64,000 nt of DNA from positions 3,968,001 through 4,032,000 of the forward strand of contig CM030334.1 of assembly GCA_017654855.1 (NCBI GenBank), given 5' to 3'. Numbering within the stretch: position 1 is the stretch's first letter; the number at the start of each line of letters is the position of its first letter. The notes below the pieces were generated by a model. That model was not told the DNA's origin. It worked only from the letters and a program-made list of their open reading frames with translations, and ran no database searches. The translations under genes were made by a program, and so were the position numbers. Of the stretch, positions 1-64,000 are shown in pieces. Origin of the DNA: Podospora anserina. Taxonomy: Eukaryota.

Positions 1-1298
1 CGCTGTGAGACTGCGCCCTGAAGAAGTCACAGCTCGGATATAAAAGTTGCGAATTTGCCCGTTACGTTGGCCGCTGCAGAGCTCGGCCTGGGTCCAGTAT
101 TCGGTCGCTCCCAGGGCGAGAGAAACAACACTCCCGCCGGTGCCGCCGTGGGCGAATATAGTGCCGTCTGTCAGTGTCAGTCCGACGCTATCAAGACGGG
201 ATCCTCCTCGGAAAGTGATGGTTGCCGTCTTTGGCTTGTTGGTCCCGGCAAGGACGGGGACATCGCTGAACCAGGTGCCGTGGGGACCGCCGAACAAGCT
301 GCTCTGACGAAGGGACGCTCCAGAGGACCAGGTGTAGTTGACAAGGACTGGGTTGTGATCTGTCAGGATGTTGCCGTCGGCCTGAAGGAACCGCAAAGTA
401 TCGTAGCGGACGTCGGTGGCCTGGAGGTTGAGGAGCGGGCTAGCCCGGTAAAAGACCTTGTCCACGATTTCACACAGGTCGTTGGCAGCGGGGTTGCCGC
501 ATGAGCTGGGGGACTGGGGAATGACGTTATTGTAGAGGAGCTCAACCCAGGCATCCTTGAGTCGGGGGCCGGAAGGATTCTCGCTGGCGAGCAAATCCCG
601 GATGCCCGTGTCGCCTGTCCGAGTGTAGCGGCTGTTGAAATCACCAGCCACAACGACAGCATTGCCCTTGCTCCACGTGGCAATGTAGTCAACCACCTGC
701 TTCACGTTGTCGTTTCGGGCAGTAAGATCACCAGGCTCGACACCGGCGTCGGCGTGGAGATTGTAGAAATCAACATAGGCCGCAGTGGAGCTGTCGGATG
801 AGATGGCCACACGCATGAAGGTGAAGCCTTTCGGCGTCAGACAATCGGACTGGCTCGCATCGGAGCATTTGTTCCACTTGATACGCCGAAAGTCAACCCA
901 GGGAAGGTAGGACACGGTGTTGAGACCCGAACCAAACGGAACACCGCCCGATGTGGCAGTCCTGTGCGGATGCGTGTTGGTCCGGTAGATGTGAGCGTGG
1001 TAGTTGAAGTCCTGTCACCAACGTGTCAATGCTCCGATTCGGGTGATGATCTTGAAACAAGGAGTCAGGGACCTACCTCTTGCAGCTGCACGACGTCGAT
1101 CCCATACTCGGAGAACTTTGCACCCATGGCCGCCGCGTTGGCTGCCTTGTCGCCGGGAACACCATTGTCGTTGAGGATGGCCGGGAGGCCGGCCACATTG
1201 ATGGTCAGGACGTCAAAGTTGCCCGACGTGGCCGCGAGGGCACCCTCTAGCAGCAACGCTGACGAGAACGCCGCGAGTCTTGATGTGGACAGCTTCAT
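1..1298 (-). CDS. Secreted endonuclease/exonuclease/phosphatase (EEP) family protein; 3' end runs off the window
   Basis: ATG at 1298 with a signal-peptide-like N-terminus (MKLSTSRLAAFSSALLL). Exon 1 (1298-1077) encodes 'LTINVAGLP...DVVQLQE'. GT-AG intron 1076-1012. Exon 2 continues DFNYHAHIY...TSGGVPFGSGLNT...CLTPKGFTFMR, typical of fungal secreted EEP proteins. Confidence 0.8.
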
Positions 1299-3909
1299 CT
1301 TGACAAGATGGTCAAACTCCAAAGGTAGGGTGCTGGGTTTGGCCGTGGAAGTCTACGTAACAAGCCACACGCAGAAAGACGCCCCCCCTTATACATCGAC
1401 AGCCATCGCCTCTCGTCCTCTTAACGACCGTCCTTGGCATGGCCAGTCTTACCTATTCGAGATATCTTTCGTACTACCCACCCTTTTGGTCGAGTTGGAA
1501 GTGTCTTTACACGTGTAACCGAGATGATTGACAGACGGCTCCCCGCCTTGAATTCGGCTCTTGCTCCTCGCTCGTCGGTGGAGGTTCCTGGTTTTGAGGA
1601 TGGGCGTCCGGCGCGATGTCACCTCAACCGGTGCCCCGCATGACGTTGCCCAGCCTTGACCGGATCGCGCGAGATGAGCGCGTGGACGAAGATTTTAAGA
1701 TCTGAATGCCGCGTGGGCCGATGTGGGGATGTCATTGGGTTTCCCAGAAGAGGGTCTGCTATCGGCTCTCGCGGCTCCGGCGGTGGGCCGGGTTCACGGC
1801 AGGTGCCGGAGCCCCCTGGACGGGCGAGGGTGGGGCCGTGTCGGCGTCAACCCGGCTCATCCTCTTCCAGAATCTGAGTCTCATCTTCTCGAACAATTCT
1901 TATGTTTCAGTCGTTGATCATTCTATTTTCTCGACATGTCCAGGATGAGCACTGGTTGGTTGTTAACTTGTTGAAACCAAACACGCACGTCATGGGCGGG
2001 ATGAGCATCAGACGAAAGATGTCTCATCCTTCTGCCCGTGTTCCGGGTCCAGTCCGATCACCAAGTCATTGAAGGTTTTGTGACGGGAGGTTTGTCACAT
2101 GACCGGGCTGCTTATGGCGATCTAGGAATAGATTACAGGTGTGTGGTATTGTGCTTCGGGGGGAGATCATACTGGTGATCAGTGTGTTTTGGTGTGGGAT
2201 GAAGCAATGGGATTGCACTGCGAAAGAGGCAAGCTGTTGCTATAGAACAACACCAGGCAGAGCCAAAGCCACAAAGCATCTGCCAACTGCCCTTTACCTG
2301 GCGTCAGACTTTAGCTCCTGTCACAGACCAGGTGCCTGCGGAATGGGAATTTTGCTGCGTGTGGCGGGGAGAGAGTGACATGGCTGTCCATAATGTGGTA
2401 GACCAACCATCACGCCACACCACACCCTCCCACGGCCAGAGAAAACGGGCCGGCTGAGTACCCGGTTCCCGTGGCTGCCATCCTCTACGAAAGAGGTGTG
2501 GCTGGTTAGGGAGACGGCCACTTTTACTTCAGGTTTGCCTGGTGGTTGACAAGTTGTTCAAGTCAGACAACGGGGTGTGTGGAATCGGGAAAATCAGTGC
2601 ATGTATCGGTAGCCCAGATTCCGATACTACAATCTAGGGTCTGGGTCCTTTTGGAACCCAGCCGTGTCCGAGACCATGTATATATATGCGCGCACAGACA
2701 TATCCCTCTCAACGCGGGAATGGGAAGAGGGAACTTTCCATCACCCAGGCCCAGACCCAGGCCGTGTTTAATTCGGGGGGTGAACTGGGGAAAAGGAGGG
2801 GTACACTAGGTGCCCCGATTCAGCTGCCAAAATGCACATTTTTCTGTGATTTGTGAAACAGTGGGAAAGAAAGAAGAAATACCTAAACCGACATGCATAT
2901 TCGTCAGCACAAATTGATGCCAGGCGGCTGATGACATTTGATCGATGGGGCGGTTTTGGTGGCCTTTGGCAGGATTGCATCGGAAGAGGGACATATCGTA
3001 CATGACCCGAGACATTTTCGGGGTGTGATGGTGAGAATCTGGTTCCCGACGCCATGGGATTTCACGAGATTGACGAGATTTGGTGGTTTAGTTGTCTTGG
3101 ATGACGGGCGTGGGAAACTCCGGGGCATTCTGGGTTGGGACAAAATAACGTAACTGGTACTAGGTAACTCGATAGTCGATACAGGAAAGCAGCCCGAACC
3201 ACACCTTCAGGAATGGTCGAGATGTATTGAAAGATGGTTTTATCAGACACTCACCTATTGCAGGACTGATACTGCTTCCACTTGAATCCAGAGAAATCAG
3301 CTTCGTGGCGGGTTATTGACACCATCTTCCAACTTTTCGAACATGGGCCGCATCAAGATTACGGTTATACAATCAAACTAGGTACCAAACTAGTTTATGT
3401 ACCTATATGACAGTGGAAGTTGAAGCTATGTTGTGCCCGTGAAGATTTTCACACCACCTAAGATCCAGTGCCCTCACTTTGATACAAGATAATTCTTCAA
3501 TCTCGACATCAACCACAGCTCAGAAGTAACCTGGAAAACAAATGGTCCCGGCATCCCAGCCAACCAGTGTTTCTTGAATTTCAACCCTTCATTGCATTTG
3601 GGGAGAGGCTACGAGGTATTTAACGCAGCAGAAGCACGCTCCTGAGCCAAAATATAAAGTTGGCAAAATTGTCGAGCACTGTCTATCAGCATGTAGGTAG
3701 GGCTGGGAACAACTAGCGCTCCTTTTCTGGATACTTCACACACCATCTTGAGTCACATGTCAGTAACAAACCCAGCCACAACCCTTGAGCGTATGTAAAT
3801 ATGTATGTATTGGCGTCCAAGATGCTTGCCATCCAGGCTCAAGTATTGACACGAAGTAACTAATCTATATACAGAGTCCCATCATCACAGCCATCTCGAT
3901 CCCGCATGC

Positions 3910-5001
3910 TTACAAGCACTGGGAGTACCAGTCGTTTCCGTACTTGCAGGTGTAGGGGGCAGCGCAAGTCTTGCAACCGCTGAAGCCAATGCCGTCGCAC
4001 TGGGCGTACTGGCCGGCGGTGCAACCGCTGGGGGTGGTCTGAACGGGTGCGGCAGAGCTGGTGCTGGTGGAGGAGACGCGGGTGGTGGAGGTGACGAGCG
4101 TGGTAGAGGAAACGGGGGCCGGGGTGGAGGTGCTGCTGACTCTGGTGCTTGTGCTGCTGGGGACACTGCTGCTGCTGCTGCTGCTGGAGGAGCCACCGTC
4201 ACCGGGGATGGGTTGGCCAGGACCGGCGACCGAGGTGGTCAAACTGCCGCTCTCAATATACACGCCGGACCAGTAAAAGTCCTCGTTGGAATCAGGGTAG
4301 CCGCTTCTCGGGAGCTCCAAGACACCAACATGCCAGTCGGCGCCGTTGGAGCTGGTGCTGGTCTTGACGGGGGCCACCTTTCTGGTCAGGGGGTCGCTGC
4401 CGGTAGAGTGCCAGAAACCGACGGTGCCGGCAGCAAAGTCGATCTCGTAGGCAACGTTGTGCCAGACATCAGCAGCCCACTCGACACTCCACTGGGTCTG
4501 GCCGCCAACGCACCACCTAAGCAGAGTGTCCGAGATGCCAGGGGCGCCCGAGAGCCAACCGGACTTGAGCTCGGTGAAGTGGCTTTCGAAGAAAGCGATC
4601 TGGTGCTCCCTGGTGGTGGCCGGGGCGTTGATGTCCTTTCTCATCAGGGAGAAGTGGTAGTAGACCTTGCCTTGGTTGATGGCAGCGGTGGTCTGGGGGA
4701 TCAGCTCGGTGCGGCGCATGTTCTGGCCGTTCCAGTAGGCCGTGTTATCGAGCGTGATCTTGGCTCCCTGCCTGGAACCAGTGTCGGCTGGGTTCTTGTA
4801 GTCGGGCGAGAGGTTGACATAGGCCGACACAGGAGAAGACCCGTGGATGTAGTACTGGTATGGGCCAACCTGGTTGCCCCAGGACCACTTGTTCAGATCG
4901 GCAGACGAGGTCATGTCGTTGAAGCGGCCATCCCACAGGATGGTGCCTGCCGAGACAGACAGCACCTGGGCGACGAGACCGGAGAGAACGTGGAACTTCA
5001 T
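3910..5001 (-). CDS. GH131 broad-specificity beta-glucanase with Ser/Thr linker and C-terminal CBM1 (PaGluc131A-like)
   Basis: Intronless 363-aa ORF with a signal peptide. GH131 motifs 'ILWDGRF', '[10 protein letters not shown]', '[12 protein letters not shown]', 'DWHVGVL'. S/T-rich linker, then CBM1 '[30 protein letters not shown]'. Confidence 0.93.
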
Positions 5002-6249
5002 GGTGGCAGCAGGGAAGGGTTGACGGCAGAGATGATGACCAGAGGTGCCGAGAAAGATCCTCTGGTCAAGAGTGACGACAGTGTGGTCGTTGGCATTTTA
5101 TATGAGAGGCTCTTGTGTGCATGAGGTGCTGGATCAACGGCCCGCTCGGCGGTGCAGGACGGAGGCGGCATCAAGGTCAGAGTTGCACTCTCGGAGGGTG
5201 GTGCTGGAGGTTTCCTGTTCGGTCGTAGTCTCGCAGTGGGGGAGGGCCTCGGAGGTCCCAACAGTGGGGAGTGGTGCATGGCGCCCGGCTTTGCTCCCGA
5301 TGCCAATGTTGATTTGCACCAATCACAGCGGCCCATAACACGCTGGCCGGGCTGGCCAAGAGATCGCCAGGCAAAGCTTGGAGGGCTTGGATGGGCTTGG
5401 AGAGCTTGTCTCGTCGACCTTCCACCTCCCCCGTCACTCTGGATGTCGAGGTTCCGTCTGTCGCATGCTGGATATATTAAGGGCCCACAGATTTCCGGAT
5501 CTCACCACCATCTGTTCCTGGTTCTGCGGCCACTTTCTACTTTGCCTGAAGTCGGATGATTCCACCTCTCCACGCGCCTGGTCACTGGAACTCTACTTTC
5601 ATATGGGTTAGGGTTGGACATGGCAGTGAGGAAGACAACAGGTGTTATTGACGTTTATTACTCCATAAACAGAGAAAGCACTGCTGGGGCGGCCAAATCG
5701 GGCGGAAAGTGTCGCCGTTTTGGCAGGCACAAGCAGTGCGGGGAGTCCAGCGACAAAAGGTCGCGGGGCAGGTGCTATATACCTGTGCTGGTCCCCGCGC
5801 CTGGATCCCCCGCACGTGCCAACAGACAGGGCCCTGTTTTGGTCCCCCTCTCTCTCGTCTCGGGCTGTTGACCCGCAAGCTAAACCACCTTCGAACTAAC
5901 TTCCCTAACCGTCAAAATATCATCGTTTGCCATGGCGACGCTGTGCCTCTAATACCCCCTCACCTGCTTGGCTTTGCACTTTCCACTCCCAACACAACAG
6001 AGCCCTGTGAGTGACCTGGTGCGGTGCAGCTGCATACACCATCACTCACCAGCCCTATTGGCCTCACAAGCTGCGCCTAGCTACAGGGGTCTTTTTCAGC
6101 TGCTGAGGCCTCACCGCACGCAAAGATGTTGCGTTGTCCCACCTCGCCAGTGATGGCAATCCATCGCCGTCCCGACTCATCGATCGGAGAAGTCATCTCG
6201 CTGATACCATCATATCGCACAACAAGGATAAGGTGGCCTCTCGGTGAAG

Positions 6250-9200
6250 ATGGGGCCTAGTTTGTTTGTGAAAGTGAAATCCAAGGGCAGAAAGTGGTTG
6301 CAGGCCGCTCCCCGGGAATCCTCGACTCCTTCGCCACAAACACTTTTGCCAACATCATCTCGGCCTGCATCCCAACTAGATACTCGACCAACATCTCAGC
6401 CAACGTCTTCTCCACCTACCTCGACGGATACCAATACCTCATCGCTACCGAGCCTACAAGAGCGACTTTGGAATGAGGCCTACGATGGGGTCAAAGCGAG
6501 CGAACCCAAACTGGTCGGGGCGTACGAGAAGATCTTATCAACTGAACTGCATGGAGACGACCCAAGCTCTGTTATTCCCGAATCAACAGACAACGAGATA
6601 GGAGAGACCCCGGGGACACGAAGCGGCCAAATGCAACAGCTGGTTCAGGCTGGACTGGATCGGACGCAGAAGCAAGCGTCCATCAAGCGAGGCATCGACG
6701 AAGGCTTGCAAGCAGTGCAAGAAGTCAAGAGAGTAGTAGACAAGGCGATGCATGCCGCTCCCGAAGCCGCCGTCGCCTGGGTCGGCGTCTGCCTCGGACT
6801 AGAGGTGTGTGTGATCAGCTTTTCCAACTGAAGAGAGAACGGTGGATGATCCCATGCTGACAGTCGATAGATCCTTTCGAACCCCGTAACCGAGGCACGG
6901 GACAACCGCAAAGGCATCGTCTACGTCCTGTTGAGAATAGAGTGGTACTGGAACTTGGTGTCCCTGCTTCTCGACGAGAACAAGGCCGAGCAATCTTCTG
7001 CGGGACTGCGAGCCCAATTAGAGAAGCATGTCGTGCAGCTCTACGAGAAACTCCTCGCGTATCAGATCAAGAGTGTCTGCCTCTACCACCGCAACTGGGC
7101 AGCCGTCATCGGAAGGGATCTGTGGAAAATCGATGACTGGGCTGGCCAGCTCAACGAGATCAAGGAAGCCGAGGCTGCCGTGCAAAGAGACATGGATCAA
7201 TACAACAGCGAGGACAGCAAGATACAGCTTCGGAAACTCATCGACGTCGCAGGTGCTCTAGAGAAGCAACAGGAGAAGAGGCACCAGGACGACGGGGACA
7301 AGCAATGCCTGAGAGACCTGCTCGAGACTGACCCTCGCGACGACAAGACGCGCATCGAAGACACGAAGGGCGGCCTGCTTAGGGACTCGTACCGCTGGAT
7401 TCTTGACCACGCCGACTTCCAGCGATTTCGCGACGATCCGCAGAGCCGGCTGCTCTGGATCAAGGGTGACCCTGGTAAAGGCAAGACCATGCTCCTATGC
7501 GGCATCATCGACGAGCTAAAGAAGGGACCCAACAGTCTCTTGTCCTATTTCTTCTGTCAGGCCACTGAGGCTCAACTGAGCAATGCGGCGTCTGTGCTAC
7601 GTGGCCTCATCTACCTCCTCATCCTCCAGCAACCATCGCTTATTTCGCACGTCCGGTCAAAGCACGATGTTGCGGGCGAGAAACTCTTCCAGGGCATCAA
7701 TGTCTGGGTGTCTCTGGTTGAGATATTCACGGACATGCTGAAGGACCCGACCTTGAAAGACGCAGTCTTGATCATTGACGCCCTTGACGAGTGCACTACC
7801 GATCGGCCCAAGCTTCTTGACTTCATCATTCAATCGTTGACGATATCTTCATCCCCGGTCAAGTGGATCGTGTCTAGTCGCAACTGGCAGGACATTGAGG
7901 AGAAACTCGACCGTATAGAACAGAAGGTCAGGCTTCAACTCGAGCTAAACCAAGACTCCATCTCTAAGGCTGTCGACACATATATTGAGTGCAAGGTGGA
8001 GGAGCTGGCAGGTCTTAAGAACTACGATAAGAAAACAAGGGACGCCGTTAAGAACCGCTTAACCTCCAATGCTGACGGCACCTTTCTCTGGGTGGCCTTG
8101 GTTTGTAAAGAGCTCGCAGACCCCAAGGCCCGAAAGCGGCATACGCTCTCTAGGTTGCATTCTTTCCCCCCTGGGCTGGATTCTCTATATGGCCGAATGA
8201 TAGAGCATATCCGTGATTCGGAGGATGCTGACCTTTGCAAGGAGGTTCTGGCTATTGCCTCGGTAGTGTATCGACCTGTCACCTTGGATGAACTGAAGGT
8301 TCTTGCTGAGTCACTTGAGGATATTGACCCGGACGACCTGAAAGACATTATTGGCTCCTGTGGCTCTTTCTTGACCCTTCGGGAGAGCGTTGTTTACTTT
8401 GTGCATCAGTCGGCGAAGGATTACCTACTCAGCAAGGCATCCTGCCACATCTTGCCTTCTGGCACCGCGCACCAGCACCATACCCTTTTCTCGAGGTCGC
8501 TAGCGGCTCTGTCAGAGGCCCTGCGACGCGATATTTACGGCCTAAGCACCCCGGGATTCTCCATCGATCAGGTCTCGCTGCCCAATCCCGACCCATTGTC
8601 TTGGATCCGATATTCATGCATCTATTGGGTCGATCATCTCGTCGACTCCAATCCCACAAGCAGCCATAAGGATCTTCAGGATAGCAGCGTTATTCATGGA
8701 TTCATCCAAAAGAAATACCTGTATTGGCTAGAATCTCTCAGCCTCTTACGCAGCATGTCGGAGGGAGTCCAGGCGGTGTACAAACTCGAGGCTTTGGTGG
8801 TGAGTTAATGTGGGCATACACCAGAGACGACCTAACATGTTTATAGAGAAACACGCGATCACAAAAACTGGCAGAACTACTTCGAGACGCGCGCCGGTTT
8901 TTCCTTTCTCACAAACGGCCGATCGAGATTGCTCCATTGCAGACCTATGCGTCGGCACTCGTGTTCAGCCCCGAACGCAGCCTCATTAGAGAACTCTTCA
9001 AGAAGGAAGAGCCAAATTGGATGATACTGAAACCAAGAATGGAAGCGGATTGGAACGCCTGCGTGCAGACGCTCGAGGGCCATGGCGGTTCGGTGATGTC
9101 GGTGGTGTTCTCGGCGGATGGCCAGCGTCTCGCATCGGGCTCGGGCGACGAGACGGTCAAGATCTGGGACGCGGCCACGGGCGCGTGCGTGCAGACGCTC

Positions 9201-10649
9201 GAGGGCCATGGCGGTTCGGTGATGTCGGTGGTGTTCTCGGCGGATGGCCAGCGTCTCGCGTCGGGCTCGCACGACAAGACGGTCAAGATCTGGGACGCGG
9301 CCACGGGCGCGTGCGTGCAGACGCTCGAGGGCCATGGCGGTTGGGTGAGCTCGGTGGTGTTCTCGGCGGATGGCCAGCGTCTCGCATCGGGCTCGGACGA
9401 CAGGACGGTCAAGATCTGGGACGCGGCCACGGGCGCGTGCGTGCAGACGCTCGAGGGCCATGGCGGTTGGGTGAGCTCGGTGGTGTTCTCGGCGGATGGC
9501 CAGCGTCTCGCATCGGGCTCGGACGACAGGACGGTCAAGATCTGGGACGCGGCCACGGGCGCGTGCGTGCAGACGCTCGAGGGCCATGGCGGTTGGGTGA
9601 GCTCGGTGGTGTTCTCGGCGGATGGCCAGCGTCTCGCATCGGGCTCGGACGACAGGACGGTCAAGATCTGGGACGCGGCCACGGGCGCGTGCGTGCAGAC
9701 GCTCGAGGGCCATGGCAGTTTGGTGATGTCGGTGGTGTTCTCGGCGGATGGCCAGCGTCTCGCATCGGGCTCGGGCGACGAGACGGTCAAGATCTGGGAC
9801 GCGGCCACGGGCGCGTGCGTGCAGACGCTCGAGGGCCATGGCGGTTTGGTGAGCTCGGTGGTGTTCTCGGCGGATGGCCAGCGTCTCGCGTCGGGCTCGG
9901 GCGACAAGACGGTCAAGATCTGGGACGCGGCCACGGGCGCGTGCGTGCAGACGCTCGAGGGCCATGGCGGTTGGGTGAGGTCGGTGGTGTTCTCGGCGGA
10001 TGGCCAGCGTCTCGCGTCGGGCTCGGGCGACAAGACGGTCAAGATCTGGGACGCGGCCACGGGCGCGTGCGTGCAGACGCTCGAGGGCCATGGCGGTTGG
10101 GTGAGCTCGGTGGTGTTCTCGGCGGATGGCCAGCGTCTCGCATCGGGCTCGGACGACAGGACGGTCAAGATCTGGGACGCGGCCACGGGCGCGTGCGTGC
10201 AGACGCTCGAGGGCCATGGCGGTTGGGTGAGCTCGGTGGTGTTCTCGGCGGATGGCCAGCGTCTCGCATCGGGCTCGGGCGACGAGACGGTCAAGATCTG
10301 GGACGCGGCCACGGGCGAGTGCGTGCATACACTGGACGTTGGGAGAATATTATATCGTTTTTCATTCGATCCAACGACAAACTCTCTCCTCTCTACGGAC
10401 ATTGGACTTCTAAACCTGGATCACCCGGCTCTACAGCCTGCCGTTGATGATCAGTCGACTGCAATAACCTTACGGGGTGTTCGCCATTCTGGCTGGGGTA
10501 TAAGCACCGACGGTGTATGGATTGTTAAAGATGGAAAGGAGATGCTTTGGCTACCTCCGGACTATCGAGTGGGGGAATACGCTGTTGTCGGATCAACGGT
10601 CGCTATCGGGTGTCGTTCAGGTCGTGTACTAGTGATGAAGTTCTCTTAG
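6250..10649 (+). CDS. nwd1: Fungal NLR (STAND) of the NWD family: NACHT_N domain, NACHT NTPase, 10 highly conserved WD40 repeats; probably nwd1
   Basis: Three exons (6250-6804, 6871-8799, 8847-10649) joined in frame by GT-AG introns with CTGAC/CTAAC branch sites. 'LWNEAYD' N-terminal domain, Walker A GDPGKGKT, Walker B LIIDALDEC, WD repeats 'QTLEGH...VVFSADGQRLASGS.D.TVKIWDAATG'. No HET domain. The symbol is from recall of the Podospora NWD family and is less certain than the architecture. Confidence 0.9.
9060..10319 (+). repeat. Tandem array of ten 126-bp WD40-coding units with very high internal identity
   Basis: Units start at 9060, 9186, 9312, 9438, 9564, 9690, 9816, 9942, 10068 and 10194. 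Units 3, 4, 5 and 9 appear identical. Differences are confined to a few codons. Confidence 0.97.
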
Positions 10650-11739
10650 AGTGGAGGCAGGCATAATTATCTTTTTGGTCACAAGCAGCCCTTTTTAGTT
10701 CTCAGTAGTGACCTACGAAATTGGTTCTGTTTGATTTGGAAGCAGGAATCCCGGCCAGCAACTATTTCCTACCTTGGCTGGCTAGCCCTGTATTTATCGA
10801 GCTTCAGATGTGCTATTAGAAAAGACCAGCATCATTTCTTTCTCTTTAATTCCCTTTTAACTTTGTTCTCGGAGGGTCGTAGGGGCCGAGCAAAATTTAT
10901 AGTAGAGTGGACTGCGGCGTTCTTGCCTTCCAGACCTAACGAGAACTGTCTAGTACCAGGAATCATGTGATCCACGGCCCCTTCACATCGAAAAACACTG
11001 GCCAGTCTGTAGATGAAGTTTCTGTTTGCTTAATGCTTTCTTTTGAGATAGAGGCTGGTGGCTGCAGATAGATACATCTTGCATGTTGGATGGCCCTTGT
11101 TTTCTGGCTGTCCGGGGCTCCTCTTTCGGTCGCAAGTGGAGGCCGGCTCGGCCATCGAATGTACCCACAATTCCCGATGGCCGATTGTGACCTTCGAGTC
11201 CTTGTATGACATGCTTAGAGGACTTTTATCCACTATTACGTCGATAGACATTCCATTTAGTTAATTCTCTATTTTACACCAAGACTAAAGCGACAGCAGA
11301 AAGGCCTTCCTTGGCTCTTAGATAGTTCTGGTTGCTCAACCATGGCAAAAAGCTCAGAGTTCGTGGCCAGACCCACATGACCGCTATACGGGTTTCTGCC
11401 TCGGTGCGAGTTCCAAGGCGCCCGGCAGTCCCGGCTTTCGGTCCCGCTCCGGCTCGCTGTTGACCACAATCGACCCCTCACGTGCTGCACGATTAGCAAG
11501 CTACTCGTTAAGCAGCACCAACGGACTCTAACTGCGGACAAGCAAGTGCCATCCACCCGGGGTTAAATAAGCAGTGGATAACCCGCCGCGAAATGCTATC
11601 CCTAAGGAAGCGTTCCTACGCGAGCATTGGCAAATGTTCAAGCTGAACGACAAAACAAGGCTACTATTCATATCTTAACATTGAATTATCTAACTCTCTT
11701 CCCGAAAACTGTTGACTTGAGCTGCTATACTTGACCGGC

Positions 11740-12420
11740 TTAACCCCTGAGTCTGGTCGAGTACCGGACTTGGATCGTGCCCTGAGAACGGTGCGGAAGG
11801 GCGTGCTGGATAGTGGCCCAATAATCGCCATCTTGTTTCATCCTGCGCACAGTTTCATCCTCTTCTGGCGTCCATCTTGCGCCGGGCGATTTTGCAACTG
11901 AAGGCAAAGTCTTAGACGGCCTTCTGCGCTTCTTTGGGTTCGACACAGATCTGCCAGCATGCGGCTGACATAAATCGGAGTCCCAGTCAAGCTGTAATTG
12001 AAATGTCGCCTTGCCGCCCTCAGTGATGGGTTTGAGAAAAACGTCTCCGAGAGGCCATTCCTCGAACCGAGCAAGAATCATGTTAGCCTCGGACGGAGCT
12101 GGTGTTGCTTGTGGCGGTGTTGGGCTGTCAATGGCGCGTCCAGGCGTTCGGGTCACGCTCGGCAACTGTGCGGCATGTGTTGTCGACCGTCTTTGGCGAG
12201 AGCTCCGAGAGCCCCGAGAACTGGCGGCGGTACTGTGGACTGAGACTTTGCGGCGCTTGCGACCTTGGTGTACACCATCGGCATCATCGTCTTCCGAACC
12301 GGAATCCTCACTGTCCGCGAGTGAAGGAGAGTTCTCATCTTGGTAGTGAGATTCTGACCCATCAAGGCCGTCCTCACTCTCTGAAACCTCACTATCTGCG
12401 TAACCGTCCTTGGACTGCAT
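11740..12420 (-). CDS. Myb/SANT-like domain protein; 5' end uncertain, possibly a fragment
   Basis: Acidic low-complexity N-part, basic RKRRK patch, 'FEEWPLGDVFLK...FQLQLDW' block. C-terminal Myb-like 'WTPEEDETVRRMKQDGDYWATIQHALPHRSQGTIQVRYSTRL'. Confidence 0.65.
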   Translation of the reverse strand: MQSKDGYADSEVSESEDGLDGSESHYQDENSPSLADSEDSGSEDDDADGVHQGRKRRKVSVHSTAASSRGSRSSRQRRSTTHAAQLPSVTRTPGRAIDSPTPPQATPAPSEANMILARFEEWPLGDVFLKPITEGGKATFQLQLDWDSDLCQPHAGRSVSNPKKRRRPSKTLPSVAKSPGARWTPEEDETVRRMKQDGDYWATIQHALPHRSQGTIQVRYSTRLRG

Positions 12421-12894
12421 CGCTTTATGTATTTGCAAGGATATACGACGGGAAGACGAGGAGACGGGGACGGGGACGATACTAGGGCTTCAGATGGCGA
12501 TTCGAATCCAGCCTTCGCCGCTAAGCCGGAGGCAGCAGCAGCGAGTCCGCGATTACAAACAAAATGGGCATCGGTACAAGCAGCGCTTAAACTCCATTCA
12601 GAGCACCACCCATGACGACTTTTCCTGTCGCTTCCTTTTTCCATTTTCTGTCTCCTTTTCCTTGAACCTCTCTTCCGAAAGTCAGATAACACAACCCAAC
12701 ACCGCAACTCCATACTCCTCACAGACCGAACTCCTACACCAAACTCAAGATACCGTTCACACAGTCTTCAACAATCATCTTTGACTTAACAACAATCATC
12801 TTTCTCTTCGTCGATGAACTTGGCCGACAGAGACGGCGAAATGACGGCGCACATCTGGGTCTTGATGATCATCTCCCATGGCCGGTACCTTACC

Positions 12895-14370
12895 TTACGA
12901 GGCAGAATTGGGAGTCGGAGTGGGCTGCGCCACGGGGCCGCGACAGGTGGGGAATCTAGCCGCGGTGGAGGGTGATGACGGAGAGATGTTGGGGACATAT
13001 GGGCCCGCGCCGTGGTTTGGCAAGTGCAGCGGTGGCAGACGGGTGGTGGACGCTTTGCTGGGAGTTGGTAAGGAATCATTGTCGATGGTCTTGACGCTGA
13101 CTGTATCACCAACAGGTCCCGAACCAGGAGAATAGTAGCGGTATGGAGGGGAGACCGCGGAGGGGGCAATGGGAGCTGAACTTTTATAAGTCACGCTCGG
13201 GACAGATGACGCCGCCGGTTGCTGGGGTGCCGGTGGTTCGAACCTCTTCCCGTCGGTGCTGAACAAACCCGGGCAGCGGATCTCGATGTTGCCGCCTGTA
13301 TTGATGCGGAACTCGCACGAGAGGTAATCGTAGCCACCAACTCGATTAACGGGCAGGATGAAAGGGATCGGCGCGTCAACCTTGCTGCTCTTCCAAGTCC
13401 ATTTCGTAGGCGTCTCTTCGACCATGTTGTACTTGTGTTGGCGGGCAATGGCCACAATGCAAGGGAACTCCTTCTTATTATCCCACTCGGTGTACTTTGT
13501 TTCCATGATGGGATGGCATTGCTCTGGCAGGTAGGTCCCGGGCACCCACAGTTGATAGCGCTGGATCACGGCGTGCATGAAGTCTCGCTTGTATATGAAA
13601 TTGCGGTCGTTGGCTTCCTCATAAAACCAGTTTCTGAACTGGTTCCAGATTTCCAAGTCCTTCGTGAACCGGTCGTCAAGGTTCTTGTTTTTCACCATGC
13701 GAGCGGTCTCGCTTTTTTCCTCCTTAGCCCACCGAGCAACGGCCCAGTTCCAGACAGCTTGTTGATATCTCTGCGAGGATTTCACCCTGCTCGACTTGGC
13801 GGCCTCTTCAGCGCCCGGTGCGCTCGAGGCAGTCGAGGACGGGGGTGTAACGGATGGACTGCTGGGCTTGATAAATGCCATGGGCAAGTCCACTTGTATA
13901 AAACCGCTCACCAAATCGTGGTCGTACGTCCTGGTTGCCGGTTTGAACGGGGAAGGGAAAGGTATAACATGAGGTCCAAAAGGAATCGGCAATATGACGA
14001 TTTTGTTCTTCTTCTTCTTCCTCCTCTCAAAAGGCACGAGTTCGCCATCCTTGTAGACTTGCTCGTTGATTCTTTCGCGTCGGGGGTTAGGTACCCTCTG
14101 AGGATATGGCGGCCCCGGGAGGACGGCGTCGCGTCTGCCGAGAACAGCCTGGAGGTTTACTTGATGCACTGGCTCAGGGGTCGGTACGGCTGCCGAGGAC
14201 TTGCTCTCGTGGTGCGTGTGTCCCCAGAAGGGAACAAGTTGCCCTGTGATCGCAAAGAAACCAACCCAGCCCAAACAGAGAGCTGCGAGGCAGAGACAAC
14301 ACAATGTCCTACCGGCCCCGCGTCTCCTCTGTGCCCAAGGTGGGGGGTGTTGGGGGTCGTCGGTGTTCAT
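12895..14370 (-). CDS. Hypothetical membrane-anchored protein (about 491 aa)
   Basis: Long ATG-initiated ORF with one N-terminal hydrophobic segment (LCCLCLAALCLGWVGFFAI) after basic residues. Pro/Ser-rich flanks around an aromatic-rich globular core. No recognised family; the 3' end may be spliced. Confidence 0.6.
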   Translation of the reverse strand: MNTDDPQHPPPWAQRRRGAGRTLCCLCLAALCLGWVGFFAITGQLVPFWGHTHHESKSSAAVPTPEPVHQVNLQAVLGRRDAVLPGPPYPQRVPNPRRERINEQVYKDGELVPFERRKKKKNKIVILPIPFGPHVIPFPSPFKPATRTYDHDLVSGFIQVDLPMAFIKPSSPSVTPPSSTASSAPGAEEAAKSSRVKSSQRYQQAVWNWAVARWAKEEKSETARMVKNKNLDDRFTKDLEIWNQFRNWFYEEANDRNFIYKRDFMHAVIQRYQLWVPGTYLPEQCHPIMETKYTEWDNKKEFPCIVAIARQHKYNMVEETPTKWTWKSSKVDAPIPFILPVNRVGGYDYLSCEFRINTGGNIEIRCPGLFSTDGKRFEPPAPQQPAASSVPSVTYKSSAPIAPSAVSPPYRYYSPGSGPVGDTVSVKTIDNDSLPTPSKASTTRLPPLHLPNHGAGPYVPNISPSSPSTAARFPTCRGPVAQPTPTPNSAS

Positions 14371-15130
14371 CGCAAGGTCTGACTTTGTGAAGTCCCGTCA
14401 AACGATTGACGGAAAGTCGTGGGCAGGAAGAGAAAAGACATTTCCCACCGCAAGGGGGAAATGTTGTTCTTCAGTCCGCTTGCTATTGTAGCACGAGGGC
14501 AGTGTTATCATCAGGTCACGGCCCTATCAGCGTTGGTATGCCTCCGGAGTCCGGATTGTAAACCTACCGGATAGAGATCCATCATGGGACATGGTGCGGG
14601 GATGGGCGAGAGGGACTGGTTGAGGACATGGGGCTCAGTTCGTGTGGAGACAAAGTCTGGCCAACTGCTGACTGTTAGCTCCCAGCAGTTCAAGTCGTGG
14701 CGGCGCTCAACACTACCTAGCCGCTTCTCCTTGATATCAAAGGGGCCGGACCTCACGGTATCCACCGTTGTCAACTCCGGCGCCGGGCAACACGTCCAGC
14801 ACAGATACGAAAAGCCACACAGATGGTAAATCTCTGGTAAATTTTCCCACAGTATGTACATCATAAAGTTTCAACGCCAAAACCCAACACACAAGCCCAA
14901 CCAGACCGCTCCGCTGACCGACCTCGTAAAAAGATATGTGATGCAGAAGATATCCAACTTTCTCCAACACGAAAACAACCACATGCAACCTTAAACAACA
15001 CCACCCAGTGATGCAATGGATTTCCCCCATTTGCCCCCCTCATTACCCCCTACACAGCCCGTATCCAGAGCCCCGTCGTCACAAACGATTATCCTTTCCT
15101 CGCTGCACCTCTCAAAGCCTATCCAGCCAT

Positions 15131-16831
15131 TTACCAAGGCTTGACCTTGCGCATGCTGCCCTCCTCCAACAGGGCCTTGTGCATGTCGAAGCTGTTGAAG
15201 AGCAGGTGAGGCTCGTGGCCCATACCCTTACGCAGGCACTCAAACTCGGCCTTCTCGAAGTAAGCCTTGAGGATAGGCTTGTACACATCGTGGGCGCACT
15301 TGTCAATGATCACGCGGGCTCTCTCGCGGGGAGCCAGACCGCGAACGTCGGCAAGACCAGCTTCGGTAACCACAATGTCCAAGTCGTGCTCAGTCTGATC
15401 AATGTGAGTGCACATGGGGACAATGCACGAGACACCGTGGGGGTCCGTCTTGGAGGGACGAGTCGAGGGAGTGTGCATGATGGAGTACTTGGCGTTTCTC
15501 AAGAAATCAGCCGAGCCACCGAGACCGTTGAGCATGCGGGAGCCCATGACGCAGGTCGAGTTGGCGTGAGCGTAAATGTCAACCTCGACGGGGGTGTTCA
15601 TGCCGATGACACCAAGGCGACGGATGATCTCGGGGGAGTTGGACACCTGTTGAGAGCGGAGGAGGAGCTTGTCCTTGTAGGACTCCCAGTTCTTGTAGAA
15701 GCGCTTGAAGCCGTCGGGGGAGAAGCGGACAGAGGTAGCGGTGGCGAAGTCGAGGCGGCCAGAGTCGAAAAGATCAAGGAAGGTATCCTGGATGACCTCG
15801 GTCCACACCTTGAGGTTGCGGAAGTTGGAGTTGTCCAGACCACCAATGACGGCATTGGCTATGTTGCCGATACCGGACTGGAGAGGAAGGAGGTTCTTGG
15901 GAAGACGGCCGTGCTTCACCTCGTGCTCAAAGAATTCAATCAAGTGGCTGGCAATCTGCTGCGAGCCCTCATCGGCAGGGGTGTTGGGGGAGGTCTGATC
16001 CTGGTAGTCGGATTCGACGATACCAACAACCTTCTCGGGGTCGATGGGGATCGAGTTGGTACCAATGCGGTCCTCGACCTGGGTGATCAGGTAGGGCTTG
16101 CGGCGGGGAGGAAGATCGGTCATGGTGATGTCGTGCAGGCCATCGAAGCTCGGGAGCGAGGTGTTGACCTCAATAATGATCTGAAACACAAGATGTCAGT
16201 TCGTTGCTAACCACGCCAGACCTTTACAGATGACTTACCTTGTCAGCCATCTGGATCAGCTCGGGAGTGGCACCGACGGAAGCACCGGGGACGATGCTGC
16301 CATCCTCCTTGATCTCAGAAGCCTCAACAACCGCCACATCGAGCTTGCCATTTGGCTTGTCCTTGGTGTAGTAGCCATATACAAGGTCGACGGGGAACAT
16401 GGACAGATGCTTGTCGAAGAAGTTGATGCGGCCCTCGTTGATGCCCTTGGCGATATCCTTGCCGACCTGGTGAGGAGACCGTCTCTCAATCATGTCGAGG
16501 GCAGCCCAGCGGTTCTCGGTCTCGGCACCGGACGAGGCGCCGACGAAGAGGCTGTACTTGAGCTGTCCCTGGAGGTTGTTCTTCTCGACATGGTCGGCGA
16601 GGAAAACGGGAATCTTCCTGCGCAAGAGGGTCAGTATGGACGGCTAGTGCCCGGCAAAAGAAATTTGACAGAGACATACTTGGGGTAGCCGACACCGGTG
16701 AAGCCAGACCAGCCAATGTAGGAGCCATTGGGGAAGTGGTGCAAGAGGTCTTCGGGCTGGCACAGCTTGTTGAGCATCGACGGGCGATGGACGCGCGCCT
16801 TGAGCGCAGCCGAAGCTACTCTGGACGCCAT
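15131..16831 (-). CDS. ACH1: Acetyl-CoA hydrolase / CoA-transferase (ACH1/acu-8 family)
   Basis: Exons 16831-16680, 16617-16239 and 16180-15131 with GT-AG introns. Motifs '[12 protein letters not shown]', 'FFDKHLSMF', '[10 protein letters not shown]', 'WTEVIQD', 'NGLGGSADF'. Confidence 0.95.
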
Positions 16832-19800
16832 TTTGAGCAGTTGGGCTGTGAGAGAGAGAAAAAAAGACTGAAAACGCCGGGAAAAGAGAGTGGGGCTGCT
16901 CAGAGCGACGAAGCTGTCCGCAATGGCTGGCCGGTCAGGGCAGTTCTGACGTGATGGTGATGAGGCGGGTTGTGGTGAAGGAGGTGGCAGTCGGACACAG
17001 AAAGACGACCGAAGGAAGAAAAGAGAACAGAGAAAAGCCGCAGGAAAATCACCAGAGATGCAGAGCAGAATTAGTTCCCTCGACACAAACTCGCGCAGAC
17101 AGGAGGAGCGGCAGTCTGCCCACTTTAATTACTCTACATCATCAGTTGCCCAACAGGTTCATCCCGGTTCAGGGTCTCCATGCCGTGCTGTCTGGGCGGG
17201 CCGCCGGCGGGCGCGGAAGCCTTCAAAACTCGAGAGCCCCGCATCTCATCCCATTCACCTCTCTCACTTGCCACCTCTCCCCCATCCTTCCAAAACTGCC
17301 ATTGATTTCGTGTTCTGATTGTTGGAAGCAGTGGAGCCGGCTCATTTCTCTCCAGTAATCGAATTGTTCTTTTTCCTCATCTGTTTGCTCAAGACTGCCA
17401 CTTTTGCAAACAGCCCCCCATCTTTTCCTCTAGATCTGCTCGTCTGTGATGTCATCGGGGGAACGGAGGGGGATGACCAATCAGGAAGCAGCAAACGGGC
17501 GCGGCAGGCATTCAGCGCCCAGACACAGCAGCCCAGCACCGGTCTCTGCGGGCGCTTCCGTCTGTCCTTGGGATCCTAGAGCTCCGTTGAGCCGCAGCCA
17601 GGGTATTAAGCTCGGCTATGCCCCGGCTTGACTCAGCGAACAAGCAACCCCCAATGTATTATTCCAGAGGGAATATCCACGATGATATCCGAGACAACCG
17701 CCTGAATACTTCTCCGACCTCTGATTGACTGTCGAGTCCTCGCGCCCACGGCTATTTGCGTCGCCCTCAGCGGAAAGAAGGAGGCCGCTCCCGGCAGTGT
17801 GTTGCGCCAAGCTCAAACCGGCATCGAGCCACGCCATCGTCGAGAGAAGAGCTCCACCCTATGGTGCGGCCCACCGGCCCCCGTGGGCGCACCTGTCGAT
17901 GTGTCCCCAGCGATAGGCGTTGTGCATGGTAGAGACGGTGCGAAGGTGGACAGAAAAGGCATCAAGATGGATCATTTTGATGATGAACAGGGCCACTTCC
18001 CCATGGGCAAGCAAATCTGAAAATCTGGGGTTGAAGACCATTTTATGAACGGTAACCCGGCTGTGCCTGACACCGCTGACCCCCACGACGGGAGCCATGG
18101 ATGCGCTAATTCTGGAAGCTGCCGGAGTCGGGACACCGGGCTTCCAGACTAACTCTCGCCACGAGGGTAGTCGCCGGTCACCGGTGGTTTGGTCTACTTG
18201 GCGGGCCCGTCAACCGGCCATGACGTCTTGCCGGCTGCTCCGGAGCTTTGGGTTGTTCGGAGTGCCGAGAGGCCGGGTTGTACAAGGCGACACCGCCGTG
18301 TGACTGCTATGCTTTACGGCTGCAAAGATTACACATGGATATTGTTTCCCAAGCCTTGGGGCTGTCCTTGCTACATACAGCCATCAATCGAGGAAAGCAT
18401 ATTATGACGCTTACTATCGTGGTGCGCTGAAGGACCTTGCTCCAGTTTGCGATCTGGTCGAGATACCTTATATAGGCTGTTGGTGGTATGGACTTGTTGC
18501 ACATGTTGGTCCATTTGCCCAGGACAATTATCGCTGTTGGGTGAGGGTTACGCCCGAGTCGACAGTATCACCGCGGTCTCTCGTCAAAACAGTGATACCA
18601 ATCGCAGCCCTGCCACCCACCGCCCAACATTCCAGCTTGTCTACGAGGTGTAACATCGCATCCATGTATTCCGTATCGCACCTGGTGGTTGGATCCATCT
18701 ATAGGGCGTTTGTATGCTCGTCTGTTTGGCTACTGTTCGAATCCGAAGTTCAGTGGACGGAGGGTCGATGTATCGCGGGGTAGGAATGGCTCGTTGTCGG
18801 GTTGCGGGCGCAGTGAGGTAGGTAGATCCGAGATAGGGATAGGGACCGGGAGCGATAACGATCATGATGGAGGCACTGGGAGGCTGGAGCGGTCGGAAGT
18901 CGGGAGTTGAGATAGCTCGTTTGGTGGGAGTCGGTGGACGGCACTTGGGCGTGTCAGTCGAGGGAACGTTACATAACGCGTGAAGCAACGCGTCTGATTG
19001 GTCAGACTCGAGGACGGCCTACCCCACACCACCCACAATTTGAACGGTTTTATGCGGCGGGGATTTGGCTCCCGCAATCTTGGCTTCAAAAGAGCGGGGA
19101 GGGACGCCTGAGCATCTGTGCTCTTGCGGCGCTTCCCCGCCACTTCTCGGCTCCTTCCTAAACAGAACGTCCTACCATCGATCAATCATCCAATTGTTCA
19201 ACGTCTTTTGCTCAGCGTTCACAAGCCTTGCCATGTCCATTCGGTCCGGTCTGTGATCCTGCCCTGTCGCTCCCATCTGCGAGCACACGAGCATCATCTA
19301 CCACCATGTGATGCTCTCAAGAGGGACTGATATCTATTCAATGGGGGAGAGATAGACAATCATGACATCCTGGAATGAACCACCTTGACGCCACGGTCTG
19401 CTCATGGCGCGTCGGTACTACCTAGCCTACACATCACAGACCTCTCAGCTCAACACCACAGCCCAGTCATACGTAGCAAGGATGGAAGCTGTTCGTTGCA
19501 GAGCATCTCAGCTGTCCATCAGGCAGTTGCTTCCAGGACTTGGGGATCTACCTACCAGACAGTCCAGAGCATCCTTCTGCAACCACACCGCAAACACAGG
19601 AGCAAAACAGTAGTAGTAGCTGCTCGCACAGAAACAAGCGCTCTTGCAGCGTCGTATCCATTGACACAGCTACACCTGACCTTGCCAACGAAAATTCCAA
19701 GTACCAGCCAGAACTTTTGGTCCCAATCTCAATCTACCTGTCATGGGCCTCTCCCACGGGCGTATTCAAGAATTACTTTAATTCCCTGCGTCCTCCCGGC

Positions 19801-20061
19801 CCCCGCCGTCTTGGTTAATCTTCTGCCGTGTAACACCCTACCTATCACCTACCATCTCCCTCCCTCCCTTGGATCGACAACAATTGTCGATCTTTTCCGA
19901 CTTTTATTTCTTTTTCGCAACCTCTTCTTCCTGAAGATTCATCTTCACGTGTCGCCTCTCCCACGACTGGAACGACCGACCGACCCAAGATTGTGAACGA
20001 TTACTTCTATCGACATTTCAGAACAGAACAAAGTTTGGTTTCCTCGAAATATTGACAACAA

Positions 20062-21683
20062 ATGGCGGAGGAAAAGCAAGAAATCCGGCAGACCGTCGAG
20101 GCACCTGCCGTCCGACCAAGCACACCTACAGGCACCATCCACCGACCTTCGGGATGGATGTACAAAGGTTTCCGTCTGGGCAAGTCGGAAGTGTGGTTCG
20201 CGTCGCCCATCGTCCAGCTCCTGATGGTAGCCATGGTTTGCTTCCTGTGCCCCGGCATGTTCAACGCTCTCACCGGTCTCGGTGCCGCCGGGCAGGTTGA
20301 TCCAGGCGCGCAAAACGACGCCAACACGGCCCTCTATTCCACCTTTGCCGTGGTCGCCTTCTTCTCGGGCACCGTCACCAACATCTTCGGAGTGAAACCA
20401 ACACTGGCTTTTGGGACCCTCGGATACTGCATCTACGCTGCCAGCTTTTTGAGCTACAATCACAACCAGAACCGCGGATTCGTCGTCTTTGCGGGAGCGT
20501 TCCTCGGCATCTGCGCCGGTCTGCTGTGGACCGCCCAGGGAACCATCATGATGAGCTATCCGTCCGAAGACAAGAAGGGGCGGTACATATCCTGGTTCTG
20601 GATCATCTTCAATCTCGGAGCCGTCATCGGGTCGCTGGTGCCGCTCGGCCAAAATATCGATGCGATAGGCGCCACCGCGGTCAACGACGGGACCTACATC
20701 GGCTTCATTGTGCTCATGCTCATCGGCGCTGCTCTCGCCCTTTTGCTCTGCAATGCCAGGAGCGTCATCCGCCACGACGGCAGCAAGGTCATCTTGATGA
20801 AGAACCCCAGCTGGAAGACGGAGATCAAGGGATTGGTCGAGACTATCACCCTGGCACCCTGGGTCATCCTGCTGTTCCCCATGTTTTTCGCCTCCAACAT
20901 CTTCTACACCTATCAGCTCAACGACATGAACCTCCAATTCAACACGCGTGCCCGGACGCTCAACGGTTTGCTGTACTGGACCAGTCAGATCATTGGAGCC
21001 TCCATTTTCGGCTACGCTCTTGATATCACCAGGTTCCGTCGGTCGGTGCGCGCCAAGGCGAGCTTGGTTGTGCTATTCAGCTTGACATTTGTCATTTGGG
21101 GCGGTGGCTGGGCCTGGCAAAAACAGCAAGTCCCTCGAGAAATTCTGGAGGATGAAAGCTTGGAGCATAGAAGAATTGACTGGCAAGATGGTGGAGAGAA
21201 GTACATCGGACCCATGTTTTTGTTCATGTTTTATGGGTTTTACGATGCCGCGTGGCAGACTTGCATTTACTGGTACGTTGATGGGCCCGAAGGACTGTCG
21301 AACATGATGTTGACATTTTGGAAACAGGTATATGGGTGCTCTCAGCAACTCTGGTCGCAAAGCTGCCAATCTCGCTGGTTTCTACAAGGGAATTCAGTCT
21401 GCCGGTGCGGCCGTCTTTTGGCGCTTGGACGGGCTGAAGACACCGTTCAATACCATCTTTGGAGTCACCGTGAGTTCCTCGGCTATCACTTTATCTTGTT
21501 AGTTGTGGCTTGCTGACACGTCGCCTTTAGTGGGGTCTGCTTGCTGCCGCGCTGCTGTTCGCCGCGCCTGTTATCTGGCTCAAGGTGAAAGACACCGTGA
21601 CTGCCGAAGAAGACTTGAAGTTCAGCGATGAGACCATTGCGGACGTTAGGGCTACAACAGACGCCAGCAGGGAGGCTGCGTGA
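20062..21683 (+). CDS. MFS-type membrane protein of the UNC-93/DUF895 family
   Basis: 'VCFLCPGMFNALTGLGAAG', 'GLLWTAQGTIMMSYP', 'FNTRARTLN', multiple TM segments. Two short 3' introns (about 21273-21328 and 21470-21530). Stop TGA at 21681-21683. Confidence 0.88.
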
Positions 21684-22537
21684 GTCGATGTCTTGATGAG
21701 GTGTTTTCTTGTTGATTTGGTGGAAGGGGCGTTGTACTTGGGTACTTCTGGTGTCACCTTTGTGTATGGCAAGGTTATGGCTATTGAAAGGGTGACTGGT
21801 TCCCTTGGCTATTGTGCACTAGAGATACCCATGGGTTTGTTGGGATATATCTTGTTGGCAATGATACCAATACATCTGGATGATTTACCCCTGTCCGTGG
21901 TGCGTGAGGAGAGAACCTTTCGGGCCTCTTCAACTCGAATGATTTCCTTGAAGAACCATCTGTTGATCCTCATTCTGGTCGAGAGCACTGTACTAAACAG
22001 CTTCAACAGTCAGCTGAGGCCCGAGGCACCTTGTTTTGCGACCGCCACGCGCCTTACTGATTATATATCTTCCTGTCATCGAGAAGGTTCAATGGGTGTG
22101 TGACGGAGATGCTCTGCCACACTGTCTCTTGCCGGCCAAGGCAGTCATGGGAAGGGCTGTCCCCAGTTTCGCCTGACACTTTGTCTGACGGGCAACTGCA
22201 CACCGTATCTCGGGCCCGAGACATGCCTTCCGTGATTCGCAAGTTTCGCTCTATTGTTCCCGGCCAGCAAGCTTGTCATGGAAGGTGTTCGCCAGCCTCT
22301 GCGCACGATAAAACTTGGTTACGATTCCGCTGCCAGCTCTTCTCCCTCTTCTCTTCTCTTCTTCATTCACACACAGCATCAGTCAACAAGTTTTCCCAAC
22401 AGAAGAATTCCACATCAAGCATCATTTCATTGTGTCTTTTTTTGTCTTTGGCATTCATTCCCACGACAACGTTGTCTATTTATCTCTGACCGACCACGAT
22501 ACTTACTTCGATCGCAATAGCTATCCACTCAGGGAGA

Positions 22538-23080
22538 ATGTACACCAAAACCACAGTCCTCCTCGCGCTTTTGGCACCCCTTTGCCTCTCCTTTCCCGTG
22601 GACCCTCCAGCAGCAGCCCTCCCGGTCGATTCCACCACAGATTCCCAACCAGCCGCTGCTCCCGAAGCAGCTCCTGTTCCTGTTGTGGCCGTCCCCAATG
22701 CTGCCCCGCCCATTGAAGAGGTCTGGACCATCCAAGGCGCCCGCCGCGTGTGCGAACCTGACAACTCGGAATGCGTCTGGACGTTTACCATCAGCACCAA
22801 CTCTGTCTACGCCCCTGTGCCGTGCATAGTCAAGATCCCCTCTGATCCCGAACGCAAGGTGCCTGCGAACCAGAACAATGCCGAGGGATTGGTTTGTGGG
22901 CCGTATGAAGTGTCGGCGGGGTGGAGTTCGGCGTTTGGGGTTGAGAATGGGTTTACGGTGTTGTATGTGGTGGACATGGAGAGGAAGATGGGGGTGTGGC
23001 CTGCGTATGAGGACAAGAAGGTGGAGAAGGGGGAGGTTGTAGTGCCTGATTTGCGGCTGCCGGTCAAGCATCTGGGGTGA
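22538..23080 (+). CDS. Small secreted protein (180 aa, 4 Cys) of a conserved fungal family
   Basis: Signal peptide and Pro/Ala-rich spacer, then 'WTIQGARRVC...CVWTFTI...C...CGPYEVSAGWS..FG..NGFTVL'. Intronless. Confidence 0.8.
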   Translation: MYTKTTVLLALLAPLCLSFPVDPPAAALPVDSTTDSQPAAAPEAAPVPVVAVPNAAPPIEEVWTIQGARRVCEPDNSECVWTFTISTNSVYAPVPCIVKIPSDPERKVPANQNNAEGLVCGPYEVSAGWSSAFGVENGFTVLYVVDMERKMGVWPAYEDKKVEKGEVVVPDLRLPVKHLG

Positions 23081-23711
23081 GGGGTTTAAAGAAGTTGTAT
23101 GGTAGATTATTTGGTTATGGTGTTGCTCGCCGGTCATTATTTGCTATGAGGAGGGATTGTTGGTATAAGACTAGGATGGGTAGACTCTCGTGAGAAATGA
23201 GGCCATGCGGTCCACATTACGGCATTGTGTTGCACTTGATGCTTGTGATACATTTGGAAAGACAAGCTGAATGGTTGTGTCTTGCATCTCATGGGTGACG
23301 GGAGAGAAACGTGCTTCATGCTGTCAATTCATTAGCCACAATTCAGACAATGGGGCTGTTGAGTGCCGATCCCTCTGTTGCAATTGCAAGCCCAAGCTAC
23401 CGGAAGCGATGCCCTGGTTGTTGCACACTCCCTCCCAGGCATGCATGCAAGCAGCCCCACCAATGCAGGAAGATGGTGGCATCCATTCTTTTTGCCTGTC
23501 CTACCGCGACTCAACCTGAAGCTCCTACAATGCTCCTACTTCTCACCACTTCCATTTTGTCTCGGCCCTGATCTCCCGCGACTCCGCTGTGCGGTCTTTT
23601 CTCCCGTCGACATCACCATCCCTGCCACTGCCAAAGAGTAGACTGTAGCCTTGATGAGCACGAATAAAAAATACAGCATTTTAAAGACCACCATTGCTAA
23701 ATATACAAACA

Positions 23712-25488
23712 ATGACGTCGACCCCCACACCCACCTCGAGCTGGTTCAGCAAGGGCGCCGAGAGCCGTCAAGAACAGAGCAGAGACACCATGGGTAACAG
23801 CAAAAGCCCGCTGATGAGGCGGTCAAGATGGCGCAGGTCGAGCTCCAAGGTTTCAGGGGAGGATATCCTTGCGCTGCAGGATCTGGATCCGGCCCTGAAC
23901 TCGAAGATGCATTTGGTCAATGACGTGGGTTCGAGTGGCAGAGGATGTCGGAAGGACGCTGATCAGGTGGGTAGGCTATCGATGATATTGGTTGGACGCC
24001 ATACCATACGAAGCTGTTTTTCCTCAACGGGTTTGGGTACGTCATCTTTTGCCCTTGCTGAGGAGTCATGGGCAGAGTGTAGCTGACAATAACGGGCCAG
24101 ATACGCAGTCGATTCCTTGGTCCTCCTCCTCCAGTCTGTCATTGCCGGCCCGGCCTACCGAGAATTTGGAAACCGAGGTTACCAAGAAGGCCTGACGGTC
24201 GCGGTGTACTCTGGCATGTTGATAGGGGCACTGTTCTGGGGTTTTGGCGCAGATATTGTTGGACGGCGATACGCATTCAACCTATCTCTCCTGATCTGCT
24301 CGCTTTCGGCCATCATTGCGGGAGGAATGCCAAGTTGGGCTTCGCTGGGATTTTTTGTGTCACTGATTGGGTTTGGTGGCGGAGGGAACTTGGTTTTGGA
24401 CACCACTGTGTTTCTGGAGTATCTCCCTGGCAGTAAACAATGGGTGTTGACAATGATGGCGGCGTGGTGGGGACTGGGCCAGGCCATCACAGGTCTCATT
24501 GCTTGGGGCTTTCTGGGTACATATTCCTGCAATGATCGAAGACAATGATGCTAATCTTTTGCTATCAGTCCCGACGAGATGGAATTGCGCCTCGGTCGAT
24601 ACATGCACCATGGCCAACAATATGGGCTGGAGATATGTCATGTTCACAAGCGGCGCCCTAGTATTGGTGCTGTCGATTCTCCGATTGACAATTATTCGCC
24701 TGAAGGAGACACCAAAGTACCTCCTGGGCGCTGGGGAAGATGCCAAGGTCGTCGAGACATTGCAGTATCTTGCAGGGAAGTACAACCGGCCCTGCAGTCT
24801 GACACTGAACCAGCTAGGGGCCTGTGGTCTGGTCACTGGCACTCACAGCAAGAACCGCTTCTCAATCGGGGAAACCATGGTCCATCTCAGAGGCTTGTTT
24901 GCCACACACATGATTGCTGTCTCGACAGTGATGATATGGCTGTCCTGGGCAATGGTGGGTCTTGCATACCCCCTGTTTTACGTCTTTCTCCCAAGCTATC
25001 TCGAGGCTCGCGGAGCCAAGCTGGACCTGTCCCAGTTTGAGATTTGGCGCAACTATGCTCTCACCAACTTTAGCTCCATCTTTGGTCCCTTGCTCGCCGG
25101 CTGGCTGTGCAACCTTTCCTTTCTCGGTCGGCGATATACCATGCTCATCGGAGGGCTCATGACAGCGGGCTTTTTTGTTGGGTACACGCAGGTGCGAACG
25201 GCGGCCCAGGATGTCGGAATCTCCTGCGCCATTGCTTTCAGTCTCAATGTTTACTATGGGACGCTGTATGCATACACGCCAGAAGTGCTTCCCAGTGCAC
25301 ACAGGGCCACGGGCAACGGGATTGCGGTGGCATGCAACCGGATCATGGGCATACTGTCGGCCGTCATTGCCACCGTCGCGGATACTTCGACGGTTGTGCC
25401 CATTTATATCTGTGTCGGTCTCTTGGCGGTGATGGGTGTGGTGGCTGCTTTGTTTCCTTTTGAGCCTTATGGGCGGAGGAGTTCTTGA
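23712..25488 (+). CDS. MFS transporter (SV2/sugar-porter-like)
   Basis: Four exons with three short introns. Motifs 'GALFWGFGADIVGRR', 'GGGGNLVLDTTVFLEYLP', 'LKETPKYL', 'YAYTPEVLPSAHRATGNG'. Confidence 0.88.
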
Positions 25489-25896
25489 CGCTACAAGCAA
25501 GCAAAAGATTTATTAGAATGAAGATTACATTAATCATGGAAATTATGGAGGTAGTTCCCGGTCCGTAGTTTTGTGATACGATCGTAGGCTGCTGTCGGTT
25601 AATAAAGGTTGGAACATACCGATCTATAGACTGAGCTCACAACATATGCATGAGAGTCGAAGACAAAGATAGGTACGACACACCAAGTATCGCTACAAAA
25701 ACCCTGCAAAATACGGTAATGTCTAAGCCGCTAATAACAGTGACATCACCCTAACAGTAGGCAGATTGCAGTCACTCTAACCATCCTTAGAGTAAAACCC
25801 CCCAGTTCAAACTGCTAGCCGCGTCCACAAGTCACCATTTCAAGTGGCTATGTGTAAAGAGATACCTAGTTGTGCATGCTCCCGTCATTGAACCTT

Positions 25897-27711
25897 TTAA
25901 TTCAAGTCAACCAGGCTCTCGTTTGCCGATGATGGAGACTGTTGAAGCAACTGGACCACCTCGTGGTGGTTGTTCTGGGAAGCGAAGTGAAGAGATGTAG
26001 CCTCGCTGCTTTTACGTTTAGCCAGAATACTGGCGCCGTGTTGCAGCAGCAATCTCACTACACCCTGATGGCCGTTTTGGGAAGCTAGCATCAACGGTGT
26101 AATATCATCACTGCCCTTGGCGTCAACTCCAGCGCCATGTTCGAGAAGTATTTTCACACCTCTGGATGTCCTCTTTGTGAGGCAATGTGAAGGGATGTTG
26201 CCCCGTGGGGCCCACAGCTCGTTTGGGGACTGGCCCCGTGTTGTAGAAGTAGCTTTACCACACCAAAATGGCCCCTATCTGAAGCTGTAAACAGTTGTGT
26301 TTTTCCATCATCGCGTTTGGTGTCCAGCTTGGCACCTTGCTCCAAGAGCGACCGGACCACTTCTTGATGACCATTTGCGGAGGCTAGACAAAGCGGTGTA
26401 AAGCCTTTGGATCCGGAAGGTTCGAGCTGTGCTCCACGTTCCAAAAGAGCCTGGACGATCTGAGAGTGTTCGTTCTGTGCAGCTTGGTGCAGTGGTCGCC
26501 TGTCCTGACATTTGGCTTCAATATCGATGGGCGTTTTGGTATCTAGAAGTAGCTTGACGATTTCGTAATGTCCCTGATGCGCAGCCAACCACAAGGGGGT
26601 CCGTCCATCAACAGTGCAGGCATCGGGTTCTGCTACCCTTTTTAATAACAGGTCTATCACCTCGGTATGACCTTTGAACGCTGCTATATGGATGGGATAC
26701 CATCTGACCCGTGGAATGGTGAGGTTAAGGTCCACCTTGTACCAAATCATAAATTCAAGAATGTCGAGATGGCCAAATTCCGCAGCGAGATAAACGCAAC
26801 TTTTCCCGCTTCTCGTGACCGCGCACACACATTGTGGGTTGTCGTCCACCATTAGCTTGATGGTAGGAAGGGAGCCGGTTCGGATAGGGTAGTGGACAGG
26901 GTCATAATCAGGAGTCGTTGCGCTCGACGACCCGGTATTGCGACTCACAAATGCGGTGGCATACAGTTCAAGATCGTGGATTCCTTGATCGAAGCTCCGT
27001 CGTGATAAGAGCTCATGATTTGTGGCAGTTATGGCGTCATTTCCGGTGACTGGACTATGTGTGACTGTGCCATTCTGTGGAGCTTTGGATCGCATGAGTA
27101 CTGGCGCATTGACTTGAAATGAAGCTTCTAGAGGCTGGATGGGTTGTACGTGGCCAATCGGCGCTGCCCATGTTGCTGTAGGTATTTTCTGTTGCAGCGG
27201 TGCAGATGGTGACTGTTGTGCTTCAGGCGGTCCAAGTGGCAATGAGGGCGTATTCAAGGGTGGTGATGTTTGCGATGATGGTGAGGGTTCATGTAGGGCT
27301 GGTAAGCAAGCTATTGACGGTGATGGTAATGATGCTGGCATATGCCCTTACTGAGGCCTTGGTCTTTTTCGGTTCTTGTTGAAAGCCCATTTCGCAAACT
27401 GAATCTTGTACTGTTGTTTGCTAGACTCAAGTTAGGTAACTCTTCTTGCTCTCCATACGTCCATGGTTGCAAGCATGGGATCCCGCAAGGAATACACACC
27501 TTGCATCAAAACCGTGTTCAGATGTCATAGTTGCCATCACCGTTTTGAGGTCAGTCCTTGCGTAGAGATCCTCAATTATTCGCCTGAACTTTGTCCATTC
27601 TGCATCGGGAACTTTGCAGGCCCGAGGAAGGCGAGAGCCTGGCTTTTCGAGCTTTCTTGGCTTCTGGCACGGCTTTGCCATGGTGTTTATCTGAAGCATG
27701 TCTGCCTCCAT
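25897..27711 (-). pseudogene. Clr5-domain / ankyrin-repeat gene, disrupted
   Basis: Exon 1 'WTKFRRIIEDLY...LKTVMATM..EHGFDA' splices (intron 27499-27421) to 'SKQQYKIQFAKWAFNKN', a Clr5-like domain. An in-frame TAA follows at 27350-27348. About ten ankyrin repeats come next, with a 1-bp frameshift at about 26157 ('GHPEV*' vs 'VKILLEHGA'). Confidence 0.75.
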
Positions 27712-29307
27712 CGTTATCCCAAACTAATCGTTGCCCAGGCAGTTAAAATTTTTTCCAGATCTCAGGACTCCATCAACTGTTGGAACGGGTATTCAAACGG
27801 TCAAAAGTTGGCTGTTGATCGACGTGAGCTTTTGAGTGGCAGTTCCAGTCAGCGATCGGAAGTGAAGAGCATCTCTTTCTTTGGACCTGGCAATATCCCC
27901 CGAAAAGTTTTATGTGGCTTAAGACGCCCGCGGAAGCTGCATCGGATTATTAACATGCAAACACCGCCAAGCTGCTCGTCACGGGTCACTGCGCCTTTTC
28001 GGCGGCGGATACGATCTGGTCGGGTGGTCGCCCCCCTCAAGGATGCCAGGACAAAAGTTCTACCTGGGACAGAAGTTTTATGTATCCAGGAAGTATTCCT
28101 CGTCACATATTTTAAACTTTGTCGTTTTGACAATGGGTAAGGCCACTGTTCCTTTCTCTTGCGTTGCACTCCGACGCTTTTTTTTTGTTCTTCTTTTTTA
28201 AATTTTTTATTTATTTATCATGCCTCCTAAGCTGCAAATCTCTTCTTTTGGCATAGCTATTCTGACCTCGAATACCAAGCAACCGTGGGGGGTTTGCAGG
28301 ATAATCTTATTTGGGTAGGGGTTGTGGGGGTGAGTTCTAGAGGATGAACTTGGCGCGACGAAATAACATCCTGGGTACGAAATGCAGTAGGTGTAGCATG
28401 GGTATGCAATCCTCCCATGCCCTCAAGGTTTCAAACCTGAGGTCGTTGCTATGTTGCTTTAGTATCAATCATTATAGTCAGCTCCTAATATTATACATGT
28501 ACTGATACCTGTAATGATGACCGGAGTTCTGAAGCATTGTGGTATGTAATTGAGACTGAAGATGTCTCTACCTACGCCTTATGCATAAATGACAAGTTTA
28601 TTCTCATACCTATTCGGACAGGATATCAGATTTACTTTATCTGAGCTCAGTGAGTAGGTACCTACCTACCTTTCTGTTAATGTCGGGGCAATAGGAAAAC
28701 ACAAAGTGTGCAGTGTCCAAGGCGAACCGACCTTCGACATCCATGTTGGTAGGCTCTCAGCTTTGACTTATCTATCTGTGTAAGCTGAGGATTCTTTTGC
28801 CGGAAGCTTTGCTCAGTGGGTCGTAGATATGTTAACTGAAAGCAGGGCGTTACGTGAGCCCGACCAAAACAAAGCGATGGTTTAGGATTTAGTGATACCT
28901 TAGCCAGGAACGAGGGATGTTGCATTGTACTGAGATAACGTGTCGCTCTTTCTGATGAAACAGATTTCTATCTAAGCTGCATTCCAAGGCAATAGGAAAG
29001 AATAGAGGCCTGATGTAAATCGATAGTCACCACGGCCTTCAGTTAGGCCTGGATGTAGACCTTTGTCTAAGGTATGCTTCAACATCCATTCCTTAGCCAT
29101 AATGATGGCTTGCACCTTGCAAACATGTGCGTCAAGTAAACCTAGGCATGTAAGGCAGACTGTGCCATACTGGTAAGAAATGTTAGCGTCTGTCAGTCGG
29201 TATATTACAATGCTATAACAAAGAGGTCCACGTCAAGGCGGAATGAAATTCATGAAAGTGTAAGGTACGTACGGAAGGCAAGAAGATTCATTGTTGAAAA
29301 TTCAAAA

Positions 29308-29520
29308 CTAATTGGCTCTCATTGAACCTCCCCGGTGCTTGTATGTCATACTGAGCTGAATAATAGCGACACCCAGAGTGAGAATGCCCACCACAATGAC
29401 GACGATGTTTAAGATGACCTGAAAGTCGACTGGGGCACCGTGGTGGATGTCTGATCCCGAGGCTGGATTTGTTGTAGTATAGCTTGACTGTTGGATATCC
29501 AATGGCTGAGCCGTAGGCAT
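29308..29520 (-). CDS. Putative 70-aa single-pass membrane microprotein
   Basis: ATG at 29520 (context ACAATG). One clean TM helix 'VILNIVVIVVGILTLGVAIIQL' followed by basic residues. A TATA-like TATATA lies at about 29746-29751. Confidence 0.4.
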   Translation of the reverse strand: MPTAQPLDIQQSSYTTTNPASGSDIHHGAPVDFQVILNIVVIVVGILTLGVAIIQLSMTYKHRGGSMRAN

Positions 29521-30796
29521 TGTGATTACTGACCCAGATGATGTTGAAACGCGTTGATGTTTAGCAGTGACCAAGTGTTGCCCGGTCACGAACAATTGGA
29601 AGGAAAGATCGCGAGGTCTGGGGGTCAAAGTAGTAGGGAGTCGATGCTAAAGAAGACTAGTTCCGGGTGCCAGTACGAGAGGCTTAGGACAAGCGAGACC
29701 AAGGGATGAAATACTGGGGACGGACAATGAGAGAGGAAGGGACCCTATATAAGGTAGAGCCTGGTGAAAAAAGGGTACGACAAAACCTTAGGGTTCTGAT
29801 ATGCTTGAGCAGAGGGATGGTGAAAATTCATACTCAAGTGGTTGTAAAACTTTCTGCCCAACATGTTGGCTGCAGCATGTTTGTTCTGTCACTCGAATGA
29901 GGGATGTAGTTGCTGGGGCAGTGTTGGAGCATGGAAAGCTTTCTCTGCAATTGACATCGCGTCGAGGTCAAGTGTTCAAGCTTCAAGCCCGATTTATCCT
30001 AGAATTGTGATCATTCAAGAGTCGGTGGGTGACTGCGGATCGATGCGCACATGAAATAATGGCGTAAAACTTCTGAAAAACTTCTGAGCCCTGTTGTGAC
30101 GGTCGCAGCGTCTTCAGCTGCATCCATGCCCCACTTGCGACTTGGAAAGCTGGATCTCAACATCAATATCAAGTTGTCAAGTTGTCAGCATCAGGTTAGA
30201 TCCATGCCCCCAAGCCTCCCTTTTTTTGTTAGCGAGTGAAATACGTTTGGCTTCCAGGTCGGCAATGATGTTCGACTCAACTTTCTGTGTAGGTAGGCGG
30301 TTTGCCCAGCTGTCGGATACAAAACGCTACTAAAACCGCTTGTAATGAGCCCAACGGTACAATCTCACACAAGCGTGAAATTTTTGGCAAGTGTTAGCAA
30401 TGCTATTCACGGGTAACAACCCGTTCTTTGTCATTTCACAATTGTATTGTTACTCAAGAAGTTGTCTTGAGAAAATTGGGAATAGGTATAAATACATTAT
30501 TCCAAGGACTACTAAATTTAGCTATGGGCTGTTGACAGTGCATCTGCTTTCTCTTCAGAAACAGGCTACAGGCGGTAAGGTACGTAGGTAGGTTACATGA
30601 TTGGTATGTACATAAGGGACTTCGACTCCGTGTAAGCCCAAACTTCTAAACATCTGAAAGTCGCAGGACCAGTCATCTGAGCCACTTGGTCACTCCGCGC
30701 TATTTCCCTTCAAGGAGACTGGGTATCCCAGGCTAAGCATCGACATCCTGCTGCAACATCATCGCCATCTCCACGTAAAACAGTAAGTCCTATGAC

Positions 30797-31376
30797 TTGA
30801 TCCACGACACGCTACCTGCTAACCGGATCCCTTCTGATAGCCCATTCCTTACCTGGCCCGTTGCCAAGGTCCACCACGACGTCTACAATCTGGGTCCAAT
30901 CTTTGAAGATGATGGCTCCGTCAACGGATCAAAAAAACATTGGGTTATGATATTGGAATGCCCTTCAGCAAATGGACAAGTGAAAGTCAGCATGGACAGC
31001 AAAATGAACGTGCGAACTGGGCACATAAGTACGTACATTGCCAAAGTGACCCGTTACATCGGTAAAGGAAGTAGTGTCATATTCAGACAGACCAGAACTG
31101 TGAAGTCCAGCTTTACAGTGGAATATTCTGGGTGCAATTATTGGTTCAGGTTGGCACCGCTACAAGATGACTTGCGATGCAAGAGGTGGATTTAAAGGGT
31201 GCCAACATCACTTGAGGACCGTAACCCAGTGCCTCATCCAGCTTGTCTGGGTCACGGAGAAGTCTGATACAGGTCTCACCATGAATCAATATCTTGGTTA
31301 TGTTTACTTTATAAACGACACGAATATGATGTCGATGATCGTCGGTATCTACAACGTTACCGCCAAACAGCCGTAG
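30797..31376 (+). pseudogene. Degenerate small fungal gene relic
   Basis: Protein-like segments 'KKHWVMILE...VKVSMD...TRY...SFTV' and, in a shifted frame, 'GCQHHLRTVTQCL'. No clean start or continuous frame. Confidence 0.3.
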
Positions 31377-31787
31377 AAGGTGAGTTGCTTGACTTTGATG
31401 GCCGGGCAATCGGAAACTGTGGAGAATGAGTGAAAAGTTGTAGCTAGGTATCTAGTCTGATAACGGTTCCCATTGTTAGAATGCAGGTAAGGAATAACCA
31501 ACCTGGAAGACTTCCTGGCTTAGCTTTTCTCTAGATGCTGAAACTTGAACTTCGCACATACGGGGTTGGGCTTGTAAGTTGTAAAACATCGCGTGGGTAG
31601 ATCGACAGGGGCACCGTTCATACAGAAAACGGTAAAGACAAGAGCTCATGTTTCCCGTCCACTTTTATCCGTATATTTAGACTCCCATTGCATTGATTTG
31701 GCACTGGAATTAAACAGCCAACTTCTCTCTTATTTACGATGACCTATTATCGCACACCTTGTGACAAGAACTGGGACCCGCAAACCA

Positions 31788-32949
31788 TCACTCAACCGGC
31801 ACCAGATATCTCAACGTCGTCCGGCTCCACAGCTCATTCCCGGCCATCTGATACTCCAACCCTTGCAAATACTTTCTCAGCTCTGGCGTATCCCGGCGTG
31901 CGAGAACCGCTTGGACCAAATCAAAATGTTGCGCCTCCCATTCCCGGCAGAGGCTATAGAGCACCCTTTTGGCAGCAGCAGTTGATATCTCAGCGTCTGC
32001 TGCGATCGTGGCCACACCTGTGCACAGGGACCCGCCCTCTTCATGTGCCGTCTGTGAGGTGAGAAGTTCCTTTTCGAAGCTCCAGATGTCGTTGATGATT
32101 GATAGATGCTTCGAGCAGTTCATGTCGACGGGGCGGGCGAGGTCGAGGTCCGGTGAGGGGATAGACAAGCCCATTGTGAAGCGTATCAGTGCCGCGAGGA
32201 GTCTGATGATGCCAATGCGATGTCAATATCAGTATAAACGTTAGCTCATGCTCGGAAAGCAAACATACCCTTTCCCGACATCGCGTTCCCGGTATTCGAG
32301 GTACTCCTTCAGACCCATCGGCTTGGTGCGTGCCTTGTTTGTCTGCGCACGCATAAAGATAAAGACGGGCTCGAGGATGTCGTTGGCCATCCAACGGTCA
32401 TGCGCCCGCATGCCTTCCCACAGGTCGTATGTGATGTACTCAACCGGGACGGAGCGGTCAGGCGGTATGTCCCCTCCGCGCATCAGAGGCATGAGACGAG
32501 CGTTGTAGGCCTCCCTTTCGGCGAGGGACATGTGCTCGAGCAGATCTGAGTTAATCCAAGGTAATCTTTAGCTAGGTAATGCCCAATGGCCTGGAAAAGG
32601 AGAACCTGCCATCAACGAGAAACAAAACTGTCAACAACCGACAGGCAAAATGGATCCGGTCGTCCAGCGCCATGGGGAAATAGAGGCACGTCACGCGCGA
32701 GAAACCGGCGCCGACAAATCTTTTTCGGCTTCGCGCGTCGGGAAACGGCCAGTGCTTGAGGAAGTAGTCGTCTACCTCTCTGGCTACTACGTCCACTAAG
32801 GGGTGACATAGGGCCTTGAAGTTGGAGGTTGGGATGCCACTGTCGACAAAGGAATCGATTTCAAGTTTGTTCACGTGCTCCTGTTCATTTGAAGCCGGGA
32901 CTGGCAGTTGCGCCTGGGCTGTGATGGTGAGGATTCCGGTGGTTTTCAT
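31788..32949 (-). CDS. Sesquiterpene cyclase, aristolochene-synthase-like
   Basis: Exons 32949-32610, 32545-32269 and 32202-31788. Motifs DDLLE (across intron 1), 'YLEYRERDVGKG', NSE triad 'NDIWSFEKE', 'WSRTTLRY'. 'HWPFPD...FVGAGFSRVTCLYFP.ALDDRIHFACRLLTVLFL' is characteristic of fungal aristolochene synthases. Confidence 0.9.
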
Positions 32950-34213
32950 GATGCTTGTTGGACGTCGAAGATAGGTAGGTAGGTAAGCAGGAGAGCAAGC
33001 GTAATGGTTGAAAGTTTGGGAGACAATAAGGTAGCTTCCCGTGAACTTCAGGTCAGACGTCTGTTTTATTACTACCTACCTATAAATGGGAGCATAATTC
33101 ATTACTAAACATTCTGCAGCCAAAAGAAAAGATCTGACTACCTGGTATTTCGGCAAACTACCTTACCGTTTGACTTGTTGTTGCACTAACTTCCAAGTGA
33201 ATAAGCTGGGCTTGCATTATCTTGAGTCCGAATCAATAAATGTCAGGCATGTAAGATCAGATAGCTGGAGCCACGCAATCAAGAACAATACATGGGTCGC
33301 ACAGAGCAATTCCTGGGAACGATATCATCGCGCCCTCTTGTGATTGTACCGAGCTGTCCAGTTATAATCAAAAACAAGTCCGAGTAGAATGCCAAACATG
33401 GTCAGGTTGCCAATCTTTGCGGGATCTTTTGATGTAATGCGATGCAGCTACTATTTTGGTGTTGCACAAAAATAGTGCAACTTCACCACGCCAATGCTGT
33501 GGACTCAAAGTATGATCCCAAGATTTGGGAGCCCATATTAAGGTACCTAGGTAGATAGCTATCTCCCCAAGTTCTGCGATATCATCCAACTCATGCCCGA
33601 TTTGTATACAGTCACAGACCGCTTTGTGCGCTCCAAATCTTTGTATCACAACACCCTCCGCTTACCTATAGGCACCTTACTCAACCCTCAGAATGGAGTC
33701 CATCATTCTCATCGGCGCGGGCACGTTGGTGGAGCGCCTGCCATCCCAGCTTTTATCGGGTCTGGCCAGCATCTTCATCCTTGGTGTTAGTATTCCTTGC
33801 TCCCCATAACGGGAGGTGCTTAAAGTTCTGACAATACAAACACAGGTCCTAACACTCATCGTAACCAGGGCAATCTACAATGTCTACTTCCATCCCCTTT
33901 CCAAGTTCCCTGGTCCCTTGTACTGCGCCATTAGTGACGTGTGTCACCCAGTAACCTTCTTCAATGTCCCTGGGAAATGAACTGATACAGCCAGCAGATT
34001 CCCCATTGCTTGTGGTTTCTAGGAGGACGCCAACCATACAAAATTCTTGAACTTCATAATCGTTACGGTACAGTGAGATCAATCCTCGTTCTACACCCAG
34101 CATCTAACCCCAAAGACCCTAGGCCCGGTGGTGCGAACAGCCCCAAATGACCTGTCTTTTAACACGGCCCAATCATGGAAAGACATATACGGTTCCAGAC
34201 AGGGCCACCAGGC

Positions 34214-34253
34214 TTTTTTTTCTCTTTTTTTTTCTCTTTTTTTTTCCTTTTTT
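34214..34253 (+). repeat. Polypyrimidine (T-rich) tract at the P450 deletion junction
   Basis: 40-bp tract 'ttttttttctctttttttttctctttttttttcctttttt' directly after the codons for GHQA. Confidence 0.85.
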
Positions 34254-35299
34254 CGGCTGATCAAATGTTGCTGTTTCTGCTCATGACACGGTATGTAACT
34301 AGATGTTGAACATCCCTGGATCGCCACCCATCTCGGAGCTCTGAATCAAGGAGCCCTGGCCGACACCTTGAAGCGCTTCCCGACACTCGCCTGGCTTGCT
34401 CAGGGGCTGCTGCAGAAGAAAATCTGGGAACTCACCGAGGACACAAAGAAAAATGAGAATTTTGCCATTGATATGATCAACAGGTGAGTCATGCTCCGTG
34501 AAAGAAAACACAAAGCTGCGGCGCCTGTGAGGACTGATGTTCAAGACAGACGAATCCACCGCGATGAGCTTTCGCGCAAAGACTTCATGACGCACATTCT
34601 ACAGAGGCGGGGTTCTGCCCAGGTGTCGGACCTACAGCTAGCAGCGCACGCTTCTGACTTTGCCCTGGCTGGAAGCGAGACCACGGGCACTGCCTTGTCA
34701 GCCATCATGTACTACTTGCTGCGAACTCCCCAGGTCATGCTCAAGCTTCAAAAGGAGATCCGAGGCAGTTTCAAGACATATAGTGAGATATGTTTCAGGT
34801 CAACGATTGGCTTGCCATATCTGGACGCTGTTATTCTCGAGGGGCTCAGAATGTACCCCCCAGTACCGCTTGGTCTGCCCCGTGTGGTGCCGGATGGAGG
34901 CGACACGGTCGACGGACATTTTCTGCCAGCTGGGTCAGTGTATCCTGTAGTTGAGGGGAAAAGCACTAAGCATAATAATATCAGGTCGTTGTTTACACAC
35001 ATCCAGTTGCGGCAAGCTTGAGCTCGGCAAACTTCAAGGATCCTCAGGCTTTTAAACCTGACAGGTGGCTTGACGAGCACCAAGGAGATATACGAGAAGC
35101 GTCTCAAGTGAGCTAGCTACCTACCTTGGTGATTGAAACCCGAAGACAAAAGAAATTGACTGACGACTTATCTTCCATCCAGCCATTCTCACTAGGCACT
35201 CGTGCTTGCATGGGAAGAAAGTACGCAACAACCTCACATACCTTAGGTACCTATTATGCTGACAATGCTAACAAACCTCTTTTAGCCTTAGGCACATGG

Positions 35300-35484
35300 T
35301 GTTGGGCTGGCGACCTAGGAAAGTCACCGGCGGCGAAAATGAGGCCAAAAAATGGCCAAAATTGGTAAGCAAATTAGTATTACAGTAGTTGGTTGTTGGT
35401 TGAAAAGAAAACAGTAAGAAAATCCAGCCCCAAGAGCAAACCGGTGTGGGTCTGGGAAAACCTGGGCCCTTTTGGTGCCCCACA
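35300..35484. mobile_element. Solo LTR (185 bp) of an LTR retrotransposon
   Basis: TG...CA termini with imperfect inverted ends TGTTGGGC / GCCCCACA. Perfect 5-bp target-site duplication CATGG (35295-35299 and 35485-35489). Removing it restores the P450 frame (…H M E M R T A L A K). Confidence 0.88.
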
Positions 35485-36711
35485 CATGGAGATGCGAACA
35501 GCGTTGGCCAAAGTTCTCTGGAAGTATGATCTGGAATTGGTGAATACGTCGCTGGACTGGCATCGCGACTCAGAGATGCATACTCTCTGGTGCAAACCGG
35601 CACTCTGGGTCAGGTTACGAGTGCTTAAAGAGTAGGCAAGCACCTGAGCAAGCAACAAGCGTGCGATACCCAAGATATATAATAGAGACCGACCCCTTTC
35701 CAATCGAGGTTGTTGGACATGAACCCTTCAAAGAGCTTCATGAAACTGGGACGAAATAGTAGAGCAGGTGAAACTATGCCTATATCTCCGAGGATGTCAA
35801 CTCTTAGCGTCTCTGAAGTGTGGTTTTTTTTTTTCGTTCTCATAGGTGGAATAAATTTGCCTCTGCGTTTCTTGATCCCTCGACCGTCCCATGAATCTTG
35901 TCTCTCTCTGCCCCTCACCCTTGATTCGGGGTTTTGCTGAACAGAAGGTAATGATCTTGTCGAAAACTTGTGTTTGCGACCCTGAAGAACATGGTAGCAT
36001 TCTTGTTCTGGTGATACATCAAGAAATGGCAAGACAAAGCCTAGTTCTTTTCCATGTACACATCAAGTTTGGCAATCTGTGTCCTAAAATCCTCCAGTTC
36101 TCTTACCCGTATCCGCCCCTCCCATTTCCCTGCTAATAAGAACACATGGACTTCTTTTTGAATCACAATGTCCCCAACGAGCTCGATCATCTTAGGGCCA
36201 AGAACAGGATCACCCGCTGCCCAAAATGCGCTACCGAGTCAGCCATATGGCAAGCCTTCTTGCCCGGCTTTGGACCTGCTACTATCCTGACAGCTTGGGA
36301 AGACTTTGGTAGGCCCGGCCGCACGGGTAGAGGGATTCTCAAGAAGTGGAGGTGGATCTCGCATCTCACAACCGTCCACGGTATTTGCATTTGCCAGATA
36401 AGGCACCAGCGCACTGCCTTTGTTGAGGCGCTTGCAGTTGCCAGCGCTAGGTGCCTAGGCGCAACCTTGAAGCGCTTGGAGCTGCCAGCTGCAGGTGCGT
36501 GATCGAAACTGTGTTTGGTTCCCGAACGCCTCGTTCCACTTGCAAATGAGGAGCTACTGCGGTGGCTGGCGATTTGAGCCGTGTGCCAGCCCTATTTCTT
36601 TTTATGAATCTCCTTCCTTCACAACATACTCTACCATCACCGACGCCATGGTATCCTATATTTGCCCTGTCTCGATAGCCCCTTCGCAGATCACCCCAGC
36701 TAGGGAGCGCT

Positions 36712-37209
36712 ATGCAAGCGGAACCAAGCTCAGTATTCAAACTCACATTCCTCCGGAACCGTTCGGGCCCAACCACCAGGAGGCGAGCCCTGAAGTCAAT
36801 GTCGAACATCGACATCACCGACTTCATTTTTGCAGTGGATAACCCGCCATTTGACCCTAGTCCTTGGGAAACACTGGAAGATATCGATCGTGACGAGGAG
36901 ATGCTCGTCATCGAGAGATACGTTGAACAGAAGGAAGACGGCGGCTCGACCGTTGTAGAGTGTCATCTTCAAAAAGATCCATCAGTGCAATACATTGCTA
37001 AGATCTACGACGCGGTTGATTACCCAGACCCAACTCAAGAAGATGAAGAAGATGAAGGCATGGATGCTGGAACTGGGGTGGACAACAAAGATGGACAGGC
37101 TGGGGATGGAGATTCAAAAAGTGGTGACCAAGAGAGTGGAACGGGCGTCATCGGTGTGGGAATGGGTGTCATATTTCTGTCCGCTTTGGTCTCGCTGTTG
37201 AACTTGTAA
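36712..37209 (+). pseudogene. Truncated gene relic, possibly the N-terminal lobe of a fungal kinase-like protein
   Basis: 'GGSTVVECHL...QYIAKIYDAVDY' resembles the 'VAKIYDPLYY' motif of fungal kinase-like families. The ORF ends soon after with no catalytic lobe. Confidence 0.3.
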
Positions 37210-37212
37210 CCT

Positions 37213-39020
37213 CTAATACACATATCGGAATGTAATGGCCTTGTCGCCCTTCTCAGACAGTTCCTGTTGCGTATAATGACCCAAATCCCCATCCTCCATC
37301 TTCTTTGCCCTCTTCTTGTTGGCGGTGCTATACCCAACTAGCAGGATGAGCGAAGCGACGATACCGGCGCCAATGAACCCAAGTTCCAAACCATGACCGA
37401 GTCGATATCTGGGAGCATCCTTTGCCCGATAAAAGTTGGATGCCATTGCCTTGATATCGTGTTAGTCCTGTTCCCGTAATCAACTTGTTTACTTACACCT
37501 CCCAGGTTTCCGACACCTATTTGGACCGCCATCCCGACTGAACGCTTCAACGACCCTGCCAAGTTGTTGGAGAGCCAAGCAATGACGCCTGGAAAAGCTG
37601 GGTAGATGGCACAAGCTGCGATAAACACTCCGCCATACACCACACGCGGGTTTCCAGACGCGATGCACCTAATCTGGTCAGTTACCTTGTTGTCTCCCAA
37701 AGCAGATGGAAACTCACATGGAAAACCCAACAACCATAATAAGTAATGGAACAATGATGAACGGGCTTCTTCGCCCCACCCGATCGGAAAAGTAAGCCAC
37801 AATGACGGCGAGAATGGCGGCAGTGATGTAGATGGGAACCGTCATGAGCTGCGCGGTGCTGCTCTCATACCCCAACGTGCGAATGATGGTTGGCAAGAAT
37901 AAGCTGATGCCATAGAGCGGGCAGACAATCTTGGAAGTGTTAGCACCGGAGAAATCCAGGGGTTCAGGGGCAACATACCCCCCAGTAAACAAAGATGTTG
38001 ACCCAAATCTGCCAATCCAAAAATGCCTGTCTGACATATTTCCACTTGAAATCATCGGCCTGGGCCACCATAGCGTGATCGTTCCTCTTGCTCTGCCCTT
38101 GATACTTGAGACGGAACACGACAAATGCTCGTTCTTCCTCGGTCAAAAAAGTCGCTGTCTCGGGAAAGTCGTGCAGAGTGAAAAAAGCCAAGACGGCGAC
38201 CAGGACGGTTGCGATGCCTGGGTTGTTAGCTCGCACTCCAAAAAAGCAGGGGTTGACTTACCCTCAAGAATAAAAATCCACTGCCAGCCATGCAGCCCCC
38301 CAACACCATCCATCTTCCCAATGGCAAATGCCAAAAGTCCACTGAATGCGCCGGCGATGGAAGCTGCACTGAAGAACATGGCTTGTCTCAACTGCATCTC
38401 CTCACGCTTGTACCAGTTTGTGAGGTAGTAAGCAACGCCAGGAAACAGACCAGCCTCGGTAACGCCCAGAAAGATGCGAGCTGTCAAGAGTCCGGTAAAG
38501 TTGTGCACGATGCCCATCAAGGTCATCACCACGCCCCACGCAACCATGATGGCTGGCAACCAGATAGAAGGCCTGATCTTTTTGAGCATCAGGTTGCTGG
38601 GAACCTCGAATGCGGCATAGGTGAAAAAAAAGGCTGTGAGACACCAGTTGTATTGGTCATCCGTTAAGCCAAGATCTTCCTGAAGGCCTTTAATTTTGGC
38701 ATTGCCAATGTTACCACCTAAAATAGATTAGAATTGGATACTTAGGGAAATAAGAGATACTGACGATCCAGAAAAGAGAGTAGGTATAGTAGGGTAAGTA
38801 TCGGAATCAAGCGAATATCCATCTATCGATAGTCAGTATACAGGGTCTTCCAATAGTCGGGCATACTTTAGGTATATTCGGTACCTACCTTACAGAGAAT
38901 TACCTTCTCGTTTAAATAAATAAACGACTCTCCTATCCTCTCGATCTCGCTACGTTCTGCTTCCTCAAACTATGAACCGCCATCGTATTTTTCGGACAGA
39001 GCAGCTCCGGGAACACTTAT
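37213..39020 (-). pseudogene. MFS transporter (Tna1/Dal5 anion:cation symporter family) with RIP-destroyed 5' end
   Basis: The 3' exons are intact ('FEVPSNLMLKK', 'EAGLFPG', 'WYKREE', 'GWQWIFILEG', 'FRYVY*'). The inferred start codon reads ATA (39020-39018). An in-frame TAG lies at 38972-38970 where the duplicate copy has CAG. Confidence 0.88.
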
Positions 39021-41924
39021 TTTAATAAGTAGGAGAGGTAACATATAGGTAATTAAATAAATACACTAAAGAGGTAAATCACCCTTCTTTTAATCCCACA
39101 TACCAATATAAGCTTATTTCCTAGCATTCCTTAAATAATAATGTAAATCCCGGGCTACCTCGGTTTGCACGTCCCGCTCCCCCGCATTACGTTCCCCCGC
39201 ATACTTAGCTTATTCCCCGCGATCTTGCCTAGACCGGGCGAAATCGTTAACCTTATTCCCTAAAATCCTACAATTATAATAGTAATTACTACGTCGTTAA
39301 TAGCGCGGGGTATTACTAACTATAACGGAGAAATAGAACTAAGCAGTTAGAAACCTAAAGCCCGATTTAATTTCTAAAAAAAGAAGCTTAAAATGCTAGA
39401 TCCACTATAATAGTAAACGTTTGGCTTTAAGGAAAGGCAGATTAATTAAGAGGGGGTTTTCTTTAAGGTTAAATATAACCGGTTCTTAATTTAATATAAT
39501 TACTATAATAAGGTTAGTATATTCTTTAATTTAGGGCGTATAGGTAATTAAGATAAGAATAAAGGGCTTAGAAAAGAGGTTTTGCATAAAGAATAAACCA
39601 AATAAATCGGCGGGTCTTACAATTTTATAGGTAGTATAAAAGAAAGTATTTCGTTAGGAAAGAAATAGGTCGTTAAAAGCTACTAGATTTACGATTTTAA
39701 GAGTAAATGATTTATATAAAGGTTTTACATAAGACTTAACCGTTAGGGGGAAGCTACTAATAGTGGTATATAGGTTACGGTTAAAGTAAAACTCTAGTAA
39801 CTCTATACTTACTCGTTAAAAGTAAAAGTCTTCTAAATTTTTGGGATATATAGGGATAAAGAAGTATATTTATCGCTATTATAGATAATACTAAATATAA
39901 AAAAATAAAATAAAAAATAATAAAGGTTTAGTTAGCCGTATCTTTAGCCTTCCGGTATAGTATACTTTAATTAAGATAGGAATAAATAAAAAAAAAATTA
40001 AGATTTGCCTAATAAACTAATACAGGTAAATATTATATGCCTAAAGACGAAATAGACTATACTAATATATAAAAGGGGTTCGTTATCGAAGCGTTATATC
40101 TATCCGCTAACTCTAAATAATAAATAAATATTAAAAATATTACTAAGAAGGTAGCCGGTAGCTCGCTTCTCTAAAAGACGGGGCAGAGAGGGACCGACAG
40201 TCTCTCGAAATAATAATATTAGTTTGATCCCGAAGTTAAGCCCCATATATTCCAATCAATAACGCATCGCTAAGGCTCTACTTATGGATCCCCGGGTTAA
40301 CTCCACTAATATTCAGTATCGCAATACTAATAGCGTAATATAGAAACGGAAGGATACCGAAATAATATTTCTACCGTTAAACGGTATATATACGGCTAAA
40401 AGAGTAATAAATAAAATATAAAGAATAGTTATTAAGAGTATTATTAAGCAAAGCCGGTTAAGCCAAAGGCCTAAAAAACGACACTATAGCGGGAGGACTA
40501 CCGAGCGGTGCCGCGAGCACAATCGGGATAGGCGATATACTGGCTGACTAGCATCCTTACTAGGACAGGCGTCGTTCCTTCATAGTTAATACTAATACTT
40601 CGGAACTCCAAAGAATTATATCTGTTCTCTCTCGATATTAATCTTATGTACGTTAACCTACTATAAAGGACGACCCTACACTGGATCCCGAATCAGACTA
40701 TTTCGATGTAACGCGATGGGTACGCTATTTTGTCGGACAACTTAATAAGCAAGGCTATAAAGTAACTAACCTAGGTATTATTTTTCGGGACCTGGATGTC
40801 TTTAGGTCGGGTTTAGCTCTATAGCTTTAAAAGACGGTCGATTTAATTCTTCTCGCTCCCTTTTAACTCGGAGAACTATTCGGTAGTTATAAAAAGGAGC
40901 GGAAGTAAATTCTATATAGTTTTAACGGCTTGCTTAAGAGTAGCGAGCTTCTAGCTATTCTGGGCCGTCCTGGATCAGGATGCAGCACCTTTCTTAAAAG
41001 CCTCTACGGAGAACTGTACGGCTTGGACGTCGGTAAGCGGTCCGTTATTTATTATAATAGCGCCTCTTAGGCTTAAATAAAAAAGGAGTTTAAGGGCGAG
41101 GTTATATATAACCAAGAGGTCGATAAGCACTTTCCCCATCTTATAGTCGGTTAAACCCTTAAATACGCTACTGCAATGCGCACCCCCTCCAACCAGGCCG
41201 AGGGCATATCGAGATCTAAATACTGCTAGTATATCGCCCGCGTCATTATAGCTGTTTTTAGCCTTAGTTATACCTATTACATTAAAGTGGGAAATAACTA
41301 TGTACGAGGTATCTCCGGTAGCGAACGAAAGAGGGTCAGTATTACCGAGATAATGGTGGCCGGCTCTCCCATCTCGGCTTAGGATAATAACACACGAGGT
41401 CTTAACTCGACTTTAGCCTTTAAATTTATTTAGGCCCTTCGACTTTATTTTAATATTATTGGTTCGGTAAATACCGTAGCTATATACTAAGCTAGTTAAG
41501 CTATTTACGACGAATTCGATAAGACAATAGTCCTTTATACCGGCCGTTAAATTTATTTTGGCCCTGCTAATGCGGTAAAAGCTTTCTTTAAGCGTTAGGG
41601 CTAGTTCTGCCCTCCTCGTTAAACCACTAGTGACTTTTTGACATCAGTTACTAACCCCGAAGAACGTATCCCTCGACCTGGTATGGAATAAAAGGTACTA
41701 CGGACGCCCGAGGACTTTAAGTAGTACTAGCTTGCTTCGCCCGAGTTTAAGGCCCTCCAAGAAGAAATGGCCGCGTATGACTAAGAGTTTCAGGGAGAGC
41801 GTCAGATCCAAAGTCTGAGCCATCTGCGAGAGACCAAGAATCACAAGCAGGCCAAACACGTCCGCCAAGGTTCCCCATACATCATCAGCATCCCCATGCA
41901 GATCAAGCACAACACTGTTCGCGC
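38504..41924 (+). repeat. Copy 1 (donor) of a 3,421-bp inverted segmental duplication, RIP-mutated
   Basis: Reverse complement of 54064-57484 with identical length. All differences checked are C>T/G>A, mostly CpA>TpA or TpG>TpA. Strongly AT- and TpA-rich core. Confidence 0.96.
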
Positions 41925-44900
41925 CTACCAGAGGGTTTGGAACGATATCTCGGCCACTCTGGTCAATGTCGGTGCTAATCTGATCCTGGCCCTCATTATC
42001 GGTTCCATTTTTTACGGCAACCCCGATGCCACTGTCGGTTTTGAAGGCAAGGGATCTGTCTTGTTCATGGCCATCCTGTTGAACGCCCTCACCGCCATCT
42101 CGGAAATCGATAGTCTTTACGATCAGCGACCCATTGTCGAAAAACATCACTCCTACGCGTTTTACCATCCCGCCACCGAAGCAGCAGCTGGCATTGTGGC
42201 CGACTTGCCCATCAAGTTTGCTGCGGCTGTCGTGTTCAATCTCATTGCCTACTTTCTAGCCGGCCTTGGCCGGACACCCTCTCAATTCTTTCTCTACTTT
42301 TTGATCTCGTACATTTCGACTTTTGTCATGAGCGCCATTTTCCGGACTCTGGCGGCCATCACCAGAACCGTCTCTCAGGCCATGGCGTTGGCTGGTGTGT
42401 TGGCCTTGGCACTGGTCATGTACACTGGCTACATTATTCCTGTGCCGCAGATGCACCCCTGGTTTGGCTGGATTCGGTGGATCAACCCCATCTACTACGC
42501 TTTCGAGATCCTGGTCGCCAACGAGTTCCACGGGAGGGAATTCACTTGCTCGGACATTATCCCGCCATACTCTCCTCCGCAAGGCTCGAGTTGGATCTGT
42601 GCCAGTGCTGGAGCGGTCGCTGGAAGGCCAACCGTCAACGGAGATGCATACATCTCTGTGGCCTACCAGTACACGTACGATCACGTCTGGAGAAACTTTG
42701 GCATCCTCATTGGCTTCTTGATCTTTTTCATGGGCGTGTATTTTGCCGCCGTGGAGCTCAACTCATCCGTGACAAGCACAGCCGAAGCCTTGGTCTTTCA
42801 GCGTGGCCATGTCCCCTCTCACTTGCAAAAGGGTAGAGATGAAGAGCGCGGGGGAGAGGGCGGTGCTGCGGCGGAAAGGGGAGCTCAAAACCCCGAGAAT
42901 AGTGCCATTGAGCCTCAGAAGGACATTTTCACTTGGAAAGATGTGGTGTACGATATTGATGTCAAGGAGGGCAAGCGTCGGCTGTTGGACCATGTCTCTG
43001 GATGGGTGAAACCAGGTACGCTTACGGCTCTGATGGGCGCTTCTGGTGCCGGCAAGACGACATTATTGGACGTTCTCGCCCAGCGCACCAGCATCGGCGT
43101 TGTCACCGGGGACATGCTTGTCAACGGCAGGCCATTCGGGGCCGACTTTCAACGTCAAACCGGTTATGTGCAACAACAAGGTATGTTTTCTATTTCCCGC
43201 CCTTGCCAACTATTTCTAATCCTGATCAGATCTCCATCTGGATACGGCGACTGTGAGAGAAAGTCTCCGTTTCAGCGCCATGCTTCGCCGCCCCAAGACG
43301 GTTTCCAAAGCAGAAAAGTTTGCGTTTGTCGAAGAAGTCATCAAGATGCTCGGCATGGAGGAATATGCCAACGCTGTTGTTGGTATTCCAGGCGAGGGCC
43401 TCAACGTCGAACAACGAAAACTTCTCACGATTGGCGTTGAACTGGTGGCCAAACCCAAACTGTTGCTGTTCTTGGATGAGCCCACCAGCGGCCTTGACTC
43501 GCAGAGCGCCTGGGCCATTTGCGTCTTTCTGCGTAAGCTCGCCGATGCTGGCCAGGCTGTGTTGTGCACTATTCATCAACCCAACGCCATCTTGTTTCAA
43601 CAGTTTGACCGGCTCCTGTTCCTGGCCAAGGGGGGAAAGACAGTCTACTTTGGAAACATTGGACAAAACTCCAAGTCCCTGTTGGAATACTTTGAGCACC
43701 ATGGAGCCAGGCACTGCGGCGACGATGAGAATCCTGCCGAGTACATGCTCGAGATTGTGGCCGAAGGCGCCAACAATAAGGGCCAGGACTGGCATTCGGT
43801 CTGGAAGAACAGCGACGAGTTCAGGGATGTTCTCGCCGAGATTGACAGGATCCATTCTTCTTCCCAACAAGACACCGTCGCCGCTCCTGCTGCGGGAGAG
43901 CCAAACTCGGAGTTTGCCATGCCGTTCCATGCGCAGGTTTGGGAGGTGACACGGCGCATCTTTCAGCAGTACTGGAGAATGCCGGGATATGTCCTGGCCA
44001 AGTTCGCACTGGGAATCATGTCCGGCCTCTTTATTGGTTTCACCTTTTACCAAGCCGACGGGACTCAGGGTGGTATGAGAAATATTGTTTTTGCCGTGTT
44101 CATGGTCACCACCATCTTTACCACACTTGTGCAGCAGGTTCGTTCACCTATCAACTGTTTGAAGTGTCCACCAGCTTACTGACTGTTAAAAGATCCAACC
44201 CCTCTTCATCACCCAACGATCTCTCTACGAAGTTCGTGAGCGCCCTTCCAAGGCGTATTCCTGGAAGGCGTTCCTCATCGCCAATATCGTCGTCGAGATT
44301 CCCTATCAGATCCTCACGGGCATACTCACATATGCGTGCTTTTACTATCCCGTTGTCGGCACAGGCCAGACATCTTCCCGCCAGGGCCTCATCCTGCTCT
44401 TCATCATCCAGCTGTTCATATACGCCAGCGCCTTTGCGCACATGACCATCGTCGCCATGCCGGATGCCCACGCCGCAGCTGGCATCGTCATCCTCCTGAC
44501 AATGATGAGCACCATCTTTAGCGGTGTGCTCCAGACGAGAATCGCATTGCCCGGGTTTTGGGTGTTTATGTACTACGTCAGCCCGTTCACATACTGGATC
44601 AGCGGAATCGTGTCGACTGTGCTGCACGAGAGGCCAGTCGAGTGCTCCGTGTCGGAGACCTTGATCTTTGACCCGCCCCAGGGAATGAACTGCGCGCAGT
44701 ATCTCTCTCCCCTGGCCGGACAGGGTTCAGGCTCACTTCAAAACCCCTTCGACACTGAAGGGTGCAGGTATTGCGGGTTTGGCGTTGCGGACCAATATCT
44801 CGCCGGGGTCGACATCTTTTGGGAGGACAGGTGGAGGAATTTTGGAATCATGTGGGCGTATATCGCGTTCAACATTGCGGTTGCCATTGGAGTTTATTAC

Positions 44901-44933
44901 ATCTTCAGGGTGAGAAAGATGACAAAGAAGTAA
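40582..44933 (+). pseudogene. Pleiotropic drug resistance (ABCG/PDR) transporter: 5' part RIP-inactivated, 3' part intact
   Basis: NBD1 is still legible through many TAA/TAG stops: 'DDPTLDPE', Walker A '[13 protein letters not shown]' at about 40959, '[13 protein letters not shown]'. From about 41795 on the frame is open: TMD1, NBD2 '[11 protein letters not shown]', 'LNVEQRK', '[12 protein letters not shown]', TMD2, two introns (about 43182-43229 and 44138-44192), stop at 44933. Start position approximate. Confidence 0.93.
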
Positions 44934-45031
44934 ATCGTAGAGATAAGAGATAGACGTAATCTAGAGCTTAATTCCTAATAGTACCCTTTATGCCTACTCC
45001 CGCACATCCCTAACCCCCGGGTTCTCATGGT

Positions 45032-45490
45032 CTAGATTGTCGTCGCTGTTGGCACAGCTATGGTGCTGATGCCGCTGGGGCCGCCAGGGCCTACACCAGG
45101 ATATCGCAGCCCGGCATATCTCGCCACAGCAGCATCGCTCATGTTGGAGATGACGAGCGTTCCATCTCCAATGAGGTGGAGATTGCCCTGCGTCCTGGTC
45201 CAGTTGTTGTTTTTGCGTCCAGCAGCTTCGCGAGCCAGCTCCTCCTCAATCTCGCCAACGCAACTGCTGCTCAGCTCGTGGATAACGGCCATTTTGTAAT
45301 TGGCGATGAGTGTCATTGGATTCTTGAGCTGGGGCTGGCAGGCGGGGTCAAAGGTCTGCCAGCAGGGAGCAGGAGGGAGGTATCCGAGTGCCAGTTCGGG
45401 GTCGTACATTGGCGAGCATCTCTTGGTGAGATGCGAGCTGGCAGCCGCCGTGGCTGTGGCGGCCAAGGAGAGGAAAGTGATGAGTTGCAT
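45032..45490 (-). CDS. Small secreted protein (152 aa) with a KR processing site and 4 Cys
   Basis: Signal peptide MQLITFLSLAATATAA, then 'LTKR|CSP...PAPCWQTFDPAC'. Good start context (ACCATG). Intronless. Confidence 0.75.
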   Translation of the reverse strand: MQLITFLSLAATATAAASSHLTKRCSPMYDPELALGYLPPAPCWQTFDPACQPQLKNPMTLIANYKMAVIHELSSSCVGEIEEELAREAAGRKNNNWTRTQGNLHLIGDGTLVISNMSDAAVARYAGLRYPGVGPGGPSGISTIAVPTATTI

Positions 45491-46008
45491 GGTGAAGATG
45501 TTTGAAGTTGCGTGGCTGGTTCAGTTGACACGGCCGATGATGGACGCTCCCAAGGTGGTCTTTATATCATGATTTCAAAGAGACAATCTAAAAAAAGAAA
45601 GATGCATTCCAATGGCTTGGCTGGCTCATTTCCCGCATGGAGAAACACGAGCTTTACGCTGAACGGGGCGCCGGGTAAATCGGCCTATCTTTTCGAGCGA
45701 GGGATTCAGGCATACACGATGTTCAGAACGCAGTCAGATGCTGTCGGACATGGTTCTTGCCCGCCAATGTCACGTCAAATGTCAAAAACACCGACGGAGA
45801 AGAGTGAAAAACGGCTGTCCTCCTCCGATGCCTGTTCTAGTATTGCTCGGCATGCTTGTAGTGTCGTAGCGAATCCTCCATGCAACTGTTTCACGTCTAA
45901 ATACGAACTAAAAACGCATGTATGGCTCTTGTTCGCTGCTGCCTACGTAAAAGGATTTTGACAAGTATTATTATGCTATTACATCTATCACCTAATGATA
46001 TCATACAT

Positions 46009-48402
46009 TCAGGCAACCCATTTCTTGCCCATACCCTTCTTGCTCCACTGGTGGCTGCCGCCGGTGCCGGTTCTCTTCTTCTCCTCAAACAACTTCTTGC
46101 TCAGTTGCTTGTACACAAACGTGCCTTGCGAGTTGTAGCGGATGCTGTGGTCAGAGTCGGTAAACCAGGTCACCTCGAGCTTCTCTGGGCTGACGCGGTC
46201 TCCCATCAGCAGATCAGCGAGGGCGGCAGCGTTCTGAAAGTGAACATTGTCATCGCCGGTTCCGTGCTGAATCAGGAAGCCACCGGCAATCTTCTTGAAG
46301 CCGTCCGTGTTGTGCACCGCCGACTTGTTGTATCCAGCAGCGTTGAGCGCGGGTGTCTTCATATATCTCTCGGTGTACATGGTGTCGTAGAAGCGCCAGT
46401 CCGAGACGGGAGCGGTGGCGATACCCAGAGAGATGATGGGATCGCCAATTTCGACCACCTTAGCCGTGAGATACCCACCATACGACCAGCCCCAGATACC
46501 AATCTTGGAGGCATCAACCCACGGATTTTTGGCCAGCCACTTGGCGGCCCAGATCTGGTCCTGGGCCTCAAGATCACCCAGGTTGGAGGCAACCGCGGAA
46601 CGGAAAGCGCGGCCCTTGAGACCGGTGCCACGGTTGTCAACAGTAAAAGTGATGTACTCGAGCTCGGGATCGGAAGCAATATAGGCGTTCCAGCCAAAAG
46701 ATTGCATTCCCTTGTTGACCTGCTGAGCACCGGGGCCGCCATAGGGAGTCAACAAGACGGGGTACTTCTTGTCGGGAGAAAAGTTGGCGGGGAGACGGAG
46801 CATGGCGTTGAGCTTGAAGCCGGAAGGGTGGTCAAGTTCGTGATACGTAATGTTGGGAAGCTTGTACTCCTTGAGGTTGTTGAGGAGACGGTCATTGTTG
46901 TTGATGACGCGGAGGGGGGTCTTGGAGTCGATCTTGTAAAGTTCTTGGTAGGGGACGTTGGGGCCGGCATATCTCAGGATGTAATAGCCACCGCCGGTGG
47001 AAAATGAAGCGGACCAGACGGCAGAAACCTTGTCGTCGACCAATGGAGTCTTCTTCTTGGTGATGTAGGAAACCGAGTAAATGTGACGCTCTGTGCTGTG
47101 GCGCTCTGTGGACGTGTAGTAAATCAGTCCTCTGGAGGTGTCGATCTTGTTGATACCGGTAACCTCCCAGCTGCCCGATGTAAGAGCAATCTTGTCCTTG
47201 CCGTCCACCGAGAAGAGGTAGATGTGGTTCCACCCCGACTCGTCCGACAAGTCAAGGTAGTACTCCTTTTCGTCGTCTTTGCCCTTGCCCTTGCCCTTGC
47301 CCTTTGCCTTGCCTTTTCCTTTGCCCTTTTGCTCCGTGATGGAGCCGATGAAGCTGATGGCCGCGTTGTTGTCGAGCCAGCCGTCGGATCCATCACGCTG
47401 GCGGGTGAGGGTGGAGGTCTTGGTGGTGGTGTCAACAACCACGAGCTTTTCGTGGTCCTGAACACGGTTGAAAGCGCGGTAGATGACCTTGTCGTGCTCC
47501 TCGGTCAACCAAGCAACCTCGCCAATGATCAAGTCATCGGCTGCCCACGCAGTAACAGGAATCTCGGTCGTCTTCTTGTCCTTGACGCTCAAGAGGTGGA
47601 AGGCCACGGTGGGGTTGGTGGTGCCGACCTTGGGATACCTCAGCTCCAGCTCACGGGGATAGGCCGGGGCGACCTTTTGGTTGTCCATAAAGTAAGGGAT
47701 CGTGAAGGTGTCGACTCCGGTCTCGTTGAAGCTCAGGTAAGCAATATACTCGCCGTCGGGAGAATACCAGAGCGCATGGTCGGTGCCAAAGATTTCCTCC
47801 TCGTAGACCCAGTCGGGAACAGCGTTGAAAAGATCAGGGCCGCCGTTGGTGGTGATCTGGCTGATGGTGCCATTGTCCCAGAGGAAGAGGTTGTTGCCCT
47901 GGACAAAGGCAATCTGGGAGGACGACGCAGGGTTCCAGGTAGCATACTGGATATCACCCTTGGAACCAGGCACGAGCTGCTGGGTCTGCCCGGTGGTCAC
48001 ATCCTGGACCAGGTAGTTGGCAAAGTACGAGTGACGATACTGCTTAGTATAGTCGACAGCCCACAAGACCTTGGTCTGGTCGTGGGAGATGGAGTAGTCC
48101 CAATAGTCGGCGGGGATCTTGCTGGAGGCGAGGAATGTGGTCTTGTTGCCGCTGGCGACGTTTTCAAAGACAAGCGATCCGTCGGAGGCGAGGGTGATGA
48201 AGTCGCCGTCGTTGTCGGTCTGGGCCCAGGTGATTCCGGTGGTGGACACAGAGAGAGCGCCGGGGCTGCCCGTGGTGACATTGTACGTGAGCAGCTTGGA
48301 GCCGCCTCCGACGGGCTGGTGGGGGGGGCGAGGTGGGTCGATGGCTGAGACGGCGCCCAACAGGGCGGCGGCAGCGCCGACGAGAGCTGCGACGCGCTGC
48401 AT
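46009..48402 (-). CDS. DPP4: Secreted dipeptidyl peptidase IV (S9B)
   Basis: Signal peptide from Met at 48402. 'DWVYEEE', nucleophile 'GWSYGG', Asp 'GTGDDNVH', His 'DSDH'. Intronless. Confidence 0.95.
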   Translation of the reverse strand: MQRVAALVGAAAALLGAVSAIDPPRPPHQPVGGGSKLLTYNVTTGSPGALSVSTTGITWAQTDNDGDFITLASDGSLVFENVASGNKTTFLASSKIPADYWDYSISHDQTKVLWAVDYTKQYRHSYFANYLVQDVTTGQTQQLVPGSKGDIQYATWNPASSSQIAFVQGNNLFLWDNGTISQITTNGGPDLFNAVPDWVYEEEIFGTDHALWYSPDGEYIAYLSFNETGVDTFTIPYFMDNQKVAPAYPRELELRYPKVGTTNPTVAFHLLSVKDKKTTEIPVTAWAADDLIIGEVAWLTEEHDKVIYRAFNRVQDHEKLVVVDTTTKTSTLTRQRDGSDGWLDNNAAISFIGSITEQKGKGKGKAKGKGKGKGKDDEKEYYLDLSDESGWNHIYLFSVDGKDKIALTSGSWEVTGINKIDTSRGLIYYTSTERHSTERHIYSVSYITKKKTPLVDDKVSAVWSASFSTGGGYYILRYAGPNVPYQELYKIDSKTPLRVINNNDRLLNNLKEYKLPNITYHELDHPSGFKLNAMLRLPANFSPDKKYPVLLTPYGGPGAQQVNKGMQSFGWNAYIASDPELEYITFTVDNRGTGLKGRAFRSAVASNLGDLEAQDQIWAAKWLAKNPWVDASKIGIWGWSYGGYLTAKVVEIGDPIISLGIATAPVSDWRFYDTMYTERYMKTPALNAAGYNKSAVHNTDGFKKIAGGFLIQHGTGDDNVHFQNAAALADLLMGDRVSPEKLEVTWFTDSDHSIRYNSQGTFVYKQLSKKLFEEKKRTGTGGSHQWSKKGMGKKWVA
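47278..47328 (-). repeat. In-frame hexanucleotide microsatellite encoding a Lys-Gly tract in DPP4
   Basis: (GCCCTT)n-like repeat on the + strand, encoding KGKGKGKAKGKGKGKGK. Confidence 0.8.
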
Positions 48403-48649
48403 GGTGTTGACGTGGGAGGAGGGGAAACTGGGAGCGCCTGCCGAGAGCAAGAAACGAAAGCGACAGCATCTCTTGGTTTTAAGGTTCGGATCGACAATCT
48501 CCTGCCCGGAAGGGAAAGCCGGGTCTAGCATCCGAGGACGGCAGGTATGTTGTTCAACGTCCCATTCAGATGACATAATCAAGGCCCGATCCAGAAGGTG
48601 GTTTATAAGTGGGCGCGCCAAGCAATGGGAAGCATAATTTGTCAATTAA

Positions 48650-50017
48650 TTAATCTCTGAGCCAGCCCTTGGGACCGCCCCAGGTGCCTTTAACCATATA
48701 TTTGTAGTATACCCAAGGAAAAAAGTCCTTCTTCAAGTGATAAAATGCCCGTCTCGGCACCGCCTGGTCAATCCTCAGCGCCTTTCCAAACGTCTCCTTG
48801 GGTACGCCGCCGTACTTGAACTCGGCCAGCAGCACCTTGCCGTACTCTGTCAACAGCGGGCACGATGTGTAGCCGTCATACTCCTCGTCCGCCTCCTTGC
48901 CCCTCATTGACCTCAGCACATTCTTGACCAGAACCGGCGCTTGCGCCGTGATGGCTGCGGCCGTCTTGGACGTGGGCAAACTGGAAGCATCTCCGGCACT
49001 CCACACATTCTTCCACTTTTTGTGCCGGAGCGTCTCTTCGTCGACATCGACAAACCCAGCCTCGTTGGCAAGAGGACTGGATTTGACAAAGGCGTGAGCG
49101 CCCATCTTGGGAGTGACGTGCATCAGGTCAAACTTGCGGGTGAGCTTCTGGTTCTCGCCATGGCTAAACACGGCATCGTTGCCGTTGATTTCGACCAGAT
49201 CATGCGCAAACAGTCCCTCTACTCCTCTCTCTTTCCGCAGCTTTTCCAGCACGGCAGAGTACTTGGGAACGCCAAACATGACGGGAAGACCGGTCGCGAA
49301 TGTGATGTGGATGGGCGATGACGAGGGGTTTGCTGGGTCGTAAAGACCGGATTTCTTCCAGTGATCAAGGGCAAGCCACATGATCTTTTGAGGAGCGCCG
49401 GCGCACTTGACAATACCCATCGGCTGGGTGAAAATGGCCTGGCCGCCCTTGAGAGCCTTGATGGTGCGATCCGCCTTGTCGCACGTGTCGTAGCCGTAGA
49501 TGGAGGAGACGCCCGAATCTGGGTTGGAGAGGGCATCATGAAGCCCCTTGATGCTGTTGAAGTCGACCTTGATTCCGGGCACCACGACGAGATGCTCATA
49601 GGTGAGCTTGTCACCGTTGTCGAGAGTGACAGTGTTGGAATCTGGCGAGAAGGATGACAACTCTGTATTGTAGAATCGCAGCTTGGGATCGATCAAACTC
49701 TTGAGTGGTTTCCTGAGCTGCTCCTTATTCTTGAGACCGCCGCCCACCAGGGTCCATCCGGGCTGGTAGTGATGCCATTCTGCCGGGTCGACAATCGCAA
49801 TGTCGTCTTGGGAGAATTTCCCCTTGCGCAGGAGCTGGTGGCTGATGGTCAGACCAGCTGAACCACCGCCGACAACGACGACCTTGTGATTTCTGGTGGT
49901 GGGGGTGACATTGGCGACACTCGCAAAAGTGCGCACGGCAGCCGGGGCCAGTTGCGTGATGACTGAGCGGCGGGCAGCACAGGCTGCTGTGGTGACTAAT
50001 AGTTGACTGCTGGACAT
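48650..50017 (-). CDS. SQOR: Mitochondrial sulfide:quinone oxidoreductase (SQOR/Hmt2 family)
   Basis: 455 aa. Arg/Ala/Thr-rich presequence, FAD motif 'VVVVGGGSAG', 'HHYQPGWTLVGGG'. Both catalytic Cys motifs present: 'VKCAGAPQK' and 'YDGYTSCPL'. Confidence 0.95.
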   Translation of the reverse strand: MSSSQLLVTTAACAARRSVITQLAPAAVRTFASVANVTPTTRNHKVVVVGGGSAGLTISHQLLRKGKFSQDDIAIVDPAEWHHYQPGWTLVGGGLKNKEQLRKPLKSLIDPKLRFYNTELSSFSPDSNTVTLDNGDKLTYEHLVVVPGIKVDFNSIKGLHDALSNPDSGVSSIYGYDTCDKADRTIKALKGGQAIFTQPMGIVKCAGAPQKIMWLALDHWKKSGLYDPANPSSSPIHITFATGLPVMFGVPKYSAVLEKLRKERGVEGLFAHDLVEINGNDAVFSHGENQKLTRKFDLMHVTPKMGAHAFVKSSPLANEAGFVDVDEETLRHKKWKNVWSAGDASSLPTSKTAAAITAQAPVLVKNVLRSMRGKEADEEYDGYTSCPLLTEYGKVLLAEFKYGGVPKETFGKALRIDQAVPRRAFYHLKKDFFPWVYYKYMVKGTWGGPKGWLRD

Positions 50018-50845
50018 GTTGGGATGGTGATGACGGGATGTCTGTCAAACGGAGGTCTGAGATCTCAGATCCAGGAACAGGAGAGGTGCGTGCTGAATGA
50101 GATGGAGGACAAAGAGCTGAAATGGTGTGCTCGAGCGTGAGCGAATTACCCAGCGGAGACGGCCAAATGTGGAGCAAGTCGCCGAGTCCCGGAGCTGTGA
50201 AACTTTTCTTGTCGCCGATCGAGTTGACTGCACTTGTGATGACTCGGCCACCGGGTGAGCAAGTTTCTCTTCCTCCCATGGTACTCGGTCGGCGAAAACA
50301 GACATTCCACACATCCGATGAAATTTTTCTCCCGGGCCGAGCCACCCGGTTAGTCACAGCGTTGCAATAATCGCCGTCTCTACGGCTGTCGGTGGCAGTC
50401 GGCGGCGTCGGAACTCGGCGGATGATGGGCATCGTGGTGCTGAAAAACGGTTTCTAAGGAGAAAAAGCTGAATATGGCGAGATCAATCAGTGAGTGAAGT
50501 GGCTTCTCTTTTCTTCATCATATCAACAAGCTGGCGTCGACGACGATGATTTCTTGATGTCGCCGTTGACGATGGCCGATAGACAGCGACGCCGGCAGCA
50601 CAGACCACCAGTTGCCGGGCCGCTGTAAGTCACCCGGAGGTGGTGCCACGATGGACTGACGGCGATATCACGGGCCAGGATTCCCAGCTTAACCCCCATG
50701 TTTCTTGCCTCCCGGTAATGCCCAGTAGGCCGGCGTCTGCAACATCCCTGCAACACTTGTCATACACAAAGCTTAAACAGACCGACTCCCATCCCCACTG
50801 ATCAGTGTGTTGTCCTTGCCCTCACCCACGCTCACCGAGACCACC

Positions 50846-52045
50846 ATGAACACCCTTCAGGTACAGCAATGCGTTGAAAACGCCATCAGATGCCAGGCGA
50901 CCAGCCGCCTGCTCCTCACCCCCCTGGTCATTTCTTCGCTTCGACTTCCACGCACCCAACTTTTCTACCACTCTCAACGTCGGTCTTTCCACCGAGCGGC
51001 GGCAGGGAGACCCTGTTGTCGACAATCTCAAAATCCACCTCGACTGTCTCAATGTCTACTACGCAAGACCTACTCTTCAGCTACTCCCCCTGCTCCGTCA
51101 GAACCTACCATTCATCCAGTCTTTGAACAGAGAACTGGCACTTTTCAATATCTAGTCGTCGATCCAGTGACCAAGGACGCAGTCATTATCGACCCTGTTT
51201 TGGACTACGACAAGTGCAGCACCACCATTACCACCACCACGGCTGACGGCCTCCTGTCTTTGGTCCGTGAAAAGGGATACAGGATCGTGCGCATTCTAGA
51301 GACCCACGCCCATGCCGATCACTTGACTGCTTCCTTTTACCTCCAACGGCAGCTGGTCAAGCAGCAGGACCTGAAACCCCCCGTGGGCATCGGCAAGCGG
51401 ATTGGACAGGTACAGACCTTGTTTGGGCAGAGATATGGGATCGACGCCAAAGAGTATGAAGGTGTTTTCGACAAACTGTTCGAGGACGATGAAGAGTTTT
51501 CTATTGGAACGTTAAAGGCAAAAGCCCTGCATCTTCCCGGCCACACCCCAGATCATTTGGGATACAAGATCGGAGGTCTGTCTCCTTTTCCCTTTCGACG
51601 TAAAGAACCCTGCTAACTTGGATGCCCAGACAATATTTTTTGCGGAGACTCCATCTTCCACACTGACATTGGCACGGCAAGGTGTGATTTTCCCGGCGGA
51701 TCGGCCCACGCCTTGTATCAGTCAGCCCGTAAGATCTTGTCTCTGCCTGATAATGTCAAGATCTGGACCGGGCATGACTATCCACCCGATGGTTTGAGAG
51801 AGCCTGTGCCATTTGTCACCGTTGGCGAGCACCGCCAGAAGAACAAGCACCTGAGAGATGGCGTAACTGAAGAGGAATTTGTCAAGATGAGAAAGGAAAG
51901 AGACGAGCATCTGGCTGCCCCAAGACTGCTGCATGAGAGTCTACAGGTGAATGTGAGAGCTGGAAGATTGCCAAGTCAAAACGACTCCGGCATGAGGTTG
52001 TTAAAGGTGCCTGTCAAAGTCAAGGGAGCTGGAGCATGGCAGTAG
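50846..52045 (+). CDS. Persulfide dioxygenase (metallo-beta-lactamase fold, ETHE1/Blh-like) with a mitochondrial-type presequence
   Basis: Exons 50846-51575 and 51630-52045 (GT-AG, GCTAAC branch site). Motifs 'IIDPVLDYD', 'ILETHAHADH', 'PGHTPDH', 'CGDSIF', 'GTARCDFPGG', 'GHDYPP', 'PRLLHESLQVNVRAG'. Confidence 0.92.
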
Positions 52046-52523
52046 GTGGGTGGAAATTGCAAAAGCATGACCAGGCCGACGACTTGTGTAACTCGTACTG
52101 CTACGGTCCTTTCACAGCCGTGATTGTCACTATCGGCAAGACCTCACCGTGGAGGCAGGAGAAGGTGGCGGCGTACGTGACTGCGTCCGTGGGGTTTTTG
52201 GCTCTTCTCCATGCTTGCCCATGTCTGTCTCTATCAAGAGCTTTGTTTTCTGTTCCCGGGCATGGATCATTCAGAAGATGGCATGCTGTCCCAGTCACTG
52301 GTTGAAGATGGAGGGAATATACGATTCGTAGCTTGGCTAATGGACAATTCTTTTATGGGCAATATGCTATCTAAATGTGGTATAAAACCACCTGCAATGA
52401 TGCATATTGAGTGCGCTGCGTCCTTGTGACTTTTATAAGCCGCTGATTGGAATGTTGACATGAGGACAGGTACCATCCACCTCAAGCCTACGCTGAATTC
52501 TAAATTCCTAGAGACGTAGAGAT

Positions 52524-53496
52524 CTAAATCTGGTCCTGAAAACTATCAGCCGCCGGTTGCTCGGTAGCCTTCATTGCAGCATCATGAGCATCCACGTTCC
52601 ACTCTTTCGGGATCTTCCGAAATTGAACAGCCATGTTCCTCTCCTTGGCTTTCTCAATCTCACCCAACAAAGCCTCCCATAAATCCCTGTTCGCGACGTC
52701 CCCCCCCTTGCTCGTTTTTCTATTGCTTTTCGATCCAAGTTTCGGCCCATGTGGTAGAGCCCTCAACCACATACTTGGAATTGATAGCGATGACAAGTGT
52801 GCGGAAACCTTCTTCGTTGGGTCCGAATTCAAAACGCAGGGTGGCAAGGGCAGCGCGAAGCTCCGCCCGGTTGCTGGTCTGGGAGCCATCGTCGCCAAAA
52901 GGCCACTTCCTTTCCAGGCGAGCAGAAACGATTTTTGGGTAATCCTGGTCGGGCGCGCGGGCATGTACAAGGGCCCAGCCTGCCTTTGGGTCCGGTGTGC
53001 GACGGTCGAGACATGTCCCAGCGATGAAGATCAGGGCGGTGAAGGCATCAGTCCGGTGAACGTATCTGCGAGATTGCATTTTAGCCAGCATAATATCACC
53101 CTGTTCAGGGGGGAACTTACTTGAGGAGACCATTTTTCGGCCGAAAAACCTTAAATAAGTCGGTAGGGGTTGCTGAAGCAGACGGGTGGGTAAACTCGGT
53201 AGGGAAGACAAGACCGGCGCCTTTTCTCCACTCCAATTCATTGAGTCTGGTAGCTGGATCCAACGTTCTGGGTTGTTGTTGTTGATGTTTGTCTCTGGGA
53301 AATGCTGCGGAGTTTTGGAAAAGAGGAATGTCAGGTCTTGCGGGTTGTTCAAGTGGAAATGGGTTTCTGAACAACAACCAGAGATATGGAAGCTGGGGGC
53401 AGACCTGTGGCATGCCTGCCATACGCTCAACATTGAGTGCCAGGTGTGACTGCGGTCTGATGATATGTTGTCGTAAGTAAGGTAAGAACGAGGCAT
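52524..53496 (-). pseudogene. Fungal RNase H-domain gene, degenerate
   Basis: 'QTSNRAELRAALATL', 'EGFRTLVIA', 'VANRDLWEALLGEIE', 'IPKEWN'. Catalytic motifs are altered (DGAC-like reads AGTC; TDS-like reads INS). A frameshift in an A-run at about 52722-52730 splits the domain. 5' limit uncertain. Confidence 0.78.
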
Positions 53497-53704
53497 TCGG
53501 ATCTAGCACACCAGACAGGGTCCAGTCCCACCTCTCTGGACAGATTCTCATTCAGCCATGGGTGGGTCTTTCGTTGCAAATCTTTTAGGATTACCTGCCC
53601 GGTTCTGAATGTCAAAGTATTATCATCGATTCGGGGCTTCAGCAAGGTGTCAGGGTTACCACGCGCTTTGGGCAAGCGGGAATCCACAAAGGTGTTTTCA
53701 TGCT

Positions 53705-54063
53705 TTAACGTCTGACTGCGATTCGTTGAGACTTCTTGACTATACTTTCCGTGTCTCTTCTACTGGTCTTGTCCTGGAAACCTGGTCCCTCAACAATTAT
53801 TGCACACTGAGATTCACATTCTTTTTCCATACGAGGAACAAAATCCTTGATTTTTCTACTTCTCATCTCGTAGTTGATTTTGTACCTCTCCAGCATCCCA
53901 GCTTCCACCGTTATGCCAGTATACTGCCCAGCCCAACGTCGACTCCGATCCACCTGCATGCCCTGTTTCGCGTCCATTTCACCGCCAGCTGAGATGCCAG
54001 GGAAACAAATGCTATCCAACCAGAACGTCGACGTCCCTGTAGCCAATGACAGGCTGGCAGCCT
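53705..54063 (-). pseudogene. Probable 3' part of a gene split by duplication copy 2
   Basis: The open frame (AASLSLATGTSTFWLD...) joins in frame with the ORF upstream of 57485 when the duplicated block is removed. Confidence 0.5.
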
Positions 54064-57000
54064 GCGCGAACAGTGTTGTGCTTGATCTGCATGGGGATGC
54101 TGATGATGTATGGGGAACCTTGGCGGACGTGTTTGGCCTGCTTGTGATTCTTGGTCTCTCGCAGATGGCTCAGACTTTGGATCTGACGCTCTCCCTGAAA
54201 CTCTTGGTCATACGCGGCCATTTCTTCTTGGAGGGCCTTGAACTCGGGCGAAGCAAGCCAATACTGCTCAAAGTCCTCGGGCGTCCGTAGCACCTTTTGT
54301 TCCATGCTAGGTCGAGGGATACGTTCTTCGGGATTAGTAACTAATGTTAAAAAGTTATTAGTAGTTTAACGAGGAGGGCAGAACTAGCCTTAACGCTCAA
54401 AGAAAGCTTTTACCGCATTGGTAGGGCCAAAGTAGATTTGACGGCCGGCATAAAGGACTGTTATCTTATCGAATTCGTCGTAAATAGTTTAACTGGCTTA
54501 GTATATAGCCACGGTATTTACCGAGCTAATAATATTGGAATAAAGTCGAAGGGCCTAGATAAATTTAAGGGCTAAAGTCGAGTTAAGACCTCGTATACTA
54601 TTGTCCTAAGCCGAGATGGGAGAGCCGGCTACCATTATCTCGGCAATACTGACCCTCTTTCGTTCGTCACCGGAGATACCTCGTACGTAGTCATTTCCCA
54701 CCTTAGTGTAATAGGTATAACTAAGGCCAAAAACAGCCATAACGACGCGGGCGATATACTGGTAGTATTCAGATCTCGACATGCCCTCGGCCCGGTTAGA
54801 GGGGGTACGCATTACAGCGGCGTATTTAAAGGTTTAACCGACTATAAGATAGGGAAAATACTTATCGACCTCTTAATTATATATAACTTCGCCCTTAAAC
54901 TCCTTCTTTATCTAAGCCTAAAAGGCGCTATTATAATAAATAACGGACCGCTTACCGACGTCCAAGCCGTACAGCTCTCCGCAGAGGCTCTTAAGAAAGG
55001 TGCTGCATCCTAATCCAGGACGGCCCAGAATAGCTAGAAGCTCGCTACTCTTAAATAAACCGTTAAAACTATATAAAATTTACTTCCGCTCCTTTTTATA
55101 ACTACCGAATAGTTCTCCGAATCGAAAGGGGGCGAGAAAAACTAAATCGACCGTCTTTTAAAGCTATAGAGCTAAACCCGACCTAAAAACATTTAGGTCC
55201 CGAAAAATAATACTTAGGTTAGTTACCTTATAGCCTTACTTATTAAATTATCTAACAAAATAGCGTACCTATCGCGTTATATCGAAATAATTTAATTCAG
55301 GATCTAGTATAGGGTCGTCCTTTATAGTGGGTTAACGTATATAAGATTAATGTCGAGAGAGAATAGATGCGATTCTTTAGAGTTCCGAGGTATTAGCATT
55401 AACTATAAAGGAACGACGCCTGTCCTAGTAAGGATATTAGTCAGCCAGTGTATCGCCTATCCCGATCGTACTCGCGGTACCGCTCGGTGGTCCTCCCGCT
55501 ATAGTATCGTTTCTTAGGCCTTTAGCTTAACCGGCTTTACTCGATAATACTCCTAACGACTATTCTTTACATTTTATTTATTACTCTTTTAACCGTATAT
55601 ATACCGTCTAACGGTAGAAACGTTATCTCGGCATCCTTCCGTTTCTATATTACGCTATTAGTATTGCGATATCGAATATTAGCGGAATTAACCCGGAGAT
55701 CTATAAGTAGAGCCTTAGCGATACGTTATCGACTGGAATATGTGGGGCTTAACTTCGGGATTAAACCGATACTGTTATTTCGAGAGACTATCGGTCCCTC
55801 TTTACCCTATCTTTCGGAGAAGCGAGCTACCGGCTACCTTCCTAATAACATTTTTAATATTTATTTATTATTTAGGGTTAGCGGATAAATATAACGTTTC
55901 GATAACGAACCTCTTTTATATATTAGTATAGTCTATCTCGTCTCTAGGTATATAATATTTACCTATATTAATTTATTAAGTAAATCTTAACTTTTTTTTC
56001 GTTTATTTTTATCTCGATTAAAGTATATTATGCCGGAAGGTTAAAGATACGGCTAATTAAATCTTTATTATTTTTTATTTTATTTTTTTATATTTAATAC
56101 TATCTATAATAGTAATAAGTATACTTCTTTATCCTTACATATCCTAAAAATTCAGAAGACTTTTGCTTTTAGCGAGTAAATATAGAGTTACTAGAGTCTT
56201 GCTTTAACCGTAATCTATATACCACTATTAGTAGCTTCCCCTTAACGATTAAGTTTTATATAAAACCTTTATATAAATCATTTACTTTTAAAATTATAAA
56301 TCTAGTAGCTTTTAACGACCTATCTCTCTCCTAACGAAATACTTTTTTCTATACTATTTATAAAATTATAGGACCCGCCGATTTATTTAGTTTATTCTTT
56401 ATATAAAATCTTTTTTCTAGGCCCTCCATTCTTATTTTAATTACTTATACGCCCCAAATTAAAGAATGTACTAACCTTATTATAGTAATTATATTAAATT
56501 AAAAACCGGTTATACTTAACCTTAAAGAAAACCCCCTCTCAATTAATCTGCCTTTCCTTAAAGCCGAACGTCTGCTATTATAGTGGATCTAGCATTTTAA
56601 GCTTTCTTTTTTAAAAACTAAATCGGGCTTTAGGTTTTTAGTTATTTAGTTTTATTTCTCCGTTATAGTTAGTAATACCCCGCGCCACTAATAACGTAGT
56701 AATTATTACTATAGTTATAGGATTTTAGGGAATAAGGTTAACGATCTCGCCCGGTCTAAGCAAGATCGCGGGGAATAAGCTAAGTATGCGGGGGAATATA
56801 ATGCGGGGGAGCGGGACGTGTAAACCGAGGTGGCCCGGGATTTGCATTATTATTTAAGGAATGCTAGGAAATAAACCTATATTAGTATATAGGATTAAAA
56901 GAAAGGTGGTTTACCTCCTTAGTATACTTATTTAATTGCTTACATATTACCTCTCCCACCTATTAAAATAAGTGTTCCCGGAGCTGCTCTGTCCGAAAAA

Positions 57001-57484
57001 CACGATGGCGGTTCACAGTCTGAGGAAGCAGAACGTAGCGAGATCGAGAGGACGGGAGAGTCGTTTATTTATTTGAACGAGAAGGTAATTCTCCGCAAGG
57101 TAGGTACCGAATATACCTAAGGTATGCCCGACCATTGGAAGACCCTACATACTGACTATCGACAGATGGACATTCGCTTGATTCCGATGCTTGCCCTGCT
57201 GTACCTACTCTCTTTTCTGGATCGTCAGTATCTCTTGTTTCCCCAAGTGTCCAATTCTGATCTATTTTAGGTAGTAACATTGGCAATGCCAAAATTGAAG
57301 GCCTTCAGGAAGATCTTGGCTTGACGGATGACCAATACAACTGGTGTCTCACAGCCTTTTTTTTCACCTATGCCGCATTCGAGGTTCCCAGCAACCTGAT
57401 GCTCAAAAAGATCAGGCCTTCTATCTGGTTGCCAGCCATCATGGTTGCGTGGGGCGTGGTGATGACCTTGATGGGCATCGTGCA
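54064..57484 (-). repeat. Copy 2 (inserted) of the 3,421-bp inverted duplication, RIP-mutated; carries 5' fragments of the ABC and MFS transporter genes
   Basis: The ABC fragment ends abruptly at '...KHNTVRA' (54064) and the MFS fragment at '...TLMGIV' (57484). Unrelated sequence lies on both sides. Same AT/TpA-rich RIP pattern as copy 1. Confidence 0.96.
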
Positions 57485-58139
57485 TGTTTGCAGTTGAAAG
57501 TGCAGGTTTGAGTTGGAATCCTGGTGACAACAGGAAGGAATCAGCCACAGAAGAGGCATAGGCTGCCGAAGGGATTGACGGAAATGCAGCCGTGTTGGAA
57601 CAGGCGGGGCGTTGATTGCGGTGGCTTGGTTGTTGCTGGAAAGTTGAGCCTTGTTTCAACCATTGTTCAAAGTCATCCAGCACATCTTGAAAACAGTTGA
57701 AAATGGCGGTGAAATAGGTATGGTTTGGATCACACGGGCTTGACACCTGAAGAGCCTCATCGATTTTCCCCTGAATAAACCTTTGCTGAGAAAAGAGCGT
57801 GCGTTACTCCGACACACGTTCAGCAAATTCGGATGCTTTGTCGTAATGAATACAGGGCGGCCGCTGGTGTCCTGGAAAGAGGACATCCCAGATGTGATAC
57901 CACCCCCTTGTTGCATCAAGACGGCCCTGTCCTTTCTCCTTGAGGACTGCCCATTGTTGTGGTGTTACTCGTAGAAGATCAACATCTAGGGTCAGCTGAC
58001 AGTTGGCGTGGCATACATGGTCAGGACTCGGAACAGTTTTGCAACCCAGGCTGCAAGTGGGCGCGTTGGAGGTGAGTTTGAACATCAGATACATTTCGAA
58101 GCTTTTTGTCTCGGCAGGCTTTGTGGGTGACGTGGCCAA
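57485..58139 (-). pseudogene. 5' part of a gene interrupted by duplication copy 2; conserved fungal 'WY.IWD.LFPG..RP' motif family
   Basis: 'VTPQQWAVLK...WYHIWDVLFPGHQRP'. In-frame TAA at 57806-57804, after which the same frame continues to the breakpoint (…ALSTAN). Confidence 0.6.
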
Positions 58140-58351
58140 AGTTTCACGGGTCTAGCCTAACAGACAGCCCGCTCATGGAAACCAATACAGTTTGATGATC
58201 AAAACGGACTGACCGAAACGTGCCTCACCACCAGGCCAAATCTGGAATCTAATAAACAAGGACGCAGAACAGTTGCTTCCCAAGTAAACAAGCATCAATG
58301 TTTATCCAGACACGGAAGGCTGCGGTATTACTCTCCCACGATATCCAACAT

Positions 58352-60064
58352 TCACCCCTCCATCTCGACATCCGGATCCACCTCTGTCCCCAAATCTCTA
58401 TCCTCCAGAAACCTCCTCCCCCTCAATTCCTCAGGCAGATACTCTTGCCTCACCTTTCCATCTTTGTAATTAGGAGGATACTTGTACTCGGCACCATACC
58501 CCAAATCCTTCATCAGCCTGGTGGGTGCGTTTCTCAAGTGCAGCGGAACCGGAAGACTGGCCACACCGGGCTCCCTGAGAGCCGAAAATGCATTGTTCAG
58601 TGCCCTATACGCTCGCGTGCTCTTGGGGGCCAAGCACAGCGCCACGGTGCAGTGTGCCAGAGGAATCCTGGCCTCGGGCATACCAATCTGTTGCGTGGCC
58701 GTGTAAGTCGCCGTGGCCAATGGCAGGAGTGAGTTGTCTGCCAGGCCGACATCTTCCGATGCAATCACCACCATTCTTCGCGCAATAAACAACGGATCCT
58801 CTCCCGACTGCAGCATCCTCGCCAGATAATACAATGCCGCATCGGAATCTGACCCTCGGACAGCCTTGTGAAAAGCAGAAATGGTATCGTAGTGCTGATC
58901 ACCCGCCCGATCGTACACCAACGTCTTGGTCAGCGCAGCCTTGATGTCATCTTTTGTCAATGGAGCCTCCCCTCCCCCTTGCGGTCTCGTCGTCAGAGAC
59001 AGGGCCAGTTCCAACAAATTCAGCGCGGTCCTGGCATCTCCATCCGCAAAGGCCGACAGGTACGTCAACAGCTCCTCATCAATCAGGGGGCTGAGCTCTA
59101 TCCCCTCCTCCACAATCTCGGCCTGTATTGCCCTGACCAATATCCTCTGCAGATCCTCCCTCGTAAGCGATGCCAGTGTAAATGTCCTGCACCGACTCAA
59201 CAACGCCGCCTGGACCTTGAAACTCGGGTTTTCCGTTGTGGCCCCGATCAATGTGATTGTCCCCGCTTCCACCGGCTTCAAAAACACATCCTGCTGAGAC
59301 TTGCTGAACCTGTGAATCTCGTCGCAAAATATGATGGTTTTTCTCCCCGTCAAGTTAAGCTCGTTGGCTGCTTCGGCAAAGAACTTTTTGACCTCGGCGA
59401 CGCCGGTGCTGGTGGCATTGAGCTCAATAAACCTGCTGCCCACTCGCCGGGCGATGCACCTTGCTATCGTCGTCTTTCCTGTCCCCGAACCTCCCCATAA
59501 TATCATGGATGGCACTCTGTCTGTTTCGATTAGAGACCTCAGCACCCCGTTGGGCCCAACCAAGTCTTGCCCAAACACATCGTCGAGGGAGTCGGGCCGC
59601 ATTCGCTCGGCCAAGGGGGCGGCTCGATGGGTCTTGGATCGCTTGGAGAGAGGGGCAGCACCGGGATCTCGCTCAGCCGTGCCGTTTGTCGAGAGTGTGC
59701 TCGTCTCGGGCCCTACCAGTCTGTTGTCCGCAGTTGGTGAGCTATTAGCTTCATCCCACGTCCTCTTTTGTCCGCCCTTGTTGCCATTGTTGGTTTTTAT
59801 CCCAAAACCGTTGACGGGCCGTGGTGTCGAGGCGGCTGATCCATTGGTGGTGGCCTGCCGTTTCGCAGCTGGGGTTGCAAAAAAGTCGGCGGCGGTTCGC
59901 TTCTTTTGCTGGGTTGATGGCGGCTGGGATTGAGTGTGGCTTGGTGGAGAAGATGGCCGGTCGGTGGCTTGGTCGTCGAGAAGGAAGGTCTGGCAGCCCG
60001 AGTCGATGTGGCTATTGATTTCGAGCGTCTTGACGCCCCGTTGGCAAATGGGGCAAACTACCAT
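58352..60064 (-). CDS. MGS1: MGS1/WRNIP1 (RarA family) AAA+ ATPase with an N-terminal UBZ zinc finger
   Basis: 'CPICQ...INSHIDSGC', 'PLAERMRP', Walker A GGSGTGKT, 'DEIHRF', 'GATTENPSF', 'ISAFHKAVRGSD', 'ASEDVGLAD', 'PLHLRNAPT'. Confidence 0.95.
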   Translation of the reverse strand: MVVCPICQRGVKTLEINSHIDSGCQTFLLDDQATDRPSSPPSHTQSQPPSTQQKKRTAADFFATPAAKRQATTNGSAASTPRPVNGFGIKTNNGNKGGQKRTWDEANSSPTADNRLVGPETSTLSTNGTAERDPGAAPLSKRSKTHRAAPLAERMRPDSLDDVFGQDLVGPNGVLRSLIETDRVPSMILWGGSGTGKTTIARCIARRVGSRFIELNATSTGVAEVKKFFAEAANELNLTGRKTIIFCDEIHRFSKSQQDVFLKPVEAGTITLIGATTENPSFKVQAALLSRCRTFTLASLTREDLQRILVRAIQAEIVEEGIELSPLIDEELLTYLSAFADGDARTALNLLELALSLTTRPQGGGEAPLTKDDIKAALTKTLVYDRAGDQHYDTISAFHKAVRGSDSDAALYYLARMLQSGEDPLFIARRMVVIASEDVGLADNSLLPLATATYTATQQIGMPEARIPLAHCTVALCLAPKSTRAYRALNNAFSALREPGVASLPVPLHLRNAPTRLMKDLGYGAEYKYPPNYKDGKVRQEYLPEELRGRRFLEDRDLGTEVDPDVEMEG

Positions 60065-60724
60065 CCTGTCGTTCTCGAGAGGCAGAATGCAGTGACTACC
60101 TTGATAGAAAAGAGTGGCGAAAACAATCACTATACGATTGTGACAAGTTGAGTCTTGCGCTGTACTGCGATCGAGGGTGAGGCAAACCACCAAAAGAGGG
60201 CGTACAGAATGGGGATGGCGGCGCGTCTTGGGGCAAGAAGGTTTAATGAATCTGGGAGACGCGATCTGGGGGCTCAGTGCGGGACGGTCCAGAGAGGCCC
60301 CTGCAAAACGTGTTTCTGGAAGTTCCGCCGCTTTGGTTCGGCGGTGTGGGGCAGATTACCCGTTTTATGCCGCGGCCGATGATGATATCTTTTTCAAAAG
60401 AAACATCCGCGCAATTGATGAACGATGGTAGACAAAGAAATTAATACAGCTGATGCTCTACAAGAAGTATGCACAAAAGAAACCGCTCAGGGCGTGCCTT
60501 GTCATTATGCTGTATTCCAGATGCCAATAGTCTTGAAAAGACTGTTCATGTTACAGTTCGAATTTTAAACAGAGTCCCAGGAAACACCAAACGCCTAGCC
60601 AAACGCCCAATCTGATGCAACAGTCTTGTACATGTCTGCCATGACTCCCGGGGTCTAATGGTGTATGTAAAAGCAAATCGGAGATCCACCCCAGGTAGCC
60701 TTCCATGTCTCTTGACCACCAGCA

Positions 60725-61479
60725 TTATACCATGAACGACTCGCCACATCCACACTGCTCCTCTGCTTGCTGTTAGCATGTGCGCTCAGGTCGACTAAAA
60801 GTGCAGGCAAAAAAGACTCACTGATGTTGGGGTTCCGGAAAACAAAACGTTGGCTAAGCTTGTCCTCTATCCAGTCCATCTCGCTCCCGATAATGCTGAA
60901 GAGTGCTTTGCTGTCAATCAACACCTTGACTCCGTCTTGCTCAACCGTCTCGTCAAAAGCCCCAGGCTTCTCCACGAACTCGAGATGATACGCCAATCCA
61001 GAGCACCCCCTGTTGCGCACACCGACCTTGATGAGCTTCGGGTCCGGCTGGTCGAGAAGCGCGCGTAGGTGGTCTACGGCGGCGGGAGTGAGCTTCATTG
61101 CCGCCTTTCGGGGAGCGCGCAACTTGGACCGCGGCCTTGGCGATGGCGCTGATAGCTGTGTACTTGACTTGGACTGCTGGGCTTCTCTCTCGGGGAGCGA
61201 CGAGGCTGGGTCTAGAGGCGCCTGCGGCTCTTTCGGCGGCCGGGTCTCGTGTACTCTCGGCAACGCGGGGGACTGAACATTGTGTGTGATGGAGGTATCA
61301 GGAGCCGTGGCATTGCGCGGCGCCGGGGGTGGGTGAGAAGGTAACGAGTAGGACTGAAAAGCAGCGGCGAGCTGGGCCGGCGTCGACGAGAACTGACGTT
61401 GTTGGTTGCTGCTTCGAAAGAAGCTGCGGCGGCAAGCTAGACACGCCGCTCTCCTGGCTAGTAAACTAGACGCGTTCAT
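60725..61479 (-). CDS. ISA1: Mitochondrial A-type Fe-S cluster assembly protein
   Basis: Presequence from Met at 61479, 'GVRNRGCSGLAY'. Intron 60821-60763, then a final exon giving 'NPNIKEQCGCGESFMV*'. Confidence 0.95.
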
Positions 61480-61866
61480 TCTGAAGTTGGGAAAACGATA
61501 TCTCGAGGGTATTCGCAGGTTTGGTGAGGGTGAGGTTATGGCAGCATGGGAATTGCGTCGCAGAGATGGGCATTTGTCAACTTTGGTGAAGCGGCAAATG
61601 CGAAGCAGCAACCGACAACTTCTGATCAATCAGCCGGAGTGATGACATGACGCCAAGAGCCCAGCCGACACTGATTCTGCCCAGCCAATCAACGATCGTG
61701 CATTTGGAATGCATTCAAGACGCACGGGCCCTGTCGACAACAACAAGTGAATTGAATATTCTCAAAGACTCGACCAGATCAAAACAGTAGACAGTATGGT
61801 ATACTCAGCTCCCACAACCGTAACGCCATCCAATTGACCCATTCTTCAATCTCGGTTACGCCATGG

Positions 61867-64000
61867 TCACCTTGAAATCAGCGCCCCCACGTCTCCTACC
61901 GCCTGCCTTCCCATCTTCTTCAGCAGCGTCCGCTCATCCGCCTCTCTGTACTTTTCCCAGCTATCCAACCCCTCCTTTGCCTGGATGCTGAGCGTCTCGT
62001 AGCCCTGCTTGATCACCTCGGCCACTTGCAGACTGGTCAACTGCCCCCCGGTTCTCTTGCCCTTGACCGCTTTGGATCCATCAGTTCCCAGCATCTCCTT
62101 GTAGTGGACACTGACGCTGACAAGCGTATCGATGGAGTTGCTCGCCCTGTTGGCCAGCCCGTAGGTATCTCTAAACTTCACCAGCACCTCCCCCGTTTCG
62201 ACAACCTTGTAAAACAGATCGTCGTACGCTGCCGGTGTGGGTAAGAATGTCTCACCGGCCGACAGTCCCAAGGCGAGCAAATTGACCACATGATCCAACA
62301 GCGTGTTGATGTGACTCAGCCCCTTGAGATCAGAGGCATATGTTGTCAGGAATCGGATCAGGCTGAGTAGAGACCGAAACAGGTCAGCCCAGTGGTACTG
62401 CAGCCGTGTTCGCGACCGGGACATGTAGCTAATGATTCGCAGCAGAATGCCGACACACAGCGTGTAGAGGCCGACGTCCAGTCTGCGTCGCAGATTGTGG
62501 TTGATGGCGTCAATCATGGTGTCCATGACAGCTGTGGCAATCACTCTCTCGGACCGCACCAGCGGCAAATAAGGGGATCGTTGCCGGCAAAGCCTCACCG
62601 GCACTTTGCTTTCGTCTGAACACATCCTTTTGCATAGGACAGGGTCCTCAATCAGTAACCGGAACACCATCAGGTTGAGGTGACAATACAAGGTTGTTCT
62701 CTGGGAGAGGTGGGCGTGCTGGAGGAGGTAGGACGTGAGAGAAATGAAGTTTGCAAACGGGGAGTCTTCCCCCTTTTCCGACCTTGGGGCACCGGTCACC
62801 AGCTCCAGACTGAACAGCTTGTTGGCGTGAGAAAAATCATATGTGGCAAGCAAGACGGCAGCTTCCTCTCCCGGCCTACAAGATCATTAGCAATATTTTC
62901 CCACAACTAGAAACAGACGTGCACTCACAGCTCGGCAAACATTCTTTTGGCAGTGTCTGCGTCGTAGACCGGTTTGGGCGGGGGCTTTCCCCCTGGCGCA
63001 ATAGCCCCTAGCCCAATCTTGTTGAGCGTGTTGGCCAGCGTCCATCCTTCTGGTAGGTCTTCTTGGACATCGATATACTGATCCCGGAGCTTCTGGCACG
63101 TCTTGCCCACGCCCTTGACGATATCCTTGATGACCCGCTCGTTGACAAAATCGTTCAAGCGCATTTGATAAGGGTTTTGAAACTCAAACTTGTTGTAGTT
63201 GGCCAGCAGTCCAAGCAGCATGAACGGCCTCGTTATCCTCGTCTCGTCGCCAGAAGTTTCCAGTGAAGATTGTGATTGAATACACTGTCTCGGTCAGCAC
63301 CACGGCCCTTTCACATCAGGAGTTTAGTAACATACGCTTATTATCGCTGGGAACAGATCCCTCTGAATAAAGTACGTGAGCAAGCTCGTTTGATACGCCC
63401 CCGAGGACACGGCGAGCGCCAGTTCCACCGCCCGTTGCTGCAAATCGGCTGTATAAGTGCAGTTGGATTTCCCCTTTCGCTGCTGCTGCTGCTGCTGTGG
63501 TTCCTGTCCATCCGCCGGCTGCCTTTTGTCCTGCGCATGACCAACCCCATGTGGGCAACACTCTACCCCTGGGCCCCTTCCATTGCGTATGAGGCCCTCC
63601 AGCGCTGCGACAAAGTCCCCAAACACGGTATCGATCTGATCCAGCCCGGCCAAAACCTCAATGATATCCGAGCTCGGGTTTGTGTACCGTTTTGCAAGCA
63701 CGCAAGTCATGAACGTGGACAAGGTGTCGAGTGCATGCAGATCCCCGACTCCATATGGCCGTCGCAACGCCTGTACCGCCTTGATGAATAGTTGCCTTGT
63801 CTGGGTCGACAGATGGAGTAAATCGCCGACTGGGGTCTCGTCGAGCATGCGCCTCAAGCTGGCGCGGTCGGGCCGCAGGAGAAAGAACTCCTTCCAGAAG
63901 CCTTCGGGCTTTTCGGCCGGTGCATCTTCATCGTCCTTTTGGCACACAGTCTGTCAACCTCTGCGTCTGATAATTCGGTCACTCGGGGCTAACCTGTGAA
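61867..64000 (-). CDS. ARMH3 / DUF1741 armadillo-like helical protein; 5' end lies beyond the window
   Basis: Multi-exon. 'FWKEFFLLRP', 'LLTYFIQRDLFP', 'LLANYNKFEFQNPY', 'CRQRSPYLP', 'AAYDDLFYKVV', 'VIKQGYETL'. Confidence 0.88.

Follow-up and report, generated by a model that had tools for sequence, protein, structure and literature searches.

A strain-specific inverted duplication in Podospora anserina, mutated in both copies in the manner of RIP, most likely inactivates two divergent transporter genes

RIP mutations arise premeiotically, at the dikaryotic stage, and it is textbook knowledge for Neurospora that host genes become RIP targets once duplicated. In Leptosphaeria maculans, a study of effectors reportedly found that RIP leaks from repeats into adjacent single-copy genes. 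Nearby inverted insertional duplications are known products of FoSTeS/MMBIR (microhomology-mediated template switching/break-induced replication). For Podospora anserina, the form of RIP goes back to Hamann 2000 and Graia 2001, as cited in the accessible sections of PMC13449251, PMC2441463 and PMC10787394. According to the same sections, RIP prefers CpA and CpT in this species (PMC13449251), orthologues of RID and DIM-2 are present, and the process was very weak in the laboratory, affecting at most 2% of cytosines in unlinked duplications (PMC2441463). The available text on nwd6/nwdp-2 gives the authors' reading that duplication triggers RIP of both copies, and cites RIP leakage into single-copy genes near repeats for effectors of L. 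maculans (PMC13449251). A literature search with the gene names Pa_3_10830 and Pa_3_10840 returned no paper. Among the matches listed for RIP of a P. anserina ABC transporter at an inverted duplication, none was relevant by title or abstract.

The window analysed here was a stretch of 64,000 nucleotides of P. anserina (assembly GCA_017654855.1, contig CM030334.1, positions 3,968,001 to 4,032,000). A repeat search of the whole window identified one pair of long inverted repeats, copy A at 38504-41924 and copy B at 54064-57484. Each arm comprised 3421 nt; the arms were 91% complementary and 12139 nt apart, as an earlier sequence-only reading had described with reverse complements of the same length at a distance of 12.1 kb. 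Homology ended abruptly at both sides, with matches at only 5-6 of the next 20 bases. The content of the repeat was also as described in that reading, namely the 5' end of an MFS gene, a divergent promoter and the NBD1 part of an ABC gene; no transposon domain was found within the repeated segment. The ungapped alignment of the arms showed 298 differences, comprising 298 transitions, no transversions and no indels. Their contexts were CpA (133), CpT (102), CpG (10) and CpC (10), and in the remaining 43 an adjacent base differed as well. The sequence-only reading had placed transitions in a CpA/TpG context. Its first part applied to every difference, its second to about half of them, with CpT as the second target. 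The example that it quoted, at about 41716, was exact: codons 411-415 of the ABC gene read Phe-Lys-stop-Tyr-stop in copy A and Phe-Glu-Gln-Tyr-Trp in copy B. GC content was 0.39 in both arms (0.387 in copy A, 0.391 in copy B) compared with 0.49-0.54 in the surroundings. The TpA/ApT ratio, which that reading had named as a check together with the pairwise alignment, was raised in both arms (1.34-1.41 versus 0.52-0.70), and (CpA+TpG)/(ApC+GpT) was lowered (0.59-0.60 versus 1.29-1.33).

Three other strains with the same species label (runs X3, X4 and X15) were compared at contig level. Their contigs joined position 54062 directly to 57481, a skip of 3418 nt with an ambiguous 3-nt overlap of TGC. 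The flanks of copy B, 6,083 nt in all (51000-54062 in the spacer and 57481-60500 beyond the insert), were identical to the window. All three strains had an intact locus, likewise 12.1 kb away, and the segment was single-copy at flank depth. Against this wild-type sequence, copy B differed without gaps. All 410 differences to X4 and 408 of the 409 to X3 and X15 were changes from G/C to A/T. The wild type had G and the window A at 222-224 sites, and C and T, respectively, at 186; one A>T change was seen in two strains. Beyond these strains, a word search with positions 50000-59999 in 20 indexed runs of the same label recovered 0.98 of the words in one run and 0.70 in the other 19, which came from six studies and included the three compared at contig level. 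The value of 0.70 agrees with that expected from the flanks and the unmutated margins. Short matches of 18-35 nt to unrelated contigs at 53166-53289 and 56489-56523 were disregarded. Copy A is the native divergent locus and copy B an ectopic, strain-specific insert, its words occurring in one of 20 runs and the empty site with the intact locus in three of three strains compared. The comparison with relatives that the sequence-only reading had proposed thus gave an unduplicated, intact locus in three strains; six members of the species complex, together with Triangularia setosa, had an intact ABC gene.

The run with copy B, X1, held both versions of the repeat as separate contigs at a depth of 106-122, with 107.6-108.6 in the flanks. 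A spacer unitig of 12,199 nt extended 30 nt into each arm, and a loose end at 57484 read into the flank of copy A. The contigs crossed each junction by 30 letters, one below the bridging threshold. X1 is possibly the source sample of the window, and both copies may therefore have been observed in a single sample.

The junctions of copy B were resolved to single bases. At the left junction (54063-54065), the empty site has a single TGC, and the insert is bordered by TGC on either side; two bases of this TGC also matched the donor end. At the right junction (57481-57484), TGCA was common to the donor end and the target site, a microhomology of 4 nt. The insertion site was intergenic, since it lay 3' of an MgsA/WRNIP1-type AAA+ ATPase gene (58352-60355, minus strand) and 5' of an RNase H-domain ORF (52720-53502, minus strand). 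The single-copy spacer (41925-54063, 12,139 nt) carried the rest of the ABC gene and four further genes or ORFs. Besides the RNase H-domain ORF, these were a DPP-IV/S9 peptidase gene (46009-48645, minus strand), a pyridine-nucleotide oxidoreductase gene (48650-50044, minus strand) and a metallo-beta-lactamase-fold gene (50777-51616, plus strand). The spacer was free of a RIP footprint.

The ABC gene (40486-44930, plus strand) was the orthologue of Pa_3_10830 and coded for a PDR-type (ABCG) transporter of about 1440 aa. Its codons 1-480 (40486-41924) lay inside copy A and corresponded to ABC_trans_N, NBD1 and the first residues of TMD1, as located by Pfam on an intact orthologue. In this orthologue, P0125, ABC_trans_N spanned residues 40-120, ABC_tran 144-303, ABC2_membrane 472-681 and PDR_CDR 694-779. 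The native gene in copy A contained 24 in-frame stop codons within codons 1-433, the start codon change M1I and 93 altered residues. The fragment in copy B (54063-55502, minus strand, codons 1-480) contained 22 in-frame stops, M1I and 97 altered residues and ended at the insertion junction; the start codon was ATA in both copies. From codon 481 onward the gene was intact, with domains ABC2_membrane, PDR_CDR, ABC_tran and a second ABC2_membrane in the window. Residues 481-900 had no mismatch to two conspecific predicted proteins and the MFS exons outside the repeat had no RIP-type change, which agrees with the earlier description of clean single-copy 3' parts in both genes. The (NBD-TMD)x2 domain order of PDR transporters was found in this gene, an intact frame for a functional ABC protein in this strain was not. 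Predicted ABC proteins of 984 and 952 aa were suspected to be truncated; these were first-exon ORF calls with an intact N-terminus.

The MFS gene (37216-39044, minus strand), the orthologue of Pa_3_10840, codes for 509 aa in relatives, and its 5' 541 nt lay inside copy A. This part (38504-39044) covered codons 1 to about 143, or 139 if numbered by shorter gene models, and two introns. The MFS_1 profile matched an ORF of the window at 38143-38727 (1.2e-21) and residues 61-434 of the orthologue P0259 (3.4e-41). Judged from the names under which relatives are recorded (nicotinic acid or tartrate transporter), the protein belongs to the Tna1/tartrate-transporter-like group, and a drug pump was not evident. 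The MFS start had been read as ATA in both copies. This was correct for the ATG at 39020/56968. Newer models of relatives start eight codons upstream, at the ATG at 39044, which was kept in copy A and was ATA in copy B. The native gene had a nonsense codon at position 25 and about 15 missense changes, with splice sites kept; the exons below 38504 were clean. In the fragment in copy B (56944-57484, plus strand), both candidate starts were ATA, the exons were without a stop and the gene was cut at the junction. Complete MFS models were available for three species of the complex and T. setosa, and models were shorter in P. anserina S, P. comata and P. bellae-mahoneyi. A frameshift at about 38075 was suspected from overlapping ungapped tblastn pieces and odd 436-aa models of P. 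anserina S and P. comata. It was dropped, as the DNA frame was continuous with a 3-codon difference from T. setosa, and therefore there was no earlier pseudogenisation. Between the two genes, a shared divergent promoter region of about 1.47 kb (39045-40485) was the most AT-rich stretch of the repeat, with a GC content of 0.31 in 39001-40000.

Both copies carried a similar mutation load, in line with the earlier proposal that RIP had hit both. Relative to the wild type, copy B had 410 mutations (409-410 depending on the strain) and copy A about 424 C:G>T:A changes, which in either copy corresponds to about 12% of the sequence. Each copy had lost about 24% of its G:C pairs to mutation and, where ancestry was known, 71-72% of its CpA sites. 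The copy A total of 424 and the number of mutations shared between the copies, 268, were calculated from the difference counts and not read site by site. Among still-visible sites, the fraction changed in one copy was 0.52 for CpA, 0.22 for CpT, 0.12 for CpG and 0.05 for CpC. At 58 CpA/TpG sites of known ancestry, 32 were mutated in both copies, 10 in copy A only, 9 in copy B only and 7 in neither. Independence predicts 29.7 sites in both (Fisher p=0.20), so the mutations of the two copies fit independence in this direct test of 58 sites. An estimator based on sites with C kept in at least one copy predicted 44 shared mutations compared with the 268 derived. This discrepancy was attributed to site heterogeneity and unmutated margins. 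Gene conversion or a two-stage history was considered for the excess of shared sites and dropped, given the fit of the 58 sites to independent mutation. A runs test of how C>T and G>A changes succeed one another in either copy gave no sign of clustering (z 0.86 and 0.23), which is a weak hint of several RIP rounds and not evidence for them. At each repeat end, 140-210 nt were free of mutation, and flanks and spacer were unmutated.

The overall reading, a 3.4-kb host segment duplicated in inverted orientation 12.1 kb away and then mutated by RIP in both copies, leaving the native genes most likely null, is held with high confidence. Four other explanations were weighed against it. That the window contains a single real copy and a second arm produced by mis-assembly is very improbable. 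The assembly possibly derives from the sole run with copy B, whose short contigs cross the junctions by only 30 letters. However, the arms differ at 298 sites and hence represent no collapsed or cloned copy, X1 has both versions at single-copy depth, and junction-spanning ends exist for the flanks of copy A and of copy B. The RIP footprint itself needs two copies. A laboratory origin, with a transformed fragment integrated ectopically and RIP in laboratory crosses, is unlikely as well, if less so than an artefact. P. anserina can be transformed and serves as a model organism, and RIP has been examined in it by means of engineered duplications, according to the available part of PMC2441463. Short junction microhomology is expected from end-joining of transforming DNA, and the allele is private to one run. 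However, vector, marker and foreign sequences were absent at both junctions and the flanks were identical to the wild type. An inverted insert on the same chromosome, 12.1 kb from its source, would be improbable if integration were random across a genome tens of Mb in size, and is what template switching or break repair at a local scale typically produces.

A further explanation is an ancestral duplication that was precisely deleted in other strains, with mutations by ordinary divergence or other deamination. The short direct TGC flanking copy B could mediate such a deletion. This history can be given hardly any weight, as the native locus of the other strains is unmutated and all but one of the 409-410 differences are G/C>A/T changes in the window's copy. 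The ABC gene is intact in the six species of the complex and T. setosa, complete MFS models exist in several, and the ratio of 298:0 transitions to transversions with its dinucleotide preference is unlike ordinary divergence. Equally far-fetched is capture by a Helitron, a pack-type or a giant Starship-like element. Such elements move host genes in Podospora, according to the accessible text of PMC8092012, and a 3-nt duplication flanks the insert. The insert, however, consists of two gene 5' ends and a promoter alone and ends inside coding exons, terminal repeats or a transposase-like ORF were not seen in the window, and three other strains carry a single copy of the segment.

The history favoured over these alternatives, duplication followed by RIP, would have begun in one lineage of the P. 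anserina complex. There, a 3.4-kb ordinary piece of the chromosome with the MFS 5' end, the shared promoter and the first 480 ABC codons would have been copied, and the copy placed 12.1 kb away in the opposite orientation. It would have landed in intergenic DNA, with 2-4 nt of junction microhomology and without a transposon. In later sexual cycles, RIP, through the RID and/or DIM-2 pathway and probably over several rounds, would have recognised the two homologous segments and deaminated cytosines on both strands and in both copies independently, chiefly at CpA and next at CpT. The load of about 24% of G:C pairs would require either many sexual generations or much stronger RIP on linked repeats. 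As for the consequence, the native MFS and ABC genes, intact in other strains, are most likely null in this strain, because the ABC gene has 24 stops and no start, codon 25 of the MFS gene is a stop, and the promoter is scrambled. The double knockout suggested by the sequence-only reading stands for the ABC gene. The MFS knockout appears less absolute, since it depends on one nonsense codon, missense changes and the scrambled promoter.

It is conceivable, though we consider it doubtful, that the locus is a rare natural before-and-after record of RIP in which a linked inverted duplication is near saturation, the footprint is hard-edged and a spreading branch is weak or absent. If so, RIP in wild Podospora would approach saturation and exceed the laboratory value by an order of magnitude, and the onset of mutation 140-210 nt inside the repeat ends would quantify the homology-sensing window of RIP in vivo. 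The lack of spread into the 12-kb spacer would then indicate that the heterochromatin-linked spreading branch of Neurospora is weak or absent in Podospora. The conspecific donor and the empty site would allow a calibration of RIP, covering per-site context rates, copy independence, edge effects and the absence of spreading. At base resolution, the locus illustrates a cost of genome defence, as one replication or repair accident together with RIP would have removed two transporters and their promoter from one strain. The natural double knockout may be used for testing the roles of the Pa_3_10830 and Pa_3_10840 orthologues.

Compared with known systems, the locus resembles RIP of Neurospora crassa and P. 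anserina in having solely C:G>T:A changes, both copies hit, AT enrichment and a TpA excess. As in known RIP, mutation stays within duplicated DNA above a few hundred bp in length. The order of CpA before CpT conforms to the preference given for P. anserina in the accessible part of PMC13449251. In contrast to the at most 2% of cytosines in unlinked laboratory duplications, as far as the available sections of PMC2441463 report, about 24% of G:C pairs were mutated here, and unlike transposon or transgene targets, the duplication is natural, linked, inverted and made of host genes. The inverted copy near its source, the microhomology of 2-4 nt at both junctions and the lack of mobile-element features resemble FoSTeS/MMBIR; the 3-nt target duplication would equally fit staggered-break fill-in with end joining, and sequence alone cannot show the mechanism. 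As in L. maculans, host genes suffer collateral damage from RIP. Unlike leakage in that fungus, the damage lies wholly inside the repeat, with 0 of 6,083 nt changed in the flanks of copy B and the single-copy parts of both genes free of RIP-type amino-acid changes. The likeness to nwd6/nwdp-2 is that some strains of P. anserina have a duplicate of a host gene, with the copy heavily RIP-mutated and the parent pseudogenised in some. As described in the accessible text of PMC13449251, that duplication is unlinked and concerns an NLR gene, whereas the present one is linked at 12 kb, inverted and partial. It also differs in spanning a divergent promoter, in hitting two unrelated transporter genes, and in an empty site and junctions resolved to the base. 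RIP 'friendly fire' on duplicated host genes, the earlier reading of this locus, is supported and was already described for P. anserina. The locus is a clean, well-resolved and ordinary example of this known process and leaves the knowledge of RIP unchanged.

A repeat search across 36000-60000 returned a single inverted pair, 38504-41924 (copy A) and 54064-57484 (copy B), with 91% complementarity; no second pair of such repeats was found in the whole window. The copies have the identical length of 3421 nt and lie 12,139 nt apart, in agreement with the inverted duplication spaced by about 12.1 kb that the sequence-only reading had described. The ungapped alignment of arm A with the reverse complement of arm B showed 298 differences, all of them transitions (154 A/G and 144 C/T). 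Transversions and indels, named beforehand as evidence against repeat-induced point mutation (RIP), were absent over the 3421 nt. The repeat borders were sharp, with 5-6 of 20 bases identical past each end. Differences were evenly distributed at 16-23 per 200 nt and became sparser at the edges: the first 200 nt held 2 and the last bin 6. GC contents of the arms were 0.387 and 0.391, compared with 0.49-0.54 in flanks and spacer. TpA/ApT was 1.41 and 1.34 in the arms versus 0.52-0.70 outside, and (CpA+TpG)/(ApC+GpT) was 0.59-0.60 versus 1.29-1.33. Among the 1-kb bins of the window, only those of the arms had this composition.

Pfam searches on long ORFs identified ABC2_membrane, PDR_CDR, ABC_tran and a second ABC2_membrane domain from 41785 to about 44930 (+) and MFS_1 at 38143-38727 (-). 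In database searches, the clean ABC part matched full-length PDR transporters, and the best cluster comprised orthologues of Pa_3_10830 from six species of the Podospora anserina complex and Triangularia setosa. The clean MFS part matched orthologues of Pa_3_10840, which has 509 aa in P. pseudoanserina, P. pseudopauciseta, P. pseudocomata and T. setosa; farther relatives bear the source names nicotinic-acid or tartrate transporter. Using tblastn, the ABC gene was placed at 40486-44930 (+), with codons 1 to ~898 in one exon, and the MFS gene at 39044 or 39020 to 37216 (-). Copy A (38504-41924) comprises MFS codons 1 to ~143 with two introns, a divergent intergenic region of 1.44-1.47 kb and ABC codons 1-480. 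By Pfam, these codons span ABC_trans_N (40-120), NBD1 (144-303) and the first few residues of TMD1 in the intact orthologue. Copy A is the native locus, since both genes run on from it into single-copy DNA. Copy B holds the same pieces, reversed and cut off at both ends. The public 436-aa MFS models of P. anserina S and P. comata (P0135, P0136) contain stretches unlike all relatives, and the window DNA at 37216-39044 (-) together with the 509-aa sister-species models gives a protein conserved throughout. The older models look mis-spliced, and the gene itself does not look degenerate.

Copy B is bordered by an RNase H-domain ORF at 52720-53502 (-) on one side and an MgsA-type AAA+ gene at 58352-60355 (-) on the other. 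The RNase H match was weak (E 8.6e-06) and the ORF lies directly upstream of the insertion site; being identical in other strains, it is a resident gene outside the duplication event. Neither a transposon-like domain nor a terminal repeat emerged in copy B from ORF, Pfam and repeat searches. The repeat carries host-gene content only, as first read: the MFS 5' end, the divergent promoter and the N-terminal ABC part with NBD1.

Words of 50000-59999 were looked up in an index of public sequencing runs. A single run, X1, contained 0.98 of them; 19 runs with the same organism label from six studies contained 0.70, in line with the likely strain- or species-specific event that had been proposed. One small run held 0.03, and three raw-read runs were outside the index. 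The flanks alone would predict 0.66; the difference from 0.70 stems from the margins of copy B, which escaped mutation and have the wild-type sequence. Contigs from X1 and from X4, X3 and X15, which belong to the 19 runs and represent three studies, were compared with 51000-60500 at 80% likeness. In each of these three strains, one long contig matched 51000-54062 and 57481-60500 without a differing letter (0 of 6,083), joining 54062 straight to 57481 (a skip of 3418; 3 letters fit either side). On the same contigs, 12.1 kb off and on the opposite strand, a segment matched 54064-57484 with 409-410 differing letters and 0 gaps. An unduplicated, intact locus, which the sequence-only reading had suggested looking for, was thus found in three of three strains. 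From window to run, 222-224 changes were A>G and 186 were T>C, and two strains had a single A>T. Copy B therefore carries A or T at the differing positions, against G or C in the wild type.

In X1, the empty-site joint had a depth of 0. Each repeat contig occurred in two versions, one being copy B exactly and the other, differing at 47-69 positions per contig, corresponding to copy A. Repeat contigs had depths of 106-122 and flanks of 107.6-108.6. The 12,199-nt spacer unitig consisted of the 12,139 nt between the arms and 30 nt from each arm. One contig end was loose at 57484 and read into the copy-A (MFS) flank, and another contig led from 57455 into the copy-B flank. This evidence is non-independent, as X1 may be the assembly's own source, and its contigs reach only 30 letters past the junctions. 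All four runs compared had matches of 18-35 nt to unrelated contigs at 53166-53289 and 56489-56523, one of which falls in copy B within its AT-rich promoter segment; simple or low-complexity sequence is their probable cause.

Copy B carries 410 changes from wild type. Arithmetic from the inter-arm and copy B counts (40 of 560 differences being listed) gives ~424 changes in copy A and ~268 sites mutated in both, so that both copies were mutated, as expected of RIP. The A or T at the 298 differing sites was in arm A at 156 and in arm B at 142. The implied wild-type GC content is 0.511 and therefore ~24% of all G:C pairs were converted per copy. Context preference was calculated as the share hit in one copy among sites with the C kept in at least one copy. 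CpA ranked first (0.52), followed by CpT (0.22), CpG (0.12) and CpC (0.05). The CpA/TpG context noticed initially was confirmed as the main one, with CpT as a second target rather than CpA alone. RIP in P. anserina is described as acting mostly at CpA:TpG and CpT:ApG in a 2026 species-complex paper citing Hamann et al. 2000 (PMC13449251).

For an independence test, we took sites at which the amino acid of the intact conspecific protein (Gln, His, Trp, Met and Cys codons) determines the ancestral base. ABC codons 1-433 offered 58 CpA/TpG sites of known ancestry, with 32 mutated in both copies, 10 in A only, 9 in B only and 7 in neither, corresponding to 72% (A) and 71% (B). Shared hits expected under independence were 29.7 versus 32 observed (Fisher p=0.20, 58 sites). 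A visible-site estimator had pointed to a large excess of shared mutations (44 predicted versus 268), which we attribute to heterogeneity among sites and to the margins that escaped mutation. Along either copy, C>T and G>A changes followed one another in random order (runs z 0.86 and 0.23). In Neurospora RIP, a random order suits several rounds better than one, and a hint of several rounds is all that the order gives here.

The mutations remained within the repeat. The outermost inter-arm differences are found 161 nt (first) and 142 nt (last) from its ends. In copy B, the first wild-type difference at the ABC end was 197 nt inside, among the differences listed (40 of 560), and at the MFS end the outermost inferred change was G73S, ~208 nt inside. 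ABC residues 434-480 were unaltered in both copies. The non-duplicated 3' parts, previously read as clean, were so: ABC residues 481-900 matched two conspecific predicted proteins without a mismatch (0) and two others with 1-2 at an exon edge, and the MFS downstream exons had no RIP-type change. RIP indices in the window outside the repeat were normal, without a footprint. An NWD-type NLR gene at 6871-10649 (+) encodes NACHT_N and NACHT followed by a WD40 array of ~11 tandem 126-nt units, mutually 93-95% identical. Its GC content is 0.68 and its TpA/ApT 0.03. The duplication, with mutations at 71-72% of its CpA sites, lies 28 kb from these ~1.4 kb of near-identical repeats without RIP footprint. 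The gene fits the WD40 NLRs of 'high internal conservation' described for Podospora in PMC13449251.

In-frame stops in ABC codons 1-480 number 24 (A) and 22 (B), and both copies have ATA as codon 1. There are 93 (A) and 97 (B) altered residues, with 62 positions common to both and an identical change at 60 of them. A long open frame at 41785-43440 (+), spanning TMD1, NBD2 and TMD2, remains in the native ABC gene downstream of codon 433, where the last RIP stop lies. The inferred MFS start had been read as ATA in both copies. In the native copy, this holds for the ATG of the S-strain model (39020), now ATA; the upstream ATG of newer models (39044) survives in the native copy. A stop follows at codon 25, ~15 residues are changed across the N-terminal tail, TM1 and exon 3, and GT..AG borders are retained at both introns. 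AT content within the repeat peaks in the promoter region (GC 0.31). From these lesions, we infer that both genes are probably null, with the stronger case for ABC.

The empty site reads ...gcagcc TGCA tgtttgc..., and in the filled site TGC flanks the insert on both sides. Microhomology between donor end and target comprised 2 nt (GC) at one end and 4 nt (TGCA) at the other. The insert is inverted, its source is 12 kb away on the same chromosome and its ends lie within exons. Template switching and local break repair are mechanisms that fit such features. The segment may have been copied to a nearby site by template switching during replication or by the repair of a local break, given the junction microhomology, inversion, nearby source, exonic ends and lack of mobile-element features. 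An origin of copy B by transformation is disfavoured, since no foreign sequence is present and copy B is close to its source.

Every sequence-level hallmark of RIP that was tested is present. The initial observation is confirmed, and its interpretation is supported by transitions only, mutation of both copies, the G/C>A/T direction and clean flanks. The RIP machinery is reported to be present in P. anserina in PMC2441463, where RIP is called very weak, with at most 2% of cytosines in unlinked duplications. A 2021 paper describes P. anserina RIP as highly effective in nature (PMC8092012), and the present locus sides with this account over the weak-RIP figure. A literature search returned no paper naming Pa_3_10830 or Pa_3_10840 and, among the papers listed, no description of the present event, which supplementary tables of population-genomic papers could contain. 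The locus is a new, unusually well-resolved case of a known process in a species where RIP is known on duplicated host genes. Its value is that of a RIP calibration case and a natural double knockout, without a new mechanism. It resembles nwd6/nwdp-2 in P. anserina as described in PMC13449251, where a host-gene duplication triggers RIP of both copies and the parent gene is pseudogenised in some strains.

What the first reader, a model, noticed from the sequence alone, without database searches (positions are those of the whole stretch)
48650..52045. Head-to-head SQR + persulfide dioxygenase pair: a candidate fungal sulfide-oxidation gene module
Seen: an intact sulfide:quinone oxidoreductase (both catalytic Cys motifs) and an intact MBL-fold persulfide dioxygenase diverge from a shared 828-bp interval (50018-50845). 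Both have Arg-rich, acid-poor N-terminal extensions. Established: SQR turns H2S into persulfide and PDO/ETHE1 oxidises glutathione persulfide to sulfite, i.e. consecutive steps. The genes are commonly linked in heterotrophic bacteria but unlinked in humans. Inference: this is a co-regulated, mitochondrially targeted two-gene H2S-detoxification or energy module, plausible for a dung or soil fungus. Both genes remain intact amid pseudogenes, which suggests selection. I do not know of a description of such a fungal cluster but cannot check the literature.
Basis: partly seen in the sequence, partly recalled or inferred. Interest (0 to 1): 0.82.

Follow-up and report, generated by a model that had tools for sequence, protein, structure and literature searches.

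The report
Fungal two-gene sulfide oxidation module
Two enzymes that carry out consecutive steps of hydrogen sulfide oxidation sit back to back around a shared control region in many filamentous fungi, together with a conserved short DNA motif, which gives a ready handle on how these fungi sense and clear sulfide.

Summary
Confirmed and extended. An intact human-type SQR (48650-50017, minus) and a persulfide dioxygenase (PDO; 50846-52045, plus, one 54-nt intron) diverge from an 828-bp spacer. RNA-like contigs of three studies cover them as separate pieces, with the intron spliced. The PDO is the proteobacterial type II kind, not ETHE1. The pair is not local. Accessions are consecutive in 16 of 18 ascomycete species matched, and the genes are head-to-head in 15 of 18 informative metagenome loci (12 of 15 distinct) while flanking genes change. 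A basidiomycete with both genes keeps them apart, and both genes group with other Dikarya in trees, so the pair was probably assembled in Pezizomycotina rather than imported as an operon. New here: a pseudo-palindrome TCG(G/C)CGA occurs in 12 of 13 spacers (6 of 6 held out; 0 of 1000 shuffles), three times in this window. It also lies upstream of an AOX, a sulfate permease and a mitochondrial carrier flanking the pair elsewhere. Activity, localisation and sulfide induction are inferred, not shown. The PDO is broken in 2 of 12 linked loci. Ten literature searches found no description.

The parts
48650..50017 (-). SQR coding sequence, 455 aa, intronless, human-type (type II) sulfide:quinone oxidoreductase; Cys205/Cys386; leader with R-x-F-A (R29, A32 invariant in 32 fungal SQRs)
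48623..50262 (-). Extent of SQR RNA-like contigs (upstream ends 50033, 50062, 50262 in three runs; poly-T loose end before 48626 in one run)
   Evidence: contigs cannot fix true starts
50018..50845 (.). 828-bp divergent spacer, candidate bidirectional promoter; 50263-50515 is not covered by any of the three RNA-like runs
50179..50185 (-). TCG(G/C)CGA motif copy 1 (lies within the longest SQR contig)
50212..50218 (-). TCG(G/C)CGA motif copy 2 (lies within the longest SQR contig)
50289..50295 (+). TCG(G/C)CGA motif copy 3 (in the uncovered gap)
50846..51575 (+). PDO exon 1: about 85-aa Arg-rich extension, then MBL core with THAHADH (H154, D158) and PGHT (H233)
51576..51629 (+). 54-nt GT..AG intron; a GT donor sits at the same codon position in 8 other loci
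51630..52045 (+). PDO exon 2: D250, R261, H292, Y294, H317, R331, R334, L343
50516..52362 (+). Extent of PDO RNA-like contigs (upstream ends 50516, 50561, 50579; poly-A loose end at 52362 in one run)

Best explanation
An old two-gene module of filamentous ascomycetes for mitochondrial sulfide oxidation. SQR oxidises H2S, passes electrons to ubiquinone and leaves a sulfane sulfur, probably as glutathione persulfide (established for human and bacterial homologues; inferred here). The type II PDO, an Fe-dependent MBL enzyme, burns that persulfide with O2 to sulfite, which goes on to thiosulfate or sulfate through enzymes encoded elsewhere (inferred). Both genes were inherited vertically in Dikarya and brought head-to-head in or near the Pezizomycotina ancestor (linkage shown; timing inferred). 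A shared spacer with TCG(G/C)CGA sites, usable from either direction, keeps the producer and the remover of the toxic persulfide in step (motif shown; function inferred). Shown: sequence, splicing, separate transcript-like contigs, synteny, motif enrichment, trees. Inferred: activity, matrix location, sulfide induction, reason for linkage.
For: SQR: E 1e-93 to human SQOR, both Cys motifs; leader R29 and A32 invariant in 32 fungal SQRs, matching the R-3 processing motif (recalled). PDO: best solved relatives 9g8t, 4ysk, 4efz at E 2e-70 to 2e-64 against ETHE1 4chl 5e-17 and glyoxalase II 1e-6 (query P0001); Blh model E 6e-89; 14 of 17 PpPDO pocket residues listed in PMC9163753 kept. Synteny: consecutive accessions or tags in 16 of 18 ascomycete species where both genes of one assembly could be matched. 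Metagenome loci: 15 of 18 informative, all 15 divergent, with different flanking genes between lineages. Postia unlinked in 2 of 2 assemblies; 0 of 5 non-Pezizomycotina loci with 2 kb or more upstream hold a PDO. Motif: 16 hits against 0.81 shuffled (discovery, 6 of 7 spacers) and 8 against 0.55 (held out, 6 of 6), 0 of 1000 shuffles each; 2.8 per kb against 0.21 per kb in other non-coding DNA; TCG(A/T)CGA not enriched. A. nidulans SQR transcript is reported raised in a sulfide-overproducing mutant (passage in PMC7589619 citing a paper I could not see).
Against: No activity, localisation or induction data. The PDO is broken by stops and frameshifts in L001 and L008 beside an SQR that aligns without a break, i.e. 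2 of 12 distinct linked loci. Three informative loci (L015, L032, L037) have no PDO within 3.4-8 kb upstream. A. nomiae accessions are 3 apart and A. oryzae 3.042 accessions 88 apart. L024 is linked but lacks the exact motif; L032 and two Agaricomycete-type loci (L045, L048) have the motif without a PDO seen, so it may be an SQR element rather than a pair element. Two of the three window copies fall inside the longest SQR contig. Three pocket residues differ from PpPDO (Y177 to I, M259 to A, V261 to R). The first 20 PDO residues are a poor presequence. Spacers are not all independent (L005/L009, L010/L039, L014/L016, L007/L013 are related pairs).
Confidence: 0.72

Rival explanations
1. Same enzymes and linkage, but the purpose is sulfane-sulfur supply and sulfur salvage (feeding cysteine synthesis, persulfidation and re-assimilation of sulfite or thiosulfate), with PDO as the overflow valve, rather than detoxification of outside H2S.
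For: In S. pombe, which lacks PDO, Sqr is reported to supply reactive sulfur for cysteine synthesis (PMC8577491 passages). Both genes are covered in RNA-like runs with no sulfide treatment on record. A sulfate permease lies next to SQR in L007 and L013.
Against: PDO destroys sulfane sulfur, so co-regulating it with SQR fits removal better. The CYS3/MetR site ATGRYRYCAT (recalled consensus) is absent from all 13 spacers. An AOX sits beside the pair in L012. Not exclusive of the best explanation.
Confidence: 0.2
2. A frozen head-to-head arrangement: the genes share a promoter by history, and the conserved motif drives SQR alone.
For: The motif also occurs upstream of SQR without a PDO seen (L032, L045, L048). 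The PDO has decayed in 2 linked loci. Divergent pairs are commonly stable (general knowledge).
Against: The partner is exactly the next enzyme of the pathway. Flanking genes are not conserved. L015, L022 and L037 (no PDO seen; L022 has only 1.4 kb upstream) lack the motif. In several loci the motif lies 130-220 bp from the PDO start.
Confidence: 0.12
3. The pair came in as a bacterial sqr-pdo operon by horizontal transfer into the Pezizomycotina ancestor.
For: Type II PDO is described as limited to Proteobacteria among prokaryotes (PMC5702731 passage). Bacterial relatives are 43-48% identical. SQR is intronless. Divergent pdo/sqr pairs exist in bacteria (8 of 16 linked loci among L053-L078).
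Against: The PDO tree joins Pezizomycotina with Postia and Rhodosporidiobolus (SH-aLRT 99), outside the named proteobacterial group (95). Fungal SQRs of Asco- and Agaricomycetes form one branch (100) apart from bacterial SQRs (98). Type II PDO also occurs in Umbelopsis and Phlyctochytrium. Trees were quick LG+G4 runs without a clade test; an older transfer of PDO alone stays open.
Confidence: 0.04
4. The MBL protein is not a persulfide dioxygenase but a glyoxalase II-like or other hydrolase.
For: Source names include 'Glyoxylase B2' and 'beta-lactamase hydrolase-like'; it scores under the Blh cut-off because it lacks the N-terminal rhodanese part (298.7 against 625).
Against: GloB model 67.9 bits against Blh 298.7; pocket residues kept; conserved linkage to SQR.
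Confidence: 0.04

Closest known systems
Proteobacterial sqr-pdo gene clusters (e.g. Cupriavidus pinatubonensis; 441 genomes in PMC5702731, passages seen)
   Same: Type II SQR next to a type II PDO; consecutive steps from sulfide to sulfite.
   Different: Eukaryotic; two separate transcript-like units from a divergent spacer, with an intron and N-terminal extensions. No rhodanese domain or gene in the pair, whereas 385 of 454 bacterial clusters have one (PMC9163753 passage). No FisR/CstR-type regulator. Trees point to independent assembly.
Human mitochondrial SQOR-ETHE1-rhodanese pathway
   Same: SQR is closest to human SQOR among solved structures; the same chemistry and compartment are inferred.
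   Different: The dioxygenase is type II, not ETHE1/type I. The human genes are unlinked (recalled).
Pseudomonas putida PDO2 (PDB 4YSK/4YSL) and relatives 9G8T, 4EFZ; Blh/SdoA group
   Same: E 1e-64 over residues 91-372; 14 of 17 listed pocket residues kept.
   Different: About 85-aa N-terminal extension; Y177 to I, M259 to A, V261 to R; fungal-specific insert after the HADH helix.
S. pombe Sqr/Hmt2 (PMC8577491, passages seen)
   Same: Fungal mitochondrial SQR.
   Different: S. pombe has no PDO, so its Sqr accumulates sulfane sulfur; here a remover is linked.
Divergent fungal gene pairs that handle toxic intermediates (McGary, Slot and Rokas 2013; cyanase-carbonic anhydrase pair) - recalled, not seen
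   Same: Two consecutive enzymes, head-to-head, with a toxic intermediate between them.
   Different: I do not recall SQR-PDO among the described pairs and could not check (not held).

Membership tests
Type II (human-like) SQR | FAD-binding GxGxxG fold with two catalytic Cys at the human SQOR positions | tested here: met
Type II (human-like) SQR | Closer to SQOR than to type I SQR, FCSD or NDH-2 | tested here: met
   318 bits against 68 or less for bacterial SQR/FCSD/NDH-2 structures
Type II (human-like) SQR | Sulfide-dependent quinone reduction | not testable with these tools
   needs an assay
Type II persulfide dioxygenase (SdoA/Blh/PpPDO2) | His/His/Asp metal triad (H74, H149, D170 of PpPDO2; role recalled) | tested here: met
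   H154, H233, D250
Type II persulfide dioxygenase (SdoA/Blh/PpPDO2) | Glutathione-pocket residues of 4YSL | tested here: met
   14 of 17 kept, including R181, Y214, R250, R253, L262 equivalents; 3 differ; one listed residue ('T149') left out as a likely misprint
Type II persulfide dioxygenase (SdoA/Blh/PpPDO2) | Groups with type II, apart from type I, in a tree | tested here: met
   (4 type I-like outgroup rows, support 94)
Type II persulfide dioxygenase (SdoA/Blh/PpPDO2) | GSSH + O2 to sulfite | not testable with these tools
   needs an assay
ETHE1 / type I PDO | Higher similarity to ETHE1 than to type II | tested here: not met
   65 bits against 221-241 bits
Blh bifunctional sulfurtransferase/dioxygenase (NF040641) | N-terminal rhodanese-like domain and curated cut-off | tested here: not met
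   matches profile positions 138-421 only; 298.7 under 625
Bacterial sqr-pdo operon | One co-transcribed unit of bacterial descent | tested here: not met
   divergent genes, separate contigs; fungal branches in both trees
Fungal metabolic gene cluster (co-regulated, conserved pair) | Linkage kept across lineages while flanks change | tested here: met
Fungal metabolic gene cluster (co-regulated, conserved pair) | Co-regulation | tested here: inconclusive
   shared conserved motif; contigs give no expression levels
Mitochondrial matrix proteins | Cleavable presequence and import | tested here: inconclusive
   composition and invariant R29-x-x-A32 in SQR; PDO leader atypical in its first 20 residues; no predictor available

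The most novel reading that the evidence does not exclude
The pair is the core of an undescribed sulfide/persulfide regulon of filamentous ascomycetes. An unknown factor, possibly Zn2Cys6 since the site holds CGG, binds TCG(G/C)CGA and switches on SQR and PDO. Where they have joined the locus it also switches on the alternative oxidase (L012), a SulP permease (L007, L013) and a mitochondrial carrier (L007). The result is a complete branch, sulfide to ubiquinone to AOX with product export, that keeps electrons flowing when sulfide blocks complex IV. The factor would be a eukaryotic counterpart of bacterial sulfide sensors such as FisR or CstR, and the cluster a convergent rebuild of the bacterial operon.
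Probability: 0.3. Interest if true: 0.82.

Novelty: new variant of a known kind. Interest (0 to 1): 0.62.

Why it matters
[quoted passage not shown] This locus names the probable enzymes, shows they are a conserved linked pair in Aspergillus, Penicillium-like, Dothideomycete, Leotiomycete-like and Sordariales genomes, and supplies a 7-bp candidate site with which the regulator can be fished out. It bears on tolerance of H2S, polysulfides and sulfur fungicides, on fungal sulfur oxidation in soil, and on how eukaryotic gene clusters arise without operon transfer. The chemistry itself is textbook, which caps the surprise.

Tried and rejected
Recent operon transfer: rejected by the trees and by basidiomycete, mucoromycete and chytrid type II PDOs. 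ETHE1 and glyoxalase II identities: rejected. Known sites in the spacers (consensus recalled, AIM): ATGRYRYCAT 0 of 13; CGG-N7-CGG raised in discovery (8 against 2.2) but not in held-out spacers (2 against 1.7); URS1-like TCGGCGGC 2 + 2 hits, weakly raised and one base from the new motif. The Zn2Cys6 genes near SQR in L012/L011 and L037/L022 are not homologous to each other and have no match in the window, so no linked regulator is conserved. L026 and L029 were dropped as chimeric contigs; 21 further Pezizomycotina-type loci had too little upstream DNA. Paecilomyces, Colletotrichum, Hypocreales and Sclerotinia clusters gave no matched assembly, so linkage there is untested. The bacterial promoter scan was uninformative. 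No RNA holder is on record as RNA; the three runs laid are guesses, supported by the spliced intron in all three and poly-A/T ends in two. No whole genome was held, so rhodanese, sulfite oxidase, a type I PDO and genome-wide motif sites could not be sought. Sattler 2015, McGary 2013 and Sienko 2014 were not held. Earlier scan findings: nothing fungal. No structure or complex prediction was run.
Full report
Observation. The window holds an intronless 455-aa frame at 50017->48650 and a gene starting at 50846 on the other strand, 828 bp apart. The first matches human SQOR at E 1e-93 with both Cys motifs (C205, C386), far ahead of other SQR, FCSD and NDH-2 structures. The second needs a 54-nt GT..AG intron at 51576-51629 to give 381 aa. 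Contigs of three RNA-like runs from three studies skip exactly this intron, while a DNA run does not. They cover SQR and PDO as separate pieces with an uncovered gap at 50263-50515, and two runs show poly-T or poly-A ends at 48626 and 52362. These runs are not on record as RNA, and contigs give no levels. The closest named relatives are Podospora proteins at 98%.

What the second enzyme is. With the 98%-identical P0001 as query, the best solved relatives are 9g8t, 4ysk and 4efz (221-241 bits); ETHE1 scores 65 and human glyoxalase II 31. NCBIfam gives Blh 298.7 bits over its dioxygenase part and GloB 67.9. Counting along the 4ysk alignment, 14 of 17 pocket residues listed in the methods of PMC9163753 are kept. 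It is therefore a type II PDO, a group that PMC5702731 finds limited to Proteobacteria among prokaryotes.

Synteny by accession. Both genes of one assembly could be matched in 18 ascomycete species. Accessions or locus tags are consecutive in 16: Cercophora sp., Chaetomium olivicolor, Echria macrotheca, Melanomma pulvis-pyrius, Diplodia seriata, D. intermedia and ten Aspergillus species. They are 3 apart on one contig in A. nomiae and 88 apart in A. oryzae 3.042.

Synteny by DNA. Of 78 loci from the metagenome scan, 43 carry an SQR at 54% identity or more. Two of these fall outside the Pezizomycotina branch, two are chimeric and 21 have too little upstream DNA. Of the 18 left, 15 have the PDO, all head-to-head; merging near-duplicates gives 12 of 15. 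Spacers run from about 290 to 1340 bp where both starts were found. Flanks differ: DPP IV and RNase H-like here, AA9/GH62, DUF202/UCH, SulP, AOX/Zn2Cys6, SNF and MutY/HET elsewhere. A GT donor at the window's intron position recurs in 8 other loci, is absent in L039, and L012 shows a break at the same place. Against universality, the PDO is broken in L001 and L008, and L015, L032 and L037 show none.

Origin. Type II PDOs also occur in Postia, Rhodosporidiobolus, Umbelopsis (with an N-terminal rhodanese-like part, my reading) and Phlyctochytrium. In a 51-row tree the Pezizomycotina PDOs join the two basidiomycetes and two unnamed rows at support 99, outside the named proteobacterial group; Umbelopsis and Phlyctochytrium are unresolved (rows picked from the 213). 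Fungal SQRs form one branch at 100, apart from bacteria. In Postia the genes lie on different scaffolds in both assemblies (IEO21_01439 and 09013), and none of five non-Pezizomycotina loci with 2 kb or more upstream holds a PDO. The simplest reading is two old fungal genes joined in the Pezizomycotina lineage. The trees are quick runs with no clade test, and Orbilio- and Pezizomycetes were not sampled.

A conserved site. In seven spacers the top 7-mers were CGGCGAC (7 of 7) and TCGGCGA (6 of 7). TCG(G/C)CGA was then counted in six spacers not used for discovery: 6 of 6, 8 hits against a shuffled mean of 0.55; discovery 16 against 0.81; no shuffle of 1000 reached either. Density is 2.8 per kb against 0.21 in other non-coding DNA of the same loci, and the A/T-centred variant is not enriched. 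The only 828-bp tile of the window with three copies is the one holding the spacer's copies (1 of 77). The 13 spacers stand for about nine or ten lineages. Four of the 15 background hits lie upstream of an AOX in L012, of a SulP permease in L007 and L013, and of a mitochondrial carrier in L007. This was noticed after the fact and two of the four are orthologues, so it is suggestive only. The carrier's best solved relatives are UCP1/2; a dicarboxylate-carrier identity is my recollection. The site also appears upstream of SQR in L032, L045 and L048 without a PDO seen, so it may be older than the pair.

Mechanism. SQR oxidises H2S onto ubiquinone and hands sulfane sulfur to glutathione; PDO oxidises the persulfide to sulfite (pathway as described in PMC5702731 and PMC9163753). 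Excess sulfane sulfur is toxic (PMC9163753 passage), which gives a reason to couple producer and remover at one promoter. Matrix location rests on leader composition and an invariant R29-x-x-A32 in 32 SQRs; it is weaker for the PDO. I put this reading at about 0.72, a salvage or supply role at 0.2, neutral linkage at 0.12, and operon transfer or a non-PDO activity at 0.04 each; the first two overlap.

Literature. Ten full-text searches returned no listing that describes a fungal SQR-PDO pair, a fungal type II PDO or this site. I saw search listings, plus passages only of PMC5702731, PMC9163753, PMC13266210, PMC5295593, PMC7589619 and PMC8577491; no whole text and no supplements. PMC7589619 assumes an SQR-SDO-rhodanese pathway in A. 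nidulans and says no data explain it. Sienko 2014, Sattler 2015 and McGary 2013 were not held, and subscription papers or supplementary cluster tables may already list the pair.

Verdict. Real, conserved and probably undescribed as a unit: a new eukaryotic variant of a known bacterial arrangement, with a candidate regulatory site that makes the regulator findable. Interest 0.62.

Noticed in passing
L012:4441-5630 (-) and L012:10267-12021 (+): An alternative oxidase lies directly beyond the PDO, with TCGGCGA at about 6002 upstream of it, and a Zn2Cys6 gene follows SQR; L011 has a related Zn2Cys6 start after SQR.
   Followed up: partly
L007:4487-8345, L013:7101-9272: SulP sulfate permease after SQR in both loci, and a mitochondrial carrier after it in L007, each with the motif upstream.
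   Followed up: partly
P0365, P0321, P0329, P0347, P0354, P0373: Type II PDOs with an N-terminal extension that looks rhodanese-like, in Umbelopsis and unnamed sequences; a eukaryotic parallel to Blh/PRF fusions. Domain not scanned.
   Followed up: no
P0324 (Gaeumannomyces), P0325, P0364: A second, more divergent Pezizomycotina type II PDO lineage without the N-terminal extension.
   Followed up: no
L017:7929-9833, L018:7851-9752: Intronless SQRs in intron-poor loci (Malassezia-like by recollection, untested) that branch nearer Pezizomycotina than Agaricomycete SQRs (support 83) and run on in frame into about 170 further residues; possible transfer and fusion.
   Followed up: no
P0025, P0102, L005, L007, L010, L016: Many fungal PDOs have a second Met just before the catalytic core, which could give a cytosolic isoform; the window's PDO has none there.
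   Followed up: no
window 52524-55100 (-): RNase H-like frame with an early stop, and a stop-riddled AT-rich copy of a PDR-type ABC transporter that shares a 47-aa stretch identical to the gene at 41785-44933; looks like a RIP-mutated duplicate.
   Followed up: partly
window 6871-10649 (+): NWD NACHT-WD40 (HNWD-type NLR-like) gene split over two frames near 8808-8847.
   Followed up: no
window 60655-61629 (-): Fe-S biosynthesis (IscA-like) gene 8.6 kb from the PDO; not seen among the neighbours scanned in other loci, probably chance.
   Followed up: partly
L001:3246-4006, L008:1061-1894: PDO pseudogenes still head-to-head with an apparently intact SQR, both keeping the motif.
   Followed up: yes
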